The notes under the pieces are model-generated. The model was given only the letters and a program-made list of their open reading frames with translations, searched no databases and had not been told where the DNA came from. Source: Candidatus Omnitrophota bacterium (lineage in GTDB: Bacteria; Omnitrophota; Gorgyraeia; Gygaellales; Profunditerraquicolaceae). Taken from it: a DNA stretch of 64,000 bases. The translations under genes and the position numbers were made by a program. Shown here one piece after another: positions 1 through 64,000 of this stretch (position 1 is the first letter of the stretch; each line of letters begins with the position of its first letter). The stretch spans positions 2,113-66,112 of the forward strand of contig JAQUOV010000002.1 in NCBI GenBank assembly GCA_028716965.1. Direction: 5' to 3'.

Positions 1-253
1 TGAATATAATCTCAGGATATTTGATAATAGAAAAAATGGCCCATGCCTTCTGGGCATGGGAACAGTATTTATCCCTTCCAGTTCTCCAATTTCTTGCTGA
101 TGCCATTCCAAGGGAAAATAGACCAGTTTTACCTTATGGCCTTTTTTATTGAATTCCTTGGCAATATAGACAATTCGCACCGTCCATGGTTCGAGGCTAG
201 AATATATATCATGGGGGTGAACCATAAGTATGTTCATTTTAGCCCCCCGGAAA
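1..253 (-). CDS. Partial CDS that runs off the left edge; N-terminus of a GT-B-fold (GT4-like) glycosyltransferase
   Basis: The minus-strand reading frame from ATG at 253 stays open to position 1. Translation is MNILMVHPHDIYSSLEPWTVRIVYIAKEFNKKGHKVKLVYFP..., which matches the typical GT4 N-terminal pattern (hydrophobic start, then ...LA..L...GH.V.l). A G-rich SD-like stretch lies upstream. It is absent from the ORF track, probably because there is no in-window stop. Confidence 0.4.
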
Positions 254-366
254 AATCAGGATTCGCTTGACCTTCTTTAAAACATATAAGCCTAAGTCCA
301 TTGCAAAACAAAGAAGAGCCAAATTTAATACCAATAATGCTCTAAGAAATTTATTTTCACGCATTT

Positions 367-2082
367 TTATTTATAATATTTATATAAATCATACTTCTTA
401 AGTTCATCCAAGCTTTTGATTATCGTCTGATGATTATCACAATGGTCACAATGTTCGTCGTATAGAATCTGGCCATTGAGAAATCTTATATTTGCATTTT
501 CTTTTAAATATTTAGCCTGTCTCCTCCAACGCCAGTATTCAATTGAATTCCAAATATCTTTAAATGAACATGCGTTTACATGTCCAACCGTACGCAGATG
601 ACAACAAAAACTCATATCGTATTTTGCAGGGATTAAATTAAAATACCAACCAATCGTACAGCCATGCTTAAGAAAGAAATCTTTTGACCAAGCACCAGTT
701 TTCTCGTCGTAATTCTCAAGCTGAAATTCAAAATTATCCACAAAGTCTATATTTTTTCTTTTAAAAATTCCTTTAATCGCTGGAATTTGTTCTTTTATAG
801 CCCTGACTTCTTCTGGCTTAAGTTGTAAAAACTTGTTCATTACATCCAAACGTATTAAATAGAATCTCACCGCATCGGGAGATATCTCGGCATCCATCTC
901 AGCCATATCTATGAGCTGATGACAGTTCATGGTATGAATAACATGAGTTACAATAAGCCTTGGCCTATCGCTAGCGCTTTCCTTTTTTAATTCCATAAAT
1001 CTTTTAAGGTTATTCTTGATCTTGTAAAATGTCTCAGGCGGCTGGATTGCCGATATTTTTTCATAGACATCTGCGGTGCCTGCGGGAAAACTGCAATAAA
1101 TTTCATTCACTCCCAATTCAATCACTTCTCTTGCCTTTTCTTCGTCAAATAAAATACCATTGGTGAAAAATAATACGCCCAGGCCTTTATTACGGGCATA
1201 CCGCAACATTGGCATAAAGTTCTCATACATTAAAGGTTCGCCATCACCCTGCAATATTATACCGTCGGTCATCATGCTGGAGGCATCATTAACAACCTCT
1301 TTAAAGATTTCAAAATCAAATTTACGATTAAGGAATTCCTCCGGATGTTTCACCTGAGGCGTATGCACCCAACAATGCTGGCACTTTGCATTACATCTGT
1401 GAAACGGGTCAAATACAATGGTCTGTGGCCCGATAAAAACCTGCTCACTTATTATTCCTAAGAGCCGCAATAAATCCTTTTCTCTATCTTCGTTGGCTTG
1501 TGCATGCAAAGCAACAGTATTAAGTATTTCCATCAACTCATTATCATCAATAGTAACGATAATCCCTTCAGGCCCAACTTGCTTCCTTATTTCTTCAACA
1601 TAGTTTTTAAAATTAACTGCAATATCTTTTACGGGAAAAACCTTAAACGAGACAGGAGGGAACTGATTTTTCTTGCCTAAAAGTTCAAATGAGAAATCAA
1701 CCATTCTATTCAAACGGGAAAAATTGTACCTGGAAAGGCTTATCTTTAAATGCACCTTTTCGCCTTTATGCGCTAAATTTCTTATCATGTCGGTATTTCT
1801 TTTAAAGCCTTCCTTATCGCCCGTTATTCTCTCATGCAACTCTTCAAAATCGGAGAAAATAATAACGGGCTGATTTTGATTCTTATTTATGTATTTGTTT
1901 GTAAGCAGCGAAGGGGCCGAAGCCAGATTATACCCAAACAAGGCTTTTATATGACGCGTAATAACTGCCGGATTAAATAAACGACGTTTTGCATCCCTTA
2001 AAGGAATGTGTTTCAATAGATTCTTGAAGATCCTGGCTTTTTTAAAGAATCCTTTTAAAGTGACCATACTCATTTTATTCAA
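367..2082 (-). CDS. Radical SAM protein with an N-terminal extension and a C-terminal SPASM-like Cys cluster; paralog of the C-terminal half of the 1063-aa protein
   Basis: CNAKCQHCW (CxxxCxxC). The C-terminal Cys-rich stretch is FCCHLRTVGHVNACSF...CDHCDNH. It aligns with the C-terminal half of ORF 22108-25299: LLRLLGIISEQVFIGPQTIVFDPFHRCNAKCQHCW against LIRLLGVIVEHPFIGPQTIVIDTFHKCNTNCIHCW. Confidence 0.7.
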   Translation of the reverse strand: MNKMSMVTLKGFFKKARIFKNLLKHIPLRDAKRRLFNPAVITRHIKALFGYNLASAPSLLTNKYINKNQNQPVIIFSDFEELHERITGDKEGFKRNTDMIRNLAHKGEKVHLKISLSRYNFSRLNRMVDFSFELLGKKNQFPPVSFKVFPVKDIAVNFKNYVEEIRKQVGPEGIIVTIDDNELMEILNTVALHAQANEDREKDLLRLLGIISEQVFIGPQTIVFDPFHRCNAKCQHCWVHTPQVKHPEEFLNRKFDFEIFKEVVNDASSMMTDGIILQGDGEPLMYENFMPMLRYARNKGLGVLFFTNGILFDEEKAREVIELGVNEIYCSFPAGTADVYEKISAIQPPETFYKIKNNLKRFMELKKESASDRPRLIVTHVIHTMNCHQLIDMAEMDAEISPDAVRFYLIRLDVMNKFLQLKPEEVRAIKEQIPAIKGIFKRKNIDFVDNFEFQLENYDEKTGAWSKDFFLKHGCTIGWYFNLIPAKYDMSFCCHLRTVGHVNACSFKDIWNSIEYWRWRRQAKYLKENANIRFLNGQILYDEHCDHCDNHQTIIKSLDELKKYDLYKYYK

Positions 2083-4135
2083 TCTCTTTGTAGCAATTTA
2101 CCATACCCGCACAATTCCTTTTACAGACCCTTATCTTTTCCCGCACCCTCTCCGCTCTTTCAGAAGTCCAGATCGCATGTACGTCTGAATCTTTAATATT
2201 TCCGATTGATTCCATCTCGCAGCAAAGGTAGACCTCTCCGGCAGGATTAACATGTAAGATATCATCCCCCAGATTGCATGGTGTTGATTTAACAAATTCC
2301 TCGGGATTTTGATAGTAAAGCTTAAATCGCTCCAGTTGCTCAATCTCTGTATCAATCGGATACTTGGCAATCTTTAAGGCTATCAGCTTATCAATCACCG
2401 CATGGACCTGGCCGATATCCTGCGGCCAAAGGAACTTATACGGTTCTTTTTTATACCAGGTATCATCAATAGGGAGCATATTGGGTCTCATTACAGCAAT
2501 GAAGGAAACGGTAAGTTTGTTATTTTTCGCCCATTCTGCCAATTCCGGGATACCTTTGAGGTTTTTTGCAGTGATAATGGTCTGGATACCTAGATTCTTG
2601 AGCTTCCCCCGATATTCGTTAAAATAAGCTACTGCCTGGATAACCCGCTGATAAGAATCTCTGAGGCCACGCAAGTAATTGTGCGTACCCTCATCAAGGC
2701 TATCAAGAGAAATCGAAAGAAAATTCAAACCAGAATCTGCAATTTTTCTTGCCATTCGCCTATTGATAAGATAGGCGTTAGTAACGGTTGAAAACCGGAA
2801 TCCCTGTTGAGCTACAAATTCAATAAAATTTAATATTCCTTTTTTTAGAAACGGTTCTCCGCCTGAAATATTCATCTCAAAAGGCCCGTCTACAAAATGC
2901 CTTAAACTTAATACAAAATTACTGAGTTCTTTTATGCTGGTTTCATGGCGATTCTTTTTTGTCTTCCAATAATAGCACATCTTACAGCGGAACATGCAGC
3001 GATGGGAAACCTCAATTACGCAGAATTTCGGTTTAACAATTTTATTTCTTGTCTCCATCGGCTCAATGTGCACTTTACTTTCAGGGATGGTTTGTATTGA
3101 TTTGACGTCACTGTCTGGGGGAAAAGCGCAAACAAAATTTATTACACAACATCTTTTGCCCGGCCCATGCTCATCAATCTTTTGTCTTAACTGGTTAGCC
3201 TTCTTAGAAAACCACAAACTCTTTATATCATCGCTATTTACATCTCCCAGCGGCTCTCCGCTCAGATAGATAGTGCCTTTTTCATCTAAATCTAAAATGT
3301 AATCATGCATCCTGTATTCTGTTTCCCGCATGAATTTATCCGGATCAACGTAATAAGATTTAAAGGCTTCAAGTTGAGAAATCGGATTCCATATCTTGTA
3401 TCCTTTTTTCCTAAGCTTGATTAACTCATCAATAAGCTTATGCGTTTTTGATATATTCTGAGGCCAAAGCTCTGCGTATGCGGCGCTCTTAAACCAATTA
3501 TGCCGGACAGGGACTAACCCATTTTCTAATAATGCCAAAAAGGAAATATTCTGAAATAAACCATTACGATTTACCCATTCCGTAAGCTCTAAAATATCAT
3601 CTAAATTCTTCTCCATAATAATGGCAAGGATACTTACCGTCAAACGACCCTTACAATATTTATCGATATATTCTATGGCTTTCATAGCCTTTGACAAAGT
3701 ACCCTCAACTCCTCTATAAAAATCATGCGTATTGCTTCTTAAGCTCTCCAGGGATATGGCCAGAACATCCAAATTCGAATCCGCTATTTTTTTTGCCATA
3801 TCTTCGTCTATAAGGGTTGCATTTGTGGAAATGATGGATTTAAACCCGCATCGATGTATAAAAGAACATAGATCCAAACACCAGTCTTTTAATAACGGCT
3901 CTCCCCCCATAACATTAATCTCAAGAGGGAATTTAATAAATTCAGACAAAGCGCTTACAAAATTCCTTGCCTGCTCATAAGTAATTTCGGCCGAATCACC
4001 CTGGCAACGCCAGGCAGTACACATTTTGCATTTTAAAACGCAACGATTTGAAATAACTATATCACAGAATCGCGGATAACCGGATTTTGCATCAATAATT
4101 GCATTGCGGTTTTCAAGAAATCTTTTAGCATCCAT
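2075..4135 (-). CDS. Fused double-domain radical SAM/SPASM protein (two tandem copies of the array-type domain in one polypeptide)
   Basis: Two CxxxCxxC motifs, CVLKCKMC near the N-terminus and CMFRCKMC at about residue 365. Each is followed by GGEPLL/GGEPFL and the TN(A/G)xLI block shared by the 5758-18455 paralogs. The C-terminal half has a full Cys cluster (CNLGDD...LCCEME...CKRNCAGMVNCY). The equivalent region of the N-terminal half lacks most of those Cys. Confidence 0.75.
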   Translation of the reverse strand: MDAKRFLENRNAIIDAKSGYPRFCDIVISNRCVLKCKMCTAWRCQGDSAEITYEQARNFVSALSEFIKFPLEINVMGGEPLLKDWCLDLCSFIHRCGFKSIISTNATLIDEDMAKKIADSNLDVLAISLESLRSNTHDFYRGVEGTLSKAMKAIEYIDKYCKGRLTVSILAIIMEKNLDDILELTEWVNRNGLFQNISFLALLENGLVPVRHNWFKSAAYAELWPQNISKTHKLIDELIKLRKKGYKIWNPISQLEAFKSYYVDPDKFMRETEYRMHDYILDLDEKGTIYLSGEPLGDVNSDDIKSLWFSKKANQLRQKIDEHGPGKRCCVINFVCAFPPDSDVKSIQTIPESKVHIEPMETRNKIVKPKFCVIEVSHRCMFRCKMCYYWKTKKNRHETSIKELSNFVLSLRHFVDGPFEMNISGGEPFLKKGILNFIEFVAQQGFRFSTVTNAYLINRRMARKIADSGLNFLSISLDSLDEGTHNYLRGLRDSYQRVIQAVAYFNEYRGKLKNLGIQTIITAKNLKGIPELAEWAKNNKLTVSFIAVMRPNMLPIDDTWYKKEPYKFLWPQDIGQVHAVIDKLIALKIAKYPIDTEIEQLERFKLYYQNPEEFVKSTPCNLGDDILHVNPAGEVYLCCEMESIGNIKDSDVHAIWTSERAERVREKIRVCKRNCAGMVNCYKEIE

Positions 4136-4137
4136 CG

Positions 4138-5739
4138 TTAGTGCCTTATCTTTTGGAAAACAGAGTCTACTTTGTTTTTTTCAGTTAAATTAGAATAAAG
4201 AAAAAATAACAAGTGTTCGTCATTAAAATTCTTTATTCCCCAAATACATTTTTCTAAAACTGTTTTTAACGAACGCTCTATCTGCCGGTTCTTATCATGC
4301 CAAGACAAACCATTCTCTTCATCAAACCCAAACTTTACATAACTGATAAAATCTTTTTCTGCATACTGGTTTACTTCAAAAATACGGTTTATTCCAAATC
4401 GAGCCGGCTGGTTATAAAATGGCGTATTCTCCCTTAAATCAAAATGGTTAGGATAAATGCGATTGATATACCTGCTATTTGAATTCAGGAACCTAACGGT
4501 AGCATCTATATCTTCATCCCTCTCGTGAGGCAAACCGCAAATTACTTCAACCCCAGTCCAGATTCCTGCTTCATGGGCCCATTTGAACGCATTCCTTAAT
4601 TGCCGTAAATCGATTCGCTTGTTAATATATTTTAATAAGCGGGGGCTGGCTGTTTCCATGCCGAATATTAATCTTATACATCCTGCCCTGCGCATTTTTA
4701 GGAGAGTTGATTTGTTTAAATTATCTGCCCTTGCACAATCGCTCCATAGAATTTTAAGTTTTTTTCTTATTATTTCAGAGCACAATGCATTTACAAACTT
4801 ACTGGAAATATTGATTGTGTCATTTAAGAATAAAAATCCCGTCGGATTATATAATTCTTTTAGCTGCATTAAATCAATGGTTATTTGCTCCGGGGTCAGT
4901 ACATCGCTAACCCGGGTGCTTGAAGAAACACAAAAAGCGCACTCGTAAGGACACCCCCTTATGAACCTATACGGCAAAACAAGTGTCTGAGACGCCAGAT
5001 ATCTATTCATTGTTTCCCGGATATCTTCAGAAAAATTCAAAATTTCTTCTTGCGACCTGTATTTTTCAATGGGCAATCCGGAAAAATCCGGCTGAATAAG
5101 CTTGGAAACAATATGCGACCTAATAATTTTACCGTCATCGGAAAACTCCAAGCCAGAGATATTATCTAACCGCTCATGATTTAAGATATGTTTTAAAAGA
5201 TAGTATAACGGGGCTTCCCCCTCGCCATAGATGATATAATCTATGTAGCGACCATCGTATTTATTTTTTAATAAATCAAGCCATAAGCTGTCTCCTCCTA
5301 TTATATTTAAACAGTTATATCTTTCTTTAATAAACCTTGTAAAAGCCACAAGGAACATCAAGTTGGTATCATTTTCTATATTATCCGATAGAGAGAGCAG
5401 CACGATTTGATTATTGCAAATCTTACATTTTAATGCTGCTTTTTCCATAATAGCAGAAAGATACGCATCAGCTCCACCACGCGCATAATCTAATATACGG
5501 GCAGTGTCTGATAAAATATCAGTATCAATCGCATCCTCAAGAGAACCCGGATAAGTATTATCATAATGAATCTTTATATTAAGATCATCTTGCTCAATCG
5601 ATATCCCATGAGAGCGCAGGAAACCAGAGATTAATCCTACACCTAAAGGCGGGATAAGGGTATAATTTAATTTCGCCGTAAACTGGCGCTTCCTAAAGAA
5701 ACTTGGTGACCTTATTAATTTAATACTTCGTTCTTCCAT
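4138..5739 (-). CDS. B12-binding-domain radical SAM protein (class B rSAM)
   Basis: N-terminal Rossmann-like B12-binding region followed by CPYECAFC (CxxxCxxC) at about residue 265. The architecture is typical of the cobalamin-dependent rSAM family. Confidence 0.65.
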   Translation of the reverse strand: MEERSIKLIRSPSFFRKRQFTAKLNYTLIPPLGVGLISGFLRSHGISIEQDDLNIKIHYDNTYPGSLEDAIDTDILSDTARILDYARGGADAYLSAIMEKAALKCKICNNQIVLLSLSDNIENDTNLMFLVAFTRFIKERYNCLNIIGGDSLWLDLLKNKYDGRYIDYIIYGEGEAPLYYLLKHILNHERLDNISGLEFSDDGKIIRSHIVSKLIQPDFSGLPIEKYRSQEEILNFSEDIRETMNRYLASQTLVLPYRFIRGCPYECAFCVSSSTRVSDVLTPEQITIDLMQLKELYNPTGFLFLNDTINISSKFVNALCSEIIRKKLKILWSDCARADNLNKSTLLKMRRAGCIRLIFGMETASPRLLKYINKRIDLRQLRNAFKWAHEAGIWTGVEVICGLPHERDEDIDATVRFLNSNSRYINRIYPNHFDLRENTPFYNQPARFGINRIFEVNQYAEKDFISYVKFGFDEENGLSWHDKNRQIERSLKTVLEKCIWGIKNFNDEHLLFFLYSNLTEKNKVDSVFQKIRH

Positions 5740-5757
5740 CGCCTATAGAACTTAAAG

Positions 5758-6783
5758 TTAAGCTATCTTTTCTTCCTCGTACCAGCAATTAATTATATGG
5801 TGGCAGTTTTTCTTACAAGAAGCCATCTCTCCCCTTCTCTCTTGCGCTTTTACAGAATACCAGATGTCCTTTATATCAGCATCCCTGATATTGCCTATAC
5901 TCTCCATATAAGGACAAAGTTTAATACTACCGTCGGGAGAAACGGTAAAGCTGTTTCCATTTGTTACATTGCAGGAATATTTCTTTACAAATTCATTTGG
6001 ATTGCGGAAATATGATTTAAAAAGCTCAAGCTGCGAAATAGGGTTATTTATTTTGTCCGCTGCGCCTTGTGCTAAAGGATCTTTTAATTTAATTAAACTG
6101 TCAATAACCATGTTAACCTCATTTAATGCTTTTGGCCAAAGAAAAGCGAATTCGTCTCTTCTATACCATTCATCCTGAGGTGCGCTATGGAAAGGCTGTA
6201 CTACCGCTTGAAAGAATACAGAACGAATCCGATGATCTTTTTTTACCCAATCGGCCAACGCCAGGAGTTCAGTCAAATTTGGCGCCATTATTACCGTATC
6301 AATTGCTATCTCTAAGGAAGAACGGAATTTATCAAGGAATGTTATTGCATCCATTAATTTTTTATGGCTATCAGGCTTCCCTCGTAGATAATCATGCGTT
6401 TCTTTATTCAAACTATATAATGTCAAGGCAATATAATTTAACCCGGCCTCAACAAGCCGCTGCGCACATCCTGCATCGATAAAATAACCACTTGTTGCTA
6501 ATGATGTCCTGAATCCGTTTCTGTTGGAAAAACTGATGAGCTCTATAAGTTTATCCGGAAACAACAAAGGCTCGCCGCCGCCGAATATCATATTAAAATC
6601 AGGGGCAGCGAATTTACCTAAAGAAAGGATGAAATTCTTCCAATCAGCTTGGCTTGGCCTTCTGATACCGGATTCATCGTTTTGCCAAAGCCGGCACATC
6701 CTGCAGCGCAAGGAACAACCAAGCGTAAGTAATAAAATGCAGGCTTTAGGGATATTTTCCTGGTGTTTATTTAATGTTTCCAT
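5758..6783 (-). CDS. Radical SAM/SPASM-domain protein, tandem-array paralog
   Basis: CSLRCRMC, GGGEPLL, SGYFID, and a C-terminal cluster C..C...CxxxCxxxxxC (CNVTNG...LCPYME...CKKNCHHIINCWY). Confidence 0.75.
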   Translation of the reverse strand: METLNKHQENIPKACILLLTLGCSLRCRMCRLWQNDESGIRRPSQADWKNFILSLGKFAAPDFNMIFGGGEPLLFPDKLIELISFSNRNGFRTSLATSGYFIDAGCAQRLVEAGLNYIALTLYSLNKETHDYLRGKPDSHKKLMDAITFLDKFRSSLEIAIDTVIMAPNLTELLALADWVKKDHRIRSVFFQAVVQPFHSAPQDEWYRRDEFAFLWPKALNEVNMVIDSLIKLKDPLAQGAADKINNPISQLELFKSYFRNPNEFVKKYSCNVTNGNSFTVSPDGSIKLCPYMESIGNIRDADIKDIWYSVKAQERRGEMASCKKNCHHIINCWYEEEKIA

Positions 6784-6807
6784 TGCCGATAAGCCTTGTT
6801 TTAATTT

Positions 6808-8238
6808 TCATCTATTTGTATTTTGCCAATATGGTTTTAAATTATAATCTAAACATGCCTTAGTTAACCTCTTATGCCTATTAAGCCTTATCTCTAAAGT
6901 GTTGGTTAAATCTTTAGTAAACCAAGCAAACCAGTCATTTATCAGTGTCGTATCTATACCAAAATCTGGCGCATGCTCATATAAATACATCCCAGGCTCA
7001 ATACTACAGATATTCAAGCTATTTACTTTATCTATCCATTTCGCATTCTTTCTTATGAACTGGATGTTCTTGTCGATATCCTGTTCTGTTTCTCCCGGGA
7101 AACCAACAATAAGATTGATTTCAACACGGATATCTGCTTTTTTAGCTTTTATAATCGAATCTCGCGCATCGCGAACAGTTATGCCTTTTCTCATCAGTTT
7201 TAAAACTCTATCTGAAAGACTTTCGCAGCCAAAGGTAAGCCCTCCGCATCCTGCCTGCCTCATTTTCTTAAACAACTTACTGCTCATATCCCTTCTTACT
7301 GCAGCCTGGCCTCCCCATGCGATACCTGTCTTTTGTTGAAGCAACAGATTGCAAAATGTATCCAAAATACCTAAATTGCCGTTAATTAATAAATCACAGA
7401 ACTCAAATCTTTTTCTTTTATATTTTTGTACATGATGTTGGATTTCGTCAAACACTGACTCGGGGTTACGCCAACGATAGGGTTTCTTTATGTAGAAATC
7501 TCGGCAAAACGCGCAGGCCCGGATACAGCCTCTGCTGCTGATTAAAGGCAAAAGGTCTTCCTGAGAATAATAATCTAAATTAAATTCTTCAAAAGTAGGA
7601 AAAGGTATTTCATTAATATTTATGCGGTTTTCTTCCCTCCCTTTAAGGCACAAAGGATGATCGAGCGGATTATCCTTCCAGGTGATATATTCCAAACACG
7701 GCTGCGCAGTTTTTCCTTGCCGTAAATCGCTTAAAAGGCAAAACAAAGGATATTCCCCTTCTCCAAGGACAAAATAATCTATGCAATCCTTTCTAAACCA
7801 GAAACGGCTTTCTTTGTAATTCACTCCTGGTCCGCCAATTATTATTATTACGTCCTTGCCTATTTTTTTTCTCAACCTCAGAAGAAGCGCATTAAGAAAA
7901 GGGATAGAAGCAAAAGTTGCTGAAAATCCAATTATTTTCGCCTGGAATGAAAGTATCCTGTCAGACCAGTTTTCCAGTTGGCTGAATAAAACTTTTGGTG
8001 CTTCTCCTAAGGCCCAAAAGTTAAAGTCCTGCGTAATCCATTTCTCCTGTAACTCTTTATCTGCTTGGTGGAATATCTCAATATTTAAATCGAATATTTT
8101 AGCGGGGAAACCTTTTGTTTTTAAGAAAGTAGCCAAGTAGGCGATACCCAGGGGAGGAGCATCCACTCCCCAAGGAGGCGCCTGAATTAATAAAATCTTT
8201 TCCTGAGAGCTAATTTCACTCATTAGATTCCGTTGCAT
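6808..8238 (-). CDS. B12-binding-domain radical SAM protein inserted in the tandem array
   Basis: CIRACAFC at about residue 238 after a B12-binding-like N-terminal domain. An alternative ATG at 8223 (M6) would give an 8-bp overlap with the upstream stop. Confidence 0.65.
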   Translation of the reverse strand: MQRNLMSEISSQEKILLIQAPPWGVDAPPLGIAYLATFLKTKGFPAKIFDLNIEIFHQADKELQEKWITQDFNFWALGEAPKVLFSQLENWSDRILSFQAKIIGFSATFASIPFLNALLLRLRKKIGKDVIIIIGGPGVNYKESRFWFRKDCIDYFVLGEGEYPLFCLLSDLRQGKTAQPCLEYITWKDNPLDHPLCLKGREENRININEIPFPTFEEFNLDYYSQEDLLPLISSRGCIRACAFCRDFYIKKPYRWRNPESVFDEIQHHVQKYKRKRFEFCDLLINGNLGILDTFCNLLLQQKTGIAWGGQAAVRRDMSSKLFKKMRQAGCGGLTFGCESLSDRVLKLMRKGITVRDARDSIIKAKKADIRVEINLIVGFPGETEQDIDKNIQFIRKNAKWIDKVNSLNICSIEPGMYLYEHAPDFGIDTTLINDWFAWFTKDLTNTLEIRLNRHKRLTKACLDYNLKPYWQNTNR

Positions 8239-9223
8239 TGGTTTTTTCGTTCTCGAAAAAACAATTAATCATTGATTTACAATTGCTCTTACAGTTTCTT
8301 ATATTATTTCGTACTATTTCCGCTTTCTCGGAGAACCAAATTTCTTCAATATCCTTATTTTCCCGGATATTTCCAATAGGCTCCAAAGATAGACACAAGA
8401 ATATCTTACCTTCCGCATTAACGCTTAATGAATTATAGCCCAAATTACAATGAAACATTTTTACAAATAGTTCGGGATGTTCAAAGTAAGACTTAAAAAC
8501 ATGAAATTGTCCAGGCGGGTTTGTAATTTTATATCCTTTTTCTTTTAAATCCTTAAGCCTCTCTAACACAAAGTTTACTTTTTCTAAGTCGCTTGGCCAA
8601 AGAAATGAATATTCTTTTTTTCTATACCATTCGTTATCAGGAGGAGTAAAAAAGGGCTGGGTTATTGCCTGAAAACTGATATTTGCAATAGCATCATGCT
8701 GGTTGGCCCATTCCGCAAGCTCCGATATGTCATCAAGGTTCTGATGCATTATAGTAGTGACAATGTGAAGGCGCATTAAATTATTTCTTTTCCTGGAGAA
8801 GCGATTAATTGTTTCCATTACCCTTTCATACACCCCATCTACCCCGCGCAAAAAATCATGCGTTTGTTTCTCCAGGCTATCCAATGAAAGGACCAGGGTA
8901 TCTAAACCTGAGTTCATAATTCTATCAAAGAAATCATCATTTAATAAAAAGGAATTTGTAGTCATTGTGGTTGTTAAACCTCTTTTATCGGCATGCTTGA
9001 TCAAGTCTAATATTCCTTTTTTTAGAAGAGGCTCTCCTCCTACAAATTGCACCTGGGCCTTGCCATTTACAAAATCAGCGAAAGAATCTATAAATCTCAA
9101 CCAGTGTCTGTAATCTAACTCATCCTCATTTTTCCTCTGCCACATCTTGCACATTTTACATTTCAAGATGCAAGATTCTGTAATAATTAAATCACAGAAA
9201 GAAGGTTTTTTGTGATTGTCCAT
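8216..9223 (-). CDS. Radical SAM/SPASM-domain protein, tandem-array paralog
   Basis: CILKCKMC, VGGEPLLKKG, TTNSFLL, SLDSL..THDFLRG, and C-terminal CNLGYN...LCLSLEPIGNI...CKSNCKSMINCFF. AAGGA SD before the ATG. Confidence 0.75.
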   Translation of the reverse strand: MDNHKKPSFCDLIITESCILKCKMCKMWQRKNEDELDYRHWLRFIDSFADFVNGKAQVQFVGGEPLLKKGILDLIKHADKRGLTTTMTTNSFLLNDDFFDRIMNSGLDTLVLSLDSLEKQTHDFLRGVDGVYERVMETINRFSRKRNNLMRLHIVTTIMHQNLDDISELAEWANQHDAIANISFQAITQPFFTPPDNEWYRKKEYSFLWPSDLEKVNFVLERLKDLKEKGYKITNPPGQFHVFKSYFEHPELFVKMFHCNLGYNSLSVNAEGKIFLCLSLEPIGNIRENKDIEEIWFSEKAEIVRNNIRNCKSNCKSMINCFFENEKTNATESNE

Positions 9224-9229
9224 ATATCC

Positions 9230-10207
9230 TTAAAGAAGTTTCTTGTTTTCAAAACAATTTAATACGTTAAGGCAGCTTTCTTTGCAATTACGCATTTGTT
9301 CTCTTCTTACCATTGCTTCTGTCGAATACCAAATATCCTTTATAAGACTATCTTTAATATTGCCCACGGCAACCCTAGAACCACATAGCAAAACATCCCC
9401 CGAGGGCCGTATATACATCACATAATTACCTTGGCTGCAAATCATATCCATGCCCAATTTGTTTGGTTGCCTAAAATAGGTTTTAAAAACCTGCAGTTGT
9501 CTTATGGAATTTGATATTTTATAACCCTGTCTTTTGTATTCAATAAGCTGGTTCATAACCGCGTCTAGTTCAATTTCATTGTGTGGCCAAAGATAGCGCA
9601 ATGACTCTCTTTCATACCATTGATCATCTTTATCCGTTGCGATTGGCTGGGATATTGCCTGTAAATAGATTGAACTTAAATCATTATTATTGTTGGCCCA
9701 CTCTACCAGCTCAACCAGATGCTGAATGTTCGGCCCCATAATAACTGCTAAGATACTAATACTTTTTACGCCCTCTTTCTTCAGATTCTTAATAGCTCGC
9801 ATCGCTTGAGCATGCGCCCCTTTAACCCCCCTCAAAGAATCATGCATATCGGCATCAAGGGTATCCAATGATATGCTAATTACATCTAAGCCGCAAGACG
9901 CTATTCTAGCTGCCATAGCTTCATCTATAAGGAAACCGTTTGTCACCATTACCGTGGTAAAACCTTTTCTATGGGCGTGTGCAAGCACATCGATGACCCC
10001 TTTTTTCACCAAAGGTTCCCCTCCTGCAAAATGCAGCTTTACTTTGGAAAACCCGCATTCTGCAAGGCTATCTATAAAATATTTCCACTCTTCAATGGAT
10101 AGTTCATCAGTGTTCTCTCTGGATTCCCATAATCTGCACATTTTACATTTAAAAATGCAGTTTTCGGTAATACCTATATCACAAAAGACAGGCGCATTTA
10201 TCTCCAT
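9230..10207 (-). CDS. Radical SAM/SPASM-domain protein, tandem-array paralog
   Basis: CIFKCKMC, AGGEPLVKKG, and C-terminal CSQGNY...LCGSRVAVGNIKD...CKESCLNVLNCF. About 45% identical by eye to the 8216-9223 product. GAAGGATG SD. Confidence 0.75.
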   Translation of the reverse strand: MEINAPVFCDIGITENCIFKCKMCRLWESRENTDELSIEEWKYFIDSLAECGFSKVKLHFAGGEPLVKKGVIDVLAHAHRKGFTTVMVTNGFLIDEAMAARIASCGLDVISISLDTLDADMHDSLRGVKGAHAQAMRAIKNLKKEGVKSISILAVIMGPNIQHLVELVEWANNNNDLSSIYLQAISQPIATDKDDQWYERESLRYLWPHNEIELDAVMNQLIEYKRQGYKISNSIRQLQVFKTYFRQPNKLGMDMICSQGNYVMYIRPSGDVLLCGSRVAVGNIKDSLIKDIWYSTEAMVRREQMRNCKESCLNVLNCFENKKLL

Positions 10208-10210
10208 GGG

Positions 10211-11245
10211 TCATCCTTCATCCTGAAAATAACAATTTACGATATTATTGCAACTCTTCTGACAACCTTTCATCAATTCTCTTGTTTTCTTCGCCTCTTC
10301 TGAAAACCATATATTCTTAATTTTACCATTCTTGATATTGCCTATCTGGCGCATAAAACAACATAAATGGACATGACCAATAACATTAATATTAAAGATA
10401 TACTCTCCAAAATTACAATTATGCACCCTGGCGAAAGAACCCGGGTTAGCATAATATCTCTTATATACTTCTAGCTGGGAAATAGGATTTAATACCTTGT
10501 ATCCTGCGCGCTTATAGGCAATAACTATATCTATTATCGAAGACAAGGAATCGGGATCTTTTGGCCAAAGTAAACCGTATTCTTCGTCTAAATACCATTT
10601 ATCAATACTTTCCGTCCTAAAAGGCTGCGCTAATGCGACCACTGCTATACCGTTAAAAAACTTATCATTATTCACCCATTCCACAAGATCCTTTAGCCCC
10701 TTGGCATTTTGATGAGTGAGCACGGTATTTATATGGACTGTTCCTTTTTGCCAATATCTTTTTAAATATTTGACCGCCTTCATCAGGCGCATGTACGAGC
10801 CTTGAGTTCCGGTAATAAAATCATGGACATCTGCATCAAGGCTATCCAGTGATATGCTCAACCTGCTTAATCCTGCCATGGCCAACCTTTTTGCCATTGC
10901 CTTATCAATTAAGGTAGCATTAGTAGCTATAGCCGGCTTAAATCCTAACTCAGCGCAAAAGGAAATCAAATCAAGTACGCCTTTCTTTAATAGCGGCTCC
11001 CCTCCGCCCAAATTTACTTCTAATGGCATGGTATCAAATTCTTTTAGAGAAACAAAAAAATCTTTATATTCTTCTATGCTGACCTCATTCTCGGTGCCAT
11101 TTTTCCAAAATCGGCATTTTCTGCATTTTAAATTGCATCTTTCAGTAATAAGTACATCGCAAAATAAAGGGTTTAAAGAACCGCCACTCAATCCTTCTTT
11201 TTGGTTCTTAAGCTGAGTATAAATTGAATCTTGGGCACCGCTCAT
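10211..11245 (-). CDS. Radical SAM/SPASM-domain protein, tandem-array paralog
   Basis: CNLKCRKC, GGGEPLLKKG, and C-terminal CNFGEY...LCCFMRQIGNIKN...CQKSCNNIVNCYF. Confidence 0.75.
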   Translation of the reverse strand: MSGAQDSIYTQLKNQKEGLSGGSLNPLFCDVLITERCNLKCRKCRFWKNGTENEVSIEEYKDFFVSLKEFDTMPLEVNLGGGEPLLKKGVLDLISFCAELGFKPAIATNATLIDKAMAKRLAMAGLSRLSISLDSLDADVHDFITGTQGSYMRLMKAVKYLKRYWQKGTVHINTVLTHQNAKGLKDLVEWVNNDKFFNGIAVVALAQPFRTESIDKWYLDEEYGLLWPKDPDSLSSIIDIVIAYKRAGYKVLNPISQLEVYKRYYANPGSFARVHNCNFGEYIFNINVIGHVHLCCFMRQIGNIKNGKIKNIWFSEEAKKTRELMKGCQKSCNNIVNCYFQDEG

Positions 11246-12225
11246 TTTTCCTCTTCTTCTTTAAAAAAACAGTTTACCATGTTGTTACAGTTAAGCTGGC
11301 AGCAATGCATAGCATCCCTGGATTCCCGAGCTGCTGCTGAATTCCATAATTCCTTTATATTGTCATTTTTAATGTTGCCTATTGGTTTCATAAAACAACA
11401 TAATGAAATATCTCCTTGCGGATTCACATTAATTACATAATCACCTGCGTAACAAGGGGCTTTCCGCGCGCGCTTCGAAGGGTCATTAAAGTAAGTTTTG
11501 AAAATCTCTAATTGCAAAGGAAAATTATGTATGGGGTAGCCTTGGTTTCTTAATCTGATTAGTGCATCCAGCGCAGAATGTACTTCTTGGATCTTCTCCG
11601 GCCACAATAATTGATAAGCGGGATTCAAGTACCAGTCATCACCGGCTTGGGAGAAAAAAGGCTTTGCTATCGCCTGGAAGTATACTCCGCTTAAGAAGCT
11701 GTTATTTTTAATCCAAACAGATAGTTCCCCTATTTCTTTGTAATTTACCCCCGAAATAACAGTAATGATACCCACTCTTAAATCGGGACAAAATCTTTGC
11801 AAATTATCAAAAGCTTTCATTACCCTATCATAGGAGCCCTTAGTCCCTCTTAAGAAATCATGGGTATCAGGATTAATGCTATCCAATGAGATAAACATCT
11901 CCTTTAATCCGGAATCAGCAATCCTTTTAGCCATCTCTTCATCTATAAGATAACCATTGGAAGGCATAAGCGTTTTAAATCCTTTGTCGGTCCCGAACCT
12001 GACAAGTTCAAGTATATCTTTCTTTAATAAGGGCTCTCCGCCGCTAAAAACTATTTCTTTGGAACCATCCAAAACACCTTCCAAGCTATCAATGAAAGAC
12101 TTCCAGTCTTCTGTAGTAATGCTACTTGCCTGAGCAGGTGATTTCCACATCTCGCACATTCTGCATTTTAAGATACACTGAGTTAAAAGTACTATTGAGC
12201 AGGAAGATGGCCTTCTCGTAAGCAT
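11242..12225 (-). CDS. Radical SAM/SPASM-domain protein, tandem-array paralog
   Basis: CILKCRMC, SGGEPLLKKD, and C-terminal CYAGDY...LCCFMKPIGNIKN...CQLNCNNMVNCFF. 4-bp ATGA overlap with the downstream gene. Confidence 0.75.
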   Translation of the reverse strand: MLTRRPSSCSIVLLTQCILKCRMCEMWKSPAQASSITTEDWKSFIDSLEGVLDGSKEIVFSGGEPLLKKDILELVRFGTDKGFKTLMPSNGYLIDEEMAKRIADSGLKEMFISLDSINPDTHDFLRGTKGSYDRVMKAFDNLQRFCPDLRVGIITVISGVNYKEIGELSVWIKNNSFLSGVYFQAIAKPFFSQAGDDWYLNPAYQLLWPEKIQEVHSALDALIRLRNQGYPIHNFPLQLEIFKTYFNDPSKRARKAPCYAGDYVINVNPQGDISLCCFMKPIGNIKNDNIKELWNSAAARESRDAMHCCQLNCNNMVNCFFKEEEEK

Positions 12226-12231
12226 CTTTCT

Positions 12232-13206
12232 TTATTCTCCATAATAACAATTGACCACTAATTCACAGTTATTCTTGCATCTCAACATTTTCTCCCTAAT
12301 ACTGCCGGCCCTGGCCGAAGACCATAAACGCGTAATATCCCCGTCCCTGACATTACCTAATTTATCCAGGAAGAAACATAAATATATATCTCCTACCGCA
12401 TTCACATTTATCGCTTGATAAGCAAGATTACACTTATTTGTTTTAATAAATCCGGCGGGGTTACGAAAATATGATTTAAAGTCTTCAAGCTGCTTCACGG
12501 AGTTTTGTAGTTTACTGCTTTTACTTTTTAGTCTAATCAAAGAATCAATGCCCCGGTCTAACTTATCTGCGTCAGAAGGCCAAAGGGATTCATATTCCTT
12601 TTTCTTAAACCATTCCCAGTCTACCTCTGCCCCAAATGGCCTCATCAGTGCCATAAAATATATGTAATCAAGCTTATGATTGCCTATAACCCATTCAGTA
12701 AGCGCAGACAAACCATCTAGATTGTAAGCGGAGATAACGGTGTTAATGCCCAACTTCAATCTTTCGCCTTTAAATTTGCTCAGATATTCGATTGCCCTCA
12801 TCAGGCGCTGAAAACTATCCTGCCTGCCTCTTAAATAATTATGTACTTCAGGGACAAGGCTGTCCAGCGACAAATTCAACAAACTTAATCCGGATTCAAC
12901 CAATGCATGGGCCATAGGCTCATCAATCGTGTAACCACAAGAAGTTATCACTGAACGCCAACCTTTGCGGCTGATATGTTTAACCAACTCACATATATCT
13001 TTCTTTATTAAAGATTCCCCGCCTATAATGTGTATTTCAAATTGCTCCTGCCTGAATTGCTCAAGGGAATCAACGAATCTCTTACAATCATCAACGCTAA
13101 TCTCATTTTCCTGTGTATTAAGTTGCCATAGATTACACATCTTGCAGCGCAATATACAACTATTGGTGACTGTCAAAAGGCAGGTTTTTGGGTTCTGGAT
13201 CTTCAT
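12232..13206 (-). CDS. Radical SAM/SPASM-domain protein, tandem-array paralog (start moved to the internal ATG)
   Basis: CILRCKMC, GGESLIKKD, and C-terminal CNLAYQ...LCFFLDKLGNVRD...CKNNCELVVNCYY. The ORF-track start at 13239 is a TTG that overlaps the upstream gene by 32 bp. The ATG at M12 (13206) removes the overlap and matches the N-terminal length of the paralogs. Confidence 0.7.
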   Translation of the reverse strand: MKIQNPKTCLLTVTNSCILRCKMCNLWQLNTQENEISVDDCKRFVDSLEQFRQEQFEIHIIGGESLIKKDICELVKHISRKGWRSVITSCGYTIDEPMAHALVESGLSLLNLSLDSLVPEVHNYLRGRQDSFQRLMRAIEYLSKFKGERLKLGINTVISAYNLDGLSALTEWVIGNHKLDYIYFMALMRPFGAEVDWEWFKKKEYESLWPSDADKLDRGIDSLIRLKSKSSKLQNSVKQLEDFKSYFRNPAGFIKTNKCNLAYQAINVNAVGDIYLCFFLDKLGNVRDGDITRLWSSARAGSIREKMLRCKNNCELVVNCYYGE

Positions 13207-13207
13207 G

Positions 13208-14290
13208 TTATCCCTGTATATTATCGGTAATATTTTCAATCTTATAAAAACAATTTACTACTGTATCGCAATCTTTTTTACAGGTATTTATTTCATTCCT
13301 GGCCTTTTCCATGCTTTTTGAAAACCATATTTGAGAAAATTTCTTTTCGCGGATATTGCCCAACGGCGCCATGCCAAAACACATATTTATATCGCCGTAC
13401 GCGTTTATTTCCGGAGCAAGATCGCCCCGGGGACACTTAATCTTTTCCTCGTGGATAAACCGGTGAGGATTCCTAAAATACTCCTTTACTAACCTTAATT
13501 GTTCAGGAGGATTGCAGATTTTATATCCTCTCTCCTTTAATATAGCGAGTTCTTCTAAAATAGCGGATACCTTCTTTATATCACGCGGCCAGATTTCATT
13601 ATAGTCCTTGTTAAGAAACCAATCCTGTTGATAATTTTCGCAGTCAAACGGCTGCAAGCAGGCATTTAGAAACAGGTCATTTATTTTCCCGTTGTTTTGC
13701 GCCCACTCAACAAGCGGTAAAATTTCATCTAGATTCTTCTCCATCATTGTCATGGTAACACCAATACTCAGCCTCTCAGCTTTATCTTCTCCCCTGTATT
13801 TATCTAATAAATCGATTGCTTCCATTACTTTTCGATGGCTACCCTTAATCCCTCTTAAATAGTCGTGGGTTTCCTCTTTGATTCCGTCCAAAGAAAGAAA
13901 TATGCCCTTAAGACCAGCCTGAACAATACGCTGTGACATTAATTCATCAATATAAAAACCATTCGTGGTGATAGAGCTATTAAATCCGCTCCCTTTGATG
14001 TACGAGATAATCTCCATGAGATCTTTTCTTAATAAGGCTTCCCCTCCGATCAAATGAATAAAAATAGGCTTGGAGGCGACCTTCTTAAAATCATCCACAA
14101 AATATTTTATTTCTTTCAAAGAGAGTTCTTTTCTTTCCGGAGATTTCTGTCTATTTTTCCACATATTGCACATTTTACATTTAAAGTTACATTTCTTTGA
14201 AACTACTAAAAGACAAAAAACCGGCTCTGGGACATCCTTCAAAGGAGTGCTTTTAAATAATGCTTTCCTTACAAATGATAGCATATTCAT
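13208..14290 (-). CDS. Radical SAM/SPASM-domain protein, tandem-array paralog
   Basis: CNFKCKMC, IGGEALLRKD, and C-terminal CPRGDL...MCFGMAPLGNIRE...CKKDCDTVVNCFY. Confidence 0.75.
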   Translation of the reverse strand: MNMLSFVRKALFKSTPLKDVPEPVFCLLVVSKKCNFKCKMCNMWKNRQKSPERKELSLKEIKYFVDDFKKVASKPIFIHLIGGEALLRKDLMEIISYIKGSGFNSSITTNGFYIDELMSQRIVQAGLKGIFLSLDGIKEETHDYLRGIKGSHRKVMEAIDLLDKYRGEDKAERLSIGVTMTMMEKNLDEILPLVEWAQNNGKINDLFLNACLQPFDCENYQQDWFLNKDYNEIWPRDIKKVSAILEELAILKERGYKICNPPEQLRLVKEYFRNPHRFIHEEKIKCPRGDLAPEINAYGDINMCFGMAPLGNIREKKFSQIWFSKSMEKARNEINTCKKDCDTVVNCFYKIENITDNIQG

Positions 14291-14300
14291 AACTATTGGC

Positions 14301-15338
14301 CTAAAAAGTGGGCTTATTCAACACAGGTTTATCTTTAAAAGGTAACTCATCTTCATAGAAACAATTAATCATAATATGACAATTTTTCTTACAACCATAT
14401 ACCTCTTTTCTTGTTTCTTGTGTTTTAACTGAATCCCACAATACAGCAAGATTATCGGTTTTAATATTCCCGATCCCCTCAGTCAAACAACAAAAGAAAA
14501 TCTTTCCATATGGATCTACGTGAAATTCATAATCGCCGAGATTACATTTTATTTTCTTTAGAAATATGTTCGGTTCAGCAAAATATTCATTAAAATGCAG
14601 GAAATGATTTTGATGGTTTCCAATTTTATATCCGCTAGCCTTCATTTTTTTTAAGCATCTCATAACTTTTGAAACTTTCTTCAAATCGTCGGGCCAAAGG
14701 AATCTGTTTTTGTCGTTCTTAAACCAGTCCCTATCCATCTCTTGGCAAAAAGGCTGCGTTACTGCCTGAAAGCTGATCATCTCTATTTTTCTGTTTCTTT
14801 GTGTCCATTTCGCAAGCTTTAAGATCTCATTCAGGTTAGTTTTCATTATTGTCGTAAGGATCGCTATCTTTAATTTACTGCCCTTGCGATACTTGTCTAA
14901 ATACTCTATGGCCTTGATTATCCTTCTAAAGCTACCCTTTACTCCTCTTATAAAATCGTGCGTTTGCGACCGTATACCATCCAACGATAAAGTGAGAGTA
15001 CCCAACTTTGAGTTAACGATCTCCTTTGCCATTAGTTCATCTATAAGGAAGCCATTAGTCACTATATTTGTCCTGTAACCTTCTCCTGAAATAAAATTAA
15101 CCAGCTCCAATACCCCCTCAGACATCAACGGTTCTCCTCCCGACAAATGAAACTCAAAATCCGTATCAACGAAGCCACGCAGAGATCGCACAAAATTCTT
15201 TTTTTGCTGCATAGTAGTCTGTGTATTATAATCATCCTTTATATTCCAGATATTGCACATCTTGCATCTAAACATGCAGCGGTAATTAATCACCCAGCAG
15301 CAAAAACGGGGCTTAAGTAGAGGATTATAGCTATCCAT
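14301..15338 (-). CDS. Radical SAM/SPASM-domain protein, tandem-array paralog
   Basis: CMFRCKMC, SGGEPLMSEG, and C-terminal CNLGDYEF...FCCLTEGIGNIKT...CKKNCHIMINCFY. Confidence 0.75.
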   Translation of the reverse strand: MDSYNPLLKPRFCCWVINYRCMFRCKMCNIWNIKDDYNTQTTMQQKKNFVRSLRGFVDTDFEFHLSGGEPLMSEGVLELVNFISGEGYRTNIVTNGFLIDELMAKEIVNSKLGTLTLSLDGIRSQTHDFIRGVKGSFRRIIKAIEYLDKYRKGSKLKIAILTTIMKTNLNEILKLAKWTQRNRKIEMISFQAVTQPFCQEMDRDWFKNDKNRFLWPDDLKKVSKVMRCLKKMKASGYKIGNHQNHFLHFNEYFAEPNIFLKKIKCNLGDYEFHVDPYGKIFFCCLTEGIGNIKTDNLAVLWDSVKTQETRKEVYGCKKNCHIMINCFYEDELPFKDKPVLNKPTF

Positions 15339-15348
15339 AATTTAAAAT

Positions 15349-16347
15349 TCAGGTTGAATATAGAGACTGGTCGTCTTCTATATAACAACAATTGAGCAAT
15401 AAGTGGCAATTTGTTTTACAGTCATTTACTTTATTCCTAATGGCCGCAGCATCCTGTGAATACCATAACTCCCTGATATCGTTATCTCTTATATTGCCGA
15501 TAAAATCTTTAAAAAGACAGAGCTGTATAAAACCATATGCATTAACGCTTATCGCTTTGCCGCCTACAATACACTTGGCTCTATTGACAAACTTCTGAGG
15601 ATTGTTAAAGTAGGCTTTGTAAGCCCTTAAATGCTCAACCCGATTACTTATCTTTGAACCGTTTTGCTTTCGCCTTATCAATTCCTCAATAACAGAAAGT
15701 ACTTTGTTTTTATCTTTCGGCCAAAGATATTGGTATTCATCCTGCCAGTTATCCGTTAAGGGCCCACTGTAGTTAGGTTGAACAACTACCATAAAATACA
15801 GCCAATCAACTAAATCATTTTCTTCAGCCCACCCGGTCAAAGTAAGCAAATCCTCAATATTCTCATTCATGATGATGCAGCAAATTCCTTTCTTCGTATT
15901 ACGGGAGTACCTGCTTAAGTTATCTAAAGCTTCCATGAGGCGCTGATAAACACCGCTTTTACCCCGGATCCTATCGTGTACTTCCGGACGAAAACTATCA
16001 AGAGAGAGGCTTATCGCATCAAGACCGGAATTGCCGATTTTTTTTGCCATTTCCTTATCGATAAGATATCCGTTTGAGGCTACCGTAGTTCTGAATCCTT
16101 TTTGTTTAGCAAATTTTATTAAATCCAAAATCCCGGGCATAGAAAGCGCCTCGCCTCCCCCAAAATCCAATTCAAAATCTTTATCAACTAATTCACGGAA
16201 TCCGCTGATAAAATTCTTCCATTCTTCCAACGAAGGCAACTCTTCTTTTTTCGGAAGGGGCTCCTGCCATTTATTACACATTTTACAGCGCAACATGCAA
16301 AAATCAGTAGCTGCAATACAGCAAAATTTAGGTTTTATATCATTCAT
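15349..16347 (-). CDS. Radical SAM/SPASM-domain protein, tandem-array paralog (start moved to the internal ATG)
   Basis: CMLRCKMC, GGGEALSMPG, and C-terminal CIVGGK...LCLFKDFIGNIRD...CKTNCHLLLNCCY. The track start at 16440 would overlap the upstream gene by 83 bp. The ATG at M32 (16347) is preceded by AAGGAG and gives the N-terminal length seen in the paralogs. Confidence 0.7.
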   Translation of the reverse strand: MNDIKPKFCCIAATDFCMLRCKMCNKWQEPLPKKEELPSLEEWKNFISGFRELVDKDFELDFGGGEALSMPGILDLIKFAKQKGFRTTVASNGYLIDKEMAKKIGNSGLDAISLSLDSFRPEVHDRIRGKSGVYQRLMEALDNLSRYSRNTKKGICCIIMNENIEDLLTLTGWAEENDLVDWLYFMVVVQPNYSGPLTDNWQDEYQYLWPKDKNKVLSVIEELIRRKQNGSKISNRVEHLRAYKAYFNNPQKFVNRAKCIVGGKAISVNAYGFIQLCLFKDFIGNIRDNDIRELWYSQDAAAIRNKVNDCKTNCHLLLNCCYIEDDQSLYST

Positions 16348-16357
16348 ACATATCTCC

Positions 16358-17401
16358 TTATTTAGTGATAAAAGGATAATCCCCTTCAAAAAAGCAATTA
16401 AGTAAAAAGTGGCAATTATCCTGACATTTTCTGATATCATTTCTGGCTAGCTCTGCTTTTTCAGAATGCCAAATTCTCCCTATATCGTCACCGTTCTTGA
16501 TATTTCCTAAAAGCGCATATCGAAAGCACAAAAATATATCCCCTATCGAACTAACGTGTATTGCCCGGTCCAGATTGCAGGGATTCTTCTTGACGAACCG
16601 GGAAGGGTTATTAAAATAAGCCTTGAATGCTTCCAACTGCTCTACAGAGTTTCCTATCCAGTGCCCTAATTTTCTGCGTCTTATTAACTCATCAATAATT
16701 TCATTGGTTTTTTTAAGATCCTTGGGCCAAAAATAATCATATTTATTTTTATACCACTCTTCGTCAAATTCCGTATTATTCGGTTGCATTGCTGCCATAA
16801 ATAAAATAGAGTTAGTCATATCTCTGTTGCTATTCACCCATTCCGCTAAATGCAGCAGTCCACCAACGGTCTGCTCCATGATAATACTGCAAATTCCCAC
16901 ATGGATAGTCTTTGAATAATGTCTGATATATTTAATGGCATTCAATACCCGCTGCGCGACACCCTCTACCCCCCGCATAGAGTCATGAATTTCCGGCAGA
17001 AGGCTGTCCAGCGACAGGATAATACTGTCTAAGCCTGAATTCACTATTTTTTGGGCCATTTTCTCATCAATAAGGAAACCATTTGAAGCAATAGTAGTCT
17101 TAAAACCTAAGCTTTTAGAATAAGAAATTAATTCAAAGATATCCTCTTTCATTAAGGCTTCCCCGCCGCCGAAATCAATTTCAAACCCTGGGTCAACCAC
17201 ATCCCTTAATTGCTTAATAAATCTCTTCCATTCTTCGGTAGCAGGCTGGGGGATTCCCATCGTTCCGGCATCTTCCTTCCATTTCTGGCACATTTGACAT
17301 TTTAACATGCAACTGTCCACAATACCGATACAACAAAAACCTGGTTTTGCAATTTCCGGTTTTACGCTTGCGCTCTTATTCTTTTCTAACATATCATCCA
17401 T
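16358..17401 (-). CDS. Radical SAM/SPASM-domain protein, tandem-array paralog
   Basis: CMLKCQMC, GGGEALMKED, and C-terminal CNLDRA...LCFRYALLGNIKN...CQDNCHFLLNCFF. Confidence 0.75.
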   Translation of the reverse strand: MDDMLEKNKSASVKPEIAKPGFCCIGIVDSCMLKCQMCQKWKEDAGTMGIPQPATEEWKRFIKQLRDVVDPGFEIDFGGGEALMKEDIFELISYSKSLGFKTTIASNGFLIDEKMAQKIVNSGLDSIILSLDSLLPEIHDSMRGVEGVAQRVLNAIKYIRHYSKTIHVGICSIIMEQTVGGLLHLAEWVNSNRDMTNSILFMAAMQPNNTEFDEEWYKNKYDYFWPKDLKKTNEIIDELIRRRKLGHWIGNSVEQLEAFKAYFNNPSRFVKKNPCNLDRAIHVSSIGDIFLCFRYALLGNIKNGDDIGRIWHSEKAELARNDIRKCQDNCHFLLNCFFEGDYPFITK

Positions 17402-17423
17402 AACTTTTCCTTTATTTAAATTT

Positions 17424-18455
17424 CTATTCTATGGTAAAGGGGTAATCGCCCTTGAAATAGCAATTAAGCAAGAAATGGCAATTGTTTTTGCAATTTCCAA
17501 TATCCTCTCGGACTTGCGCCGCATTATCAGAACTCCAAAGTTGCGCGATATCATCCGTTTTAATATTCCCTAATTTTCCCCAATGATAGCAGAGGAATAT
17601 GTCGCCGCAGGAACTGATGTGCAATGCAGAGCCCATATTGCATTTTGTGGATTTCACAAAACGTTCAGGAAATTGATAGTATAATTTGAACGCCTCCAGC
17701 TGACAAACCTGATTCGTTATTTTAGAGTTATTTTTCTTTAGTTTTATAAGTTCATCTATAACCACGCATGCCCTTAGGGGGTCTTTCGGCCAAAGGCAAT
17801 CAAACTCTTCTTTTAAGTACCATTGTGCATCTAAAACTGTATTATTCGGCTGCATTGCTGCCATAAAATATACTGAATTCAATCTTTTATCGTTATCTAC
17901 CCATTCTGCAAGCTTAACTACATCTTCAATGTTTTTATCATATATCACAGAACATATTCCTTTATAAAGCTCACTGCAGGATTTATCCAGGGAACTTATG
18001 GCGCCCATTACTGCCCTATACACACCCTTGACTCCTCTTAAATAATCATGCGTGTCTTCTTGCAAGCTATCTAAGGATAAAATAATACTATCCAATCTTG
18101 AATCGGAGATTTTTTTTACAGTATTTTCGTCAATCAGATAACCGTTCGTTGCGATATTAACGTCCAACCTCTTCGATTTGCAAAAACTTACAAGTTCCCA
18201 AAGCCCCTCCTTCAATAGCGGCTCACCTCCGCCGAAATTTATTTGGATTGGCTTATCGGTTATCTTCTTTAAAGAATTCACGCAACGCTTCCAATCTTCC
18301 AGCGTAGGAGCACCTGTCCTATCTTTAATAAAAATGTCTTCCTTCCATTTCCGGCACATCTTGCATTTCAAAATACAATCATCTATAATGCCAAAACATA
18401 TAAAATCGGGCTTCACTTTCTGCTTTTCCCTTTTTCTAGAAATAATGGTTTTCAT
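17424..18455 (-). CDS. Radical SAM/SPASM-domain protein, tandem-array paralog (first gene of the array)
   Basis: CILKCKMC, GGGEPLLKEG, and C-terminal CNMGSA...LCYHWGKLGNIKT...CKNNCHFLLNCYF. A 167-bp non-coding region lies upstream (18456-18622). Confidence 0.75.
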   Translation of the reverse strand: MKTIISRKREKQKVKPDFICFGIIDDCILKCKMCRKWKEDIFIKDRTGAPTLEDWKRCVNSLKKITDKPIQINFGGGEPLLKEGLWELVSFCKSKRLDVNIATNGYLIDENTVKKISDSRLDSIILSLDSLQEDTHDYLRGVKGVYRAVMGAISSLDKSCSELYKGICSVIYDKNIEDVVKLAEWVDNDKRLNSVYFMAAMQPNNTVLDAQWYLKEEFDCLWPKDPLRACVVIDELIKLKKNNSKITNQVCQLEAFKLYYQFPERFVKSTKCNMGSALHISSCGDIFLCYHWGKLGNIKTDDIAQLWSSDNAAQVREDIGNCKNNCHFLLNCYFKGDYPFTIE

Positions 18456-18622
18456 TATCTACTGAATTTTCTCCAATCTATTCCCTTGCTTATGCATATA
18501 TTACGCCACGCTATATATTTAAACCCTCGCTTAAGCGCGTAGAAAAAACCGCCTGTTTTATTATGCTTCATGAATTTCTGCCAGAGTGTTTCTGCCATAT
18601 TCTGCCTCCTTTATCAAACCGT

Positions 18623-19852
18623 TCAGGTTGCTCTTACGGTTTTCAGAAAATGCGCAACCTCTCCAAGGATATGTTTCTTGAACCTGCCCAGCTTTACAAT
18701 CTTTTTGTGCATCTCCATCGTATGCCCAATATTATCACAACTCTTGTAACAACCCATAGTTACATCGGGATCATTGCCTATAAGAGAAAAAAGATTACCG
18801 GTTTTTTTAACCTTTGAGGTCTTTTCTCTAAAATACTGCTGCAACGCGCTATTCCAAATTTTACTGAATTTATCTTTATGAATATTGCCAACGGGAAAAC
18901 GGTGTGACTTAAGGCATGAATTTACGCTACCATCAGCCAATACCCTAACAAATGCCCATCCCACATAACAAGGCAATTTATCAATTATATCTGAATCGTA
19001 ATGTGCTGATTTTGCATCGGCATTCTCAACTCTACGGATAAATTGTTCGAAATTTAATATATTTGTTTTTTCTCTATTCATCCCAAATCCATATGCCAGT
19101 TTTAATTTCTTACATCGTTGCAATAAGTCGTACCTGTCTTTTTCACTTAGAAGCAACGTATCGGTCTTACCGGGTATAGTATCTATAACAGTAAACTCTA
19201 TTGATTCGGAGTTTGTTAAATCCCTGAGTTCCATCATATGCTCTATATCATGGTAGTTCAAATTAAAAATAACGTTATAGAGCTTTACTATTGGATATTT
19301 CTTCTTTTCCCTGTTTAAAAATACAAGCATTTCTTTTATCTTGTTGAAAGTCTTTTCATTTTTATTCGGATGTACAAGAGCGTATATACCCGCAGAACCT
19401 GCCCAGACACTGACAGTAAGATGATCGATTTTTAAATGAGTAAGTTTCTTTACTATCTTCTCATCCACTAAAGTAAAATTAGTATTTACATAACAAGTAA
19501 ACCCCTTTTTTTTAGTATAAGCAAGAATATCCATAATCTGGGGGTGCATAAATGGTTCTCCCCCACCGGCATAATAAATACTGGTTGTGCCCATACTGCA
19601 CAATTCATCCAACAACCCGATAATCTTTCCAAAGGGGATAGTTTGCCTTTTTGTCTCCGGTAATATTTTCTTTTCTCCCAAGAGAGGCGAATTACACCAA
19701 CACCCTATACAATCATTATTGCAATTATTGGTAAGGTCTATCTGAACAACATTTGGACCTTTATAGGCAAACGTACCATCTAAGATCCCTACAATATCTA
19801 AATAATCTGCGAAAATCTTTTTAAAATTTAAATAGCGCATATAATTTATCAA
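18623..19852 (-). CDS. Radical SAM/SPASM-domain protein from a different subfamily than the array
   Basis: NCNNDCIGCW (CxxxCxxC) and C-terminal CYVGWAF...SCLKSHRFPVGNI...CYKSCDNIGH. The track start is a TTG; the first ATG is at 19840. Confidence 0.6.
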   Translation of the reverse strand: MINYMRYLNFKKIFADYLDIVGILDGTFAYKGPNVVQIDLTNNCNNDCIGCWCNSPLLGEKKILPETKRQTIPFGKIIGLLDELCSMGTTSIYYAGGGEPFMHPQIMDILAYTKKKGFTCYVNTNFTLVDEKIVKKLTHLKIDHLTVSVWAGSAGIYALVHPNKNEKTFNKIKEMLVFLNREKKKYPIVKLYNVIFNLNYHDIEHMMELRDLTNSESIEFTVIDTIPGKTDTLLLSEKDRYDLLQRCKKLKLAYGFGMNREKTNILNFEQFIRRVENADAKSAHYDSDIIDKLPCYVGWAFVRVLADGSVNSCLKSHRFPVGNIHKDKFSKIWNSALQQYFREKTSKVKKTGNLFSLIGNDPDVTMGCYKSCDNIGHTMEMHKKIVKLGRFKKHILGEVAHFLKTVRAT

Positions 19853-19919
19853 TTACAATAATATTTTACACTATCTATACTGATATTGCCTTATAGTTCA
19901 GGTATAAAAAATAGGTTCT

Positions 19920-22103
19920 TCATTTGTAATGGGCGAGTTTACGTTTTCTAAAATCTTCTTCAACTATTTTGATTTTGACAGAAAATAAATTATTTTGGTT
20001 AAAAGAACTTTTGCCATTAAGGAACCTGCTTTTTACCTCAAGTACCCTGCCTCCGAGCTTAGTTTCGGAATTTTTTATCGCGGGGGCATATTCGCCTTTT
20101 AATCCCGATACATCCAACAGGCAAGTCGGCAGCTGTCCTTTTATTTTTTTCCGACCTCTTAATCCTATAAAAGGCGTATAAGGATTCTTAAGCTCAACTC
20201 GCGTCGTCTGGCCGCCCGGATCAAATCTCCCTTCTCCCCAAGAATCTATCCAAGTATGATACCGGGTTGACAAAATAAGCATCGTTTTGCTTACAAAAGC
20301 CTTTGTCCCATTTTTTAAAGCAACTTCTATATCCCAATCAATCTGTTTTTCATCTAGTATTTTTATCTTCCATACCTCATCCAGGAACTTATTATTTCTT
20401 CTTAATAATAATTCTGAATCACTCAATTTTTGGCAATCCCAATACCCTTGAGCCGGTTCTATCCTCTCCCCGTTGTCAAATTCAAAACAATTTGCAAATC
20501 CCCTGCCTCGCGTTAACTTCCTCCCTTCCCAGAATAAACTTAAATTTCCGTTTTCAAAAAGCAACGACAGCCTGCCAACATTTAATCCGCTAATTTTAAC
20601 CTGGGAAGCAAGATTCCTTTTACGCCATACACCTTCTTGAGATAAAACAAAAACCGTTCGAATCAAAAACCGGATAATCTTAACAGCAGTAATCAATAAG
20701 CCATGTTTTTTAAGATTCTTTTTCAATAGTAAAAAATACCCTGATTTCTTCGGGGCCCTTTTTGCACAATGCAAAGCCCATTCTTTATATGCGTATCGAA
20801 TAGCAAATGCCAAATTTTTTTCCGACAGCCGAGGATATGTTATTACACTTTTATTGTTTCCATCATATTCTGCCAGATCATCTGAAATTATATATCCGCT
20901 TTCCTTCATCTCCTTAAAAAATACCGTACCTGGAAACGGCGTAGCTATAGAAAACTGGATCGTAGCAGGGTCAAGCCTAAGCGCTAACTCTACCGTTTTA
21001 TAAATACTCTCTTTCGTTTCTCCAGGCAACCCGAAAGTAAAAGTCAAATGACTTTTAATACCCAGCATTTTAGTGAGCCTGATTATTTCTTCTGTTTTCT
21101 TGAGATTCATATTCTTGCCTGCCTTATCGATAAGTTCTTGACTTGCAGATTCTACACCATATTTTATTGCATACAAACCTGCCTGGCGCATTGCAACTAA
21201 AATTTCTTCATCCATCAAATCTGCTCTCGCCATTATCCCCCAGGGCACATTCAACGAACGTCTTTTAATCTCATCACATAGGCTAAACATCCTTTCCCTG
21301 CCGCAATTAAAAGTATCATCGTCAAAATATACGGATTTAAAATGCATCTTTTTTACTAAATACTCCATTTCATCAACGATATCTTTTACGTCCCTAGTTC
21401 TATACTGGTTACTTTGGTACATAACCTGCGGCCAAAGGCAAAATTTACATCTATATGGACAGCCGCGGCTGGCAAGCATCTGTACTGAAGGAAGGGGCAT
21501 ATCTCCCGGTGTATCATTATATCTTTCCATAGGTAATCCTTCACGCAATGGCCAAGGCATCTTATTTAAATCAACCAACGCACGCAAAGAAGTTATTCTG
21601 ATACCTCCCGCATCACGGTAAATAAGCCCTGCGACATCATTTAAGCTATTATTTGCTTTTAAGTTAGTGACTAAATCCAAAAGCGTAAATTCATACTCGC
21701 CTACAAGCACATACTTAATGAAAGGGTACTTTTTAAGGAAGGCTGGCTGTCTTATGGTAATGTCCGGACCGCAAATTGCGATGGGAATATCCTTGCCGAT
21801 TTTTTCAAGTATCCCCATGTCATGGATCAGGCTTACCGTTGAGGTCTCGCATACTAAAAGCTGAGGATTTATTTTTCTTATCTGCCTGAAGAAAGTACCA
21901 TAACTCTTTTTCTCTGCAATCGCATCTACTAACTCAACGTCAAAGTTGTTTTGCTTAAGGAGTGCAGCCGCATACGCTAAAAAGAAAGGAAAAGGCAGGT
22001 AATCTTTTTCAGTTGGTCCTTTTAAATGCGGCCAGCGCGAGCCAGCTCTTACCCCTGTTTTTCCAAAGCTTTTCCAGGGTAAATTAGCAAGAATTATTTT
22101 CAT
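19920..22103 (-). CDS. B12-binding radical SAM protein with a C-terminal extension of about 220 aa homologous to the Wzt C-terminal repeat
   Basis: CPYRCKFC at about residue 214 after a B12-binding-like N-terminus. The C-terminal segment LSLLFENGNLSLFWEGRKL...VWKIKILDEKQIDWDIEV...YHTWID aligns with repeat C of ORF 25303-28125 (LFWEGVEL...QWEIALLNEKTIQWNIRQ...YREW). Confidence 0.7.
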   Translation of the reverse strand: MKIILANLPWKSFGKTGVRAGSRWPHLKGPTEKDYLPFPFFLAYAAALLKQNNFDVELVDAIAEKKSYGTFFRQIRKINPQLLVCETSTVSLIHDMGILEKIGKDIPIAICGPDITIRQPAFLKKYPFIKYVLVGEYEFTLLDLVTNLKANNSLNDVAGLIYRDAGGIRITSLRALVDLNKMPWPLREGLPMERYNDTPGDMPLPSVQMLASRGCPYRCKFCLWPQVMYQSNQYRTRDVKDIVDEMEYLVKKMHFKSVYFDDDTFNCGRERMFSLCDEIKRRSLNVPWGIMARADLMDEEILVAMRQAGLYAIKYGVESASQELIDKAGKNMNLKKTEEIIRLTKMLGIKSHLTFTFGLPGETKESIYKTVELALRLDPATIQFSIATPFPGTVFFKEMKESGYIISDDLAEYDGNNKSVITYPRLSEKNLAFAIRYAYKEWALHCAKRAPKKSGYFLLLKKNLKKHGLLITAVKIIRFLIRTVFVLSQEGVWRKRNLASQVKISGLNVGRLSLLFENGNLSLFWEGRKLTRGRGFANCFEFDNGERIEPAQGYWDCQKLSDSELLLRRNNKFLDEVWKIKILDEKQIDWDIEVALKNGTKAFVSKTMLILSTRYHTWIDSWGEGRFDPGGQTTRVELKNPYTPFIGLRGRKKIKGQLPTCLLDVSGLKGEYAPAIKNSETKLGGRVLEVKSRFLNGKSSFNQNNLFSVKIKIVEEDFRKRKLAHYK

Positions 22104-22107
22104 ATAG

Positions 22108-25100
22108 CTATAATTTCAATAAAAATTTACTTAAACTATATTTATCCATTAATTCATTTATTCTAAAAATTACCTGGTGAGTATCGCAATGCTTACAAAA
22201 CTCATCATATAACTTAATCCCATTGGCAAGTGTGGCCTCTTTATTCTCTGCGATGTATTTAGCCTGGATCCTTATCTTGTTATACTCTCCAGAATTCCAT
22301 ATCTCTTTAAAACATTTTCCGTTTATGCTGTCAATAATACGCAGATGGCAACAAATACTTACATCTCCTTTTGCTAAAATGAGGCTAAAAAACCAGCCCA
22401 CGGGACAACCAAGCCTAAAAGGCAGCTCTTCTGACCAATCTCCTGTTGTTGGATTATAATTCTCAAGTTGAAACTTTATATTATTCTGCAATTCTATATC
22501 CTCTTTCTTCAGGAACTGTTCAACATCCTTTAAAGACTTTCTTAAGAAACTAATATGCTCAGCTTCCAATTGAAGGGACTTAATATTTTTGTCTAAGCGC
22601 GCCAGATAAAACCTGGTTTTGTCCGCACCTATAAGCGCATCAATCTTTGCCATTTCTCCTAACTCATGATAATTTAAATTATGGATAACGTGTGTCATCT
22701 GCAGAAGCGGTTTATTTTTGCCGGACTTCTCTCTTAGATGCATTAGATGCTTTAAATTATTAACGACTTTATGAAATGTTTCTTTTGTACGAGATGAATT
22801 AATCCGTGCGTATGTCTCTTCCGTCCCAGCAGGAAGGCTGCAGAAAATCTCATTTATTTCCAGATCTACTATTTTCTTAGCTTTTTCTTCATCCAAAAGG
22901 ATGGCGTTTGTAAAAAATAACACCTTTAAACCTTTATCTCTGGCATAGCCGGCCATTTCAAAAAACCTATCATCTAAAAGCGGCTCTCCATCACCCTGGA
23001 ATATGATTTCATCACATAAAAGCTCGACTGCGTTATCCACTATTCCTTTAAATAATTCAAAATCCATCTTTGCTTTTACTCCTGGAACAGAAAGTTTGCG
23101 AACCGGTGTATGTATCCAGCAGTGGATGCAGTTTGTATTACATTTATGAAATGTATCGATCACTATCGTCTGAGGGCCGATAAAAGGATGCTCTACAATC
23201 ACCCCTAAAAGCCTTATTAGATCTTTCTCATTATACTGATCTGCCTGGGAAGACACAGTATGCAATAACTGCGGCAAGTCTTGGTCTTTTAAGAAAAAAC
23301 TAATGTTATCGGTTTGAATGCGCAGCTGAAGTTCTTTTACATACTCAATGAAGTTTGTATAAAGCTTTTTCACCGGGAAAATATCCAAAGTAACGCACCG
23401 CAAGTCTACCCGCTGATTAATGAGATTTGAATAAAATTGAGCAATTTCATTCAATCTAAAAAAGTTGTATTTTGATATACCGATTTTTATACTTATCCTC
23501 CTCTGAAACGGAAGCTTTAGTTTCGAAATGACTTTTTCAAAATCCCCTGTGGTCCCGCTTATCCTGTCGTGGATAATCTGGCTATCTCCAAACACAAAAA
23601 CTTCATTATCTTCAACTGTATGTGTTTTTAAGGAATCCAACTCCAGATTTTCTGCTAGCTGGAATACATCGGAACTCTTGACAAGTCTGCGATTAAACCT
23701 ATTCATTACGCGTTCCAAAACGGATACATCTTTATAAAACTTGATAGATATTTTAAAATTAGGATAAACTCCCGGATGAATCAATTCTTTTTTCTCTTCA
23801 TGAGCGGCAGTAAGGACTCGCGAACTCACTATGGCATCAGAATTTTGAATGGTTAAGACGTCATCTTTTCCGATATGGCGCACATACAATAATATGGAAG
23901 GAAAATCTTTCAAATGTGAGGTTAAGCCTATAAAAAACGGTTTTCTCTGGATGAGGTGGATGTCTTTAAATTCTGGAGAAAAGGCAGGGAAACCGCCCAT
24001 TTTTGCACGGGAAAACCAATCGTTATACCCCTTGCTTAAAAACAAGGAGGCATTGCTTTGATCTATGCGCAAAGAATCTCGCACCTGTATACTTTCCTCC
24101 CATAATAAATTGTTATCTTTTAAAACTAAATGCCATCGGTAGGTGATAGGAAGATGTTTATGGGTTAAATGCGCGACTAATTCCTGAGAAGACAAATTAT
24201 CTATCTGCGCTTCTGAATCTGAAGAACCAAACCAACGCCCCTCTGAAAGTATGCGCGTATAAAGCCCCCACCATTTAGTAATCTCAGATCCATTATTGTA
24301 TATATGAACACGGTTTTCTTCATCAATGTATATTTTAAGATTGCTATTTTGGAGAGTACGATTTCTTTTCTCCTGGGCCTTGCGTTCCTCCTGCCTTTTC
24401 CTCTCCTCCTCCGCTAGTTCCTCCTGCCTTTTCCTCTCCTCCTCCGCTAGTTCCTCCTGCCTTTTCCTCTCCTCCTCCGCTAGTTCCTCCTGCCTTTTCC
24501 TCTCCTCCTCCTGCTGTAAAAAAATACCTCTTTCGTAACTCTCCCTGATTTCTTGCAATTTATCTTCCAGTATAATCTTATCCGGATAGAATTCTATTAT
24601 TGCTTTAAAATAACGGTATGTTCCGCTGCTATATATTTCTTCTTTTTCCTCAAGTTGCATCTTAAGCACGCGGGCTGAAAAACGCTCGTCGGTATTCTGA
24701 ATCGCCAGCTCCGTATTTGGACCACCATCGTTCTTAAGGGTAATACTCGGAAAATCTTGGGATGAAGAAATTACTCCAATAAAGTCGGGGTTATTTTCTG
24801 ATAACACTATATTCGTCCACTCTTTAGTAAATTCCGTTTGAAAATTATCCTGCGCTAAAGGAACAGTCCATTCCTGATAATTCTTTGATAAAAATAAAGC
24901 CGCATTTCTTCTATCAACCCGTAATGAATCTTTTAGCTGGATGTGCACATCCCAGGAAATTATATTCTGGGGCATTAGTACAAGGTGCCAGACTTGAATA
25001 AGCGGAAGAGGCGTAAAATTAAAATAAATAAAAAACTCCCCTTGCGATACCTTTTCTATCTTGAGGCTGCAATCTGAAGAACTATACCATTTTCCGTCAG

Positions 25101-25299
25101 AAAATATCCCCGTGCTTAAGCCAAACCATTTGGTAATTTCGTTATCTTTATAATAAATCCTGAATCTGTTTTCTTCATCAATCCAAAGCCTTAATCCTTC
25201 CTGGGAGATCGTGCGAGAATTCATCTGTTTTTGAATCTGCGTTTTTCTATACCCCTTTAGCTTCCTTTTAATAGCTGCCATTAAACTTAACATATACAC
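22108..25299 (-). CDS. Giant multidomain radical SAM protein: two N-terminal Wzt-C-like repeats split by an (EEERKRQEELA)n charged linker, then an rSAM/SPASM catalytic region
   Basis: CNTNCIHCW at about residue 715 with a C-terminal Cys cluster. Residues about 34-250 and about 318-480 are internal repeats (WFGLSTGIFSDGKWY...PLPLIQVWHLVL...ISWDVHIQ against WWGLYTRILSEGRWF...HLPITYRWHLVL...LLWEESIQ). Both resemble the Wzt C-terminal repeats. The track start is a GTG; the first ATG is at 25293. Confidence 0.7.
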   Translation of the reverse strand: MYMLSLMAAIKRKLKGYRKTQIQKQMNSRTISQEGLRLWIDEENRFRIYYKDNEITKWFGLSTGIFSDGKWYSSSDCSLKIEKVSQGEFFIYFNFTPLPLIQVWHLVLMPQNIISWDVHIQLKDSLRVDRRNAALFLSKNYQEWTVPLAQDNFQTEFTKEWTNIVLSENNPDFIGVISSSQDFPSITLKNDGGPNTELAIQNTDERFSARVLKMQLEEKEEIYSSGTYRYFKAIIEFYPDKIILEDKLQEIRESYERGIFLQQEEERKRQEELAEEERKRQEELAEEERKRQEELAEEERKRQEERKAQEKRNRTLQNSNLKIYIDEENRVHIYNNGSEITKWWGLYTRILSEGRWFGSSDSEAQIDNLSSQELVAHLTHKHLPITYRWHLVLKDNNLLWEESIQVRDSLRIDQSNASLFLSKGYNDWFSRAKMGGFPAFSPEFKDIHLIQRKPFFIGLTSHLKDFPSILLYVRHIGKDDVLTIQNSDAIVSSRVLTAAHEEKKELIHPGVYPNFKISIKFYKDVSVLERVMNRFNRRLVKSSDVFQLAENLELDSLKTHTVEDNEVFVFGDSQIIHDRISGTTGDFEKVISKLKLPFQRRISIKIGISKYNFFRLNEIAQFYSNLINQRVDLRCVTLDIFPVKKLYTNFIEYVKELQLRIQTDNISFFLKDQDLPQLLHTVSSQADQYNEKDLIRLLGVIVEHPFIGPQTIVIDTFHKCNTNCIHCWIHTPVRKLSVPGVKAKMDFELFKGIVDNAVELLCDEIIFQGDGEPLLDDRFFEMAGYARDKGLKVLFFTNAILLDEEKAKKIVDLEINEIFCSLPAGTEETYARINSSRTKETFHKVVNNLKHLMHLREKSGKNKPLLQMTHVIHNLNYHELGEMAKIDALIGADKTRFYLARLDKNIKSLQLEAEHISFLRKSLKDVEQFLKKEDIELQNNIKFQLENYNPTTGDWSEELPFRLGCPVGWFFSLILAKGDVSICCHLRIIDSINGKCFKEIWNSGEYNKIRIQAKYIAENKEATLANGIKLYDEFCKHCDTHQVIFRINELMDKYSLSKFLLKL
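24385..24516 (-). repeat. Perfect 33-bp tandem repeat, 4 copies, in-frame within CDS 22108-25299. It encodes (EEERKRQEELA)4, an E/R/K-rich linker that probably forms a single alpha helix
   Basis: The plus-strand unit ttcctcctgccttttcctctcctcctccgctag is repeated head-to-tail from 24385; the last copy has a variant end. It translates on the minus strand to LAEEERKRQEE repeats. Confidence 0.8.
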
Positions 25300-25302
25300 C
25301 CC

Positions 25303-28125
25303 TTAATCTCCGACTGTTATCCTGCCACTGAAATAGAGTTTGTCGGCTTCCTGCTTTTCGAAACTGCTATTCAACATCAGTTCACATTGTAAAGCTCTTG
25401 CTTTAAAAAAACTATCAGTATTCTCAATCGCAAAGTAACGGGCTTGATGCCCATCATTGCAATCTAAAGTAATCGCAGGAAGGATCTGGCCATTGGATAC
25501 TGCCTCTCCGGTCCTGTCGCAATACACACCTATCGGCTTACTTGTATCGCCACACCATATCCTGTCCCAGAACATGCCATTATGTTCGATAAATTCATCT
25601 GAAAATGATCCTTTTATCTTATTGCGCACAGACCATTCCCTGTAGCTATCTGTGAGCATAAGATTAACCTGTCCTTTTTGCAAAATAAAATGCTCCCAAA
25701 TCTCCTGCCGTATATTCCATTGTATCGTCTTTTCGTTCAACAAAGCTATCTCCCACTGCTGTATAAGAGGGACCCATGGCCATCTGCTTACAACTACTAT
25801 CTTATTTTCTAACGACTCGTTTATCTGCCATAAAGCCTGGGTTGAATCACACCATATGTCTGAATATTGCACCGAAGTATAGAGCCCTAATTTCTTACTT
25901 AACTCTACCCCCTCCCAAAAAAGACGAATTTTACCATATTCAAAAACCAAAGACGTTCTTCCCCGTTCTAACTTGGCTAAAGCACACTTCTGCCGGCTGT
26001 CTATCATAATCTTATCGGTCTCTGCTGACGATGCTTCAAGCTCTTTTTCACCCGCGCCCACTCTTACCTCTCCCCCGAAATACTGGTATACTCCGGACTC
26101 CATATCGGGATCTTCTTGTTCGTCAACCTCTACAAAAAATAACCTCGTAATTAAATTATCATCTCTGGGTTGGGAAAGATAGGATACGTAAGGGACTGCT
26201 GCATTATGGCTAAATAAAACCTTTGGCAAGGCAACTTTACCGCTTTCATCCAACAACTCAACCCCGGTATATTTATTTATGTATTTATTAAGAATGGCTA
26301 ATTTCCCTTGTTTATCTTTCCCTTGAAAACTCCCCTTTTCATCCGGCGTTATCCAGTCTTTATACCGGCCGCTAAGCATAAGCTCTGTTTGTTTCTCTCT
26401 TATTTTTACTTTCCCGCTAATTTCCATCTTTACATTCCATGAAATTAGATTACCGCTTTTCAAGCTTAACTTCCAGACTTGGGACAATTGCGAAAGCATA
26501 TCCCAAGAAATAGCGATCGTAATCTCGTCCTTATTTTCCTTACGTATAATCCAATTCCCCTCCTGGGCGTTATATCTTTGATCATTGCATTTAAATCTTG
26601 TATTAAAACCTGTGGAATGCGTTATTAACTCATTATTAAAATATAATTCAACTTTTTTCTCATGGCAACGAAGGATAAGCGGCCCTTTACTTATTTCTGC
26701 CGATTCCTGCTTTACTGTTTTGGCATTCTCTATATAGGTTTTGAGAATTTTATCCTCGGCATCAAAAACAGTTATCTTAGAGAGAAAACAACGGCACTGC
26801 TCAAGTGAATCTTTGCCTGTCGAAGAGGGTAAAAGAGGCTGGAAATGGATTAACCTGGCTTCCAGATCAGCTCCAGTATTACCAACCCGGCAAATCGTCA
26901 CAAAATCATTTTGTAATCTTTCAAAAAGCAGGGTAGGCAATAAATCCTGCTTGTCCTTTTCTCCGGACAATCCAATAATTTTATTTGTCGTATCATCGAC
27001 TGTAATTAAGTCAAACCTGCTTTCGTGGATAAATGAAGGAGGAAAATCCATTTCTCTGCCCAAGGCAAACCACTTAGTAAACTCATTGCTGAACATCAGG
27101 TCTATTGTGCACTTTTTAATACTGCCTTTGGAAACTTTATCTAAAATTACTTCCCAAATAAATTCTTTTTCGCTTAATACAGTTATTTTCCAGCGCAAAG
27201 AAACAGGAAGGTCGGGCCATCTTCCTACGGCGTTAATTTCATTTTCCGCTCCACTGTCAGATACTTCCCAGCAGGCAGCAGCAGAAAGAAACTCTTTTCC
27301 CGATGAGATTAACCTGGAATGCCCTGCCGAATTAGGCGTTATAGTCTTTTCTTTCCATCTTAAAATAAGCTTACCATTGTTAAAAATAACGCCTAACTTG
27401 CCTTTCTGCGCAATAGCAATGCCTTTTTTATCGCCTATCGATTCAAGATAATAACTGCATACTTCTTCTATGGGGCCATCTTTAATCATTGAGCCTTCCC
27501 TGATAAGAATGCCCCGGGAGCATAACCGCTTTGCCATCTCTATATCATGAGTTACAAGTATGATAGTTTTACCTTTTTGCTTTAATTCAAACATCTTATT
27601 GATGCATTTTTTTTGAGCATACATATCGCCTACTGCAAGGATATCATCTACGAGCAAGACTTCCGGATCAATGTGTATTGCAATAGCAAATGCCAAACGC
27701 ATATACATGCCCTGAGAATAACTTTGTACAGGGGCATTGATGAATCTTCCTATGCCGGCAAAGTTTACTATATCGTTATACTTATCATCTGTCTGTTCTT
27801 TGGTAATGCCGAACAACGAAGAGATAAGATATATGTTCTCTCTTCCGGTAAGCTCTTTTTGAAAACCAGCCCCGATTTCCATAAGCACAGAAATCCTGCC
27901 CTGCACAGTTACGGCTCCCTTGTCCGGCTCCAACATACCGGCAATGATCTTTAATAGCGTAGTCTTACCCGCGCCGTTCTCCCCTAAGATAGCGGTACAT
28001 TCTCCTTTTTTTATGCTAAAGTGCATCCCTTTAAGCGCCCAAAAGTCTTCCCGGGATGTTTTCCCATTTATTTTAAATTCAACCCTATATTTTAACCAAA
28101 CGTCATTTAACGATACTGTTTCCAT
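25303..28125 (-). CDS. wzt: Wzt/TagH/KpsT-family ATP-binding subunit of a polysaccharide ABC exporter, with a C-terminal extension of about 700 aa holding three copies of a Trp-rich, presumed carbohydrate-binding domain
   Basis: Walker A GENGAGKTT, ABC signature YSQGMYMRL (the Wzt/TagH-type variant), and Walker B LLVDDILAVGD. It sits directly beside an ABC-2 permease. The C-terminus carries three mutually similar repeats of roughly 200 aa. Confidence 0.8.
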   Translation of the reverse strand: METVSLNDVWLKYRVEFKINGKTSREDFWALKGMHFSIKKGECTAILGENGAGKTTLLKIIAGMLEPDKGAVTVQGRISVLMEIGAGFQKELTGRENIYLISSLFGITKEQTDDKYNDIVNFAGIGRFINAPVQSYSQGMYMRLAFAIAIHIDPEVLLVDDILAVGDMYAQKKCINKMFELKQKGKTIILVTHDIEMAKRLCSRGILIREGSMIKDGPIEEVCSYYLESIGDKKGIAIAQKGKLGVIFNNGKLILRWKEKTITPNSAGHSRLISSGKEFLSAAACWEVSDSGAENEINAVGRWPDLPVSLRWKITVLSEKEFIWEVILDKVSKGSIKKCTIDLMFSNEFTKWFALGREMDFPPSFIHESRFDLITVDDTTNKIIGLSGEKDKQDLLPTLLFERLQNDFVTICRVGNTGADLEARLIHFQPLLPSSTGKDSLEQCRCFLSKITVFDAEDKILKTYIENAKTVKQESAEISKGPLILRCHEKKVELYFNNELITHSTGFNTRFKCNDQRYNAQEGNWIIRKENKDEITIAISWDMLSQLSQVWKLSLKSGNLISWNVKMEISGKVKIREKQTELMLSGRYKDWITPDEKGSFQGKDKQGKLAILNKYINKYTGVELLDESGKVALPKVLFSHNAAVPYVSYLSQPRDDNLITRLFFVEVDEQEDPDMESGVYQYFGGEVRVGAGEKELEASSAETDKIMIDSRQKCALAKLERGRTSLVFEYGKIRLFWEGVELSKKLGLYTSVQYSDIWCDSTQALWQINESLENKIVVVSRWPWVPLIQQWEIALLNEKTIQWNIRQEIWEHFILQKGQVNLMLTDSYREWSVRNKIKGSFSDEFIEHNGMFWDRIWCGDTSKPIGVYCDRTGEAVSNGQILPAITLDCNDGHQARYFAIENTDSFFKARALQCELMLNSSFEKQEADKLYFSGRITVGD

Positions 28126-28130
28126 GCGCT

Positions 28131-28913
28131 CTAAATATACTTTAAAATATCTGTCTCTCTCTTAATAAAAACATAATACCCGATGCTTATACTGATAAAG
28201 GAAGATACTGCAGCCAATACCCAGCAATACAATGAGCCGGGAGAACCACTATAAAGCAATGACCTGTATATAACCGCGAAACTTGAGGCGGGATTTAACC
28301 AGACAATCCAACGTAACCCTAAGGGGATTACCTCCGCGGAATAGAATATCGGCGTCATCCAAAACAGGAGCATTACTCCTATATTCAATAAATACGCTAA
28401 ATCCTTACAGTATACATTCACTATGCTAAATAGCAGACAGGCACCTAACGTAAAAATAAAATGCAGTAAAATTGCTGCCGGCAATAACCATATATATCTT
28501 AAAATATCCATATTAATTACGGCAAAAAACGGAAGAATAATGATAAAACCGAATAGGAAATTCATAAAGTTGGCGCAAACCACTGCTATTGGTATTATTT
28601 CCCGCACTATAATAAATTGATTTAATATCCCCTTGTTTTTTTCCATTGAGGTAGTGGATTCCGTCAAAGAATTCACAAAGAAAAAAAATGGCAGGAGCGC
28701 GCTTAAAACATAGGAAGGGAAGTTCTTTATTCCTGTTTTCATTAGATTCGTAAAGACAAAATTAATCGCGATCATCAGCAACAAAGGATTTATAATAGCC
28801 CAAAAATACCCTAAATGAGAACCGACGTATTTATCTCTAAGGTTTTTTCTCACCATGCCGGACAAAATTTGTCTTTGCGCCGATAATTTATTAAATCTCT
28901 TCTTTAAATACAT
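28131..28913 (-). CDS. wzm: ABC-2-type polysaccharide exporter permease (Wzm/TagG-like)
   Basis: 260 aa with 6 predicted TM helices. Its position 5-prime of the Wzt ATPase and its size are typical of Wzm. Confidence 0.7.
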   Translation of the reverse strand: MYLKKRFNKLSAQRQILSGMVRKNLRDKYVGSHLGYFWAIINPLLLMIAINFVFTNLMKTGIKNFPSYVLSALLPFFFFVNSLTESTTSMEKNKGILNQFIIVREIIPIAVVCANFMNFLFGFIIILPFFAVINMDILRYIWLLPAAILLHFIFTLGACLLFSIVNVYCKDLAYLLNIGVMLLFWMTPIFYSAEVIPLGLRWIVWLNPASSFAVIYRSLLYSGSPGSLYCWVLAAVSSFISISIGYYVFIKRETDILKYI

Positions 28914-29164
28914 ACTACATTCCTTAATTTTTAGACAATAACTTTACCCTACAATAAACAATCCTCATAGGAACGTATACCCAAACCTTATACCTGCTAG
29001 GGGAAAAGACGTCAAAGAATACGGGTTCACGATTAATTGGCCTGCCTCCGGGACTGGTTTAAAAACCTCTAAGGTAGGAGACCGGTAAATCAACAAACTA
29101 TACTGCCAGCTATATTATATTCTGTATTCCATTGTTCTACAAGTACTTTTGCTTCAAGAAACAG

Positions 29165-29194
29165 TTGACCATTGGACGCATGGAGAGGTATAAT
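29165..29194 (+). promoter_or_regulatory. Candidate sigma70-type promoter: TTGACC, 18-nt spacer, TATAAT
   Basis: Perfect -35 (29165-29170) and -10 (29189-29194) consensus hexamers with an 18-nt spacer. It lies in the divergent intergenic region between wzm (minus) and the plus-strand block. It overlaps the TTG start the track proposes for the deacetylase ORF. Confidence 0.35.
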
Positions 29195-30239
29195 CTTTAT
29201 ATATCACGACACTCGGATCAGCGCAAATTTTCCAATCAGAAAAAGTAAAGGAGCATATCTTTTCCATATATTTAATATTTTAATGCCTCGGTCCTTAAAT
29301 CCCAATAATAGTAAAAAGACTGGTACTATACAGGTTGATACTGATGGCCTATGGGTCATCTTTCAGCATTTTTGCCTTACATATGATCAAGAGAAAGATA
29401 TACTCTATGAATCGGCGATTCCCCGCTTCCTGGATTTATTTGATTACTATAATATTAAAGCCACATTCTTCGTGGTAGGCAAAGACCTCCTTTACCCTGA
29501 AAGGCTTCTCTTACTCAGAGAGGTGGTTAAGAGAGGCCATGAGATCGCCAACCACTCTATGACACATGCAGAAGGATTTTCATTTCTGCCCTATAAGAAG
29601 AAATTACGTGAAATAGTAGATGCCGAAACTATAATACAGGATAAGCTTGGTGTATTAACCAAGGGGTTTCGCACCCCATCTAACGACGTAGATAGTGATG
29701 TGCTGAATATCCTGGAAGACAGGGGCTACGCATATGATTCCTCAATCATGCCGACCTATTACGGACCGCTACTTAAACGCCTGAAATTTTCTTTTTTGGA
29801 AATTAATCATAAAAACCGTTATTTGGGTAGATTTATATATGGCCTGGCCCCGCTTGCACCATATCATCCACACAAAGAAAGATTATGGAAAAAAGGATGC
29901 ATGGGAATTATTGAGCTCCCTATTACCACTATGCCATGGCTACGCCTGCCTTTTCACGCCAGCTTTACGTTCGCGGCATATCAAATGGGCTTCGGCAGCG
30001 CCCTATTTGACCTGGGATACACACTGCTAAAGAAAACCTCCTGCCCCTTAAATTTTGTATTTCATACAAATGAACTTTCCGACCCCATATCAAACCGGAG
30101 GATTAAACGGCAATATGGACTTAATATTGCTTTAAATAAAAAATATGCACTATGTAACCATATGTTAAGCGTCATCAACAAGGATTATAAAATAATCACT
30201 TCCCTTGAATACACAAATCTATTGCAAAATAGTAAATGA
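29172..30239 (+). CDS. Polysaccharide deacetylase (CE4/NodB-homology domain)
   Basis: ATFFVVGKDL is the TFDDG-equivalent block and NHSMTHA is the H-S-x-x-H motif. The track start is a TTG; the real start may be the ATG at 29283 (M38), given the promoter-like hexamers at 29165-29194. Confidence 0.55.
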   Translation: MDAWRGIIFIYHDTRISANFPIRKSKGAYLFHIFNILMPRSLNPNNSKKTGTIQVDTDGLWVIFQHFCLTYDQEKDILYESAIPRFLDLFDYYNIKATFFVVGKDLLYPERLLLLREVVKRGHEIANHSMTHAEGFSFLPYKKKLREIVDAETIIQDKLGVLTKGFRTPSNDVDSDVLNILEDRGYAYDSSIMPTYYGPLLKRLKFSFLEINHKNRYLGRFIYGLAPLAPYHPHKERLWKKGCMGIIELPITTMPWLRLPFHASFTFAAYQMGFGSALFDLGYTLLKKTSCPLNFVFHTNELSDPISNRRIKRQYGLNIALNKKYALCNHMLSVINKDYKIITSLEYTNLLQNSK

Positions 30240-30964
30240 CAAATACAATGCTACCAATGGAAAATAAACAGGTATCCCTCATGTTCTCCGGTGGGCTGGA
30301 TTCAACGGCAGCCGCACTTAACCTTGCTCAAGAATACCATAAGGTCCACCTTCTAACGTATTATAACGGTTATGGCCATTTGTATATCAAAAACAGCGCC
30401 CGGCGGGCAGAAGAATTATCCAAAATGGTAAAAGATAAATTTACGCACAACATCATATCTATTGAAGAGCTCTTTAAGAAAATGGTTATTGATAAGCTTA
30501 CAGAAGATTACAAGGAATATAAATCTGGGTTCATCTGGTGCCTGGGATGTAAAATGTGCATGCATACCAGAAGTATCATCTATAACTTGGATAACAATAT
30601 TGGTCTCATGGCTGACGGCTCATCAGAAGACTCCGACGAAATGGTCGAGCAAACGGCTCTTAGTATTTCCTTAATCGCGATGCTCTATGAGGCATACAAG
30701 ATAAGTTATTTTGTTCCGGTTTACAAACGAACCCGTAAAGAAAAAATAAAGACCCTAAAAGCAATGAATTTTCGTATGGGCCTGCAAATCGGTGACAGGT
30801 TTTTAGGGATACAACCAAAATGTATCCCCGGCGAACTATATTATATGCCGTATCTTTTATTCAATAAAGCCATGAAACACGAAAAACCCTCAGTGGCTAA
30901 ATTCATCAAAGATAAGCATGGATTGGCCGAACAATATATTAAGGAGCATCTTAAGAATGGATAG
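30236..30964 (+). CDS. PP-loop superfamily ATP pyrophosphatase (QueC/ExsB-like adenylating enzyme)
   Basis: An N-terminal SGGLDST PP-loop motif (LMFSGGLDSTAAALNL) and a Cys cluster WCLGCKMCMH. 4-bp overlap with the deacetylase gene. Confidence 0.5.
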   Translation: MTNTMLPMENKQVSLMFSGGLDSTAAALNLAQEYHKVHLLTYYNGYGHLYIKNSARRAEELSKMVKDKFTHNIISIEELFKKMVIDKLTEDYKEYKSGFIWCLGCKMCMHTRSIIYNLDNNIGLMADGSSEDSDEMVEQTALSISLIAMLYEAYKISYFVPVYKRTRKEKIKTLKAMNFRMGLQIGDRFLGIQPKCIPGELYYMPYLLFNKAMKHEKPSVAKFIKDKHGLAEQYIKEHLKNG

Positions 30965-31203
30965 GGGTTGCAACGGTAAGAATGCTTATAAACCGATATC
31001 AAAAACCAGGTATTACCTGGGGCTGACAATATTTTATCTTCTTCATCTTAATCTTAAACTGACCATGTTCCTAAGGCATTATTTTATCAAAAAATACCCG
31101 GAATACAAAATTCTTAAAGATTTTCATGATGCGTATTTTTCGCAAATGCTTCAAGAAATAAGAAAAGGCGAGGGAATACGTACCAACAATAGTCAGGCGA
31201 TCC

Positions 31204-32679
31204 ATGAAAACCAAACATAAATCATTAATTTTAGCTAGTTTTTTTATTTTCGTATTCCTAAACTATCTATCCAGATTCGAAGGACCGGCTAGCGGTTACT
31301 GGGATACTTATATTACCGCGCCCGCATTTTTTATCACCAACCACCACATAAATTTTGTCTCAAAAGACGGCCAAAACCTTTATAATTACATGTTACCCGG
31401 TAAAATCCCCCAGAATCTTGTCGCAAAAGACACTTACGGCGTAATCTCCAAAGACCAGCGCATCGGCACGGGCATTATGTTCGCCCCCTGGTTCCTTTTC
31501 TTTAAACTTTTTGGCTTTCGCTTATTATTTGCTTTCATTGGCCTACTAATCGCTGTATTCACCTACTTAACTCTCAGGTATCTTGGGCTTAGATCCCCAA
31601 TCTGCCTGTTCGGAGCTCTTGCCGCAACTTTAAACCCTTATATGCTTTCATTAAATAAACTGAACCCGAATGTTGCAGGAATGATGTTTATCTCCATTAT
31701 CATTTATTTAATCCTGTCAAAGAAAACCAGTTGGTTATTAATAGGATTAATTTACGGAATTTTCGGAGGGGTGCGTAATGAGGGTATTTTATTTATACCG
31801 GCAATAACCTATTTTTTATACATATCTTCCAACAGAAAGATCAGAGACGCCCTGTTATTTTTTTGTGGAGCATTTACCACTATAATTCCAATGCTCTACT
31901 GGAATTATTTCGCCTTTGGGAATATGTTTATGCATCCGACACAATTCAGTGGGCTTGAAGGATTCCGCCCCACATTCCAGCATAGATTTCTTTTCTGGAA
32001 ATTTAGTTTTAACGGAATGCTCAATTGGCCATTATATACTCAGATTGTGCGTACCCCTTATTTTGCTTTTCCCGTTTTTCTTCTTTTGCCCCTGATTTTG
32101 ATAAACTCTTTTGGCGTTATTCTTTCTGCGCTTGCGGTTAACGGAGCTGTCCGGTTTTTCAAAGAAAAACGCCGATTATTTATATTCTTAATGCTCTGGT
32201 TTTTGCCGATGTATATTCTGTTGTCAGCTATGGAAAACTGGAGCGAACTTAAAACTACCTTTTTATTGTTATGTATAAGCCCCATAATCATCTGCATTTC
32301 TTTCGGGCTTGAGGAATTGACAAAGAAGATTTCTTCTCCAAGATACATTATCCGTACCGCCTCTCTGGCGGCCATTATCTGGGGGGCTGTTCGTCTTTTA
32401 ATTTTTACGGATTTCCAGGCTGACCCCCGATGGTACTTGCGTTTCCCAAGGGTACTGCAAAAAGGAGAAATATCTTTTATCGGGGATGACTTGAGGACAA
32501 GGCCTGAGGACCCAAAAGAGATTTTAGCGCAAAAAAAAGCTCTTACCAGCGCGAAGATAATTCCACCAATACCATGGCAGAAAATCGATTTCTATTATTT
32601 AGCAAAGAAAGTAAGTTCTGAGCTTAACCAAGATAATTTAACTACTATAGATTTCTGGAGATATATTTATGAACATTAA
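31204..32679 (+). CDS. Polytopic integral membrane protein, possibly a GT-C-like glycosyltransferase or polymerase
   Basis: 491 aa with at least 10 hydrophobic helices. No diagnostic soluble-domain motif was recognised. Confidence 0.35.
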   Translation: MKTKHKSLILASFFIFVFLNYLSRFEGPASGYWDTYITAPAFFITNHHINFVSKDGQNLYNYMLPGKIPQNLVAKDTYGVISKDQRIGTGIMFAPWFLFFKLFGFRLLFAFIGLLIAVFTYLTLRYLGLRSPICLFGALAATLNPYMLSLNKLNPNVAGMMFISIIIYLILSKKTSWLLIGLIYGIFGGVRNEGILFIPAITYFLYISSNRKIRDALLFFCGAFTTIIPMLYWNYFAFGNMFMHPTQFSGLEGFRPTFQHRFLFWKFSFNGMLNWPLYTQIVRTPYFAFPVFLLLPLILINSFGVILSALAVNGAVRFFKEKRRLFIFLMLWFLPMYILLSAMENWSELKTTFLLLCISPIIICISFGLEELTKKISSPRYIIRTASLAAIIWGAVRLLIFTDFQADPRWYLRFPRVLQKGEISFIGDDLRTRPEDPKEILAQKKALTSAKIIPPIPWQKIDFYYLAKKVSSELNQDNLTTIDFWRYIYEH

Positions 32680-32685
32680 TAAAAG

Positions 32686-32952
32686 ATGAGCCACTTGCTA
32701 TATTTATTTTTCATCCTTATTTATATCTTTTTCTTTCCCGGATATATCCTGGCGCTTTTATTCTGTAAGAAGCTTGGCGTTCTGGAGTATTTAGCGCTGG
32801 GGCTGGGATTAAGCATCATCGTGATCCCTCTGGTATCGTTTAGCGTAGCCATATTACTAGGAACATTCGTTAAAGAAACCATTGTCTTTGGCATTGCTAC
32901 TGCGATTAATCTTACAGGCTTAATCAGGTTTTTATCGAAGAAATTTAAATAA
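32686..32952 (+). CDS. Small hydrophobic membrane protein (3 predicted TM helices)
   Basis: 88 aa, very hydrophobic. It lies between the membrane protein and the carbamoyltransferase on the same strand with 6-bp and 2-bp gaps. Confidence 0.3.
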   Translation: MSHLLYLFFILIYIFFFPGYILALLFCKKLGVLEYLALGLGLSIIVIPLVSFSVAILLGTFVKETIVFGIATAINLTGLIRFLSKKFK

Positions 32953-32954
32953 AT

Positions 32955-34616
32955 ATGCATATCCTTACTTTACATGAAGACACTAATGCTAATATAACCC
33001 TTTTTAAAGATACGCAGATACTCTTCTCGGTTGCTGAAGAGCGCTTAAGCCGCGTAAAATACAAAGGAGGATTTCCTGTAAAAAGCCTGAATATGGCACT
33101 TGATAAACACGGATTATCGCTTAAAGATATCAGGTTAATCATCTGCGGGAACAAATATCATTTCCTCCCCAGAATCCTTTGGGATAAGTTCCCTTCTTAT
33201 GAACATTCCTTTTTAGGCACCGCGCAGAAAATATCCGTATATTACCAGCACGCCTTGTTTAAAAATAAATTTTTACGAAAGAGCGTTGAAAGTTTCAATA
33301 AGTTCATGCTCAAAAATAAGCTCAATAAGCCTGTCGCTCTTACAGATCACCATACTGCCCATGCTTATTCCGCTTATCTGACATCAGGATTTGATAAAGC
33401 AGTAACGATCACTACCGATAATTTTGGAGATGGCCTCTCCTGCGCTGTTTTTACCTGCGAAAACGGCATCTGCCGCTTACTTTATGGCTCATCCGCGCTT
33501 TATTCGCCAGGGCAATTTTACGGGGAGATCGCTCAAACGCTAGGTTTCCATCCGCTGCTAGCAGGAAAAATGACCGGATTGGCTGGATACGGAGACCCGC
33601 AGGCTGCCTACGATTTAATGAAAGGCCTGTTTGCTTTAAGTAAAGATAAAAAAGACTTTAAGCTGCCTGCGCTTATCTGGAAATTCCCCGGCCAAGGAAT
33701 ATACCGTAAGCTGCGCAAATATAAAAAAGAGGATATTGCCGCCGCTGCCCAAAGATTGTTTGAAGAGGTCATGCTGGATTATGTTGTAGAAACTGTTAAA
33801 AATACAGGGGTCTCTTCTCTTGCCCTTGCCGGCGGAGTATTTGGTAACGTCAGGTTAAATCAGAAAATCTCAGAGCTAAAAGAAATAAAGGAAGTTTTTA
33901 TTCATCCCGGGATGAGCGATCAAGGGATAAGCTTAGGCGTAGGATTAAAATACCTGGCAGAAAATCTGGGATTAAAGCCGTTTAAACTTAAAGATGTATA
34001 CTGGGGTGCTGAATACAGTAGCGAAGAAATAAAAGAAGCCCTTAAAAAAGAACGGGTAAATTATGAATACGTTGAGAATATTGAAAGTGCGGCGGCTAAA
34101 CTTTTAAGTGCAGGTAAAACAGTAGCCAGGTTTAATGGTAGAATGGAATACGGCCCGCGGGCGCTGGGGAACAGAAGTATTCTTTATCAAACTACCGACC
34201 CAAAAGTAAATGACTGGCTAAACAAAAAATTAAACCGCGCGGAATTCATGCCTTTTGCTCCTGTGACTTTAGAAGAATACGCGGAAAAATGTTATAAAAA
34301 CACCGAAAAAGTAAAACACAACATGAAGTTCATGACTATTTCAATCTACTGCACTGAATGGATGAAGAGTATATCACCTGCAGTAGTGCATGTAGACGGA
34401 ACAGCCCGGCCGCAAATTATAAACGAAGATGATAACCAAAGTTATTATAATATTCTAAAGGAATACCACAGAATAACCGGAATACCCAGTCTTATTAATA
34501 CCAGCTTTAACATGCATGAAGAACCTATTGTTTCCAGCCCTGATGACGCCATCAGGGCATTTAGAGCCGCAAAACTGGATTATCTGGCAATAGGAAACTA
34601 TCTTATAAGCCAGTAA
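32955..34616 (+). CDS. NodU/CmcH-family carbamoyltransferase
   Basis: N-terminal Kae1-like fold with DHHTAHAYSAY. The C-terminal motif NGRMEYGPRALGNRSIL...AEFMPFAPV marks the Carbam_trans_C/YrdC-like domain. Confidence 0.8.
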   Translation: MHILTLHEDTNANITLFKDTQILFSVAEERLSRVKYKGGFPVKSLNMALDKHGLSLKDIRLIICGNKYHFLPRILWDKFPSYEHSFLGTAQKISVYYQHALFKNKFLRKSVESFNKFMLKNKLNKPVALTDHHTAHAYSAYLTSGFDKAVTITTDNFGDGLSCAVFTCENGICRLLYGSSALYSPGQFYGEIAQTLGFHPLLAGKMTGLAGYGDPQAAYDLMKGLFALSKDKKDFKLPALIWKFPGQGIYRKLRKYKKEDIAAAAQRLFEEVMLDYVVETVKNTGVSSLALAGGVFGNVRLNQKISELKEIKEVFIHPGMSDQGISLGVGLKYLAENLGLKPFKLKDVYWGAEYSSEEIKEALKKERVNYEYVENIESAAAKLLSAGKTVARFNGRMEYGPRALGNRSILYQTTDPKVNDWLNKKLNRAEFMPFAPVTLEEYAEKCYKNTEKVKHNMKFMTISIYCTEWMKSISPAVVHVDGTARPQIINEDDNQSYYNILKEYHRITGIPSLINTSFNMHEEPIVSSPDDAIRAFRAAKLDYLAIGNYLISQ

Positions 34617-34629
34617 TATCCCCTTGCCG

Positions 34630-36033
34630 TTATTTATCAATATTTGAGATAACCTTCAGTAATGATTTAAAACAGTTTAGATAATCCGGGTGGATTCTGG
34701 TTATAAAAAAATAAAATAATTCAGAGAGTTTAGAGATCCGGAAATAGAAGCGCTTAACGATATCCTTTCGTAAAACAGATAGCTCTTCGCTAGTAATATC
34801 GTCATTAAGGACAATTGGTTTTCTTAAGAACACATAGTCATCCCAATTATCCGAAAGAATACGATTGCTCTGGAGACAATCTTGATATAATGCAGAACCC
34901 GGCAAGGGAGTAGCAAAGGATAACTGCAAGATATGCGGATTAAAATCAAATATCTTTTCTTTAGTTTCCTCTATTGATGCTTTTGTATCCCCCGGGAAAC
35001 CGATAATTGCATACCCCATGGCAACTATCCCGTTGCGTTTGATACGCTGGATAGCTTCTTTTATCTGGGACTCAGTTATATCCTTCTGTAATAACGCCAG
35101 CTTCCTGTTGCTGCCACTTTCAATGCCAATCCCAATCTGTATACAGCCGGCGCGCTTCATAAGTGAAACCAACCGCTCATTTAACATATCTACCCTTGTA
35201 TTAGATGCCCAACGAATCCTTCTATGCAAACCTCTTTGTATTATGCCATCGCATATTTCTTCTACAAATTCACGTTTTACCGTAAAGGTATGGTCAATAA
35301 TTGCAAAATATTTTATTCCTAATTTCGTAACACATTCTTGTATCTCATCCACTACGCGCGAGGGGTTCCGTGCGCGGTACTGCCGGCCGTTAATCAGGTG
35401 GCTGTCACAGAATATACACTGACCTGGACATCCCCGTGTTGCCTGAAGAGCGGTTACCCCGGAAGAATATGGTGAAAAATATAAGCTGTTAGGTAATAAA
35501 TCTCTGGCGGGAAATGGCAAAGAATCTAATTCTTTTAAAAGATCCCTGGCTTCTGTATTAAATATCTGGCCTTTTAATCGGTAATAGATACCTTTTACTG
35601 AAGATAACTGTTTCTTTTCAGCAAATGATTTGATAATTTCAAACACCGTAATCTCAGGCTCTCCGAAAACTACGATATCAAGTCCGGGGATAAAACGGAG
35701 AGTTGCTTCCGGAAAGGCAGAACCATGATGGCCGATAAGGATTATAGTTATCTTTTTATCTTGCAAGGCTTCACAGAGATACTTCACCGCATTAATAGAA
35801 TGCGTGGCTGCGGTAAGAATAAGTACGTCCGCATCTAGATCTTTAATACGCTTAAGCTGCGTTTCTGAATTAAGCCGCAAGGCGTTGGCGTCAAGGATAA
35901 CAATACTCGCTTCCGGAATATGCGTTCTCACCACGGCTGCGCAATACGCAAGGTCCAATGGGGGGATTACCGTTATTAAAGAGGTATATTCTACCCTTTC
36001 CTGATAAAATGTATTAGAGAAGATTATCTTCAT
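34630..36033 (-). CDS. B12-binding radical SAM protein
   Basis: B12-binding-like N-terminus followed by CPGQCIFC at about residue 192. Confidence 0.7.
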   Translation of the reverse strand: MKIIFSNTFYQERVEYTSLITVIPPLDLAYCAAVVRTHIPEASIVILDANALRLNSETQLKRIKDLDADVLILTAATHSINAVKYLCEALQDKKITIILIGHHGSAFPEATLRFIPGLDIVVFGEPEITVFEIIKSFAEKKQLSSVKGIYYRLKGQIFNTEARDLLKELDSLPFPARDLLPNSLYFSPYSSGVTALQATRGCPGQCIFCDSHLINGRQYRARNPSRVVDEIQECVTKLGIKYFAIIDHTFTVKREFVEEICDGIIQRGLHRRIRWASNTRVDMLNERLVSLMKRAGCIQIGIGIESGSNRKLALLQKDITESQIKEAIQRIKRNGIVAMGYAIIGFPGDTKASIEETKEKIFDFNPHILQLSFATPLPGSALYQDCLQSNRILSDNWDDYVFLRKPIVLNDDITSEELSVLRKDIVKRFYFRISKLSELFYFFITRIHPDYLNCFKSLLKVISNIDK

Positions 36034-36036
36034 TTT

Positions 36037-37107
36037 TTATGCCAGACAGAGGGATGAAACCCAGCTTGGCGTAATCTCGCATCCCAGCCAACAGGCACCG
36101 CAATTTTTAACTTTACTGATTTTTTCTTTAGTTTTCTGCTTTTTTAATATTTCGCTATAGCTTTCCACTCTGATATTTCCAAGCGCTTCGGTATCATAAC
36201 TGCATGTCACTATATCGCCATTCGGATTAAGCCTAAAGTGGGAAAATAGATTCATACAGCGATGATACATCTTATTCTTATTATACAGCAGGTTGAGCTG
36301 CCCTCTTAGATAGTGGTTAATAGTGATCTTTTCTATCCAAGCGGAAGAATTGTTCCATTTGACTTTACCGGGATAATCCTCCTTTATAAGCTGCTCACTT
36401 ACAAACTCTTTTGCTTCTTGGCTTAAATCAACCAACGAGTAATCATTTCTTCCGTTATTTGAATAAAGCGCGCGCTGTTTTAAGCCCACAAAACCAAAAT
36501 ACGCGGCGTTAAAATCATGCGCTATTTTCTTAACCTCGGGAATACTTTGATAATTATCTTCATAGATAGTCTGGTTTACCCCTATAAAAATATCTTCTTT
36601 TTTAAAAACACTACGTAACTTCTGCAGCGTATCAACGGCTTTCCTAAAACTCCCCCCCCTACCTCTGAGTTTATCGTGTTTTTCGTCTATATCGTCTATA
36701 CTTACCTTGATATCAAAACGAAGCCCCTTGGATTTTAAGAACCTTAGCGTGTCTCTTATTCTATCCGTCAGAAAGCCGTTGGTCGTGATATGAAATAGCC
36801 GCGCGTTTGTTTTTTTCTTAAACTCAAGGAGGATCTGCTCGAAATCATCTTTCAGGAACGGCTCTCCTCCTGAGATTATAATGGCCTCAAGCTTACTTAA
36901 TTTCTTATCTTCCAGGAAACCCGATATTTCTAAAGAAGTCAACTCTTCTTTTGCATAGTTATCCTTAAGCCTGGAGACACCGCAATATTTACAATCGAGA
37001 TTACAGCGAAAGGTCAAGGAATAATTCACTAAAAACGGCGCAGATGGGATATTTAAGACTCTCCGCAAATTATCCAGAAGGAACCTTGCAGGATACTGTA
37101 TCATCAT
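36037..37107 (-). CDS. Radical SAM protein with a twitch/SPASM-like C-terminus
   Basis: CNLDCKYCG and the C-terminal Cys CGACWLGCEI. The start was moved to the ATG pair M17/M18 to remove a 52-bp overlap. Confidence 0.6.
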   Translation of the reverse strand: MMIQYPARFLLDNLRRVLNIPSAPFLVNYSLTFRCNLDCKYCGVSRLKDNYAKEELTSLEISGFLEDKKLSKLEAIIISGGEPFLKDDFEQILLEFKKKTNARLFHITTNGFLTDRIRDTLRFLKSKGLRFDIKVSIDDIDEKHDKLRGRGGSFRKAVDTLQKLRSVFKKEDIFIGVNQTIYEDNYQSIPEVKKIAHDFNAAYFGFVGLKQRALYSNNGRNDYSLVDLSQEAKEFVSEQLIKEDYPGKVKWNNSSAWIEKITINHYLRGQLNLLYNKNKMYHRCMNLFSHFRLNPNGDIVTCSYDTEALGNIRVESYSEILKKQKTKEKISKVKNCGACWLGCEITPSWVSSLCLA

Positions 37108-38480
37108 ATCAGCTTTCTCGCAAAAAAATACTTTAGCAACATCAAAAATCTCCACGGGCGGATATAAAACAAAAAGAACGCCAAAAGTCTATAGAGTTCA
37201 ATTTCAAAGTTGTTAAGATGATTATAGGCAACAATCCCGGAAATGCCGTGAAAATAATCCCTCCAATTCCTATTGTTATATTTCCCGAAATACGCCGTAC
37301 CTGGGTATGGAGTTAAGGAATAAAATACGGCAAAGTCAAGTTTTGAATGTATAGCTTTTATTATAGTTCTCCATATGGTCTTTCTGGTTTCCCCTTCAAG
37401 ACCAAAAATAAAATAACCGTATGTCAAAATCCCGTATTTTTTAAGAAGGTTAATCCCTTGCTCAATTTGCCCTTGCATCAAAAACTTATTATTTTTCCTT
37501 AAAATCTCTTCTTCAAAAGTCTCAATCCCCAAAGAAACAAGGATACAGCCTGAATTTTTCATTAAAGAAATACTTTCTTCATCAAGCAAATCCAGCCTGC
37601 TATTAGATACCCACTGAATATGCAGGCCGTTTGAAATAATACCGGAGGTTAGTTTCTTTACAAATTCCCTGTTTCCGTTAAATGTATCGGATAAAAACAG
37701 GAAATTATCAATACCCTGCGTAAGTTTAACCTGCTTTATCTCTTCGATTATATTTTCCGGAGATCGCCCTCTCCACCCTCTGCCGTAATAAACTCCAGAG
37801 GTACAAAAGGAACAAGAAGAATCACAGCCCCTGGAAGTTTTAATCACGGTGAACCTCTTGTTGGTCAATGATAACCTGTACTTTTCGTTATCTATAAGCG
37901 ACCGGTCAGGGAAAAAAGTATAATCATAATTTTCAAGCGGGAGCCTTCTTTTGTTAATATGCGACTGCCCATTAGACTTGTACCCTAACCCTGTTATCTG
38001 GGATAAATCAATACTATCATCTAAATGGTAGCCGACTAAATCACAGATAATATCCTCCGGCTCACCTAAGACTGCGTAATCTACCGCCTCGTTTTTTAAA
38101 AGCTCCTCAGGCATAGTTGTCGCGGACAAACCGATAAAGACGGTCTTTAAAGCCGGAAGCCTGATTTTAAGCGAAGAGGAAAAAATCAAATCATCAACGA
38201 TAGTCGGGACGGTAGACTGAAGAATAACCATATCCGGCGATTTCACGGTGATATGTTCAATAAGATCTCCAAATGATAACGCCTTTGTTTCCCCGTCAAT
38301 AACCTCAGTATTCAAAAATCCTCTTTTTCTTAATTTAGCCGCGATCTCAAGGAGAGTTATCGGCGGCCAAAGACCTACTGGGGATAAAACTTTCTGCTGA
38401 CAGCGCCCTACCCGTAAAACTCTGGTTTTATTAATAGTTAACGGGTTAACTAAAATCAATTTCATCGCACTTTGTTCCAT
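37104..38480 (-). CDS. B12-binding radical SAM protein
   Basis: CDSSCSFC at about residue 220 after a B12-binding-like domain. The likely real start is M6 (38465), which forms an ATGA overlap with the upstream carbamoyltransferase stop. Confidence 0.7.
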   Translation of the reverse strand: MEQSAMKLILVNPLTINKTRVLRVGRCQQKVLSPVGLWPPITLLEIAAKLRKRGFLNTEVIDGETKALSFGDLIEHITVKSPDMVILQSTVPTIVDDLIFSSSLKIRLPALKTVFIGLSATTMPEELLKNEAVDYAVLGEPEDIICDLVGYHLDDSIDLSQITGLGYKSNGQSHINKRRLPLENYDYTFFPDRSLIDNEKYRLSLTNKRFTVIKTSRGCDSSCSFCTSGVYYGRGWRGRSPENIIEEIKQVKLTQGIDNFLFLSDTFNGNREFVKKLTSGIISNGLHIQWVSNSRLDLLDEESISLMKNSGCILVSLGIETFEEEILRKNNKFLMQGQIEQGINLLKKYGILTYGYFIFGLEGETRKTIWRTIIKAIHSKLDFAVFYSLTPYPGTAYFGKYNNRNWRDYFHGISGIVAYNHLNNFEIELYRLLAFFLFYIRPWRFLMLLKYFFARKLI

Positions 38481-40102
38481 TTAAGCAGGAATCTTCCTAT
38501 CGCCAGATAATCCAACTGAGCTTCATAAAAAGTGGCGATCGCGTCTTCCGGAGAACAAACGATAGGTTCATTATGCATGTTAAAGCTGGTATTAAGAAGA
38601 CTTGGGATTCCGGTTATTTTATGGTATTCTTTTAAAATCTTATAACAACTAGGATTATCCTCTTCCCTTACAAGTTGGGGCCTGGCTGTGCCATCGATAT
38701 GGATGACTCCCGGTGAAATATTTTTCATCTCATCAGTACATTCTAAGGATACAGTCATAAATTTCGCTGTCACCTCTACTGCGCGGACATTTTTATAACA
38801 TCGATTCCTGAATTCAAAAAGCGTAACCGGAGCAAAGGGCATAAATTCAGCCCTTTCCAGTTTCATGTTTAACCAGTTATTCACCGTAGGATCGTCCGTA
38901 CGGTAAAGGATGCTTCTGTTGCCCAGGGACCTGGGACCAAATTCCATCCTGCCGTTAAACCTTGCCACCACCTTACCCTGAGCAAGTAAACTTGCTATCT
39001 TTTTCTCGATCCCCTCTTCTTCGGAATAAACAAGTCTTTTCGCATTAAGCAGCCCTCTGATATATTCATCAGAATATTCCGGACCAAGATAGACATTCTC
39101 TAATTTGTTTGCGACAAATGATAACCCCCCATCTCCCATATGGGGGAAAACAAATATCCGCTCAAACAACCCGGATTCGTTAAGCAACTGGGTTACTTTT
39201 ATGTTTGCAAAAAACCCTCCGGATAGAAAAAGATCGGGTTTATTGCTTTCTGACACAAAATTCCTAATGAATTTAATAACAGTCTCCTCGGTTGTAACCT
39301 GTAAAGCATACGCAACATCCTCCCTGGAATAACCTGTAATCTTTTTTAAAAAATGTTTTTTTCTATAAACATTATTTACCTTCAGATTCCCGGAATTAAC
39401 CCCGAGGACCGCAGCAAATATTTCACAAAGCCTGCTTTTCTTCCCGTAATCCGCTAAAGCCATAACTTTGCCTTCTTCGCCCTCTTTAAAGCCTAGAATC
39501 GCGCATATGCTGCCATAGAAATGAGCAAGGCTGTTTTTATGAGAGTACTGCCTTTCTTGTGTTATTTTGCCCTGTCTGGACTCAACTACCAATCCTGATT
39601 TTCCATCGCCATAGGCGTCTAATGATACGGCAAGAAAATAATCAGAGGACAGGCCGCTTCTGGCTGTCAGGATATGCTGCCGATGATGATCGCTAAACTC
39701 AATTAAACGGTAAGGTATGCGCATGGCTTTAAGCCTTCTCTTAATTACCCATGCGCTAAGCAGGCAATCAATATCCCTAACCCAGGGAGTATGGGCAATC
39801 AGGCTCTCTAGCCCACAGGCCATTCTTGAATAAATCGAAAGGATGTCTTTGCTGGCAGAGGTCCTGGAATACAGCCTATTGAAAATCCTAAAAATTGCCC
39901 TTCCGGATCTTCCCGCCACATACACTTTGTCTATCCGTCTGTCCTGGATAAAGCTTTGTGCATATCTGAGCGCCTCAAAAGGAAAACCTTGCTGCATTTT
40001 ATTACGCGTGAATCTTTCCTCTGAAACAGCAAGCAAAACTTTTTCGTCTTCTACCAATGTAACAGAAGCATCATGACTGTCAGTTATCCCTAACGTCAAC
40101 AT
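38462..40102 (-). CDS. NodU/CmcH-family carbamoyltransferase (paralog of 32955-34616)
   Basis: DHHRQH (H-H-x-x-H retained). The C-terminal NGRMEFGPRSLGNRSILYRTDDPTVNNWLNMKLERAEFMPFAPV is near-identical to the other copy. Confidence 0.75.
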   Translation of the reverse strand: MLTLGITDSHDASVTLVEDEKVLLAVSEERFTRNKMQQGFPFEALRYAQSFIQDRRIDKVYVAGRSGRAIFRIFNRLYSRTSASKDILSIYSRMACGLESLIAHTPWVRDIDCLLSAWVIKRRLKAMRIPYRLIEFSDHHRQHILTARSGLSSDYFLAVSLDAYGDGKSGLVVESRQGKITQERQYSHKNSLAHFYGSICAILGFKEGEEGKVMALADYGKKSRLCEIFAAVLGVNSGNLKVNNVYRKKHFLKKITGYSREDVAYALQVTTEETVIKFIRNFVSESNKPDLFLSGGFFANIKVTQLLNESGLFERIFVFPHMGDGGLSFVANKLENVYLGPEYSDEYIRGLLNAKRLVYSEEEGIEKKIASLLAQGKVVARFNGRMEFGPRSLGNRSILYRTDDPTVNNWLNMKLERAEFMPFAPVTLFEFRNRCYKNVRAVEVTAKFMTVSLECTDEMKNISPGVIHIDGTARPQLVREEDNPSCYKILKEYHKITGIPSLLNTSFNMHNEPIVCSPEDAIATFYEAQLDYLAIGRFLLKWNKVR

Positions 40103-40111
40103 TTTGCGTCC

Positions 40112-42328
40112 TTACAAATAGCTCTCCGGCTCATTATAAAAGAATGTCGTCTTAAATTCTCCACGGGATCCGCGTTTTATTAACCAGCTGTCCACCTTAA
40201 AAGGCACTCCATTCTCCTGGTTAATAAACCAGTTCTTTATGATGATTTTCATATCTTGGGGGATTTTAAATATCAAAGACTTGCCTTCTGCATACAAAGG
40301 GAATGTTTGCATCCCTGTTTTATAACCCTCTTGTCTTAAGGCGGGGTCCAGGCTAAAATTCATTGAATTGACCACGTCGCATCCTAAATCGTCTTTTCCT
40401 AAGCTGATGAAAGCATTCAAATCAATAGTCAATTCTTTAAAATTACCGATGGCCTTGTTTTTGAGTATGATACAAATTGGCAGAACATTCTCCTGCCATT
40501 TTGTATCAAATTGCGCGTAAAAAACATCAGCTAACTGCTCTTTACTGCTTAAATCAAGAGAAACCATATCTACGCTTCCAATGCGGGTAACGGCTGCATC
40601 CATACTCTTAGCTAATTTATCAAAATTAATTTTTACGTATACATAATCTTCGGGTTTCCCCGTAGAAGGAATAATGATTTTGCTTTCCTTATTAAAGAAA
40701 TCCCTTTCCCACTGGCTGTAAAATTTATTAAGCCTCTGCACATTGGGCAGAACCGATGGGGAAAACAGGTTGGCCGCTACAATGCCCTCTTCAACTCTCT
40801 TGCGCTTTATGTCAAGTTTCTGGAACAACCGCGCATAGTCCGGAAAAAACCCTGCATGCAATAAAAAATTTTTAGCAAGTTCGTAATATTCGTCCGTTTC
40901 TTTTTGATACAGGTATTTCCTTTGATAAAACCCATTATCCCTATTGAAGTGAACGGCTGAAATACAAAACAGGAAAATAACTGGTAGTGCCAAAGCAATA
41001 ATCAATACGAAGATATTCTTCCTATAAGCGAACAGATTGGATATAGTTTTTAACCCAAAGGCAAGGAATATATATACCGGCAAAAACCCCGAAATCATGA
41101 TCCTGTATTTATCCCCCTCAAGCCAGTTTCTCTGATACGCTAAGAGAAGAACTACCAGCAAAAATATTGCCGATAAAGAAACAAATAATCTCTTGTTTTC
41201 CTTATAGGCACAATACGCCCCGAAACAAATAATACCCGAAATGAGCAATCCGAAATAATTGACAATATTGACCAGATAAAATATTAAATTCGGGAAAGGC
41301 AAAAAAGGTGTTCTTGCCCATTCAGCAAAAGCAATATACAACAATCGCGAAGAAGAAGTATTTTCTCCGAGGCTATTCAATCCGTTAATGAAAAGATGAG
41401 GGACATTAAAAAGAAATGTGATAAAAAAAGCGAAGCTAAATAAGGCTGTTCTTTTTAGATCATTATCTTTACCCCATAAGATAAAAACGGGAACAATAAA
41501 CAGCAGCGGCAGGAATCTCAAACCTGTTCCTGCCAATATGCCAAAGATAATCCCTTGCAGGAACCTCTTTTCTTTATGCTCTAATAAAACGTAAAAAAGA
41601 ATAACCGAAATTGATAATGCCATAAAATTCCTATCCAAAACCTCAACTGACAACACATAAGGATTTAAAACAGAGAAGGCCGAAACAGCTAAAGACACTA
41701 ACCTGTTTTTTACAAGCCTTCTGCAAATAAGATATGAAAAAATCAAAAGCAAAGCATTAAAAACTAAATAAATAATTCTAAAACAGCCGATTTTTAGGAT
41801 AGGCAGGAAAGTTGAAGTAAACAAGATATTGCCGGGGGTGCAGATAATCTGATATACTTTAACAAGCGGGTCAAGCCTGCTGGAGCCGGGATTCAACAGG
41901 CTTATTGTCCGGAAGCTCTGCATATAAAAGCACGATGCTTCTCCTTTAGTCAGGTATGAAGATAAAGACAACAGCAACTCGATATTCGAGTAATAAAAAA
42001 ACAAAAATACCAAAATAGCTATAAAGAATACTAAAGCTAACAATTCATCCTTTAGCATTGGGGGAAAAAGTATTTTTTTAAGGTTATTTATGTTAAATTT
42101 TCTTGCCGAAACTAAAAGAATTAAGAATAATAAGCATGAGGCGGAACTTATAACCACGGCAGGATTAATATAAATCCCCATTAAAAGCGCAAGATTTATA
42201 TTGATGAAAGGTACAGCAGTAATGGCAAAGAATAATGTTAAACCAAGTCTTTCCAGAAAAGTTGAGTTTTGAAATAAATAAACCGAAATAAGAAAACCGG
42301 CAAGTACGGCTAATATTATAATTGGCAT
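40112..42328 (-). CDS. Large polytopic membrane protein with a C-terminal soluble domain (GT-C-like or oligosaccharyltransferase-like topology)
   Basis: 738 aa. The first 480 aa or so are very hydrophobic (more than 12 helices) and are followed by a soluble domain of about 250 aa. Confidence 0.35.
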   Translation of the reverse strand: MPIIILAVLAGFLISVYLFQNSTFLERLGLTLFFAITAVPFININLALLMGIYINPAVVISSASCLLFLILLVSARKFNINNLKKILFPPMLKDELLALVFFIAILVFLFFYYSNIELLLSLSSYLTKGEASCFYMQSFRTISLLNPGSSRLDPLVKVYQIICTPGNILFTSTFLPILKIGCFRIIYLVFNALLLIFSYLICRRLVKNRLVSLAVSAFSVLNPYVLSVEVLDRNFMALSISVILFYVLLEHKEKRFLQGIIFGILAGTGLRFLPLLFIVPVFILWGKDNDLKRTALFSFAFFITFLFNVPHLFINGLNSLGENTSSSRLLYIAFAEWARTPFLPFPNLIFYLVNIVNYFGLLISGIICFGAYCAYKENKRLFVSLSAIFLLVVLLLAYQRNWLEGDKYRIMISGFLPVYIFLAFGLKTISNLFAYRKNIFVLIIALALPVIFLFCISAVHFNRDNGFYQRKYLYQKETDEYYELAKNFLLHAGFFPDYARLFQKLDIKRKRVEEGIVAANLFSPSVLPNVQRLNKFYSQWERDFFNKESKIIIPSTGKPEDYVYVKINFDKLAKSMDAAVTRIGSVDMVSLDLSSKEQLADVFYAQFDTKWQENVLPICIILKNKAIGNFKELTIDLNAFISLGKDDLGCDVVNSMNFSLDPALRQEGYKTGMQTFPLYAEGKSLIFKIPQDMKIIIKNWFINQENGVPFKVDSWLIKRGSRGEFKTTFFYNEPESYL

Positions 42329-42509
42329 CTGATTTCGGTTTTCTTAAGTTAATCGCATAAAAACTTTTAAAATAAGATTGAATTCTAAAAAATTAGTTAT
42401 ATTCCCGCACCTCAGAAGCATTAAATATCAGGCAGATAACCCGATATCTGGATATTCTAAGCAACAAGATAAAAACTTAAGGCGGTAATGAGAGACCTTA
42501 CATCCAGCA

Positions 42510-43262
42510 TCAAGATCCTGAACTTACTTTTAAGAGAGTAAATAGCCCCAATACTAAAATCAAGATCCCCACATATTTCTTTAACTTATCCAAATGAATA
42601 TTCTTTACAGTTACGGCTGCCAGGGGGACTGCGGGAATCGCGCTAATAAGCAATAAAGTTGTTAATTTCCAATCAATTGCCTTTCCCATAATGAGATAAG
42701 TTATAAACCCGACAAGACAAGTAACTGCTTCCGCAAAAGCTGTTATACCTACTGCATTCTTGGCAGTAACACCGGAAAGAATCTGCCCGCCCATAACTAA
42801 AGGTCCATATCCGCCGCCTACCATCCCCTTGTTAAAAGCCGCCAAGAAACTAACCCCCATTATCTTGCGCCATGAAAAAGAAATCTTTCTTTTACTATTA
42901 ACGAGGATTAAAAAGCCCATAACAGTTACCAGCAGTCCTACGTACATAGTCAATAACCATTTTGGGATTTTAATCGCTACGACAACAGAAACAAATACGC
43001 CTATGGAGCTTATTAATCCAAGGATGAGGGCTATTTTAAAGTCTTTGGCATTGATCTTTAAGTCTACGTTGCAGCAATTATGATGGAATATACACGCAGC
43101 GATATCTGTCACCAACTGGGAAACAAGGATAGCCGGCACAACTTTTAATGGGTGATATCCAAAAATAATCAGGATTGGAGCCAAAGCAGTCCCATACCCC
43201 ATACCAAGTCCGGAATCAAAATACTCGCTGATAAAAGCAATTACCCCAATTAAAAATAACAT
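42510..43262 (-). CDS. TauE/SafE (TSUP) family membrane transporter
   Basis: 250 aa with two internally repeated four-helix halves and Gly-rich helices (AFNKGMVGGGYGP), typical of DUF81/TauE. Confidence 0.55.
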   Translation of the reverse strand: MLFLIGVIAFISEYFDSGLGMGYGTALAPILIIFGYHPLKVVPAILVSQLVTDIAACIFHHNCCNVDLKINAKDFKIALILGLISSIGVFVSVVVAIKIPKWLLTMYVGLLVTVMGFLILVNSKRKISFSWRKIMGVSFLAAFNKGMVGGGYGPLVMGGQILSGVTAKNAVGITAFAEAVTCLVGFITYLIMGKAIDWKLTTLLLISAIPAVPLAAVTVKNIHLDKLKKYVGILILVLGLFTLLKVSSGS

Positions 43263-43277
43263 GGCTTGATTATTTTA

Positions 43278-44687
43278 TTAGAATTCTTTTATCTTAAGCA
43301 GCCCCTTGAACAACTTTATATAATAGTTTTCGTCTTGGCCCATTGATTTCAGCCAGGAAAATAGTTTTTGTTCAAGCTCATACGCTGTCCTCTTGTCTTT
43401 TTCAATCAAATTATTTAATTCACCGGGATCTTTATTTAAATCATACAATTCCCTGGATTCCGTATCCATAGAATAAATAAACTTTAGGCCTTCAGGGGTC
43501 CTGATAGATCTCTTGTGAGCATAAAAACGGTAATCTGTTTCGCTATATGCCGTTAAATTCATGTGCTTGCCCTGCATCAAAGAAAGAAGGCTAACCCCCT
43601 GTATCTGTTTTCTTAATTGCTCGGGTATTTTTACACCTAATAAATCCAGCAGCGTCGGCATAACATCTATAGCCCTTACTTGATCACTTATCTTAACCCC
43701 GGCCTTAAGATTGGGCAACCATATTATGAGCGGGACATGGATAAGCTCTTCATACAAACTAAACCCATGGTCGAATCTCTTATGCTCGTAAAATTCTGTC
43801 CCATGGTCGGAAAAAAGGATGAAAATTGTTTTATCTAAAACCCCCATCTTCTTTAGCTCTTTGATAAAAGACCTAAAGCGCTCATCGACATCTTTGATTT
43901 TTTCATCATAAAAGGCTCTCCAGAAACGCACATCTTCATTAGTTAAATAAACTGACCCTTTTCCCAGTCCTTCTTCCCTGATAGCAGCCTGTTCTTCCTT
44001 AGTTCCTTTAAAACGGCCTGTATAAGGTGGATCCACGAACTCCCTCGTAAATCCACCGGGCGGGTCAAACTGGCCGTGCACATCATAACCATGCAAAAAT
44101 ACAAAAAACTTTCTTGCATGATTTTTCTTTAACCACTCCAATGCCGCCGGGGCGCTTCTATCCATACCCCCAAACTTAGGGCCTTCAAAATACTCGTCAA
44201 AACCTTCTGCAAATCCAAAACAAGCCCCTACACCAGCATCACCCGTAAACCCTCCGGTTGCATAACCGTTTTCCTTTAAGACTTCTGCTAAGGTAAGCAC
44301 GCCGGGAGAAAGCTTTTTAAGATTAGAAAGTGTTTTCTCTTTTTCAGTATAGGTTGAGTATTTATTGATAAGTTTATGCTGAGAAGGGTATAAAGAAGTG
44401 AAATAGCTCATCGTGGATGGGACTGTCCAGCTTGATTGGGATACCGCATTCTTGAACAAAAAACCCTCCTTCGCAAACTTATCTATGGTAGGCGTAATTT
44501 TTCTGGGATACCCTAAACAACCAAGATGAGCTGCCTGCAACGCATCAAAGGAGACAAGTATAACGTTATATCCTGCAAAAATACCCGGTTTGATCATGTT
44601 TCTTGACTTAATGGACCAGAAAGCCCTGGCAACAAAGAACAAGATAGGAATAAGAACAAAAATCAAGCATATTTTTAGACTACGCAT
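43278..44687 (-). CDS. Sulfatase/alkaline-phosphatase-superfamily enzyme with Thr at the nucleophile position (phosphotransferase or LtaS/EptA-like), with an N-terminal TM anchor
   Basis: N-terminal TM helix, then SQSSWTVPST where sulfatases have C-x-P-x-R (Cys to Thr, Arg to Thr), and downstream SDHGTEF...HGF. This is the pattern of the non-formylglycine members of the family. Confidence 0.6.
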   Translation of the reverse strand: MRSLKICLIFVLIPILFFVARAFWSIKSRNMIKPGIFAGYNVILVSFDALQAAHLGCLGYPRKITPTIDKFAKEGFLFKNAVSQSSWTVPSTMSYFTSLYPSQHKLINKYSTYTEKEKTLSNLKKLSPGVLTLAEVLKENGYATGGFTGDAGVGACFGFAEGFDEYFEGPKFGGMDRSAPAALEWLKKNHARKFFVFLHGYDVHGQFDPPGGFTREFVDPPYTGRFKGTKEEQAAIREEGLGKGSVYLTNEDVRFWRAFYDEKIKDVDERFRSFIKELKKMGVLDKTIFILFSDHGTEFYEHKRFDHGFSLYEELIHVPLIIWLPNLKAGVKISDQVRAIDVMPTLLDLLGVKIPEQLRKQIQGVSLLSLMQGKHMNLTAYSETDYRFYAHKRSIRTPEGLKFIYSMDTESRELYDLNKDPGELNNLIEKDKRTAYELEQKLFSWLKSMGQDENYYIKLFKGLLKIKEF

Positions 44688-45450
44688 TATTACCCCTCTT
44701 TCTGGCTTTTACAATAATCATTCTCATTGAATCAAAGATATCATTGTTTTCAAATTTAAGGCGGTGTATTTTCTTGAAATCACAGGATGCATCCCTATAT
44801 AGCTGATTAATTTGCTTTTTTGCGTTCTTGCTGATGGAGGCGTTACCAACCCACCGGTTAACTGACTCTTTTGAAATATGTTCAGAAAAATCTATATCCA
44901 TAAAGGCATTATCCTTTAACAAGGACGGGACATCATCCGGCAGGAAGAAGTTTTTCCTGGCAGGATTACGAAGCCTCTGGATAAGAAAAGACTCATCTTT
45001 GTCCTGGTCGCTATAAGCTGTCAGATGACACAATACAATTCTTCCCCCTGGCTTTAAAACCCTGTGAATTTCACTTAAAACATCCTTTAGCTCCATAAAC
45101 TGCAATCCCTGCCGGCATACGCAAACATCAAATATATTATTTTTTAAAGGCAGGTTCTCTGCCGCAGCCAAAATAATATAATCCACAAAATGTTTTGCCT
45201 GCCGGGCCATTTCCCTACAGATATCCACCCCCACTACATACTTAACCTTTCCCTGGAATGTCTGCGCGATCTTTCCGGTGCCTGTGGCAATATCAAGCAC
45301 ATTGTCCTCGGATCCCGCTTCAGCCAAATCACGCATCTTTCCTATGAGAACGGCATCGTTAACCCAGCGAGAAGAAGAATTGTATTTTCCCGCCCTTTTT
45401 ATAAAATGTTTAACGGCGTTTTCTGGCGCCAAAGCTTTATGATGGCCCAC
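44680..45450 (-). CDS. Class I SAM-dependent methyltransferase
   Basis: Motif I VLDIATGTGKIA and a post-I acidic residue (VVGVDI). Confidence 0.65.
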   Translation of the reverse strand: MGHHKALAPENAVKHFIKRAGKYNSSSRWVNDAVLIGKMRDLAEAGSEDNVLDIATGTGKIAQTFQGKVKYVVGVDICREMARQAKHFVDYIILAAAENLPLKNNIFDVCVCRQGLQFMELKDVLSEIHRVLKPGGRIVLCHLTAYSDQDKDESFLIQRLRNPARKNFFLPDDVPSLLKDNAFMDIDFSEHISKESVNRWVGNASISKNAKKQINQLYRDASCDFKKIHRLKFENNDIFDSMRMIIVKARKRGNNA

Positions 45451-46852
45451 TACAAGACTCTCTTTCTCTGGTAATATTCCAAATTTGACGAAAATAACTC
45501 CTTAAAATACTTTCTTCTATGCCGGTGAGGTTGATAATCGGATCATCATAGTCACTTACTTTTCTGCGAGAAAGCATCCTTAAAAACACGAGGGTATCTT
45601 TTATCGCCCCGGTCTCTACTGCGTATTGGTATAAACTCGTTCCGGGAAAGGGTACTAAGTACTTGACCAAAGGCAGAAAATTATTTTGTTTTATAAAAGC
45701 CAACATATCCCTTAACGAATCCTCTGTCTCGCCGTATAGCCCCACAATAAATAACCCCCGGATATTTAACCCGGCATTTTCAGCCATTTTAATTGCACTG
45801 TCAACCTCTTCAATTTTAATGTTCTTCCTGTTGGCATCCAGCACTCTTTTGTCATAAGATTCTATGCCAAACCATATCCCCAGACATCCGGTATCTTTTA
45901 AAACAGAGACTAAATCACTGCTTACCTTTTGAACACGCGCAAAACAATGGTATTGGACATTATACTTTTTTAAAATTTTGCATATATCCATCGCGCGCTT
46001 CTCAAAAACATTGAAAGTAAGATCGTTAAGCCAAGTGTAATTAAAATTTGTTGACTTTTTAAGGCATGAGACTTCTTCTTCAAACCTTTTAAGGCTTTTT
46101 AAGTGTAAATCCGGAATTGTTTTAAAACAAAAGGAACACTCCTGAGGACATCCCCGCATAGAAGAAATCAATATCTGGCCGTTTTTAACAATACTCTCAT
46201 AATTAGGCCAAATGGTATAATCAAGAATAGGTAAATAGTCAAGATTCTTGATTTGAGGTCTTGGGGGGTTAATATGCACTTGACCGTTATTTTTATAAGC
46301 CATTCCTTTTATGCCTTCAAAAGTTTTTTGTTTTTTCTGAAAATACGCATCAAATAATTCGATAAGCGTAAGCTCGCCTTCTCCTAAGATAGCGCAATCC
46401 ACAGAGGTATTTTCTAGAATTACTTTAGGCAATGACGTTACTAACGGCCCTCCCAGAAATATCAATTTTTCGGGAAACTGTCTTTTAATTAAAGCCGTAG
46501 TTGTTTCTAGAAACATAAATGAATCACAATAAGTAGCAATGCCGATAATATCGGACTCCCTGGCGCTATTGAGAATCAATGTATCTATATTAACTTTTAA
46601 TCTGCAATCAACTACTTTCAACCGATACCCCATCTTCTTTATCAATGTCGCCATATATGTGAAACCCTCAAAAGGGCCAGTTACAAGAAATTCTCTGCCA
46701 GGTGTAGGGACTTGAGGGGAAGGCGGCACAATAAGGAGGACAGTTTTATTTTTCCATTCAACATCACTACAAAAAGATATCGTTTTTAATATTTCCTCAT
46801 AAGGATCTATCCCTATAGATTTATAATAAACGCACCGCGGAAGCCTATTCAT
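45437..46852 (-). CDS. B12-binding radical SAM protein
   Basis: CPQECSFC at about residue 235 after a B12-binding-like domain. Confidence 0.7.
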   Translation of the reverse strand: MNRLPRCVYYKSIGIDPYEEILKTISFCSDVEWKNKTVLLIVPPSPQVPTPGREFLVTGPFEGFTYMATLIKKMGYRLKVVDCRLKVNIDTLILNSARESDIIGIATYCDSFMFLETTTALIKRQFPEKLIFLGGPLVTSLPKVILENTSVDCAILGEGELTLIELFDAYFQKKQKTFEGIKGMAYKNNGQVHINPPRPQIKNLDYLPILDYTIWPNYESIVKNGQILISSMRGCPQECSFCFKTIPDLHLKSLKRFEEEVSCLKKSTNFNYTWLNDLTFNVFEKRAMDICKILKKYNVQYHCFARVQKVSSDLVSVLKDTGCLGIWFGIESYDKRVLDANRKNIKIEEVDSAIKMAENAGLNIRGLFIVGLYGETEDSLRDMLAFIKQNNFLPLVKYLVPFPGTSLYQYAVETGAIKDTLVFLRMLSRRKVSDYDDPIINLTGIEESILRSYFRQIWNITRERESCSGPS

Positions 46853-46873
46853 ACTTTTTGTTTTAATTAAAAA

Positions 46874-47761
46874 TTATATAGCGTTAATAATTGCAAAACA
46901 AATCCCGATTATTATTAAAATTGAAGACAAGATTAATCTCCTGGTAACGACTTCTTGCTTTTTAAGAAAAATTCTGCTAAAAAAAACAATGGTCAAAGGA
47001 GTCATCGCGAAGATGGGAACAACCAGGCTTACTTTGCCGTAAAGCAATGCAGAAAGATCAACAATCTCTCCAAGGGTAGTCAAAAGTGCTGCAGCAAAAA
47101 TAAGCCTCATCTCTTTTTTATGTTGAAAAAACAGAATGCTTTCTCTTCTGTATTTTGACACAATATAGATTGTTAATATCACCAGAGAACTGGAAGCAGC
47201 TATGGTCGAAGCAAAGATAGGCTGAGGCATTAAATTTAAGCCGTATTTACGCAAATTCGCCGCAAATCCAGCTAAAAAAGCAGCAAGCAGAGGATAGAAT
47301 AAATGGCGGGGTTTCCAATGAGTAAAATCAGAATCTTCTTTCTTTGATAACAAAACAATCCCGAAAACTATCAGTAAAATACCCAAGAATATCCCCGGCC
47401 TAGGAGATTCTTTTAAAAAAAGAATGGCTATTATCGTGGCAAAAAAAGGGGTCATCGCCCGCAAAGGTGCAGCACGACTTGCCCCCAGTTTATGTATGCC
47501 ATAGTATGTCCAAGTCCTCACCAACGTTGGGGCAAAACTTCCTATAACCACAAAGACTATTATTGCTTTGTAATTTGTAAAGAAACTTTTAGGAACAAAT
47601 AAGAATGTCAACATCCAAAGTAAAGCGGTACTTATAATTACAGAAAGGTATACCGCGATGAAAGGATCAATTTTAAAAAAACCCTTTTTTAAGATAACGT
47701 TTGAACTCGCGGTAATCAGCGTCATCAAAAGTGCAAATGTTATAGCTAAAACTATTCCCAT
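46874..47761 (-). CDS. EamA/DMT-superfamily transporter
   Basis: 295 aa with about 10 TM helices and duplicated EamA-like halves. Confidence 0.55.
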   Translation of the reverse strand: MGIVLAITFALLMTLITASSNVILKKGFFKIDPFIAVYLSVIISTALLWMLTFLFVPKSFFTNYKAIIVFVVIGSFAPTLVRTWTYYGIHKLGASRAAPLRAMTPFFATIIAILFLKESPRPGIFLGILLIVFGIVLLSKKEDSDFTHWKPRHLFYPLLAAFLAGFAANLRKYGLNLMPQPIFASTIAASSSLVILTIYIVSKYRRESILFFQHKKEMRLIFAAALLTTLGEIVDLSALLYGKVSLVVPIFAMTPLTIVFFSRIFLKKQEVVTRRLILSSILIIIGICFAIINAI

Positions 47762-47905
47762 ATTTTTTATGATAAATCAAATAAAACTATAAGCGTCCAA
47801 CAGCTTAGAAACTTTCTTTTCCATAGAAGCAAACCTTTTCAATCATATCAGCGTTACTTTAAAACTAAAGTTTTCAAGGTTTATTGGAATAAGCATCAAA
47901 AAAAA

Positions 47906-49711
47906 TTACTGCGCTACAACATACTTAAACACATAGAGCCCTGCGTCTTCCAGCGCTAAGTAAAGATACATACCATTTTGCCTTTGTTTTATAGAGAAAT
48001 CCCGGATAGTATCAGGAAGCAAAACAGAATCCAAAAGCTCCAAATCATTGCTCTTTTTTAAAAAAACATAAAGCATGCGATTCTTTGTAACATAAGTATA
48101 CGGCCCGTATTCTAATAATTTATCAAAATAATTTGTATTCAAAATACCTTGCACATATTCTCCCAAAGGATTGATTTTTGCATGAGAAATAAGACGTTTC
48201 TTTATCACCCTGCCGTTAGTATCCAGACTGAAAGCCAGCATGTCGGGATCGGAGTCTAGCGAGTTATATTCCGTAATAAATAACGTATTTTGATAAAAGT
48301 TTATGTACCGCAAAAAACCGGGGACAGAAACACTATACTCGAGTTTCGGAGATTGCTTTGAGTTGGTATCATATACATAAAGATGATGGGCGTCAATGGC
48401 AAACAATTTGTTTCCTCGGACTTGAATATCATAAGTTTCTCCTGGGAATTTTATAGATTGGGTTTTTTTAAACTCCGGCATTTCCAATATATCGACATAA
48501 CTAGGTCCGTAATCAGGAGATTCGTACAATATAAACATACGGTTTTGACTGATCCTAGCCTTTGTGATCCCGGGGTATTTGATAAATACCTTATCGCTGG
48601 ATTCTAATTTCAAAGGATCTGTAATATTGTATATGCTTAAGCCTTTATAGTCACTTACCAATAAATTATTATTATCCACAATTACTCCGGAGATTTCCCC
48701 TGAAGCCTCAATCTTTGACTTTAACGCCAATTTCTCGGGGACACTTACATCAAAGATTACGGTGCCAGCGTCTTCAGCTGATGTATACATATAGTTTTTG
48801 TACATAACGCCTTGCCTAATATGATCCCCGGGCAGGGAATTTTTTCCTTTATACTTCAAAGAAAAAGGTGTTTTTATTTGAAAAACATAGATCAATTCAT
48901 CGAAATATATATATGCATAATTGTTTTTGATAAGTATCTGGTAGATTTTTTTCGGACCTGATAGCGAAAGGATTTTCTTATATGTAAGCCTCTTTGTGTC
49001 TAACGCACAAATTGTACTGCCTAAGTTAAAATATATGTGCCCTTGAAAATCAGCAAGCGCATACGTTGTTTTGCCTTGCATGAAGATATGCCTTAAAGTC
49101 TTAAAATCGTCTTTTAAGTTAAAAACGTATAACCCTCCGCTTCTACAGGAAGCAAAAATCATATCCCCTTCAAAAAGAATATTCTCAACCTGACCCTGGA
49201 TGGATATTTCTTTAATCAGAGAAATGTCAACTGGATTTGTTGTATTAATTTTAAATACTCTTAGGCTTCCTTCCTGGCCTAAAAAAAGCAGCCCTCCCGA
49301 TACCGATATGCTTGAACACCATTTCACAAAAGAAAGGTGCAGAATTCGCTTTGGCGAGATGCTATCTTTAATATCATAAACATACATACCGTCGTTACCA
49401 GCAGCTATATACAGAAGATTACGGGAGATTGCCATCTTCATAATTATCCCTGGGATTCTAATTTCGGCCTTTTTTTCAGGTGCACTTATATTCTTAGTGT
49501 CATAGACCAAAATCACTCCCCCAGCACCCATAAAAACTATTTCATCCTTAACTACTACACAACGACTAGGGCCAAAAGGGAGAGAATCGAATATTTCAAA
49601 ATCTGAACCTCCAGAATCTGTAATACTGTCTGCAAAAGCATGGCAAGAAGCAAAGAAAAGGAAACTAACTACTAATAAAAAAAATGTGATTTTAAAATAA
49701 TTTCTTGCCAT
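47906..49711 (-). CDS. Secreted beta-propeller protein with LVIVD-like repeats
   Basis: N-terminal signal peptide (MARNYFKITFFLLVVSFLFFASCHAFA). It has repeated motifs of the LVIVD type: GMYVYDIKDSISPKRILHL, LRVFKINTTNPVDISLI, LYVFNLKDDFKTLRHI and LSIYNITDPLKLES. Confidence 0.45.
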   Translation of the reverse strand: MARNYFKITFFLLVVSFLFFASCHAFADSITDSGGSDFEIFDSLPFGPSRCVVVKDEIVFMGAGGVILVYDTKNISAPEKKAEIRIPGIIMKMAISRNLLYIAAGNDGMYVYDIKDSISPKRILHLSFVKWCSSISVSGGLLFLGQEGSLRVFKINTTNPVDISLIKEISIQGQVENILFEGDMIFASCRSGGLYVFNLKDDFKTLRHIFMQGKTTYALADFQGHIYFNLGSTICALDTKRLTYKKILSLSGPKKIYQILIKNNYAYIYFDELIYVFQIKTPFSLKYKGKNSLPGDHIRQGVMYKNYMYTSAEDAGTVIFDVSVPEKLALKSKIEASGEISGVIVDNNNLLVSDYKGLSIYNITDPLKLESSDKVFIKYPGITKARISQNRMFILYESPDYGPSYVDILEMPEFKKTQSIKFPGETYDIQVRGNKLFAIDAHHLYVYDTNSKQSPKLEYSVSVPGFLRYINFYQNTLFITEYNSLDSDPDMLAFSLDTNGRVIKKRLISHAKINPLGEYVQGILNTNYFDKLLEYGPYTYVTKNRMLYVFLKKSNDLELLDSVLLPDTIRDFSIKQRQNGMYLYLALEDAGLYVFKYVVAQ

Positions 49712-49719
49712 GTCGGTCG

Positions 49720-51129
49720 CTAAAAAATAAGGTTATTGGCCAACTCCATAATTAATCTAAGCATATTTCCGTTTAATACTTTATCTAGAGCCTCAATAAA
49801 AATATCGATTTCTTCTGGTGTAATGATCAATGCCGGGCTAATAAATAAGTTGTCCTCTCTGCCCCCGGTATAAAGAAGTATATTGTGTTTTTTAAACAAC
49901 TCAGAAACAATTGCGGCGGGTATTAGCCCCAAAAGGAAATCATCGATATGCGGAATGTTTTTAAAAAACCCTTTTCCGAAAACTTCACTTGTATTATACA
50001 GCTCAAATATGCACAAAAGACCTATGCCGCGTACTTCTCTTATATACCTGGGATATTTAGCTTTGAGAGTCTTCATCTTCGCAAGTAAGTACTCACCTTG
50101 TAACCTTGCATTCTCGACTAAATCTTCATCATTAATAATGTTAAGCGCTTCTATTGCGCTGGCACACTCTTCTCCCATCCCCCCAAAAGTGGTAGTATGA
50201 ATAGTACAATTTTTTAACGAACCATATGTTTTTTCAAAGATTCGGGGTTTGACAATATACCCGGCTATGGAAGCCTTCCCTCCTCCCAAAGATTTAGAGA
50301 AAGTTACGATATCGGGCACGATCCCTTCATGTTCAAACCCAAACATCTTCCCTGTTTTTCCAAATCCCGTGAAGATCTCATCTGCAATCAGGATAATCCC
50401 ATTTTTCTCACACAAAGTTGAAAGTTCCTGTAAGTACCCTTTCGGCGGAGTTATTACTAAATCCCCTTTTATCGGTTCTAAAATCATGCAAGCAATATCA
50501 TTTTGCCCGCTTGATTCTCTATCTCTAATTAACCTCCTGAGCGCCCCGATATCACCGTAGGGGACCTCTAAACATCCGTCCATTGACTTAAAAAGCTCTT
50601 TGTATGGCCGGGATATCAATCCGGAAACGGACATAGCCGCAAATGTTTTCCCATGGTACCCAATATCCGTATAAATGATTTTATCGCGGTGCGGCCTATG
50701 GAATAATAATGCTATCTTTAAAGCCCCTTCATTAGCCTCTGCTCCGCTATTACAAAAAAAGGAGTACTGCAAGTCCCCGGGAAAAATCTCGGCTAAATTC
50801 TTTGCTAAAACACTCTGATAGCCAGATATAAATGCCTTACAAATCTCTAATCTTTTGTTCTGGTTAAACCGCCTCCTTGCTTCCAGTATACGGGGATGAT
50901 TATGTCCATGGTTTAAAACACTCATACCGCCGGAAAAATCTAAGATTTTTTTCCCGCATTCAGTATAAATATACATCCCTTCGGCCTTTACTATTTTATA
51001 TTCATCAAAACCCAGCACTCTCAGAAAAATCCCTATCCCCGGGTTGATATGTTTAGCATAAAGACGGACCAATTCTTTCTGCGAAAGAAGTTCCGCTTCC
51101 GATAATTGCATAAGGTTATATTTTTTCAT
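49720..51129 (-). CDS. Class III PLP-dependent aminotransferase
   Basis: DEIFTGFGKTGKMFGFEH and TFSKSLGGG (PLP-Lys block) are typical of the acetylornithine/GABA aminotransferase family. Confidence 0.75.
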   Translation of the reverse strand: MKKYNLMQLSEAELLSQKELVRLYAKHINPGIGIFLRVLGFDEYKIVKAEGMYIYTECGKKILDFSGGMSVLNHGHNHPRILEARRRFNQNKRLEICKAFISGYQSVLAKNLAEIFPGDLQYSFFCNSGAEANEGALKIALLFHRPHRDKIIYTDIGYHGKTFAAMSVSGLISRPYKELFKSMDGCLEVPYGDIGALRRLIRDRESSGQNDIACMILEPIKGDLVITPPKGYLQELSTLCEKNGIILIADEIFTGFGKTGKMFGFEHEGIVPDIVTFSKSLGGGKASIAGYIVKPRIFEKTYGSLKNCTIHTTTFGGMGEECASAIEALNIINDEDLVENARLQGEYLLAKMKTLKAKYPRYIREVRGIGLLCIFELYNTSEVFGKGFFKNIPHIDDFLLGLIPAAIVSELFKKHNILLYTGGREDNLFISPALIITPEEIDIFIEALDKVLNGNMLRLIMELANNLIF

Positions 51130-52605
51130 TTATCTGCCCGTATTAGCATCCCGCTTATATAATCCTTCTAAAATCATTGCCTTCCCGTTGGCAGGATCCT
51201 GTGAAAATACATACGACAAGTACTTCCTGGCTTCATCATGCCGGCCTTCTCCGGTCAAGATTTCAGCCAATCTCAATGCGGCCTTTTTCTTTTCTTCCGG
51301 CATCTTTCCGGTTACTTTATAAACTTTTTCCAATGTATCCTTACCCCACTGGCTGTTCCCTAACCGCAAGATGTCATCGGCTTCATGTATAAAGTAGCTT
51401 CTTTTTAACAAATACTCCCTCCTGGGGAAATAAGCGTTCAAAGGATACAGCGTAATATCAACTGCCCTAAGGGCCATAAATAGTAAAAGCGCTGCGCAAA
51501 TAAGCATCCCTGACTTTCTGTATTTCTTTTGCATTGTCTCCAAGGTATAAGCGGCCAGGATAATACCCGGGATCATACCGATACAACCCCAATCCAGGCT
51601 ACCCAGGTTCCAAAAACTGTTGATTATGTTGCCCCGCCTGATAAAACTAAAGGTGATAAAATTAAAAAGAAAGCAGACGATAAGCATTCTTATAAAAGGT
51701 TTTTTATCCCTCATCCATTTTATCACTGAAATAAGTATCAATATTCCTAACGCAAGGTTTATCATGGTATATTCATTGTCTAAGCTGATGGCAACATAAT
51801 CAAAAAACTTGGGGAAAGGTTTAATTATGAGCAAAATTAGTTCTCCCAAGTATAGTCCTGTGGAATTAAGACTTACGCCGAAAGCAGACTCATCAAGAAT
51901 ATAGCCGTATCGGGGGGCATTGGAATTAAAACTTGCGTATAGAAGCGGCGATACCACAAGAAGAGATAGAGCAAACGAGGCCCAAAGCTCCTTCTTGCTC
52001 AACCAGCGCCTTGACTGCGGGCAAGCCATCAAGAATATAAGATATACCGGCACCAAAAAGGCGGCATTTTCCTTAAACCAGAAACCTATCCCTATGATAA
52101 TACCGTTAAGCAAAAGTAATCCGGCTTTAGAATACTTTAGTGCTTTATAAAACAGCCATAAAGAAAGGGTGGCCATGCAGATTACAGCGGGGTTAGTGAC
52201 ATCGGCGATCCTGGAGGTAGTTAAATTGAACTGGCAGAGGGCAAATAACGATGCCGCAAGCAGGGCTACCGGCGTGCCTAAGCCAAGCCTGGCGAGCAAA
52301 TAAATCAATAGAATATTTAACGAACCAATGACTACAAAAGGGATCCTGGCCCCCAAAAGATTGTTTCCAAAAATATCCCATCCGGCCTTTATCAGATATT
52401 TACCTGCCATAGGCGAACATTGGGCCCTGTTGTCAATCAAAGGCAGATTAAGATGCTTCAAATCTAATGATATTTCTCTGGCCGTAGGAAAATCATGGTG
52501 TCTTTCATCCCAGACAACGCAGCAATTTGAAGCGGCATAATACCGCAGCACAAAGCCAACAATAACAATGCCAAGCAATATTAATTTTCTATATTTTTCT
52601 AGCAT
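51130..52605 (-). CDS. GT-C-fold glycosyltransferase of the ArnT/PMT type (GT39/GT83-like) with a short TPR-like C-terminus
   Basis: Polytopic N-terminus with a DE motif in the first extracytoplasmic loop (VVWDERHHDF), as in COG1807-type enzymes that use lipid-linked donors. Confidence 0.5.
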   Translation of the reverse strand: MLEKYRKLILLGIVIVGFVLRYYAASNCCVVWDERHHDFPTAREISLDLKHLNLPLIDNRAQCSPMAGKYLIKAGWDIFGNNLLGARIPFVVIGSLNILLIYLLARLGLGTPVALLAASLFALCQFNLTTSRIADVTNPAVICMATLSLWLFYKALKYSKAGLLLLNGIIIGIGFWFKENAAFLVPVYLIFLMACPQSRRWLSKKELWASFALSLLVVSPLLYASFNSNAPRYGYILDESAFGVSLNSTGLYLGELILLIIKPFPKFFDYVAISLDNEYTMINLALGILILISVIKWMRDKKPFIRMLIVCFLFNFITFSFIRRGNIINSFWNLGSLDWGCIGMIPGIILAAYTLETMQKKYRKSGMLICAALLLFMALRAVDITLYPLNAYFPRREYLLKRSYFIHEADDILRLGNSQWGKDTLEKVYKVTGKMPEEKKKAALRLAEILTGEGRHDEARKYLSYVFSQDPANGKAMILEGLYKRDANTGR

Positions 52606-53687
52606 AGAAATATCTGGTCTTCGATATTATTATCCCGCTGCGCGCAATTACGGCAGATTTTAATATCATTTATTCTATCTTTGATTTCCGCGCGAAAATT
52701 ACGGTAATTTTCACTCTTCCATATTTGTTTAAAACCCAGGTATCTGCCTTCATAAAAAACCCTGCCCATGGGGTGAGTCTCTCCTATATCTTCTACGCAC
52801 GGCAAAACAAGACCGGAATAACGAATCAAAGTACCTTCCCATGGATTATTACAACGGTTAATCAGTCTTATGGAATCTTTATCAAGCACATAATCCCAAT
52901 TTTCAGGCAGGATATCATCGCGATTTAACAAATTGAATTTGCGGAAATTTATCTTTTCTTTATCAACCCTTAAGAAAGTTACTTTATTGACGCCTAACTC
53001 TTCTGAAAGCCTCTTAACTTGTGCAAGCTCGCCTTCGTTTTCTCTCATCACGATAAACTGCAGCTCAATAAAAGGAGTAAGCGATTTTAACTTTTTTTTT
53101 GCATAAACGAGCGCCTTGATATTTTCCGCTACCTTTTCAAAATAATCCGCGCCATGATATAAAGAATAGGTTCTGGCAGAGCCGCCGTCAAAAGAAACTA
53201 TGAGATAATCCAACCCGCAAGAGACAAGCCCCTCAGCTCCTGCGGCAGATAAAAGAGATAAATTTGAACTGACTGCAACAATTATGTTTTTCTTTTTGGC
53301 ATACGAAATCATACGAAAGATATCTTTATGGAGCAGCGGTTCCCCAAAATTCCACAACCGCACGGACAAAAGAAAATCTCCTATATCTTCTATAATCTTA
53401 CAGTAATGTTCAAACGGCATATGTTTACCTTGAACGATCTGCCCCTCATCGCGATAACTATCTGAAAACCTTTCACATTTTACGCATTCATAATTACAGC
53501 TTCCCGTTGGTTCAATATTTATATTAAAAGGCAGCCCCAAACAATCTTTCGTCTTCAAAAATCGCGATATGGAAACCAACAGGAAGTTTACTATTTTTTT
53601 GGGGCTCAAAAAAAGCTTAAAAATACTCCTTGAGAGAACTCTTAATTCTAAAAAGGTGTACCTTCGGCGCAATATTCTTATCTGCAT
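52599..53687 (-). CDS. Radical SAM/SPASM protein (type A; paralog of 60632-61717)
   Basis: CNYECVKC. About 60% identical by eye to the 60632-61717 product (LGLPFNINIEPTGSCNYECVKCE against LGLPFNILIEPTGDCNYQCIKCE). Confidence 0.65.
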   Translation of the reverse strand: MQIRILRRRYTFLELRVLSRSIFKLFLSPKKIVNFLLVSISRFLKTKDCLGLPFNINIEPTGSCNYECVKCERFSDSYRDEGQIVQGKHMPFEHYCKIIEDIGDFLLSVRLWNFGEPLLHKDIFRMISYAKKKNIIVAVSSNLSLLSAAGAEGLVSCGLDYLIVSFDGGSARTYSLYHGADYFEKVAENIKALVYAKKKLKSLTPFIELQFIVMRENEGELAQVKRLSEELGVNKVTFLRVDKEKINFRKFNLLNRDDILPENWDYVLDKDSIRLINRCNNPWEGTLIRYSGLVLPCVEDIGETHPMGRVFYEGRYLGFKQIWKSENYRNFRAEIKDRINDIKICRNCAQRDNNIEDQIFLC

Positions 53688-53705
53688 ATTATTAATGTCA
53701 AGATT

Positions 53706-54749
53706 TTACCGATGCAACTGTTTAAACGCATTGAATATACTTTGGGCATTTAAAGAAAAGAGCAGGTTATTTTCAACCCCACAAGCGTGAGAACAAGATT
53801 TACAGTCAAGCAGAGGAGTCAATTTATCCCATGACTGGCGGAATCCTTTTTCCAAAACATTTATTCCCTGCTGCTGTCTCAAGGCCCCCCAGCCGCAAGC
53901 ATGCAGGGAACCATTTACCTCCAAATGTCCAAATGCTCTTCCAGCCCAACAGTGATAACGTTTTGACGGATTGGCGTCCGTTATACGGTTGTCATGAGGC
54001 CATTCCAGGGCATTCTTAAGGTATGCCAAAGAAGAACCTATCGGTGCCCCGGATAATTTTAATGTAATAAGCTTCCGGAAAACATCTTTTCTTTCTTCTC
54101 CGGACAAAATTAAATCTTTTATCTCATTTATATGAGGATGGAGATACCCCGGAAATTCAGAAAAAAATTCCAATTTATTGAAATTAGCCAGGATGCCTTC
54201 TCGTCTGGAGAAATCAACGATATCATCAATAAATCCTGCATTCCAGCGGGTTAAAGTTGTAGAAGTCCACACCCTTATTCCTGCCTGTTTAAGCGCGTAT
54301 AATGCGTTTTGCACCTCTGCTACATTGCGTTTTCCTCTTAAACGCGCATGTACCTCAGGAGGTCCATCATAAGACAAAAAAACGACATCTATTCCTTTTA
54401 ATTCTTTTACACGCTCGGCAATCTCAAAACCATTAGTAGACATTCCGACAAAAAACCCCAGCCCCTTAGCATATCTTATAATTTCACCGATATCTTCCCT
54501 CAACATCGGCTCTCCGCCGGTAAGATGCAGGCGCCTGACGCCGCAGTCTTTCATATCCGAAAAAACTATTTTTAAAGATTCTATGCTCCAACCGTCTTTT
54601 TCAGGCATGTTTTGAACTCGGCAATAAACACATGGATTGTTGCAACGGTAAGTCAACACCACATACATGCTAAGCGGCACCCTGTAACTTGGACGCAAAT
54701 GCATTTTAATTACTTGTTTGGAAAAGTATGCTATGTCAACTAATTTCAT
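53706..54749 (-). CDS. Radical SAM/SPASM protein (type B; paralog of 58384-59379)
   Basis: CNNPCVYC, GGEPML, and C-terminal CWAGRAF...ACGWG...CKSCSHAC. Confidence 0.65.
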   Translation of the reverse strand: MKLVDIAYFSKQVIKMHLRPSYRVPLSMYVVLTYRCNNPCVYCRVQNMPEKDGWSIESLKIVFSDMKDCGVRRLHLTGGEPMLREDIGEIIRYAKGLGFFVGMSTNGFEIAERVKELKGIDVVFLSYDGPPEVHARLRGKRNVAEVQNALYALKQAGIRVWTSTTLTRWNAGFIDDIVDFSRREGILANFNKLEFFSEFPGYLHPHINEIKDLILSGEERKDVFRKLITLKLSGAPIGSSLAYLKNALEWPHDNRITDANPSKRYHCWAGRAFGHLEVNGSLHACGWGALRQQQGINVLEKGFRQSWDKLTPLLDCKSCSHACGVENNLLFSLNAQSIFNAFKQLHR

Positions 54750-54765
54750 AAATTAACCCGCACAA

Positions 54766-55428
54766 TTACTCGAAGAATATAAATGAATAATCCCCTTTAT
54801 AGCCAGACTTACCGAAAATCCAAATCCACTCCTGCGGCGTATAAAAACATTCGCACGTAAGCTGCCAGCATAATAAATTATTCTTTTCTTTTTCACTCCT
54901 GTAAGATTCAACGACAATATAACTGCTTCCCCTTTTTACCCTTTCTATCTCTCTTAGTGCCTCTTCTAATTCAAAAATATATAAATAATGCAATGTATTA
55001 AGGGAGATTACCAGATCAAAATAGCCCTGCGCATACGCCAACTTACAGGCAGAACCAAAATCAAGAAATGGCTTAACCTCTTCTTTAGCATGTTCCAAGG
55101 CATAACTGGATATATCCAGCCCCCTGATTTCCAGCTCCGGGATTATTAATTTTAACTCATATAAAAGAAAACCTTTTCCGCAGCCGATGTCTAAAACCCG
55201 CTGGCCGGGCTTAAGGCCATAATATTCAACCAATCTTTCAGCCATGGATTTCCATCTGCCGTCATAAGAATAGCCGCCATATCCATATTTTCTATCACCA
55301 TCCCAATAATCTTTATCCAGCCTCTTGGCCACCTGAGCGCATTCTGCTTTATCGTATTTAATGACCCGCTCAAGGTAATCCCGTTTTGTTTTGGTATGCA
55401 GATTAGATATAAAATCAATATATCCCAT
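54766..55428 (-). CDS. Class I SAM-dependent methyltransferase
   Basis: Motif I VLDIGCGKGFLL. Confidence 0.65.
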   Translation of the reverse strand: MGYIDFISNLHTKTKRDYLERVIKYDKAECAQVAKRLDKDYWDGDRKYGYGGYSYDGRWKSMAERLVEYYGLKPGQRVLDIGCGKGFLLYELKLIIPELEIRGLDISSYALEHAKEEVKPFLDFGSACKLAYAQGYFDLVISLNTLHYLYIFELEEALREIERVKRGSSYIVVESYRSEKEKNNLLCWQLTCECFYTPQEWIWIFGKSGYKGDYSFIFFE

Positions 55429-55678
55429 AATCGGCTCCTTTAAAAAATAAGTTTCACTGTTTATCTAAAAACTTTGTGCCCATGCAAGTGCACCTGTATT
55501 CCTGAAACCTGTTCATCTTAACCTTTTACCGCGCTGTATATCATGATGAGACTTAAAAACTCTTACCTTTAGGTCAATAAGCAACTCCGCAATCCTGCAT
55601 AAAACATTTCTTTTTGTATTTTTAAGAAAAGATCTCCATAATTATATGTATCCGGGACAAATATCTGCACATCTTCCA

Positions 55679-56758
55679 TTATACAAAATCTAAGTGTTCT
55701 TTATAAATGTCAATAAAATCCAATAATAGCAGGTTTTTAGAGTGCTGGGTGCAATGATGCAAGCAATCTTTGCCTGGATTCAATTTAAGGATCCTGTTTT
55801 TTGATTTTTTGCCAAACCATAACTCGGAAAAACTCATATTTTTAATAGAACCCAATTTACCATTCCTGACATATGCTTTATCTTGACAGGCGTATATATT
55901 CAAATCTGCCCCGATTACTGTCATGCATTGCATAAAATAACAACGGCTATAGCCCTTATTATAACTTGCGTCATCCCCTTGAAAATAGTCAAATCTGTCG
56001 ATAATTTCGAAACCGTTGTCTGCCAAATCGGCTAAACCTTTTGAAACCTGTTTTTTGATTAAATTTAAAACCGGAGTGTAATGTTTCCTGTTCTCTTCCC
56101 TGCTAGTGCTTATTACGGCTTCAGAAAGCTTGACGCATCTTACGCCGCTTTCTTTCATTAATTTTAAGAATTGATAAATCTCTGTACAGTTTTCTTTTGT
56201 CACAATAAAATTTATTCCCAGCCGGCACCTATCTTTTTTATTCTTTACAAAACAGCGGATATTAGCGCATATCCTGCCAAACTCTTTCGTACTGACACCC
56301 CTTAACTTGGCATATGTATCCGGATTAGCCGCATCCATAGAGATACGCACCCAATCAGCCTGCTTACCAAGTATCTCTGCTGTCTTTCCTTTCAACAAAC
56401 TGCCATTGGTTAAAATCCCAATCCTGACACCAAGGGAAAACAGCCTGTTAACAGTTTCATTAAAATAAGGATAATACAACGGCTCTCCCCCTCCGGAGAA
56501 TGTTACGGCCTTAACCCCCATATGTCCAAAATCCTCTATTATCCTTTTTATTTTCTCCCCCGGTATTTCGTCATTTTTCCTAAAACACTGATTGAGATAT
56601 AATTTGTTGTTGCGATAACAGCAATAGCGGCAATTATGGTTACAACGGTTAGTCGGTTTCAGGCGTACATGAATTGGCGATGAAAGCAACCCTCTTTCTA
56701 TATCGCTTATCTTGGAGCTAAAATGAAGTATCTTAAGGTCTGAATATAGTTTAGGCAT
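55679..56758 (-). CDS. Radical SAM/SPASM protein
   Basis: CNHNCRYC, GGGEPL, and C-terminal CYFMQCM...ACQDKAY...CLHHCTQH. Confidence 0.6.
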   Translation of the reverse strand: MPKLYSDLKILHFSSKISDIERGLLSSPIHVRLKPTNRCNHNCRYCCYRNNKLYLNQCFRKNDEIPGEKIKRIIEDFGHMGVKAVTFSGGGEPLYYPYFNETVNRLFSLGVRIGILTNGSLLKGKTAEILGKQADWVRISMDAANPDTYAKLRGVSTKEFGRICANIRCFVKNKKDRCRLGINFIVTKENCTEIYQFLKLMKESGVRCVKLSEAVISTSREENRKHYTPVLNLIKKQVSKGLADLADNGFEIIDRFDYFQGDDASYNKGYSRCYFMQCMTVIGADLNIYACQDKAYVRNGKLGSIKNMSFSELWFGKKSKNRILKLNPGKDCLHHCTQHSKNLLLLDFIDIYKEHLDFV

Positions 56759-57245
56759 TCTTAGTCAAGACGGTATTAATAAATTCTTTTGTCCCTTTGC
56801 CTGCTTCAGGGGCCCAAGATGCAAACTCTCTGCCCTTGGACCCTCTAAAGGGCCCTCTAATTATTTCATGGAAAACAACAAAATCAGACAGAGGGATAAC
56901 GGTATGCCACATATTTTCCTTGACCCTGCACAAAGGATAACCTTGAGAACTATTTTTTTTCACAAGGATTTTTTCTACGACTAGTCCGTTTGCATTAAAA
57001 ATAACAAGATAGAAAGCCCCTTCCATAACATGTATTGATTCGTCTTTTCCTTTATGCCTGTGCGGCCTTATATAGCTGTCTTTACATAAAACAATAACCA
57101 TTTCCTGTAACGGGTCTTTTTCGTCTTTATGCATACACAACCTTGTCCTTCTAAGAGGGGCCAGTTGCGCCTGATGTTTTAATCTCTTGATTTCTTCTTT
57201 ATTTATTCTTACGGTCCGGCATTTGCTAAATTCTTTTTTTTTCAT
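56751..57245 (-). CDS. Cupin-fold protein (WbuC-like)
   Basis: 164 aa with an RPHRHKG...H motif and beta-rich composition. This class of small cupin is common in O-antigen loci. Confidence 0.35.
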   Translation of the reverse strand: MKKKEFSKCRTVRINKEEIKRLKHQAQLAPLRRTRLCMHKDEKDPLQEMVIVLCKDSYIRPHRHKGKDESIHVMEGAFYLVIFNANGLVVEKILVKKNSSQGYPLCRVKENMWHTVIPLSDFVVFHEIIRGPFRGSKGREFASWAPEAGKGTKEFINTVLTKNA

Positions 57246-57289
57246 CCTTGGGTACGATTATGTTTTTGTTTACTTCTTTAACTTTCCGG

Positions 57290-58387
57290 TTAAATTATGC
57301 GTTTTATCTCTTTTAAGGTTTCAATGACATATAGCAAGTCATCCTTTGACTGATCAGGGCCGCTTGGCAAAATAAGACCGGACCCGGCGTACAATTCTGA
57401 TCGCTTATAACGCTTACCTTGAGCGCCAGGCAGCAATTCACAAATTGGGAGCTCATACGGCTTAGCCAGAATCCCCTTACGTTTAAGCAGTTGGATCAGT
57501 TTATCTCTTTGCACGCATAACGCTTCTACCCACAAAGGAAGCTCGCCTTCTTCTACCCGCACATCTATCAAATTAATATAATCCAGGCCTTTTAATCCGT
57601 TTTGATATAAAATATAGTTGTCTCTTATGGTTTTGATCTTTTCCCTTACTCTTTTAATCTGGCTTAAGCCGATAGAAGCTAATATATCGTTAAACTTAAA
57701 ATTAAACCCCGTGATACCCTGCTTAAGCAATAAACCATCCTTTTTTGTAATACCATAATCCCTGATTGCTCTTAATTTATCAAATAGTTTCTTACTTCTA
57801 GTAACTACCAAACCGCCTTGCACTGTGGTAATAAGTTTTGTAATCGCCAAGGAAAATATACCCATCTCTGATTGGGTACCCAGACAGCCGGAAGAATTCC
57901 GCGAACATAACGCTTGCGCAGCATCCTCTATTACTGTGATGCCGTGTCTTCTTCCAAGCTTATTAATAGCCCTTATGTCAGCGGCCCTGCCGTTTAGATG
58001 TACTGGTATGATCGCTTTAGTTTTTCCGGTTATGGATTTTTTTACTTGTTCTACGTCAATAAGTGGCCTTAAGTATTCGACATCAACTAATTTTATCTTA
58101 GCACCCAAAAGCCGCGGGGCAAGCGCCGTAGCTACAAATGTTAAATTGGGAATTATAATTTCATCTCCCGGTTTAATGCCGCAGGCAAGTAAAGACATAA
58201 GCAAGGCGGAGCTACCATTAATAGTCAATACCGCATATGGGACATCGAGAATCTCAGCTAAACAGCCTTCCAGCTTCTGCGTCACTGGTCCTTGCGTAAT
58301 ATGGCCAGCCAAGATAGATTGTCCAATTTTTTTTGTCTCTTTTTCCCCAAGATCTGTCTTCCACCAGGGGATCATATATTCTTTCAT
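57290..58387 (-). CDS. DegT/DnrJ/EryC1/StrS-family PLP-dependent sugar aminotransferase
   Basis: N-terminus MIPWWKTDLGEKE...ILAGHITQGPVTQKLE and the overall length are typical of the family. Confidence 0.7.
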   Translation of the reverse strand: MKEYMIPWWKTDLGEKETKKIGQSILAGHITQGPVTQKLEGCLAEILDVPYAVLTINGSSALLMSLLACGIKPGDEIIIPNLTFVATALAPRLLGAKIKLVDVEYLRPLIDVEQVKKSITGKTKAIIPVHLNGRAADIRAINKLGRRHGITVIEDAAQALCSRNSSGCLGTQSEMGIFSLAITKLITTVQGGLVVTRSKKLFDKLRAIRDYGITKKDGLLLKQGITGFNFKFNDILASIGLSQIKRVREKIKTIRDNYILYQNGLKGLDYINLIDVRVEEGELPLWVEALCVQRDKLIQLLKRKGILAKPYELPICELLPGAQGKRYKRSELYAGSGLILPSGPDQSKDDLLYVIETLKEIKRII

Positions 58388-59379
58388 AATCCATTCCGGG
58401 ATTCCAGAATCCGGCTTAACCTTGGACCTAAAAGTAAATTAAAATCTATTGTTGATGCCGACCAGCAGTGTTGACATGAGCAAGGGAGCTGTAAATTATC
58501 AAGAGTTATTTTAAGGTTTTGGCCGGCCGTAACCAGGTAATTCTGCGATCCCGGGAACATGTCACAGATAAATATTTTACCATCAGGACTTAAAAATGTG
58601 GAGAATAAACTTACCAAGCAGGGTATTTTTCTTGGGCACGGCCAATGGTAAAGGTGTCTTAAGCCTGCCAAGCTATTAATAATACGATTGTTCCCTTTAG
58701 ATTTTTCTTTTATGAGAAAAGAAACGGCTTCCCTGAAAGCTGCGGCTGCCGGAAGATCAGAAGAGATATCTTTCCCGATATTACCACAATGCGTTTGGTC
58801 TGCCGGCTGGAAAGACACCTCAATATTATATTCCTTCGCAATATCAAGGATATGAGCAAGGTGGGCAGAAAATACATTATACTTTGAAATTACGGTGGTT
58901 AGGCTTACTTTCAAATTCTCCCTCTTGCATGCCTCTATAGCCTCTATGACCTTGTCATAAGTTCCCTCACCTTTAACCCGGTCGTTTATTTCTTTCGGCC
59001 CGTCAAGACTTAATTTTAACCTATCAATGCTTTTGATCTCTCCTATTCTTTGTTTTACAAATATGCCATTAGAATTCATTGACACAAACATTCTTTTATT
59101 TTTACAAGATTTAATGACCTGCCCGAGATCATCCCTTAAAAGAGGCTCTCCACCTGAAATAACAATGAATCTTGTGCCTAAGCGATAAAATTCATCAATC
59201 AAAGAAAGCAGTTTATCCGTTCCTAATTCTCCGGTTTTTCTTTCGTGGTAGCCACAATACCTGCAGCTTAAATTGCATCTATAGGTAATGTGTAAGACTG
59301 TAATTAAAGGAACCTTTCTTCTGGATATAACCGCTTTGGCGGCTTTCCAATAAATAGGTATTCTATCGAGAAAATTCAT
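58384..59379 (-). CDS. Radical SAM/SPASM protein (type B-prime)
   Basis: CNLSCRYCG, SGGEPLL, and C-terminal CPRKIPC...ICDMF...CSCQHCW. Related to the 53706-54749 product. Confidence 0.65.
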   Translation of the reverse strand: MNFLDRIPIYWKAAKAVISRRKVPLITVLHITYRCNLSCRYCGYHERKTGELGTDKLLSLIDEFYRLGTRFIVISGGEPLLRDDLGQVIKSCKNKRMFVSMNSNGIFVKQRIGEIKSIDRLKLSLDGPKEINDRVKGEGTYDKVIEAIEACKRENLKVSLTTVISKYNVFSAHLAHILDIAKEYNIEVSFQPADQTHCGNIGKDISSDLPAAAAFREAVSFLIKEKSKGNNRIINSLAGLRHLYHWPCPRKIPCLVSLFSTFLSPDGKIFICDMFPGSQNYLVTAGQNLKITLDNLQLPCSCQHCWSASTIDFNLLLGPRLSRILESRNGL

Positions 59380-60619
59380 GATTACCTATCCCCTCTGCTA
59401 CGGTCTTGACCGCCTTGGCAATCTTAGATAAATCCGAATCTTCCATCTCGGGGTAAACCGGTAAATGAACCATTCGTTTAACCGCATCAAAAGCATTTTT
59501 GCATTCATTTGCCTCCTGGAACCCTAATAAATGCGGTCCTACGGACATATTACCGCCATGGGTGTCTATCCCTATTTTACGTAACCGGCTACGAAAAAGC
59601 TGACGGTTATCCGTCCGAATTACAAAGCTTGAGTAAATATTCTCTCCGGAACCAGCCGCTACAGGGAGTTCTATGCCGGCAATATCTTGCAGATATTCAA
59701 GAAGCTTATTTCCATTATAAATTCGTTTTTGATTTAACAGTTCCAGCCGGAGTAATTGGGAAAGACCGATCTTGCCATAAAATGGAGTCGGTAAATAAGA
59801 AATTCCCTTTGAAGATGATTTATCATTACCCGGCGATTCACTGGTCAAAGCTTCTATTAAGTCTATACCGCAGCGGTCAAATAAATTTAAGACAAAGGAC
59901 ATAATGGAATCCCAAAACCAGGGTCTGGTTACAAAACGCATTCCCGCGGCGTAAAGGATATTCTTTGTTAAAGCAATACTGCCGATACAGGGCGACTGTT
60001 TCATCCATGATGAGATTTTTTCTGCAAGGGCATATGACCCTGTGACAGCCATACCCATACCTAAAACCGGAATGTTTTTATGCGGGGAAAATGAAAATAT
60101 CGCCGCCTGGCCAAAACTCCCTGCCCGCTTCCCTGAATAAGATGCCCCGCAGGATTGGGCGCAATCCTCTATAATAACCAGATTATACCTGGCAGCTATC
60201 GCCTTTATACGTCTCATATCGCATACACGGCCATATAGGTGGACCGGAAATATTGCTACCGTAGATGAAGTAATAACTGGTTCTATCCTATCGGTATCGA
60301 TACAGTATGTCTTTGGATCAATATCCACAAACCGCGGTTGCAATCCAAACTCTCGGAAAATTGCAGGGATGCAATGAAAAATCAAAGACGGCAATATTAC
60401 TTCTCCGCCTTTCGGCAATTCCAATGCATGCAATATCCATTTTAACGCTACCCTTGCTGAAGGAGTAGGCACAGCACAGGAAACACCAATATAGTCGGCA
60501 AACTGCTTGGTAAACACGGCAAGGCTATCTTTGCTTCCAGCATTATGCCGGCGAGTAAACAAAGTTGACCGGATATCGTTAATTGTAAGTGAAGGAATAA
60601 AACGAGGGATATTCTTCAT
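59363..60619 (-). CDS. DegT/DnrJ/EryC1/StrS-family PLP-dependent aminotransferase (second copy)
   Basis: 418 aa. The family-typical order of Gly-rich PLP-binding segments is present, and it is a paralog of 57290-58387 by position and length. The assignment is weaker than for the first copy. Confidence 0.55.
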   Translation of the reverse strand: MKNIPRFIPSLTINDIRSTLFTRRHNAGSKDSLAVFTKQFADYIGVSCAVPTPSARVALKWILHALELPKGGEVILPSLIFHCIPAIFREFGLQPRFVDIDPKTYCIDTDRIEPVITSSTVAIFPVHLYGRVCDMRRIKAIAARYNLVIIEDCAQSCGASYSGKRAGSFGQAAIFSFSPHKNIPVLGMGMAVTGSYALAEKISSWMKQSPCIGSIALTKNILYAAGMRFVTRPWFWDSIMSFVLNLFDRCGIDLIEALTSESPGNDKSSSKGISYLPTPFYGKIGLSQLLRLELLNQKRIYNGNKLLEYLQDIAGIELPVAAGSGENIYSSFVIRTDNRQLFRSRLRKIGIDTHGGNMSVGPHLLGFQEANECKNAFDAVKRMVHLPVYPEMEDSDLSKIAKAVKTVAEGIGNHEFSR

Positions 60620-60631
60620 GGTCGGGTATTC

Positions 60632-61717
60632 TTAAGCCAGGTGTATCTGGTCGTTAGAATTATTATCTCGTTTTTCACAATACTGACAGGTCGATAATGC
60701 CTCTAAATTAAGTGCGACCTGACTACGGAAACCCCTGTAATTTTGGCTATTCCAGATATTCTTAAAACCGGTGTATTGGCCGTCCTGAAATAAGTTTCCC
60801 ATTGCATAAAGCTGTCCTATATCAAAACAACAGGGGATTACTTTACCTGAATAGCGTATCAAAGTTTCCTCCCAAGGGATGCGGCAGGAATTAAACCGTT
60901 TTCGCTCCCGGCTGCTGTAACAAAATCTTTTATTTATAGGCAACAGTTCATTAATCGAACTAAACCTGCCCAATTTATCAATATTCAAACGGTCGGCCTG
61001 CAGCTTTAGATAGGTCATTTTATTCACACCCAAATCTTTTGCGATTCTGGAAATATCATTAATTTCATTTTCATTTTCTTTCATTACTATGAATTGCAAT
61101 TCAATAAAGGGCAACTCAGAATGGAGATTTTTTTTCTCCCCTATCAAAGCCTTTATATTGTTTATTACTCTTTTAAAATAATCTTTCCCGTGGCAAAGCT
61201 TATAAGTTCGTTCGGATGCACCATCGCAAGAAACAATTAAATAATCTAATCCTGAAGTTACAACCTTACGGGATTTATCCCCTCCCAAAAGAGACAAATT
61301 TGAGCTGAGGACAACAAAGATATCTTTCTTTTTGGCATATTCAATCATAAGAAAAATATCATTATTCATCAAAGGCTCGCCATAATTCCATAGGCGCAGC
61401 GTAATAAGGGTATCTCCTATGTCATCGATAATCTTGCGATAATTCTTAAAAGGCATATCTTTGCTTCCAGATACCAAACCATCATCCGCATACAAATCTG
61501 TGAATTGTTCGCATTTAATGCACTGATAGTTACAATCCCCGGTCGGTTCAATAAGGATATTAAAAGGTAGCCCTAGATTTCTCTTAACTCTAAAGAACAA
61601 AGATAGCTCAACTAAAATAAAATTCATTACCTTGCGGTAATTTAATAAAATCTTTAACGCCGCCTTTCTAAAAATATAGAGTTCCGGAAAACTGTAATTT
61701 CTGCGTAGTATTTTCAT
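60632..61717 (-). CDS. Radical SAM/SPASM protein (type A-prime)
   Basis: CNYQCIKC. Near-collinear homolog of the 52599-53687 product. Confidence 0.65.
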   Translation of the reverse strand: MKILRRNYSFPELYIFRKAALKILLNYRKVMNFILVELSLFFRVKRNLGLPFNILIEPTGDCNYQCIKCEQFTDLYADDGLVSGSKDMPFKNYRKIIDDIGDTLITLRLWNYGEPLMNNDIFLMIEYAKKKDIFVVLSSNLSLLGGDKSRKVVTSGLDYLIVSCDGASERTYKLCHGKDYFKRVINNIKALIGEKKNLHSELPFIELQFIVMKENENEINDISRIAKDLGVNKMTYLKLQADRLNIDKLGRFSSINELLPINKRFCYSSRERKRFNSCRIPWEETLIRYSGKVIPCCFDIGQLYAMGNLFQDGQYTGFKNIWNSQNYRGFRSQVALNLEALSTCQYCEKRDNNSNDQIHLA

Positions 61718-62418
61718 TTTTTTAAGCGTATATCATAGGCCAGCCTCCATAAAGACGCCACTACTCCGGCAATATTAGCAAAGCTAAAAGCTTTAGTCTT
61801 TACGCATTTATCGAATTTATCTTCCACCGGCACTTCTATATAGGAACAACCGGCCTTTATTAATTTTACCAGAATCTCAGCCTGAAAGGCATAGCTATCT
61901 GTTTTAAGATCAATAGAATTGACTGCTGATCTTTTAGAGAGTACATAATGATTGTAATATTTCAAATTCAAGCCAAATATAAGATTTACAATGACAGTAA
62001 AAGCCCTGGAAACGCTCCTCCTAAAAAAAGACCTTTCCCGGGCATTGGTCATGTAAGGGATGACCAAATCCTTAACACCAGCTAAAGCAAATATCTTATC
62101 CAAGTTCTCCTCGGTAATGTCGTTTTTTCCGTTTATACGAATCAGGTACTCCATTTTTGCCAAGCTGATCCCTTTTTTATAACTACCTCCGATGCAAATC
62201 GGCTTTTTATGGTGGAACACCTGAATGCAATTATAAGTATCGGCCAATTTATCGGTTATTTCAGCTGTCCTATCCGTACTTCCATCGTCAAATATGATAA
62301 TCTCATACCGCGTAAACTTTTTCTTGAGCGCATTAAGAATAATTTTTATGGTATCTTCAATGCCTCTTTCTTCATTTAAAGCCGGGACAATAACGGAAAT
62401 AGAATTTTCACCTGACAT
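61714..62418 (-). CDS. GT2-family glycosyltransferase (polyprenol-phosphate sugar synthase-like, DPM1/ArnC type)
   Basis: SVIVPALNEE...IIIFDDGSTDRT is the GT-A fold DxD-containing N-terminus. The 234-aa soluble form resembles dolichyl- or undecaprenyl-phosphate hexose synthases. Confidence 0.6.
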   Translation of the reverse strand: MSGENSISVIVPALNEERGIEDTIKIILNALKKKFTRYEIIIFDDGSTDRTAEITDKLADTYNCIQVFHHKKPICIGGSYKKGISLAKMEYLIRINGKNDITEENLDKIFALAGVKDLVIPYMTNARERSFFRRSVSRAFTVIVNLIFGLNLKYYNHYVLSKRSAVNSIDLKTDSYAFQAEILVKLIKAGCSYIEVPVEDKFDKCVKTKAFSFANIAGVVASLWRLAYDIRLKK

Positions 62419-64000
62419 ATTTTTTTAACCTTATAATAAAGAATACGATCATGAAGAAGGCTGTACTCAACGAAATAGCCATGCCGATATTCCAAATTGG
62501 CGGCCTGAATCTTAACCTAATTTGGTGTTTTCCGTTTTCCAGCCAAATTCCACGCTGGCAGTAATTCACCCGGTATATTTCTATCCTTTTCTTTCCATCA
62601 AAGGCTTCCCATCCCGGAAACCAGACCTCTGTCAGGACCATCATCGAAGGTATATTTATTTCAACCTCTATTTTTATTTCATTTGGATTTGAGAAATCTA
62701 ACCTTTTGATAATATTATTATTTTGAAAATCTTCAAAATTAAAAGGAGAACTTGCAATATGTGCTTTTCTTGCAAGATCTTTATAATTACGGCTCATGTA
62801 AAGAGCTTCCCTTAAATCGCCCGATACCAATTTCCTAAATTCTTCCTTTTCATCAACAAAAACTATATTATTAATAGTATATACTCTGGGGATAGCCTCC
62901 TTATTTATATGGAGATACTTCGCGGATTCCCCGTTGATTGGAAAACATTCTTCCTGTCGGAATATCCTGCCGGAATGACGGGCAAGAAAATATTTTACTG
63001 AGAAATTATTTAGAAATTCGGTGTTAAGGGGCAAATTTCCTCCTCCTTCGTAAAATATAGATTGATCCATGGGGCGAGCATATGCCGCCTCCATGGCCTC
63101 CTTAAATCTTTTTTCCAAAGGAAAAGGCGGCTCCCCCATAAGCGCAAACCCTTGATTTAAATAAACCAGATTATCATAAAAAGGGTACTCCGAAGCAATG
63201 CGCATAGAATGATCGATTACGGGAAATACCTCTGATATCATCTGTTTGAACATAGCGTGTTCAGAAGGTCTTATAAACCTGACATTATGTGGCAAGAAAG
63301 CGCGCGAGTTTGTTTGGGCTTCATTAAAGGTACCGCCATAAAATGCTTTAGTTCCGAAGAAAAAGGACTCCAAGATTACGAGGATTGCCATTAGGTAACC
63401 GAATTTTTTTATAGAAAGAATTCGAATTCCTAAGATTATAAATACCGACACTATAAGCCAATAGAGAAGAGAAAAAACAACCGGCCTTTTCTCCACATAC
63501 CCGTTAATCAACCTGAAGAATAAAGCCGGCTTTAATTCATAGGATTCTTTATTAATATTGATTGCGCTGGAGCATTGATTAATGCGCCAGGCATTACTAT
63601 AGAGAAAACAATGGTCTTGATCGTTCCAATAACCAATCCGGCCTTCTCCGGAGACAGGAAGAATCCACAAGAATTTATCAGGGGAAATGTCAACCTTAAA
63701 CTCAGACCATCCTTTTTCCAAAACGGCATACTTTTTAATCAACACACCTCCTGTCGGCAATAGATTATGATTATCGGCAAAGCGTATTTCCCCTTGCGAC
63801 GCCCCATCAAAGATCACCCGTATTTTCTTCACTCTGGCTGTCTTAGGGGTATATACTCCAACAGGTTCATGCAGAGAAAAAAAACCATCTGCTTTGGTAT
63901 CGAAGCCGGCCGACCAGGTATTTCGCCCTTCTTTATGCCCGTATAAGAATAAGACTCCGGTTATCGCCAGAATAGAAATAAGGACGTATACCAGAGACAA
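62408..64000 (-). CDS. Partial CDS whose 5-prime end is beyond the right edge; membrane protein with a large soluble domain and a terminal TM helix (C-terminal portion of a larger polytopic protein, possibly YfhO/GT-C-like)
   Basis: The reading frame is open at position 64000; the first codon is TTG, not a true start. It has a hydrophobic block at about residues 170-215 and a final TM helix (WNIGMAISLSTAFFMIVFFII). Confidence 0.35.
   Translation of the reverse strand: MSLVYVLISILAITGVLFLYGHKEGRNTWSAGFDTKADGFFSLHEPVGVYTPKTARVKKIRVIFDGASQGEIRFADNHNLLPTGGVLIKKYAVLEKGWSEFKVDISPDKFLWILPVSGEGRIGYWNDQDHCFLYSNAWRINQCSSAININKESYELKPALFFRLINGYVEKRPVVFSLLYWLIVSVFIILGIRILSIKKFGYLMAILVILESFFFGTKAFYGGTFNEAQTNSRAFLPHNVRFIRPSEHAMFKQMISEVFPVIDHSMRIASEYPFYDNLVYLNQGFALMGEPPFPLEKRFKEAMEAAYARPMDQSIFYEGGGNLPLNTEFLNNFSVKYFLARHSGRIFRQEECFPINGESAKYLHINKEAIPRVYTINNIVFVDEKEEFRKLVSGDLREALYMSRNYKDLARKAHIASSPFNFEDFQNNNIIKRLDFSNPNEIKIEVEINIPSMMVLTEVWFPGWEAFDGKKRIEIYRVNYCQRGIWLENGKHQIRLRFRPPIWNIGMAISLSTAFFMIVFFIIRLKKYVR

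What the first reader, a model, noticed from the sequence alone, without database searches (positions are those of the whole stretch)
367..64000. Radical SAM density of the whole locus: 27 rSAM proteins (28 domains, 6 of them B12-binding) in 64 kb of one glycan-type gene cluster
Reading every ORF for CxxxCxxC in an rSAM-like context gives 27 proteins. Their products start at 367, 2075, 4138, 5758, 6808, 8216, 9230, 10211, 11242, 12232, 13208, 14301, 15349, 16358, 17424, 18623, 19920, 22108, 34630, 36037, 37104, 45437, 52599, 53706, 55679, 58384 and 60632. Six have the B12-binding-plus-rSAM architecture (4138, 6808, 19920, 34630, 37104, 45437).

They are interleaved with a Wzm/Wzt exporter, GT-C and GT2 glycosyltransferases, a deacetylase, sugar aminotransferases, carbamoyltransferases and methyltransferases.

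From established knowledge, rSAM enzymes do act on carbohydrates. BtrN is a twitch-type dehydrogenase, DesII is a deaminase, and GenK/Fom3-type class B enzymes are methylases. I know of no polysaccharide locus with more than a handful, though. About 40% of the coding capacity here is radical chemistry. That implies a strictly anaerobic, cobalamin-dependent pathway to an extremely modified surface glycan or glycolipid.
Basis: partly seen in the sequence, partly recalled or inferred. Interest (0 to 1): 0.88.

Follow-up and report, generated by a model that had tools for sequence, protein, structure and literature searches.

The report
Radical-SAM-packed surface glycan locus, Omnitrophota
More than half of this 64-kb stretch from an uncultured Omnitrophota bacterium encodes 27 radical-SAM enzymes tied to a sugar-polymer exporter, an arrangement conserved in related bacteria and not described in the literature searched, pointing to an unknown, heavily radical-modified cell-surface glycan.

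Summary
All 27 listed ORFs exist, carry 28 CxxxCxxC motifs (0.23 expected by shuffling) and pass Pfam Radical_SAM. They cover 55% of the window, not about 40%. Four pass Pfam B12-binding; 19920 and 4138 are class-B-like but below threshold or without a hit.

The source is a Candidatus Omnitrophota MAG. The whole locus is collinear in a relative at roughly 61-92% protein identity. A core module recurs in more distant contigs: Wzm, a long Wzt, three rSAMs, then a collinear array of paralogous rSAM/twitch-like genes (13 domains here, 33-50% identical to each other, each with its own 52-88% orthologues).

Sixty-two ordinary Wzt loci (454 kb) hold 2 rSAM ORFs. No NCBIfam equivalog cut-off was reached and no paper describing the array was found.

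Best reading: an ABC-transporter-dependent lipid-linked glycan remodelled by radical chemistry before export. The reactions themselves remain unknown.

The parts
1..237 (-). N-terminal 79 aa of an ORF running off the window start; possibly a GT-B glycosyltransferase and the last visible gene of the operon
   Evidence: Translation. Only a weak Glyco_transf_4 hit (E 0.041). A full GT-B gene sits in the equivalent module of L075.
367..2082 (-). rSAM, group B (TIGR04317-like); its N-terminal ~220 aa are shared with 22108
   Evidence: PF04055 54 bits. 44% identical to 22108. N-terminal aa 69-222 match 22108 aa 563-712.
2075..4135 (-). Fusion of two family-A rSAM domains; the N-terminal half lacks the first two auxiliary cysteines
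   Evidence: Two PF04055 stretches plus SPASM; alignment.
4138..5739 (-). Class-B-like rSAM with a divergent N-terminal domain and no Pfam B12 hit
   Evidence: Orthologues in L006 and L008 are fused to TPR repeats.
5758..6783 (-). Family-A rSAM/twitch-like enzyme
   Evidence: Orthologues at 63-64% in L006 and L008.
6808..8238 (-). B12-binding rSAM (class B) inside the array
   Evidence: PF02310 51 bits plus PF04055. Orthologues at 54-55% in L006 and L008.
8216..18455 (-). Ten consecutive family-A rSAM genes: 8216-9223, 9230-10207, 10211-11245, 11242-12225, 12232-13239, 13208-14290, 14301-15338, 15349-16440, 16358-17401, 17424-18455
   Evidence: PF04055 in all; SPASM in all but 16358. 33-50% identical to each other. 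Each has its own orthologue at 52-88% in collinear order in L006, L008, L009, L011, L075 and L077. Invariant residues include the CX3CX2C cysteines, GGE, the HDxxRG histidine and glycine, WP and WxS, with five conserved auxiliary-domain cysteines.
18455..18598 (-). Conserved 47-aa basic ORF (MAETLWQKF...GIDWRKFSR) between 18623 and the array
   Evidence: 87% identical in L011 and 68% in L075, where Wzt is only 41-47% identical. Called as a 47-aa gene in L075 and L077. Absent from L006 and L008.
18623..19852 (-). rSAM-SPASM, group B
   Evidence: Fused to a 19920-like protein in L008.
19920..22103 (-). HpnJ/BchE-like class-B rSAM carrying one C-terminal copy of the mutarotase-like domain (aa ~508-728)
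   Evidence: TIGR03471 241 bits against a cut-off of 578. Domain HMM hits; blastp to the Wzt tail.
22108..25299 (-). 1063-aa rSAM-SPASM with two N-terminal copies of the mutarotase-like domain (aa ~28-241 and ~320-499)
   Evidence: A gene carrying the domain directly follows the long Wzt in L010, L011, L074 and L075; L077 has the 22108 orthologue (79%) in that position but was not scanned with the domain HMMs.
25303..28125 (-). Wzt-type ABC ATPase (aa 1-235) with three tandem ~225-aa mutarotase-like beta domains
28131..28913 (-). Wzm ABC-2 permease, first gene of the ~28.5-kb operon
   Evidence: PF01061; galactan Wzm partial hit.
29172..34616 (+). Divergent block: polysaccharide deacetylase (29172-30239), PP-loop ATPase-like protein (30236-30964), PMT_2-like GT-C (31204-32679), 88-aa membrane ORF (32680-32954), O-carbamoyltransferase (32955-34616)
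   Evidence: 74-92% identical and collinear in L011 and L077.
34630..38480 (-). B12-rSAM (34630-36033), rSAM-SPASM (36037-37155), B12-rSAM (37104-38480)
   Evidence: 68-71% identical in L011 and L077.
38462..44687 (-). O-carbamoyltransferase (38462-40102), 738-aa polytopic membrane protein with no family (40112-42328), TauE permease (42510-43262), membrane-anchored alkaline-phosphatase-superfamily 'sulfatase' lacking the formylglycine motif (43278-44687)
44680..52605 (-). Methyltransferase (44680-45450), B12-rSAM (45437-46852), EamA transporter (46874-47761), membrane-anchored beta-propeller (47906-49711), class-III aminotransferase (49720-51129), PMT_2 GT-C (51130-52605)
   Evidence: 61-87% identical and collinear in L076.
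52599..54749 (-). rSAM-SPASM, group B (52599-53687), and rSAM of the MoaA/PTO1314-like group C (53706-54749)
54766..55428 (-). SAM-dependent methyltransferase
55454..55626 (-). Remnant of a further rSAM gene, intact as a 286-aa gene in relative L076
   Evidence: tblastn 67-73% over two short pieces.
55679..62418 (-). Sugar-tailoring run: rSAM (55679-56758), WbuC cupin (56751-57245), DegT aminotransferase (57290-58387), rSAM (58384-59379), DegT aminotransferase (59363-60619), rSAM-SPASM (60632-61717), GT2 (61714-62418)
   Evidence: WbuC scores 139 bits against a cut-off of 42. Same order in L076.
62408..64000 (-). YfhO-like GT-C membrane protein, cut by the window end
   Evidence: PF09586 30 bits; hydrophobic segments.

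Best explanation
The window is a conserved Omnitrophota locus for a lipid-linked cell-surface glycan. The glycan is exported by a Wzm/Wzt ABC transporter and remodelled by radical chemistry in the cytoplasm before export.

Shown:
- 27 soluble rSAM enzymes fall into four sequence groups. Family A has 12 proteins and 13 domains with a reduced, five-cysteine SPASM/twitch-like auxiliary domain. Six are class-B-like. Six are TIGR04317-like. Three are MoaA/PTO1314-like.
- One tightly packed operon of about 28.5 kb runs Wzm, Wzt, 22108, 19920, 18623, a 47-aa ORF, the family-A array with two class-B genes, 367, then a possible GT-B.
- The exporter ATPase and two rSAMs share a mutarotase-like domain.
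- The core is collinear and conserved across divergent Omnitrophota contigs.

Inferred:
- A polyprenyl-phosphate-linked glycan is started by a WecA/MraY-type transferase. That gene is adjacent to the module in L009, L074 and L075 but lies outside this window.
- 22108 and 19920 dock on the glycan through their mutarotase-like domains.
- The family-A paralogues each perform the same type of hydrogen-abstraction reaction at a different residue or position. Candidates are oxidation to a keto sugar, epimerisation, and deoxygenation or decarboxylation. Class-B enzymes add C-methyl groups or rearrange rings.
- The three Wzt domains check the finished glycan and gate export.
- The right half makes unusual amino, carbamoyl and methyl sugars through rSAM plus DegT pairs. 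It also supplies a GT2, EamA and GT-C route that attaches or decorates the glycan on the periplasmic side.
For: - rSAM identity and density.
- One operon: intergenic distances of 67 nt or less from 28913 down to 367 (coordinates).
- Ancient, position-specific paralogues: 33-50% identity between paralogues against 52-88% to collinear orthologues.
- Core module conserved with Wzm and the long Wzt in L009, L010, L011, L075 and L077. PF00953, a FAD oxidoreductase and in places a carbamoyltransferase lie upstream in L009, L074 and L075.
- Shared domain: three copies in Wzt, two in 22108 and one in 19920, with the same architecture in L075 and five copies in the L009 Wzt. No copy occurs in 62 ordinary Wzt loci.
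- Sugar genes: WbuC above its cut-off, DegT aminotransferases closest to PseC, ArnB and DesI, NodU-type carbamoyltransferases, deacetylase, and GT-C/YfhO.
- All rSAMs lack convincing membrane-spanning segments.
- Gene fusions link the players: 19920 with 18623 in L008, TPR with 4138-like proteins in L006 and L008, and double or triple family-A proteins.
Against: - No product has been observed.
- No rSAM reaches any NCBIfam equivalog cut-off, so no reaction type is assigned.
- Few cytoplasmic glycosyltransferases are visible: one GT2 and one doubtful GT-B fragment. No initiating transferase lies in this window.
- SPASM/twitch rSAMs most often modify peptides, and a conserved 47-aa ORF sits inside the operon.
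- The mutarotase-like fold also occurs in non-sugar contexts such as the YidC P1 domain and a viral capsid protein.
- Family-A proteins carry no sugar-binding module themselves, so action at polymer level is argued only by association.
- The baseline rSAM detector was built from this window's own sequences.
Confidence: 0.55

Rival explanations
1. This is a glycan pathway, but the rSAM enzymes work on soluble nucleotide-sugar or cyclitol monomers, as BtrN, DesII, AprD4 and GenK do. They would make a large set of unusual building blocks that are then assembled and exported. There would be no editing at polymer level.
For: - All characterised sugar rSAMs act on small molecules (established knowledge).
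- In the right half, rSAM genes alternate with DegT aminotransferases and a WbuC cupin, as in NDP-sugar pathways.
- The family-A auxiliary region matches the BtrN twitch domain, and 60632 matches it weakly.
Against: - Thirteen position-conserved paralogous domains would imply about as many distinct monomers, yet only one or two cytoplasmic glycosyltransferases are visible.
- 22108 and 19920 carry large binding domains homologous to those of the exporter, which handles the assembled product.
- The array sits in the exporter operon, not with the sugar-nucleotide genes.
Confidence: 0.22
2. The array modifies a lipid rather than sugars. It might act on the polyprenyl carrier or another isoprenoid or alkyl chain through cyclisation, cross-linking, methylation or saturation, as Tes, GrsA/B, HpnP, HpnR and HpnJ do. 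The product would be an exported glycolipid with a radically altered tail.
For: - The family-A profile hits GDGT-MAS (the Tes homologue 7tol) at 62 bits, second among solved structures.
- 19920 is closest to the hopanoid enzyme HpnJ.
- A CrtI/amine-oxidase-type FAD enzyme sits beside the polyprenyl-phosphate transferase in L009, L074 and L075.
- The number of paralogous domains (13) is close to the number of isoprene units in bacterial carrier lipids (inference).
- Omnitrophota are reported to carry membrane-spanning-lipid genes (10.1101/2023.10.20.563219).
Against: - All lipid-family scores are far below their cut-offs: HpnJ 241 against 578 and Tes 67 against 450.
- No isoprenoid synthesis gene or squalene-hopene cyclase is in the window.
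- The rSAMs have no membrane-spanning segments.
- The shared domain has a carbohydrate-enzyme fold.
- The similarity to SkfB, CteB, BlsE and SuiB is of the same order.
Confidence: 0.12
3. This is a peptide (RiPP-like) pathway. The conserved 47-aa ORF, or another protein, is the substrate of the SPASM-type rSAMs, and the ABC-2 transporter exports it.
For: - SPASM/twitch rSAMs are predominantly peptide maturases. The best solved-structure hits include SkfB, CteB and SuiB.
- The 47-aa ORF is conserved more strongly than its neighbours, at 68% against 41-47% for Wzt in L075.
Against: - The 47-aa ORF is absent from L006 and L008, although their arrays are intact.
- It is conserved along its whole length, not split into a leader and a variable core.
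- The CX3CX2C motif begins at residues 17-48 in family A, leaving no room for an N-terminal RiPP recognition element. No PqqD-like protein or leader peptidase was found by Pfam.
- No other candidate precursor ORF lies in the gaps.
- The exporter is of the Wzm/Wzt/TagGH type with a sugar-enzyme-fold tail.
Confidence: 0.07
4. This is a cofactor or tetrapyrrole-type pathway. The top NCBIfam partial hits are NirJ, AhbC, AhbD and BchE, and rSAM-rich loci next to nitrogenase paralogues are known in the sister phylum Elusimicrobia.
For: - Best partial hits are AhbD and NirJ2 for family A and BchE for the class-B enzymes.
- Up to 13 rSAM genes cluster in Elusimicrobia loci thought to reduce a tetrapyrrole (10.1101/765248).
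Against: - Scores are three- to five-fold below the cut-offs, for example 116 against 500.
- No tetrapyrrole, nitrogenase-like or cofactor genes are in the window or in the related loci.
- The linkage to Wzm/Wzt and to sugar genes is conserved.
Confidence: 0.03

Closest known systems
ABC-transporter-dependent O-antigen, teichoic acid and galactan export (Wzm/Wzt, TagGH), in which the Wzt C-terminal carbohydrate-binding domain recognises the finished chain end (E. coli O9a type)
   Same: An ABC-2 permease is paired with an ATPase. The best NCBIfam partial hits are TagH and Wzt. The ATPase has a C-terminal extension with an all-beta, carbohydrate-type fold. A polyprenyl-phosphate transferase lies next to the module in related loci.
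   Different: The tail is about 700 aa, made of three ~225-aa galactose-mutarotase-like domains with no Pfam family, rather than one small jelly-roll CBD. The same domain is also fused to two rSAM enzymes. The transporter genes head an operon that is otherwise almost purely rSAM. Ordinary Wzt loci contain essentially no rSAM genes.
Carbohydrate-tailoring radical SAM enzymes: BtrN (twitch dehydrogenase), DesII, AprD4, BlsE, NeoN, GenK/Fom3-type class-B methylases
   Same: They share the rSAM core with a twitch/SPASM-type or B12 domain. Local matches exist to BtrN, BlsE and DesII. rSAM genes are paired with DegT aminotransferases, recalling the BtrN/BtrS logic (established knowledge).
   Different: The known cases contribute one to a few rSAMs per small-molecule pathway, whereas here there are 27. 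None reaches an equivalog cut-off. The genes are linked to a polymer exporter, and two carry glycan-type binding domains.
Hopanoid side-chain pathway (HpnH, HpnI, HpnJ, HpnK, HpnO, HpnP/R)
   Same: 19920 is closest to HpnJ. The locus also has a GT2, a deacetylase, a class-III aminotransferase and class-B rSAMs, a similar toolbox.
   Different: HpnJ scores 241 bits against a cut-off of 578, and HpnH 79 against 225. The deacetylase belongs to a different family (PF01522). No squalene-hopene cyclase is present. 19920 carries an extra mutarotase-like domain.
Polytheonamide-type RiPP maturation (many radical modifications on one polymer)
   Same: It offers a conceptual parallel: many radical epimerisations and methylations on one linear polymer before export (established knowledge).
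   Different: There, a few enzymes act iteratively on a peptide. Here there are many dedicated paralogues, no recognisable leader-peptide machinery, and a glycan-type context.
rSAM-rich loci next to nitrogenase paralogues in groundwater Elusimicrobia (10.1101/765248)
   Same: The phylum is a sister lineage, and up to 13 rSAM genes lie in close proximity, some with B12 domains.
   Different: The partner genes differ (NifH/D/K-like and a tetrapyrrole hypothesis). There is no Wzm/Wzt and no sugar genes.

Membership tests
Radical SAM superfamily (PF04055) | CX3CX2C cluster motif within a partial TIM-barrel core that scores above the Pfam gathering threshold | tested here: met
   28 motifs in 27 ORFs. 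PF04055 scores 38-142 bits against a cut-off of 29.5 in all 27. The GGE motif is invariant in family A.
SPASM/twitch subfamily | C-terminal cysteine-rich auxiliary Fe-S domain (PF13186; seven-cysteine SPASM or four-cysteine twitch) | tested here: met
   PF13186 is above its cut-off in 16 of the 27. 55679 scores 21.2 against 21.5. There is no hit in 367, 16358, 53706 or 58384. Family A has five conserved auxiliary cysteines, C..GX4C..CX3CX5C, a reduced form. That region aligns with the BtrN twitch domain.
Class B (cobalamin-binding) radical SAM enzymes | N-terminal B12-binding Rossmann domain (PF02310) preceding the rSAM core | tested here: inconclusive
   Met for 6808, 34630, 37104 and 45437. 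19920 is below threshold at 23.4 against 32.1. 4138 has no Pfam hit, only weak homology to class-B N-termini. Cobalamin binding itself is not testable here.
ABC-transporter-dependent glycan export (Wzm/Wzt) | ABC-2 permease plus a cognate ATPase | tested here: met
   PF01061 and PF00005. The closest NCBIfam models are Wzm, Wzt and TagH, all below their equivalog cut-offs.
ABC-transporter-dependent glycan export (Wzm/Wzt) | Substrate assembled on polyprenyl phosphate by an initiating phosphoglycosyl transferase and cytoplasmic glycosyltransferases | tested here: inconclusive
   No PF00953 or PF02397 gene is in the window. PF00953 lies directly upstream of Wzm in L009, L074 and L075. Only a GT2 and a doubtful GT-B fragment are present here.
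ABC-transporter-dependent glycan export (Wzm/Wzt) | Wzt C-terminal carbohydrate-binding domain that recognises the chain terminus | tested here: inconclusive
   A C-terminal extension exists and has a carbohydrate-enzyme-type fold. The fold is a mutarotase-like supersandwich in three copies, not the known Wzt CBD, and binding is untested.
HpnJ (TIGR03471) | Score above the equivalog cut-off of 577.6 bits, in a hopanoid gene context | tested here: not met
   19920 scores 241 bits, and no hopanoid genes are in the window.
AhbD, NirJ or AhbC heme/d1 rSAMs | Score above the equivalog cut-offs of 500-650 bits, in a tetrapyrrole context | tested here: not met
   The best is 116 bits for a single family-A protein (151 bits summed over the two domains of 2075), and there is no tetrapyrrole gene.
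Anaerobic sulfatase-maturating enzyme system | A sulfatase with a C/S-x-P-x-R motif plus an anSME | tested here: not met
   43278 lacks the motif. No anSME model appeared among the listed NCBIfam matches for the 19 rSAMs scanned; for some proteins only the best 25, or only matches at E <= 1e-15, were listed.
RiPP rSAM maturase system | Precursor peptide with leader and core, an RRE/PqqD-like domain, and a leader peptidase | tested here: inconclusive
   The 47-aa ORF is a possible peptide, but it is absent from L006 and L008 and is conserved uniformly along its length. No PqqD or peptidase Pfam hit was found. There is no N-terminal room for an RRE in family A.
Three-component periplasmic glycosylation (ArnC/ArnT, GtrB/GtrA/GtrC, CsbB/YfhO type) | A membrane-anchored GT2 polyprenyl-phosphate sugar synthase, a small flippase, and a GT-C transferase | tested here: inconclusive
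   A GT2 (61714) abuts the YfhO-like GT-C, and EamA and two PMT_2 proteins are present. However, the GT2 is 234 aa without a hydrophobic segment, and its ArnC hit is only E 1.6e-9.

The most novel reading that the evidence does not exclude
The core operon is an assembly line that edits a finished, lipid-linked polysaccharide residue by residue with radical chemistry. Each of the 13 collinear family-A domains would abstract a hydrogen at its own position on the chain, leading to epimerisation, oxidation or deoxygenation. Class-B enzymes would add C-methyl groups or contract rings. Mutarotase-like modules would hold the chain on the enzymes and let the exporter proofread the product. This would be the carbohydrate counterpart of polytheonamide-type peptide maturation, a kind of polymer-level glycan modification not yet known. 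It would also define a large unannotated rSAM family, with 2,042 cluster representatives at E <= 1e-30.
Probability: 0.3. Interest if true: 0.92.

Novelty: new variant of a known kind. Interest (0 to 1): 0.8.

Why it matters
Radical SAM enzymes are known to tailor sugars one or a few at a time in small-molecule pathways. A conserved exporter operon in which nearly every gene is a radical SAM enzyme suggests a cell-surface polymer with chemistry not seen in any characterised glycan. Examples would be modification at unactivated carbons such as C-methylation, epimerisation without an acidic proton, or carbocycle formation.

It also supplies three concrete objects for study. The first is a large, phylum-wide, unannotated rSAM family with position-specific paralogues. 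The second is a new mutarotase-like module shared by an ABC exporter and its upstream enzymes, which would be a testable model for substrate hand-over and export proofreading. The third is a lead to the unknown envelope of Omnitrophota, ultra-small and often host-dependent bacteria whose surface presumably mediates attachment to prey or hosts.

Tried and rejected
- Exact-sequence look-ups of window proteins found nothing. The source contig is not in that index, so context came from homologues.
- The genome-contig scan with the class-III aminotransferase gave only one relevant locus, L001.
- NCBIfam scans of 19 rSAMs and 20 other proteins gave no equivalog assignment except the WbuC cupin.
- Single-sequence and profile searches against solved structures gave only generic rSAM relatives: SkfB, GDGT-MAS, CteB, BlsE, SuiB, viperin and MoaA. 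None discriminates a reaction type.
- Eight literature searches found no description of the array. These covered anammox/S-layer glycans, Omnitrophota/Omnitrophica with radical SAM, O-antigen/Wzt with radical SAM, Velamenicoccus, SPASM with polysaccharide, Kuenenia S-layer, and 'multiple/tandem radical SAM'.
- My recollection that the Kuenenia S-layer glycan paper describes an rSAM-containing gene cluster was wrong. That paper contains neither 'radical' nor 'gene cluster'.
- The anSME idea for the sulfatase neighbour was rejected because there is no formylglycine motif.
- The gaps were searched for precursor peptides. Only the 47-aa ORF is credible.
- The afdb50 fold library was unavailable.
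- The mosaic-island idea was rejected for the whole locus, given uniform GC and full collinearity in a relative. It is retained in weak form, as a conserved core plus a plastic accessory half.

Full report
**1. The observation**

A regular-expression scan of the 48 ORFs of at least 150 aa finds CX3CX2C in exactly those 27 proteins. There are 28 motifs because 2075..4135 has two. Shuffling the residues of the same proteins gives 0.23 motifs on average and never more than 2. Pfam Radical_SAM (PF04055) scores above its gathering threshold in all 27, with two stretches in 2075..4135.

The rSAM ORFs add up to 35,355 nt. That is 55% of the window, 57% of all ORF sequence and 99% of the stretch 367..25299.

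The B12 claim is partly firm. PF02310 passes its threshold in 6808, 34630, 37104 and 45437. 19920 scores 23.4 against a cut-off of 32.1 but aligns almost end to end with the HpnJ and BchE models. 4138 has no Pfam B12 hit and only weak N-terminal similarity to the B12 regions of 6808 and 19920.

Beyond those, the window also encodes:
- a WbuC-family cupin that passes its NCBIfam cut-off (139 bits against 42);
- a PP-loop ATPase-like protein;
- a TauE permease and an EamA transporter;
- a membrane-anchored beta-propeller;
- a 738-aa polytopic membrane protein without any family;
- an alkaline-phosphatase-superfamily 'sulfatase' that lacks the formylglycine motif.

**2. Source and sequence groups**

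The product of 9230..10207 is 100% identical to an NCBI protein from a 'Candidatus Omnitrophica bacterium' MAG on a 237-kb contig. Of its 88 homologues at E <= 1e-20, the nine that carry an organism name are all Omnitrophica or Omnitrophota.

All-against-all comparison splits the 27 proteins into four groups:
- Family A has 11 single-domain proteins plus the two halves of 2075, 33-50% identical to each other.
- Six are class-B-like proteins, 23-30% identical.
- Six resemble TIGR04317 most closely: 367, 18623, 22108, 52599, 55679 and 60632. The pairs 367/22108 and 52599/60632 are 44% and 51% identical.
- Three are MoaA/PTO1314/NirJ-like: 36037, 53706 and 58384.

None of the 19 rSAMs scanned against NCBIfam reaches an equivalog cut-off. 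The best cases are 116 bits against 500 for AhbD (a single family-A protein) and 241 bits against 578 for HpnJ.

Family A has the cluster motif at residues 17-48, so no N-terminal extra domain is possible. Invariant residues include the GGE motif, the histidine and glycine of HDxxRG, WP and WxS. The auxiliary domain is reduced to five conserved cysteines, and the N-terminal half of 2075 has lost two of them. A family-A profile against solved structures gives only generic relatives: SkfB at 72 bits, the Tes homologue GDGT-MAS at 62 bits, then CteB, BlsE and SuiB. Its auxiliary region aligns with the twitch domain of BtrN.

Against 1.84 billion cluster representatives the profile finds 2,042 proteins at E <= 1e-30. 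These include fused double and triple forms. The family is large and unnamed.

**3. Conservation**

Contexts of homologues show that the array is not an accident of this genome.
- L006 lies on a 1.26-Mb Omnitrophota contig and L008 on a 146-kb JGI contig. Each carries about 15 rSAM genes in 21 kb.
- The genes in those loci match the window paralogues one to one and mostly in the same order, at 49-71% identity. That is clearly above the paralogue level. The duplications are therefore old, and each copy is kept for its own role.
- A more distant contig, L009, has a WecA/MraY-type transferase (PF00953), a FAD amine-oxidase/CrtI-type protein, Wzm and a 1354-aa Wzt, followed at once by the array.
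- L075, whose Wzt is 41-47% identical, has a GT-B, PF00953, the FAD enzyme, a carbamoyltransferase, Wzm, the long Wzt, orthologues of 22108, 19920 and 18623, a 47-aa ORF, and then family A.
- L011 is collinear with window 15349..38480 at 68-89%.
- The 95-kb contig Ga0376277_0001473 (L076 plus L077) reproduces the whole 64 kb in order at roughly 61-92% identity. It has two extra small genes and one extra rSAM gene. Only a remnant of that extra rSAM gene survives in the window, at 55454..55626.

The right half is less stable in other relatives; L001 is rearranged. With uniform GC of 0.37-0.40, the picture is a widely conserved core (Wzm, Wzt and the rSAMs) beside a more plastic sugar-tailoring and transfer half. 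It is not a mosaic of unrelated operons.

Intergenic distances from 28913 down to 367 are all 67 nt or less, and many genes overlap. That fits one operon of about 28.5 kb.

**4. Baseline**

The metagenome scan with Wzt also returned 62 loci whose Wzt matches only in the ATPase domain, totalling 454 kb. An HMM of the window's rSAM cores finds 2 rSAM ORFs in them, both in one locus. That is 0.044 per 10 kb against 4.2 per 10 kb in the window. The detector was trained on this window, so this is a rough control. The difference is about a hundred-fold all the same.

**5. The link between the exporter and the enzymes**

The Wzt of this locus is 940 aa, of which only about the first 235 form the ATPase.
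- blastp and HMMs show that the tail is three tandem copies of a domain of about 225 aa.
- The same domain occurs twice at the N-terminus of the rSAM-SPASM protein 22108 and once at the C-terminus of the class-B rSAM 19920.
- L075 has the same architecture, and the Wzt of L009 has five copies.
- In every long-Wzt locus scanned with the domain HMMs where the downstream gene is visible (the window, L010, L011, L074 and L075), that gene carries the domain too. No ORF in the 62 control loci has it.
- The domain has no Pfam family.

A carbohydrate-enzyme-type module shared by the exporter ATPase and two radical enzymes of the same operon is the strongest evidence here that the pathway handles a glycan. 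It also suggests that at least 22108 and 19920 act on the assembled, exportable molecule.

Other fusions point the same way. 19920-like and 18623-like proteins are fused in L008. TPR repeats are fused to 4138-like proteins in L006 and L008. Family A occurs in double and triple forms.

**6. Most likely working model**

Shown:
- the gene content, the four groups and the operon structure;
- the conservation, the shared domain and its fold;
- that all rSAMs are soluble.

Inferred:
- A polyprenyl-phosphate-linked glycan is started by a PF00953 enzyme, which lies outside this window, and is extended by a few glycosyltransferases.
- The radical enzymes of the operon then remodel it in the cytoplasm. 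The family-A paralogues would each perform the same kind of hydrogen-abstraction chemistry at a different position, and the class-B enzymes would methylate or rearrange carbon skeletons.
- The three Wzt modules recognise the finished product and gate export.
- The right half makes unusual monomers. Alternating rSAM and DegT genes suggest an alcohol-to-ketone-to-amine route, as in the BtrN/BtrS logic. WbuC, methyltransferases and NodU-type O-carbamoyltransferases sit with them.
- The right half also supplies a GT2, EamA and GT-C/YfhO set for transfer or decoration on the periplasmic face, by analogy with the Arn, Gtr and CsbB-YfhO systems. That part rests on established knowledge of those systems, and membership is inconclusive here.

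The actual reaction types are unknown.

**7. Rivals**

- Monomer-level tailoring only. This is plausible for the right half. It is less so for an array of 13 position-conserved domains beside one or two glycosyltransferases, and for enzymes that carry exporter-type binding modules.
- A lipid target. This is supported weakly by similarity to GDGT-MAS and HpnJ and by a CrtI-like neighbour of the initiating transferase in related loci. All of those scores are far below family cut-offs, and the shared domain has a sugar-enzyme fold.
- A peptide target. The 47-aa basic ORF at 18455..18598 is real and well conserved: 87% in L011 and 68% in L075, and it is called as a gene in L075 and L077. However, it is missing from L006 and L008, shows no leader/core pattern, and no RiPP recognition element or peptidase was found.
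- A cofactor pathway of the kind proposed for rSAM-rich Elusimicrobia loci (10.1101/765248). This has no support from gene context.

**8. What is known, and novelty**

Eight full-text searches found no description of this array or of rSAM-dense polysaccharide loci. The recent Omnitrophota preprint mentions radical SAM only as one Pfam domain in its domain co-occurrence analysis of giant proteins. The closest known systems are Wzm/Wzt export with a chain-end-binding Wzt domain, and single sugar-tailoring rSAMs such as BtrN, DesII, AprD4, BlsE and GenK. The differences here are:
- the number and organisation of the radical enzymes;
- the new family A;
- the new triple mutarotase-like Wzt tail;
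- the sharing of that tail domain with the enzymes.

I file it as a new variant of a known kind, namely ABC-transporter-dependent glycan biosynthesis. There is a real chance (about 0.3) that it is something new in kind: polymer-level radical editing of a polysaccharide.

**9. Verdict**

The glycan-cluster interpretation gains independent support from synteny and from the shared sugar-type domain. Strict anaerobiosis and cobalamin dependence are reasonable but untested, and the product and the chemistry are unknown. Interest is 0.8.

Noticed in passing
window 18455..18598 (-): A 47-aa, very basic ORF (MAETLWQKFMKHNKTGGFFYALKRGFKYIAWRNICISKGIDWRKFSR) sits between 18623 and the family-A array. 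It is more conserved than its neighbours: 87% identical in L011 and 68% in L075, and it is called as a 47-aa gene in L075 and L077. It is absent from L006 and L008. Its function is unknown; it could be a small subunit, a membrane-surface helix or a peptide substrate.
   Followed up: partly
window 55429..55678, remnant at 55454..55626 (-): The 250-nt 'intergenic' gap contains decayed pieces of a 286-aa rSAM gene (motif CNLKCSYC). That gene is intact in the relative, at L076 6293..7153. The ancestor therefore had at least 28 rSAM genes here.
   Followed up: yes
window 25303..27420 (-); 24577..25221 and 23776..24345 (-); 19923..20591 (-): The ~225-aa mutarotase-like domain has no Pfam family. Its copy number varies between relatives: three copies in this Wzt and five in the 1354-aa Wzt of L009.
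   Followed up: yes
window 2075..4135 (-): This is a natural fusion of two family-A domains, and the N-terminal half has lost the first two auxiliary-cluster cysteines. Double and triple fused family-A proteins exist elsewhere, for example P0131 (1034 aa, three stretches).
   Followed up: partly
window 15349..16440 (-): The listed ORF overlaps 16358..17401 by 83 nt. Its first ~31 residues do not align with any paralogue. The real start is probably the internal Met at about 16347.
   Followed up: partly
window 32680..32954 (+): An 88-aa hydrophobic ORF lies between the GT-C gene and the carbamoyltransferase gene. It has a weak DUF1616 hit (E 3.6e-4), and the DNA is 79-81% identical in L011 and L077. 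It is probably a small membrane protein that the 150-aa ORF filter missed.
   Followed up: partly
window 43278..44687 (-): This 'sulfatase' has an N-terminal membrane anchor but no C/S-x-P-x-R formylglycine motif. It is more likely an alkaline-phosphatase-superfamily transferase or hydrolase acting in the periplasm than a true sulfatase.
   Followed up: partly
window 40112..42328 (-): A 738-aa polytopic membrane protein has no Pfam or NCBIfam family. It is 75% identical in L001, and a 740-aa gene occupies the same position in L076. It could be an unrecognised GT-C, ligase or polymerase.
   Followed up: no
L006 2646..3932 and 15530..16840; L006 11967..14123 and 17831..19885; L008 12528..15011: Related arrays contain GDSL/SGNH hydrolase genes, and their 4138-like rSAMs are fused to long TPR regions. 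Both features are absent from this window. The TPR fusions hint at a scaffolded multi-enzyme complex.
   Followed up: no
L074 (Ga0335071_10000187), protein P0101: A long Wzt with the same three-domain tail is labelled 'Patescibacteria group bacterium' in NCBI. This is either a binning or label error, or the module occurs outside Omnitrophota.
   Followed up: no
L009 548..1840, L074 7937..9244, L075 5655..6980: A FAD amine-oxidase/CrtI-type oxidoreductase is consistently wedged between the PF00953 initiating transferase and Wzm in distant versions of the module. There is no counterpart in this window.
   Followed up: no

What the first reader, a model, noticed from the sequence alone, without database searches (positions are those of the whole stretch)
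2075..4135. Fused double rSAM/SPASM protein whose N-terminal half has a SPASM region lacking the auxiliary-cluster Cys
Both halves keep CxxxCxxC and GGEPLL. The N-terminal half ends in ...RMHDYILDLDEKGTIYLSGEPLGDVNSD...GKRCCVINFVCAF. The C-terminal half has the full CNLGDDILHVNPAGEVYLCCEMESIGNIKD...CKRNCAGMVNCY cluster seen in every array paralog.

This could be a covalently linked heterodimer in which one domain has lost its auxiliary Fe-S cluster. It might then act as a substrate-binding or allosteric partner. It could also be an evolutionary snapshot of how the array was generated.
Basis: seen in the sequence. Interest (0 to 1): 0.55.

Follow-up and report, generated by a model that had tools for sequence, protein, structure and literature searches.

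The report
Fused radical-SAM pair, one cluster-poor
A real, conserved gene in an uncultured Omnitrophota bacterium joins two old radical-SAM enzyme paralogues, one of which has lost most of the cysteines for its second iron-sulfur cluster; it is a new variant of a known enzyme type, not an error.

Summary
ORF 2075-4135 (minus strand, 686 aa) encodes two complete radical-SAM domains joined by a disordered linker of about 24 residues.

The other 12 array domains share five C-terminal Cys: C-x12-G-x4-C ... C-x3-C-x5-C. The N-half has Tyr274, Ser292 and Gly326 at the first three, in register, and keeps the last two. Each replacement is one nucleotide from a Cys codon.

The fusion is not a frameshift or assembly error. 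The same architecture recurs in other Omnitrophota assemblies at 47-81% identity.

The N-type domain is a distinct, old lineage of about 48 cluster representatives, nearly all with Y/S/G. It keeps CxxxCxxC and GGE, is more conserved than the C-half, and has dN/dS of about 0.04-0.10.

It is encoded immediately upstream of the C-type in every complete locus carrying a full N-type gene. The two are separate genes, carry a TPR tail or TPR linker, are fused directly, or form triple fusions. At least two direct fusions look independent.

The halves are only 37% identical, so this is not a snapshot of array birth.

The best reading is an obligate two-active-site radical-SAM pair in a glycan-type biosynthetic island, with an auxiliary cluster only in the C-half. 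Substrate and chemistry remain unknown.

The parts
2075..4135 (-). Whole fused ORF, 686 aa: N-type radical-SAM domain, linker, C-type radical-SAM domain
   Evidence: identical protein on Logan contig L001 and NCBI MAG protein P0001
3368..4084 (-). N-half radical-SAM core (aa 18-256). Contains CVLKCKMC (aa 32-39, nt 4019-4042), GGEPLLK (aa 77-83, nt 3887-3907) and the N-type-specific WCLDLC (W85, C86, C90).
   Evidence: Pfam PF04055; motif coordinates; conservation
3113..3367 (-). N-half degenerate twitch/SPASM-like region (aa 257-341). Y274 (nt 3314-3316), S292 (3260-3262) and G326 (3158-3160) replace family Cys 1-3. C330 and C336 are retained, and C329 is extra.
   Evidence: alignment; ortholog alignment; no PF13186 hit; the AF2 model keeps the hairpin plus helices; dN/dS 0.04
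3041..3112 (-). Inter-domain linker (aa 342-365), poorly conserved and variable in length. It contains the ATG of M360 (nt 3056-3058), which aligns with the start codon of stand-alone C-type orthologs.
   Evidence: linker identity 8-50%; pN 0.31; pLDDT below 50; alignment to L005 stand-alone C-type
2324..3040 (-). C-half radical-SAM core (aa 366-604). Contains CMFRCKMC (aa 380-387, nt 2975-2998) and GGEPFLK (aa 425-431, nt 2843-2863).
2078..2323 (-). C-half auxiliary-cluster domain (aa 605-686) with the full family motif: C620-x12-G-x4-C638 ... C671-x3-C675-x5-C681
   Evidence: Pfam SPASM 46.4 bits; alignments
4138..5739 (-). Upstream 533-aa radical-SAM gene (BchE/PhpK-like; no B12 domain detected), a conserved syntenic partner of the pair
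   Evidence: synteny in L003, L004, L006
367..2082 (-). Downstream 571-aa radical-SAM/SPASM gene, a conserved syntenic partner. It is followed by a glycosyltransferase in relatives.
   Evidence: synteny; 44% identical to the C-terminal part of the 1063-aa protein
5758..6783 (-). 341-aa array paralogue whose orthologue is fused in front of the N-type/C-type pair in triple-domain proteins (P0006-P0010)
8216..18455 (-). Ten further single-domain paralogues of the same five-Cys family, in tandem
25303..28913 (-). Wzm-like ABC-2 permease and TagH/Wzt-like ATPase at the head of the operon. The ATPase has three C-terminal beta-rich repeat domains.

Best explanation
The ORF is a genuine, selected fusion of two anciently diverged paralogues from an Omnitrophota family of radical-SAM enzymes. 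The family normally carries an abridged, five-Cys twitch/SPASM-like auxiliary-cluster domain.

The N-type lineage lost three of those five Cys long ago, to Tyr, Ser and Gly. It kept the fold, the SAM-cleaving CxxxCxxC cluster site and the GGE SAM-binding motif. The C-type kept the full auxiliary site.

The two always work as a pair. In different lineages they are held together by a TPR tail on the N-type, by a TPR linker, or by direct covalent fusion as in this window. Sometimes a third paralogue is fused in front.

The most likely mechanism (inferred, not shown) is a two-active-site enzyme. Each half cleaves its own SAM, and the two halves carry out coupled or consecutive radical steps on one substrate. 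Only the C-half has an auxiliary [4Fe-4S] cluster for electron handling. The N-half either performs chemistry that needs no auxiliary cluster or relies on its partner.

The substrate is probably a sugar, glycan or glycoconjugate intermediate made by the surrounding island and exported by the Wzm/Wzt-type transporter.
For: Shown by tool results:
- The reading frame is single, with two radical-SAM domains.
- Three of five family Cys are lost in register.
- The five-Cys motif is the family norm, found in 148 of 208 domains.
- The Y/S/G pattern, together with intact CxxxCxxC and GGE, holds in about 48 N-type cluster representatives.
- The N-half is more conserved than the C-half and the linker is free to vary.
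- dN/dS is 0.10 for the N core, 0.04 for the degenerate region, 0.07 for the C core and 0.13 for the C auxiliary domain.
- The AF2 model (pLDDT 83.7) gives two well-folded domains, a disordered linker, and the hairpin-plus-helix fold retained in the N-half.
- The nearest solved folds are the twitch/SPASM enzymes SkfB, SuiB and anSME, then MoaA, and the sugar or nucleotide enzymes BlsE, DesII and viperin.

Coupling of the pair:
- N-type and C-type are adjacent or fused in the 7 GTDB species-representative loci that hold a complete N-type gene, and in L002-L006.
- A stand-alone C-type begins exactly at the position of M360.
- The NJ tree nests the window's direct fusion inside TPR-bearing split forms and apart from a second fused clade. 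That implies repeated independent fusion.

Context: a TagH/Wzt-like exporter, DegT aminotransferases, GT2, PMT_2, carbamoyltransferases and a polysaccharide deacetylase. No plausible peptide precursor was found.

Precedent: FO synthase exists both as fused FbiC and as split CofG plus CofH. It has two radical-SAM domains, each using its own 5'-deoxyadenosyl radical (PMC11917521).
Against: No biochemical data exist, so activity of either half, cluster content and substrate are all inferred.

The AF2 pTM of 0.50 gives no confident interface between the halves.

C330, C336 and the N-type-specific C90 (plus C86 in closer relatives) are well conserved. A rewired metal or cluster site in the N-half therefore cannot be excluded.

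One relative (P0012) has Tyr in place of the first CxxxCxxC Cys.

The glycan assignment rests on gene neighbourhood only. TPR domains could equally point to a protein or peptide substrate.
Confidence: 0.6

Rival explanations
1. The N-half is a pseudo-enzyme. It acts as a non-catalytic substrate-binding, scaffolding or allosteric partner for the catalytic C-half.
For: Three of the five auxiliary-site Cys are lost. Most relatives carry a TPR protein-interaction tail on the N-type. One relative lacks the first CxxxCxxC Cys. Degenerate partners are known in the superfamily, for example NCBIfam TIGR04347 pseudo-SAM/SPASM, which appears as a sub-threshold hit.
Against: CxxxCxxC and GGE are retained in essentially all N-type representatives. 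The N-half is more conserved than the C-half. dN/dS across the radical-SAM core is about 0.1. A pure scaffold would not be expected to keep every SAM-cluster ligand over this depth of divergence.
Confidence: 0.2
2. The N-half still binds a second metal or Fe-S centre at a rewired site. Candidate ligands are C330 and C336 together with the N-type-specific C90, with C86 or C329 as a further ligand. On this reading the auxiliary cluster is relocated rather than lost.
For: C90 and C330 are present in all N-type representatives of at least 47% identity. C336 is present in most, and C86 in the closer clades. The WCLDLC motif is unique to the N-type.
Against: The four Cys do not co-vary as a unit. 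C336 is Val in 5 representatives, some of which still keep C86. C86 is aliphatic in all distant N-types, and C329 varies among C, S, V, I and A. Positions 86 and 90 replace aliphatic residues one helical turn apart in the other paralogues, which suggests a buried helix face rather than a ligand site. Distances could not be measured because the tools return no model coordinates.
Confidence: 0.12
3. The fusion is an artefact of a frameshift, a lost stop codon through sequencing error, or a chimeric assembly.
For: Array genes are packed with gaps or overlaps of 0-4 nt, so a single error could merge neighbours. One related locus, L014, does look chimeric.
Against: An identical protein occurs on a separately assembled contig. 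Five clusters at 77-81% identity, and further ones at 47-52%, from NCBI, JGI, ENA and Logan data carry the same in-frame fusion with different linker lengths. Both halves are under purifying selection.
Confidence: 0.02
4. The fusion is a recent tandem duplication caught before the copies separated, that is, a snapshot of how the array grew.
For: The two halves belong to the same family and sit in a tandem array.
Against: The halves are 37% identical, within the 30-49% range of all array paralogues. Each half has its own orthologues at 58-87% identity in other genomes. In many genomes the two are separate genes.
Confidence: 0.02

Closest known systems
Twitch/SPASM-domain radical-SAM enzymes (anSME, SkfB, SuiB, BtrN, MoaA, PqqE)
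   Same: Both have a partial TIM-barrel radical-SAM core followed by a C-terminal hairpin-plus-helix domain with a C-x9-15-G-x4-C element. The C-half passes the Pfam SPASM threshold. The best Foldseek matches are SkfB, SuiB and anSME.
   Different: The family has five Cys (C-x12-G-x4-C ... C-x3-C-x5-C) instead of the seven-Cys SPASM motif (PMC6231123). The N-half has only two of the five, so it cannot form the canonical auxiliary site. No NCBIfam equivalog reaches its cut-off.
FO synthase: FbiC (fused) versus CofG plus CofH (split)
   Same: Two different radical-SAM domains act on one pathway step. They are found either as one polypeptide or as two adjacent genes in different lineages (PMC11917521).
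   Different: There is no specific sequence relationship. In FO synthase neither half is a twitch/SPASM paralogue of the other, and there is no TPR-mediated intermediate state.
Paired paralogous radical-SAM/SPASM genes (ScmE/ScmF, HxsB/HxsC, NirJ1/NirJ2, AhbC/AhbD)
   Same: These are adjacent, diverged paralogues of one radical-SAM/SPASM family working in one pathway. They appear as the best, sub-threshold, NCBIfam hits.
   Different: All scores are far below the curated cut-offs, for example NirJ2 at 150.7 bits against 500. Fusion of those pairs, or selective loss of the auxiliary Cys in one partner, is not part of their NCBIfam family descriptions.
TIGR04347 pseudo-SAM/SPASM proteins
   Same: A radical-SAM/SPASM family member in which one of the Fe-S sites has degenerated.
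   Different: By the family name, the SAM-cluster side is the degenerate one there. Here the SAM cluster site is intact and the auxiliary site is degenerate. The hit is sub-threshold (118.5 bits against 525).

Membership tests
Radical SAM superfamily (PF04055) | CxxxCxxC cluster motif and a Pfam score above the gathering threshold, in each half | tested here: met
   PF04055 scores 142.5 bits against a cut-off of 29.5, with two stretches. The motifs lie at residues 32-39 and 380-387, with GGEP at 77 and 425.
SPASM domain (PF13186; seven-Cys motif CX9-15GX4C-gap-CX2CX5CX3C-gap-C), C-half | Pfam hit above threshold | tested here: met
   46.4 bits against a cut-off of 21.5, at residues 620-675
SPASM domain (PF13186; seven-Cys motif CX9-15GX4C-gap-CX2CX5CX3C-gap-C), C-half | All seven Cys, able to ligate two auxiliary clusters | tested here: not met
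   Only five conserved Cys are present: C-x12-G-x4-C ... C-x3-C-x5-C. The fourth Cys of the CX2CX5CX3C block and the final Cys are absent. Motif definition from PMC6231123.
SPASM/twitch auxiliary-cluster domain, N-half | Cys ligands of the auxiliary cluster at the hairpin and after the helix | tested here: not met
   Y274, S292 and G326 replace Cys 1-3 and there is no PF13186 hit. The fold itself is retained in the AF2 model.
Twitch domain (one auxiliary cluster), C-half and the other array paralogues | Truncated SPASM that binds a single auxiliary cluster | tested here: inconclusive
   The five-Cys count and the SkfB top fold hit fit. NF033640 scores 90.1 bits against a cut-off of 170. Cluster number cannot be determined from sequence.
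NirJ/AhbD/ScmE/PqqE and the other NCBIfam equivalogs | Score above the curated cut-off | tested here: not met
   All hits are far below their cut-offs.
FbiC-type fused two-domain radical-SAM enzyme (functional analogy only) | Both domains cleave SAM and act on one product | not testable with these tools
   This requires enzymology. Only the architectural parallel, fused in some lineages and split in others, was shown (PMC11917521).

The most novel reading that the evidence does not exclude
The N-type/C-type pair is an obligate heteromeric radical-SAM enzyme. A catalytically active half without its own auxiliary cluster depends on the partner's cluster, so electrons pass between the two domains. 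Repeated TPR tethering and repeated gene fusion enforce that dependence. The pair is the terminal module of an assembly line of more than 25 radical-SAM enzymes that tailors an exported glycan or glycoconjugate in Omnitrophota.
Probability: 0.15. Interest if true: 0.75.

Novelty: new variant of a known kind. Interest (0 to 1): 0.45.

Why it matters
Auxiliary clusters of twitch/SPASM radical-SAM enzymes are poorly understood. Recent work argues that they mediate obligatory intermolecular electron transfer (PMC10470005).

This family offers a natural experiment. One paralogue has dispensed with the auxiliary site yet stays under strong selection. It is always tethered, covalently or through TPR repeats, to a paralogue that keeps the site. 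That makes it a clean system for asking whether an auxiliary cluster can serve a neighbouring active site, or whether the chemistry of the N-half simply does not need one.

It also flags an uncharacterised, very large radical-SAM tailoring pathway. At least 27 radical-SAM genes lie in 64 kb, next to a glycopolymer-type exporter, in a phylum with no cultured model organism.

Tried and rejected
- Family assignment. Pfam and NCBIfam gave only generic radical-SAM/SPASM hits, and every equivalog was below its cut-off.
- PDB by sequence. Only weak hits appeared, to SuiB, BlsE and GDGT-MAS.
- RiPP reading. I scanned the intergenic gaps for precursor-like small ORFs and found nothing convincing. No RRE/PqqD domain was seen in Pfam. 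The reading is not excluded, only unsupported.
- Rewired-site test. I wanted Cys-Cys distances from the AF2 model, but the tools return no coordinates. Only conservation logic could be applied.
- Numbering errors. My first key-position table was off by one because alignment A1 was built from window:2075-4132:-, which drops the start codon rather than the stop. One search is the corrected table, but its 'C3' column reads G324 rather than G326. G326 conservation rests (nearly invariant) and the alignment. A1 and AF2 numbers equal true residue number minus 1.
- Internal translation start. Upstream regions of the array genes show no consistent Shine-Dalgarno motif, so an independent start at M360 could not be judged.
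- Literature. Searches for Omnitrophota plus radical SAM found nothing on this family.
- BlsE as precedent. I considered citing BlsE as a cluster-less twitch enzyme, but its paper suggests it may hold two clusters, so I did not use it.
- Repeat domain. The fold match to carbohydrate-enzyme beta-supersandwich domains is weak (E about 5e-4, model pLDDT 68.6). I treat it only as a hint.
Full report
**What is there**

The minus strand of 2075-4135 is one open frame of 686 aa. Only 0-8 nt separate it from, or overlap it with, its neighbours in a long co-directional operon. Pfam finds two Radical_SAM stretches but a SPASM hit only at residues 620-675.

Residue numbers below are those of the true protein. 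Alignment A1 and the AF2 model were built from a sequence lacking the initiator Met, so their numbers are one lower.

- CxxxCxxC lies at residues 32-39 and 380-387.
- GGEPLL lies at 77-82 and GGEPFL at 425-430.
- The source is a Candidatus Omnitrophica/Omnitrophota metagenome-assembled genome, on a contig of 237 kb.

**The cysteine map**

I aligned the eleven single-domain paralogues at 5758-18455 with the two halves. Five Cys columns are conserved in all twelve other domains. In the C-half they are C620-x12-G-x4-C638, a gap of 32 residues, then C671-x3-C675-x5-C681.

This is an abridged version of the seven-Cys SPASM motif CX9-15GX4C-gap-CX2CX5CX3C-gap-C (PMC6231123). The family is better described as twitch-like than as full SPASM, although the Pfam SPASM model scores above threshold.

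The N-half aligns in register through this region. BLASTP to a stand-alone C-type runs straight through it with a single 2-residue gap. It has Y274, S292 and G326 at Cys positions 1-3, keeps C330 and C336 at positions 4-5, and has an extra C329. The three replacement codons (TAC, AGC, GGC) are each one substitution from TGC.

**Not an artefact**

- An identical protein is called on a separately assembled Logan contig.
- The protein search returned four further clusters at 77-81% identity over 98-99% of the length (P0002-P0005, 660-679 aa).
- It also returned double-domain proteins at 47-51% identity (P0012-P0016).
- Triple-domain proteins of 1032-1082 aa carry the degenerate domain as the middle one (P0006-P0010).
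- These come from NCBI, JGI, ENA and Logan data.
- Their linkers differ in length and sequence, while both halves are conserved.

**The degenerate domain is a selected lineage, not decay**

Across these relatives the N-half is more conserved than the C-half. The figures are 54-63% against 42-45% in the more distant relatives, and 78-87% against 80-81% in the close ones. The linker is 8-50% identical.

Nei-Gojobori estimates against the L003 orthologue give the following:

| Region | dN/dS |
|---|---|
| N core | 0.10 |
| Degenerate region | 0.04 |
| C core | 0.07 |
| C auxiliary domain | 0.13 |

The linker has pN of 0.31. dS is near saturation, so these values are rough.

In about 48 cluster representatives of the N-type (at least 47% identity), CxxxCxxC and GGE are intact. 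There is one exception, P0012, and a few sequences are truncated. Position 1 is Tyr in nearly all, position 2 is always Ser, and the Gly at position 3 (G326) is at least 90% conserved in the fusion alignment.

In a wider sample of 208 domains of the family, 148 carry all five Cys. The Y/S-type patterns belong to the N-type lineage. A full-library phmmer search with the N-half found 199 representative clusters at E of 1e-30 or better, of which only about ten look like N-type.

**Structure**

AF2 on the 15-sequence alignment gives a mean pLDDT of 83.7 but a pTM of only 0.50. The model shows two confident domains, a disordered linker (model residues 344-363), and no confident relative orientation. 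The N-half keeps the hairpin and helices of the auxiliary domain.

Foldseek's best PDB matches are SkfB, SuiB, BlsE, anSME and MoaA, followed by viperin and DesII. By sequence the PDB offers only weak hits.

**The two halves are a conserved gene pair whose physical coupling varies**

Neighbourhoods of relatives show the same module. The order is B12-radical-SAM, 5758-type paralogue, a radical-SAM of about 535 aa, N-type, C-type, a radical-SAM/SPASM of about 560 aa, and a glycosyltransferase. Gene order shifts slightly in L002.

A scan of GTDB species representatives returned ten loci:

| Locus or loci | State |
|---|---|
| L007 | Direct N-C fusion |
| L008, L009, L010, L016 | N-type with a C-terminal TPR tail, then a stand-alone C-type 2 nt downstream |
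| L011 | One 980-aa N-TPR-C protein |
| L013 | N-type and C-type as separate genes overlapping by 4 nt, no TPR |
| L012 | Cut by the contig end |
| L014 | An apparent chimera (see below) |
| L015 | Matches other paralogues, not this pair |

P0011 is also an N-TPR-C protein. P0017 and P0034 split the pair inside the TPR region.

The stand-alone C-type of L005 is 58% identical to the C-half and begins exactly where M360 lies in the fusion.

An NJ tree of N-type domains has no support values, so it is only suggestive. It places TPR-bearing split forms at the base. It nests the window's direct-fusion group inside TPR-bearing forms, apart from a second clade holding direct and triple fusions. That implies at least two independent direct fusions, plus separate N-TPR-C fusions.

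**Not a snapshot of array growth**

The halves are 37% identical to each other. All thirteen domains are 30-49% identical to one another. Each half has its own orthologues elsewhere. The duplications are old, and the fusion is a derived joining of neighbours.

**Context**

The 64-kb window holds at least 27 radical-SAM genes, including six or more of the B12-binding type. It also holds:

- a Wzm-like ABC-2 permease and an ATPase whose best (sub-threshold) NCBIfam matches are TagH and Wzt;
- two DegT-type aminotransferases, a GT2 and two PMT_2 (ArnT-like) glycosyltransferases;
- two carbamoyltransferases, a polysaccharide deacetylase, a sulfatase and SAM methyltransferases.

No convincing precursor-peptide ORF was found.

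A beta-rich domain of about 220 aa with no Pfam match occurs in several proteins. It is repeated three times in the ATPase C-terminus, twice at the N-terminus of the 1063-aa radical-SAM protein, and once at the C-terminus of the 727-aa B12-radical-SAM protein. It is also fused to array-type domains in P0065. Its low-confidence AF2 model weakly resembles beta-supersandwich domains of carbohydrate-active enzymes and YidC P1.

Together this points to a glycan or glycoconjugate substrate. That is inference from neighbourhood only.

**Mechanism proposed**

Shown by the analysis:
- two intact SAM-cluster sites;
- one intact and one degenerate auxiliary site;
- strong selection on both halves;
- obligate adjacency with repeated tethering or fusion.

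Inferred:
- both halves are catalytic;
- they act on the same substrate in coupled or consecutive steps, as in FbiC versus CofG plus CofH (PMC11917521);
- only the C-half handles electrons through an auxiliary cluster.

Two sub-possibilities remain open. The N-half may perform auxiliary-independent chemistry; I recall single-cluster precedents such as viperin and DesII from my own knowledge and did not check them here. Alternatively it may use its partner's cluster, an idea made plausible by evidence for intermolecular electron transfer through auxiliary clusters (PMC10470005).

**Rivals**

- A non-catalytic N-half is disfavoured by the retained catalytic motifs.
- A rewired site is possible. 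C90, C330 and C336 are well conserved in the N-type, and C86 is conserved in closer relatives. However, the set does not co-vary as a unit: C336 is Val in five representatives and C86 is aliphatic in distant ones. Distances could not be measured.

**Verdict**

This is a new variant of a known kind: a twitch/SPASM-type radical-SAM pair with one auxiliary-site-deficient partner, recurrently fused. It belongs to an uncharacterised Omnitrophota family with no curated model.

Interest is moderate for the fusion itself. The surrounding radical-SAM pathway of more than 25 enzymes is the larger unknown.

Noticed in passing
window 367-28913 and 34630-61717: The density of radical-SAM genes is extraordinary. 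At least 27 genes (28 domains) lie in 64 kb, including B12-binding types at 6808, 19920, 34630, 37104 and 45437. They are interleaved with sugar-modifying genes and headed by a Wzm/Wzt-like exporter.
   Followed up: partly
window 25303-27438 (ATPase C-terminus), 23620-25221 (1063-aa rSAM N-terminus), 19923-20666 (727-aa B12-rSAM C-terminus): A shared all-beta domain of about 220 aa has no Pfam match. There are six copies across three proteins, with invariant Trp, Phe, Gly, Pro and Arg columns. Its AF2 model (pLDDT 68.6) weakly resembles carbohydrate-enzyme beta-supersandwich domains. It may be a polymer-recognition module shared by the exporter and the tailoring enzymes.
   Followed up: partly
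L014:1788-2804 (contig CAZAPE010000076.1): This ORF is an apparent chimera. An N-type radical-SAM core (residues 1-248) is joined to a Cys-bearing tail of the 5758-type, at the conserved NP[IV]SQL..FKSY motif. A 4138-type gene follows. It could be real recombination between paralogues or a co-assembly artefact.
   Followed up: partly
window 3866-3883 (aa 85-90, WCLDLC): An N-type-specific motif follows GGEPLL. An invariant Trp replaces Gly or Asp, and two Cys replace aliphatic residues of the other paralogues. It could fill or re-line the space of the lost cluster. This could not be tested without coordinates.
   Followed up: partly
P0012 (715 aa, ENA): This N-C fusion relative has Tyr instead of the first Cys of the N-half CxxxCxxC (THYVLQCKMC). 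It is a single case, and may be either an error or a genuinely inactivated N-half.
   Followed up: no
L002:2081-4240 and 5297-7483; P0027, P0028, P0029, P0031, P0059: Other pairs of array paralogues are also fused into double-domain proteins of about 700 aa in other Omnitrophota. In those cases both halves keep all five Cys. Neighbour fusion is therefore common in this family.
   Followed up: partly
window 18455-18623 (-): A 47-aa ORF (MAETLWQKFMKHNKTGGFFYALKRGFKYIAWRNICISKGIDWRKFSR) sits in the only sizeable gap inside the array. It does not obviously look like a precursor peptide.
   Followed up: no
window 16358-16440: The ORF at 15349-16440 overlaps its upstream neighbour by 83 nt and begins with a hydrophobic stretch. 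The true start is probably the internal Met at MNDIKPKF, by analogy with the other paralogues.
   Followed up: no
L003:526-1911, L005:6310-7953, L009, L014, L016: A GDSL-lipase/TPR protein of 461-547 aa sits inside or next to the array in several relatives. It is absent from the array in this window.
   Followed up: no

What the first reader, a model, noticed from the sequence alone, without database searches (positions are those of the whole stretch)
5758..18455. Eleven-gene tandem array of paralogous radical SAM/SPASM enzymes, plus a fused double-domain member, all with intact catalytic motifs
What the sequence shows: 11 consecutive single-domain genes of 325-363 aa, separated by 3-24 bp gaps or small overlaps. 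Each carries CxxxCxxC (CILKCKMC and variants), GGEPLL, TN(G/S)xLID, SLDSL..HDxLRG, and a C-terminal C..C...CxxxCxxxxxC cluster.

The adjacent 686-aa protein (2075-4135) is a head-to-tail fusion of two such domains. By eye, pairwise identity within the array is only about 35-50%, so these are old paralogs that have diverged, not recent copies. No copy has lost its Fe-S ligands.

What I infer: thirteen intact homologous catalytic domains in one operon suggests that each one does a distinct radical step, at a different position or on a different substrate, on a common scaffold. This would be a radical tailoring assembly line. I know of no described system with this architecture.
Basis: partly seen in the sequence, partly recalled or inferred. 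Interest (0 to 1): 0.92.

Follow-up and report, generated by a model that had tools for sequence, protein, structure and literature searches.

The report
Conserved radical-SAM paralog array, glycan-export operon
An uncultured Omnitrophota bacterium carries an old, strictly ordered row of about a dozen related radical-SAM enzymes inside an operon that starts with an O-antigen-type polysaccharide exporter, which points to an undescribed, heavily radical-tailored surface glycan rather than redundant gene copies.

Summary
The array is real. Window 5758-18455 holds 11 paralogous radical SAM genes of 325-363 aa, and a 686-aa fusion of two more domains lies at 2075-4135. Pairwise identity is 30-49%.

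- The 11 genes are not all consecutive. A B12-binding radical SAM gene (6808-8238) splits them 1 + 10.
- The N-terminal half of the fusion has lost three of the five auxiliary-cluster cysteines, and this loss is conserved in orthologs.
- The operon does not start at 18455. It runs from Wzm/Wzt (28913) down to a GT4 gene at the left edge of the window.

Related loci show the same gene order: Wzm-Wzt-rSAM1063-B12-SPASM409-orf47-pK…pB-B12-pA-B12-fusion-rSAM571. These loci come mostly from Omnitrophota MAGs and one single-cell genome. Each paralog has a 1:1 ortholog (54-76% identical, against about 36% between paralogs), and dN/dS is 0.06-0.13. The copies are therefore ancient and individually maintained.

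The family reaches no curated NCBIfam cut-off. Its auxiliary domain is closest to the BtrN twitch domain. Wzt carries three galactose-mutarotase-like domains, and the same domain is fused to two other radical SAM enzymes in the operon.

Best reading: position-specific radical tailoring of a lipid-linked glycan before ABC export. The substrate is inferred, not shown. I found no description of this system in the searched literature.

The parts
28131..28913 (-). Wzm-like ABC-2 permease, first gene of the operon
   Evidence: Pfam ABC2_membrane, 47 bits. It is conserved next to Wzt in L018 and L022.
25303..28125 (-). Wzt-like ABC ATPase (940 aa) with a 710-aa C-terminal extension made of three ~220-aa all-beta 'X' domains
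22108..25299 (-). 1063-aa protein with two X domains, a Y domain and a radical SAM/SPASM core
   Evidence: Pfam Radical_SAM and SPASM. X-domain similarity to the Wzt extension at E 1e-17; Y-domain similarity to the N-terminus of the 571-aa protein at E 3e-21. A 33-nt x3.9 repeat lies in the linker.
19920..22103 (-). 727-aa class-B (B12-binding) radical SAM with one C-terminal X domain
   Evidence: Pfam B12-binding and Radical_SAM. The best NCBIfam match is HpnJ at 241 bits, below the 578 cut-off. The X domain matches Wzt at E 4e-9.
18623..19852 (-). 409-aa radical SAM/SPASM protein of a different family from the array
   Evidence: Pfam hits. It scores only 78 bits on the array-family HMM. It is conserved upstream of pK in L016, L019, L020 and L022.
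18455..18598 (-). orf47, a conserved basic and aromatic 47-aa gene whose stop overlaps the pK start
   Evidence: It is 65-87% identical in L016, L020 and L022 (E about 1e-33), with a partial copy at the edge of L009. dN/dS is 0.17. It is annotated as hypothetical in the source MAG.
17424..18455 (-). paralog pK (343 aa)
   Evidence: Family HMM 472 bits. Orthologs are 50-88% identical. dN/dS 0.078.
16358..17401 (-). paralog pJ (347 aa)
   Evidence: Family HMM 477 bits. Orthologs are 54-88% identical. dN/dS 0.081.
15349..16440 (-). paralog pI (maximal ORF 363 aa; the likely start is the internal Met at 16347, giving 332 aa)
   Evidence: Family HMM 469 bits, starting at residue 29 of the stop-to-stop stretch. 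Orthologs are 68-90% identical.
14301..15338 (-). paralog pH (345 aa)
   Evidence: Family HMM 472 bits. Orthologs are 54-66% identical.
13208..14290 (-). paralog pG (360 aa)
   Evidence: Family HMM 454 bits. Orthologs are 51-75% identical.
12232..13239 (-). paralog pF (maximal ORF 335 aa from TTG; an ATG at 13206 is the likely start)
   Evidence: Family HMM 472 bits. Orthologs are up to 68% identical.
11242..12225 (-). paralog pE (327 aa)
   Evidence: Family HMM 479 bits. dN/dS 0.117.
10211..11245 (-). paralog pD (344 aa)
   Evidence: Family HMM 468 bits. dN/dS 0.059.
9230..10207 (-). paralog pC (325 aa)
   Evidence: Family HMM 454 bits. dN/dS 0.118.
8216..9223 (-). paralog pB (335 aa), the copy used for structure prediction
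   Evidence: The AF2 model has pLDDT 90.5. Foldseek best hits are SkfB, SuiB, CteB, DesII and BlsE. dN/dS 0.126. P0001 is 100% identical and comes from a Candidatus Omnitrophica MAG.
6808..8238 (-). 476-aa B12-binding radical SAM that interrupts the array
   Evidence: Pfam B12-binding (51 bits) and Radical_SAM. It is conserved between pB and pA in L001, L003-L006, L011-L013 and L021.
5758..6783 (-). paralog pA (341 aa)
   Evidence: Family HMM 457 bits. dN/dS 0.086.
4138..5739 (-). 533-aa class-B-like radical SAM
   Evidence: Pfam Radical_SAM. The best NCBIfam matches are BchE, ApyD and PhpK, all below cut-off.
2075..4135 (-). 686-aa fusion of two family domains. FUSn has a degenerate auxiliary-cluster site; FUSc is intact.
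   Evidence: Two HMM domains, 444 and 477 bits. The Cys to Y/S/G changes in FUSn are conserved in 6 genomes. dN/dS 0.099.
367..2082 (-). 571-aa protein with a Y domain and a radical SAM/SPASM-like core
   Evidence: Pfam hits. The Y domain is shared with the 1063-aa protein. It is conserved at the end of the array in L008-L010, L013 and L021.
239..364 (-). orf41, a conserved hydrophobic 41-aa peptide
   Evidence: The translations from the window and from L021 are similar along their whole length. It is called as a gene in L021.
1..237 (-). N-terminus of a GT4 glycosyltransferase that runs off the window
   Evidence: Translation. The equivalent gene in L021 carries Glyco_transf_4 and Glycos_transf_1.

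Best explanation
The array is part of a conserved, mostly Omnitrophota, operon of about 29 kb for a Wzm/Wzt-exported envelope glycan.

A lineage-specific family of small radical SAM enzymes expanded by old local tandem duplication. The enzymes have a BtrN-like twitch or partial-SPASM auxiliary domain and no peptide-recognition domain. The expansion produced 11 single-domain genes and one two-domain fusion.

Each copy is now a separate ortholog group that is kept in a fixed position and under purifying selection. The copies are therefore not redundant.

Proposed mechanism (inferred):
1. Each enzyme reductively cleaves SAM.
2. The resulting 5'-deoxyadenosyl radical abstracts one particular C-H of one particular sugar, or one position, of a cytoplasmic lipid-linked glycan. 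A less likely alternative is that the substrate is a nucleotide-sugar precursor.
3. The auxiliary cluster handles the electron, as in BtrN-type dehydrogenation. The outcome would be oxidation, epimerisation or dehydration.
4. The three B12-type radical SAM enzymes in the operon probably add C-methyl or related modifications.
5. Three mutarotase-like domains on Wzt, and the same domain on two radical SAM enzymes, recognise the glycan.
6. Wzm/Wzt then exports the glycan.

Shown here: family membership, the ancient 1:1 orthology, collinearity, purifying selection, linkage to the exporter, and the fold of the shared domain. Inferred: the substrate, the chemistry, and 'one enzyme, one position'.
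For: **Enzyme family**
- Radical SAM and SPASM Pfam hits.
- No NCBIfam model reaches its cut-off; the best is about 95 bits against 500.
- The proteins start no more than about 30 residues before CxxxCxxC, and the AF2 model (pLDDT 90.5) opens directly with the barrel.
- A profile of the auxiliary domain alone finds only the BtrN twitch domain in the PDB, at E 4e-4, with the first two cysteines aligned.
- Whole-protein structural neighbours include the sugar or nucleotide enzymes DesII, BlsE, MoaA, viperin and BtrN.

**Age and non-redundancy**
- Collinear 1:1 orthologs.
- Identity within versus between ortholog groups is 58-73% against 36%.
- dN/dS is 0.06-0.13.
- Adjacent paralogs are the most similar (J-K 49%, I-J 45%, C-D and D-E 41%), which fits tandem duplication.

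**Glycan link**
- The operon starts with an ABC-2 permease and an ATPase that matches Aquifex Wzt at E 1e-64.
- Wzm/Wzt sits directly upstream of the radical SAM run in L018 and L022. L016 and L020 carry the upstream rSAM1063/B12/SPASM409 genes next to the array.
- The same domain is fused to the 1063-aa and 727-aa radical SAM enzymes.
- A GT4 gene follows the operon.
- The rest of the window encodes a polysaccharide deacetylase, two carbamoyltransferases, two DegT aminotransferases, a GT2, two PMT_2 enzymes, YfhO and a sulfatase.
Against: - No substrate, product or transcript was observed.
- There is no glycosyltransferase between Wzm and the last radical SAM gene, so the polymer would have to be built by genes outside that run.
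- The closest solved structures by score are RiPP maturases (SkfB, SuiB, CteB), and a conserved 47-aa ORF lies inside the operon.
- The mutarotase-like fold also occurs in a few proteins that are not carbohydrate-active, such as the YidC periplasmic domain, so the fold does not prove sugar binding.
- ABC-2 exporters also move lipids and drugs.
- Array size varies between genomes, from 2 copies to 13 full-length plus one truncated copy per fetched locus. That fits glycan diversity but does not prove it.
- The number of auxiliary clusters (five conserved Cys plus a near-invariant N-terminal Cys) is unresolved.
Confidence: 0.5

Rival explanations
1. RiPP pathway. The paralogs install many site-specific radical crosslinks or epimerisations on a ribosomal peptide, with orf47 (18455-18598) as the precursor.
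For: - orf47 is a real conserved small gene, 65-87% identical in L016, L020 and L022, with dN/dS 0.17.
- It is rich in W, F, Y, K and R. From my own knowledge, these are the residues targeted by SPASM crosslinking enzymes.
- The top sequence and fold neighbours are SkfB, SuiB and CteB.
Against: - The enzymes have no N-terminal RRE/PqqD-like domain, and no Pfam-detectable RRE gene is present in the ORFs scanned (>=120 aa).
- orf47 occurs only where the SPASM409-to-pK junction exists. It is absent from arrays of 10 paralogs that lack pK (L004, L005).
- In L019, an orf47-like segment is fused in frame to the N-terminus of the SPASM409 homolog (E 1.6e-4). That suggests an enzyme appendage rather than a substrate.
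- orf47 is conserved along its whole length, with no variable core.
- The exporter is Wzt-type and has no peptidase domain.
Confidence: 0.12
2. Nucleotide-sugar factory. The paralogs act on soluble activated monosaccharides rather than on the polymer, and each makes a different unusual sugar that is later polymerised.
For: - Known sugar-modifying relatives (DesII, BlsE, BtrN, viperin, MoaA) act on small soluble substrates, and these relatives appear among the neighbours.
- The single-domain paralogs lack the X domain.
- DegT aminotransferases and other sugar-nucleotide enzymes are nearby.
Against: - The operon contains no nucleotidyltransferases, and the array has no partner dehydratases or aminotransferases.
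- Eleven to fourteen distinct sugar precursors would need a matching set of glycosyltransferases, and these are not seen next to the array.
- X domains fused to other radical SAM enzymes of the same operon point to a polymeric ligand.
Confidence: 0.2
3. Lipid tailoring. The enzymes modify an unusual membrane lipid, in a ladderane-, hopanoid- or tetraether-like pathway, and the ABC-2 system exports it.
For: - The second-best PDB sequence hit is the tetraether synthase GDGT-MAS.
- The 727-aa enzyme is HpnJ-like at 241 bits, and the B12 enzymes weakly hit the 'lipid biosynthesis B12/radical SAM' model TIGR04072.
- Ladderane-type clusters have been called by genome-mining software in Omnitrophota MAGs (PMC9902471).
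Against: - All these scores are far below the curated cut-offs.
- No fatty-acid, isoprenoid or squalene-hopene cyclase genes were detected in the 64-kb window.
- The exporter ATPase is closest to O-antigen and teichoic-acid exporters.
- The shared X domain has a carbohydrate-enzyme fold.
Confidence: 0.1
4. One hetero-oligomeric machine. The paralogs are subunits of a single large complex that performs one reaction type, and some copies are structural only.
For: - The gene order is fixed and many genes have overlapping start and stop codons.
- Two- and three-domain fusions exist (P0142, 1034 aa with 3 domains).
- FUSn has lost auxiliary ligands but stays fused to an intact partner.
Against: - All 13 domains keep CxxxCxxC and GGE, and 12 keep all five C-terminal cysteines. 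Purely structural subunits would not be expected to do so.
- Arrays with very different copy numbers exist.
Confidence: 0.08

Closest known systems
BtrN (butirosin 2-deoxy-scyllo-inosamine dehydrogenase), the archetypal twitch-domain radical SAM enzyme
   Same: - Both are small enzymes with no N-terminal recognition domain.
- BtrN is the only PDB sequence that a profile of the array's auxiliary domain detects (E 4e-4), with the first two ligand cysteines aligned.
- BtrN acts on a sugar-like aminocyclitol.
   Different: - Whole-protein similarity is low (TM about 0.5, 11-13% identity).
- The array family has a helical insertion of about 70 residues before the auxiliary domain, and a C-x3-C-x5-C tail instead of CxxC.
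- BtrN is a single-copy enzyme in its pathway.
SPASM RiPP maturases (SkfB, SuiB, CteB) and anSME
   Same: - They are the best overall sequence and fold matches (E 1e-14, TM 0.6-0.66).
- The first half of the SPASM motif, C-x9-15-G-x4-C, is present.
   Different: - There is no RRE domain.
- The second half of the 7-Cys motif (CX2CX5CX3C…C) is replaced by C-x3-C-x5-C.
- The neighbourhood has no peptidase or peptide exporter.
AhbD / NirJ / TIGR04053 / PTO1314 families (best NCBIfam hits)
   Same: The protein size is similar (about 330-390 aa), and they give the best HMM scores in NCBIfam.
   Different: Scores are 75-96 bits against cut-offs of 306-650, and the window contains no tetrapyrrole genes.
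Wzm/Wzt ABC-transporter-dependent O-antigen pathway (E. coli O9a, Aquifex aeolicus)
   Same: - There is an ABC-2 permease and an ATPase matching Aquifex Wzt at E 1e-64.
- The ATPase carries a C-terminal non-catalytic extension in the position where Wzt carries its carbohydrate-binding domain. That placement is from my own knowledge of Wzt.
   Different: - The operon is filled with 18 radical SAM genes instead of glycosyltransferases.
Natural-product clusters with several radical SAM genes (for example polytheonamide PoyB/C/D, or anammox 'ladderane' clusters); from my own knowledge
   Same: Several radical SAM tailoring enzymes sit in one cluster, including class-B (B12) members.
   Different: Those clusters have a handful of radical SAM genes from different families. 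Here 13 domains of one family stand in a fixed order, with 1:1 orthologs in other, mostly Omnitrophota, genomes.
Radical SAM sugar epimerases and tailoring enzymes acting on oligosaccharides (AviX12, NeoN); from my own knowledge
   Same: They are a precedent for radical H-abstraction on a sugar within an assembled oligosaccharide, with a cysteine acting as H-donor.
   Different: No homology to these enzymes was tested here, and they are single enzymes, not arrays.

Membership tests
Radical SAM superfamily (PF04055) | CxxxCxxC cluster motif, GGE SAM-binding motif, and an HMM score above the gathering threshold | tested here: met
   All 13 domains have CxxxCxxC and GGE. Pfam scores are 61-94 bits against 29.5 for each of the 11 single-domain genes, and 142 bits for the fusion.
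SPASM domain (PF13186) | Pfam SPASM HMM score above 21.5 bits | tested here: met
   Ten of the 11 single-domain paralogs and FUSc score 25.8-46 bits. pJ gives no hit at E<=0.01, and FUSn gives none.
SPASM domain (canonical two-auxiliary-cluster type) | Seven-cysteine motif CX9-15GX4C - gap - CX2CX5CX3C - gap - C | tested here: not met
   Only five conserved cysteines are present: C-x12-13-G-x4-C ... C-x3-C-x5-C. The first half of the motif is met and the second half is not.
Twitch domain (BtrN-like, one auxiliary cluster) | Beta-hairpin plus helix, with four Cys ligands to a single [4Fe-4S] cluster | tested here: inconclusive
   The auxiliary-domain profile hits only BtrN (E 4e-4), with the first two Cys aligned. 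The model shows a hairpin (265-275) followed by a helix (299-309). Cluster number cannot be determined from sequence.
RiPP-maturing radical SAM/SPASM enzymes | RRE (PqqD-like) leader-binding domain, either fused or encoded nearby | tested here: not met
   The proteins begin no more than about 30 residues before CxxxCxxC, and the model starts with barrel strand 9-15. No PqqD/RRE Pfam hit was found in any ORF scanned. ORFs shorter than 120 aa were not scanned.
RiPP-maturing radical SAM/SPASM enzymes | Precursor peptide gene that co-occurs with the modifying enzymes | tested here: inconclusive
   orf47 is conserved, but only together with pK. It is absent from the 10-copy arrays in L004 and L005.
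AhbD / NirJ heme-pathway radical SAM enzymes | NCBIfam equivalog score above cut-off | tested here: not met
   Scores are 77-96 bits against a cut-off of 500 for TIGR04545 and TIGR04055.
Wzm/Wzt-type glycan ABC exporter | ABC-2 permease plus an ATPase homologous to Wzt/TagH | tested here: met
   PF01061 at 47 bits. The ATPase matches Aquifex Wzt at E 1e-64 and TarH/TagH at E 1e-50 to 1e-46.
Wzm/Wzt-type glycan ABC exporter | Canonical small C-terminal carbohydrate-binding domain on Wzt | tested here: not met
   The PDB sequence match stops at residue 242. The extension folds as three mutarotase-like supersandwiches.
Ladderane-type lipid cluster | TIGR04072 B12/radical SAM equivalog together with fatty-acid synthase genes | tested here: not met
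   TIGR04072 scores are 64-112 bits against a cut-off of 360. No FAS or ACP Pfam hits were found in the window.

The most novel reading that the evidence does not exclude
The operon is a polymer-level radical tailoring line. About a dozen position-specific radical SAM enzymes, together with B12-dependent ones, rewrite C-H bonds of an undecaprenyl-linked glycan in the cytoplasm by epimerisation, oxidation or deoxygenation, C-methylation, and perhaps C-C or C-O crosslinks. A Wzt protein with three mutarotase-like reader domains then checks and exports the product. This would give Omnitrophota a class of surface polysaccharide chemistry that has not been described.
Probability: 0.3. Interest if true: 0.92.

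Novelty: new variant of a known kind. Interest (0 to 1): 0.78.

Why it matters
Radical SAM enzymes are known as single tailoring steps in cofactor, RiPP, antibiotic and lipid pathways. A fixed-order set of 11-14 individually conserved paralogs tied to an O-antigen-type exporter has not been described in the searched literature.

If the substrate is a glycan, this would be the first case of extensive radical post-polymerisation editing of a bacterial surface polysaccharide. It would also supply a dozen closely related enzymes with different regio-specificities, which is an ideal set for learning how twitch/SPASM enzymes choose a C-H bond.

The system also bears on Omnitrophota biology. These are ultra-small, uncultured cells with reduced genomes of 0.86-3.2 Mb (PMC10066038). 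This one spends about 29 kb on the operon and carries about 27 radical SAM genes within 64 kb, so the product is probably important for their envelope or for contact with hosts.

Finally, the family has at least 2,024 clusters at 50% identity and no curated model, which is an annotation gap.

Tried and rejected
1. **Collapsed repeat or mis-assembly.** Rejected. The copies are only 30-49% identical, and the same order appears in many independent MAGs and one single-cell genome.
2. **Redundant or decaying copies.** Rejected on 1:1 orthology and dN/dS of 0.06-0.13.
3. **A known curated family.** NCBIfam gave no model above its cut-off for the array or for any other radical SAM gene tested in the window.
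4. **A precursor peptide upstream of wzm.** The 64-aa gene called in L022 is not conserved as an ORF in the window. The conserved DNA there reads as a broken C-terminal remnant of a transposase.
5. **orf47 homologs in the 5.8-billion-protein index.** Only the identical protein itself was found, probably because small ORFs are rarely called. HMM searches of six-frame translations of the loci were more useful.
6. **A locus scan with the 11-paralog alignment.** This failed because no stretch was conserved enough. An alignment of pB orthologs worked.
7. **Exact-match lookup of the pB product.** Nothing was on record.
8. **Promoter and terminator scans.** Counts were at chance level, so they say nothing about operon boundaries.
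9. **A strict search for specificity-determining positions.** Only 2 columns passed. The criterion was too strict and the result is uninformative.
10. **The C-terminal domain of pB alone against the PDB.** No hits. The profile version found BtrN.
11. **Literature searches.** Searches on Omnitrophota with radical SAM, SPASM with paralogs, and radical SAM with Wzt/Wzm found nothing that describes the system.

Full report
**What is in the sequence.** All genes from 1 to 28913 lie on the minus strand and are tightly packed. Between 5758 and 18455 there are twelve ORFs. Eleven of them (325-363 aa) belong to one family. I call them pA (5758-6783) and pB to pK (8216-18455).

The twelfth ORF, at 6808-8238, is a 476-aa B12-binding radical SAM protein of a different class. 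It sits between pA and pB. The array is therefore 1 + 10, not 11 in a row.

The 686-aa ORF at 2075-4135 contains two full-length domains of the family, scoring 444 and 477 bits on a family HMM.

All 13 domains pass the Pfam Radical_SAM threshold. Ten of the eleven single-domain genes and the C-terminal half of the fusion also pass SPASM.

Pairwise identity is 30-49%, median 37%. CxxxCxxC, GGE and a set of W, P, G, N, R and C positions are invariant.

Twelve of the 13 domains have the C-terminal pattern C-x12-13-G-x4-C ... C-x3-C-x5-C. The N-terminal domain of the fusion instead has Y, S and G at the first three positions, and six orthologs share this substitution. The statement that no copy has lost its ligands is therefore wrong for the auxiliary site.

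**Source and reality of the array.** pB is 100% identical to a protein from a Candidatus Omnitrophica MAG, on a 237-kb contig. A scan of species-representative genomes returned 20 loci. Most are Omnitrophota MAGs and one is a single-cell genome. A few bins are labelled Planctomycetia, Patescibacteria group or Margulisiibacteriota.

Many of these loci carry 9-14 family copies within 20 kb, including two-domain fusions. In a library of 1.84 billion cluster representatives, the family profile finds 2,024 proteins at E<=1e-30, and some of them have two or three fused domains. Divergent copies that recur in independent assemblies rule out a collapsed repeat or a chimera.

**Age and non-redundancy.** Mapping every ORF of the loci onto the window genes gives one collinear order: Wzm, Wzt, rSAM1063, B12_727, SPASM409, orf47, pK, pJ, pI, pH, pG, pF, pE, pD, pC, pB, (B12), B12_476, pA, B12_533, fusion, rSAM571, orf41, GT4.

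For most positions the best window paralog is far ahead of the second best, for example 70% against 39%. Mean identity is 58-73% within ortholog groups and 36% between them.

Against the two closest relatives, L021 and L022, dN/dS is 0.06-0.13 for every paralog tested (pA-pE, pJ, pK and the fusion) and for the other radical SAM genes where it could be computed.

Neighbouring paralogs are the most similar (J-K 49%, I-J 45%, C-D and D-E 41%), which fits growth by local tandem duplication.

The duplications therefore predate the divergence of these lineages, and each copy has been kept. Copy number is not fixed, however: some fetched loci hold only pB and pA with the B12 genes (L003, L011), and others hold up to 14 copies (L008).

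**What kind of enzyme.** No NCBIfam model reaches its cut-off. The best hits (AhbD, NirJ2, TIGR04053, PTO1314) score 75-96 bits against cut-offs of 306-650.

The AF2 model of pB is confident (pLDDT 90.5). Its nearest solved structures are the generic SPASM/twitch set: SkfB, SuiB, CteB, DesII, BlsE, MoaA, viperin, anSME, PqqE and BtrN, with TM 0.5-0.66.

Two features stand out:
- The proteins start just before the radical SAM cluster motif, so they have no RRE-type peptide-binding domain.
- A profile of the auxiliary domain alone detects only the twitch domain of BtrN in the PDB, at E 4e-4, with the first two cysteine ligands aligned.

The canonical seven-cysteine SPASM motif is only half present. 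I therefore describe the family as radical SAM with a twitch-like or partial SPASM domain. It probably carries one fully ligated auxiliary cluster plus a spare cysteine, but this is inference.

**Context.** The gene run begins with an ABC-2 permease (28131-28913) and a 940-aa ATPase (25303-28125). The ATPase's nucleotide-binding domain matches the Aquifex O-antigen exporter Wzt at E 1e-64, and teichoic-acid TarH/TagH proteins next.

Its 710-aa C-terminal extension consists of three repeats of a ~220-aa domain. Two copies of the same domain form the N-terminus of the 1063-aa radical SAM protein, and one copy forms the C-terminus of the 727-aa B12 radical SAM protein.

A second domain, Y, is shared by the 1063-aa and 571-aa proteins.

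Wzm/Wzt lies directly upstream of the radical SAM run in L018 and L022. L016 and L020 show the upstream rSAM1063/B12/SPASM409 genes next to the array. Wzt orthologs with the same extension sit on contigs of the same lengths (110,531 and 87,516 bp) as contigs that carry family members.

A GT4 gene follows the operon.

The remaining 35 kb of the window encodes:
- a polysaccharide deacetylase;
- two carbamoyltransferases;
- two DegT aminotransferases and a class-III aminotransferase;
- a GT2, two PMT_2 enzymes and YfhO;
- a sulfatase;
- methyltransferases;
- nine more radical SAM genes.

None of the six additional radical SAM genes I tested against NCBIfam reaches a cut-off. In total there are about 27 radical SAM genes in 64 kb.

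**Interpretation.** The best-supported reading is that the array tailors the polymer that Wzm/Wzt exports, most likely a lipid-linked glycan assembled in the cytoplasm. Each paralog would abstract a particular hydrogen and so produce oxidation, epimerisation or dehydration at one position. The B12 enzymes would add carbon substituents, and the mutarotase-like domains would serve as the common substrate-recognition module. I put this at about 0.5. The subset in which the enzymes act on the assembled polymer, rather than on monomers, I put at about 0.3.

**Rival readings.**
- *RiPP pathway with orf47 (18455-18598) as precursor.* The ORF is real and conserved. It travels only with pK, however, and is missing from ten-copy arrays. 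In L019 an orf47-like segment is fused to an enzyme N-terminus. There is no RRE and no peptide-type exporter.
- *Action on nucleotide sugars.* This fits the chemistry of the nearest sugar enzymes, but not the absence of partner enzymes or the shared polymer-type domain.
- *Lipid tailoring.* This rests only on sub-threshold hits.
- *A single hetero-oligomeric machine.* This is hard to square with the retention of catalytic motifs in all copies.

**Novelty.** Searches of the held literature found no description of this array or of a radical-SAM-filled Wzm/Wzt operon. The searches covered Omnitrophota or Omnitrophica with radical SAM, the main Omnitrophota genomics papers, SPASM with paralogs, and radical SAM with Wzt/Wzm or O-antigen.

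The parts belong to known superfamilies, so I rate the finding as a new variant of a known kind. The system-level architecture appears undescribed, and the product is unknown.

Noticed in passing
window 18455-18598 (-): orf47 is a conserved 47-aa basic, aromatic-rich gene with a good ribosome-binding site. Its stop codon overlaps the pK start. It is present in L016, L020 and L022 (partial in L009), and in L019 an orf47-like segment appears fused in frame to the N-terminus of the SPASM409 homolog.
   Followed up: yes
window 239-364 (-) and 1-237 (-): orf41 is a conserved hydrophobic 41-aa peptide immediately after the last radical SAM gene. The N-terminus of a GT4 glycosyltransferase follows it. 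In L021 the same pair is followed by a GH5-like gene.
   Followed up: partly
window 28914-29171: The region upstream of wzm contains about 70 nt that are nearly identical to L022. This is more conserved than the silent sites of the flanking genes. It reads as the C-terminal remnant of an rve-type transposase, and the reading frame is broken in the window.
   Followed up: partly
window 24384-24511: A perfect 33-nt tandem repeat (3.9 copies) encodes EEERKRQEELA repeats in the linker between the two X domains of the 1063-aa radical SAM protein.
   Followed up: partly
window 52599-62418 (-): A second, duplicated module is present. It has two SPASM radical SAM genes that are 51% identical (52599-53687 and 60632-61717). 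Each is near another radical SAM gene (53706-54749 and 58384-59379, 25% identical) and DegT aminotransferases, followed by a GT2 and YfhO. It looks like a pathway for unusual amino sugars. No curated family matched.
   Followed up: partly
window 32955-34616 (+) and 38462-40102 (-): Two NodU/CmcH-type carbamoyltransferases flank a B12-rSAM / SPASM-rSAM / B12-rSAM trio (34630-38480). The same arrangement is conserved in L022.
   Followed up: no
window 43278-44687 (-): A sulfatase gene has no recognisable anaerobic sulfatase-maturase next to it. The best anSME score among the six additional radical SAM genes tested was 42 bits against a cut-off of 349.
   Followed up: partly
window 40112-42328 (-) and 47906-49711 (-): Two large proteins (738 and 601 aa) have no Pfam or NCBIfam family, or only a faint one.
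   Followed up: no
L021 962-2392: In the closest relative, a 476-aa TPR/GDSL-like gene is inserted between pF and pE, so the array tolerates insertions.
   Followed up: no
P0142, P0171, P0173: The protein library contains family members with three fused domains (1034-1180 aa). This extends the fusion theme beyond the two-domain protein in this window.
   Followed up: no
L014, L015, L017, L018: Family members, and in L018 the Wzm/Wzt-linked array itself, occur in bins labelled Patescibacteria group and Margulisiibacteriota. This could reflect horizontal transfer or mis-binning.
   Followed up: no
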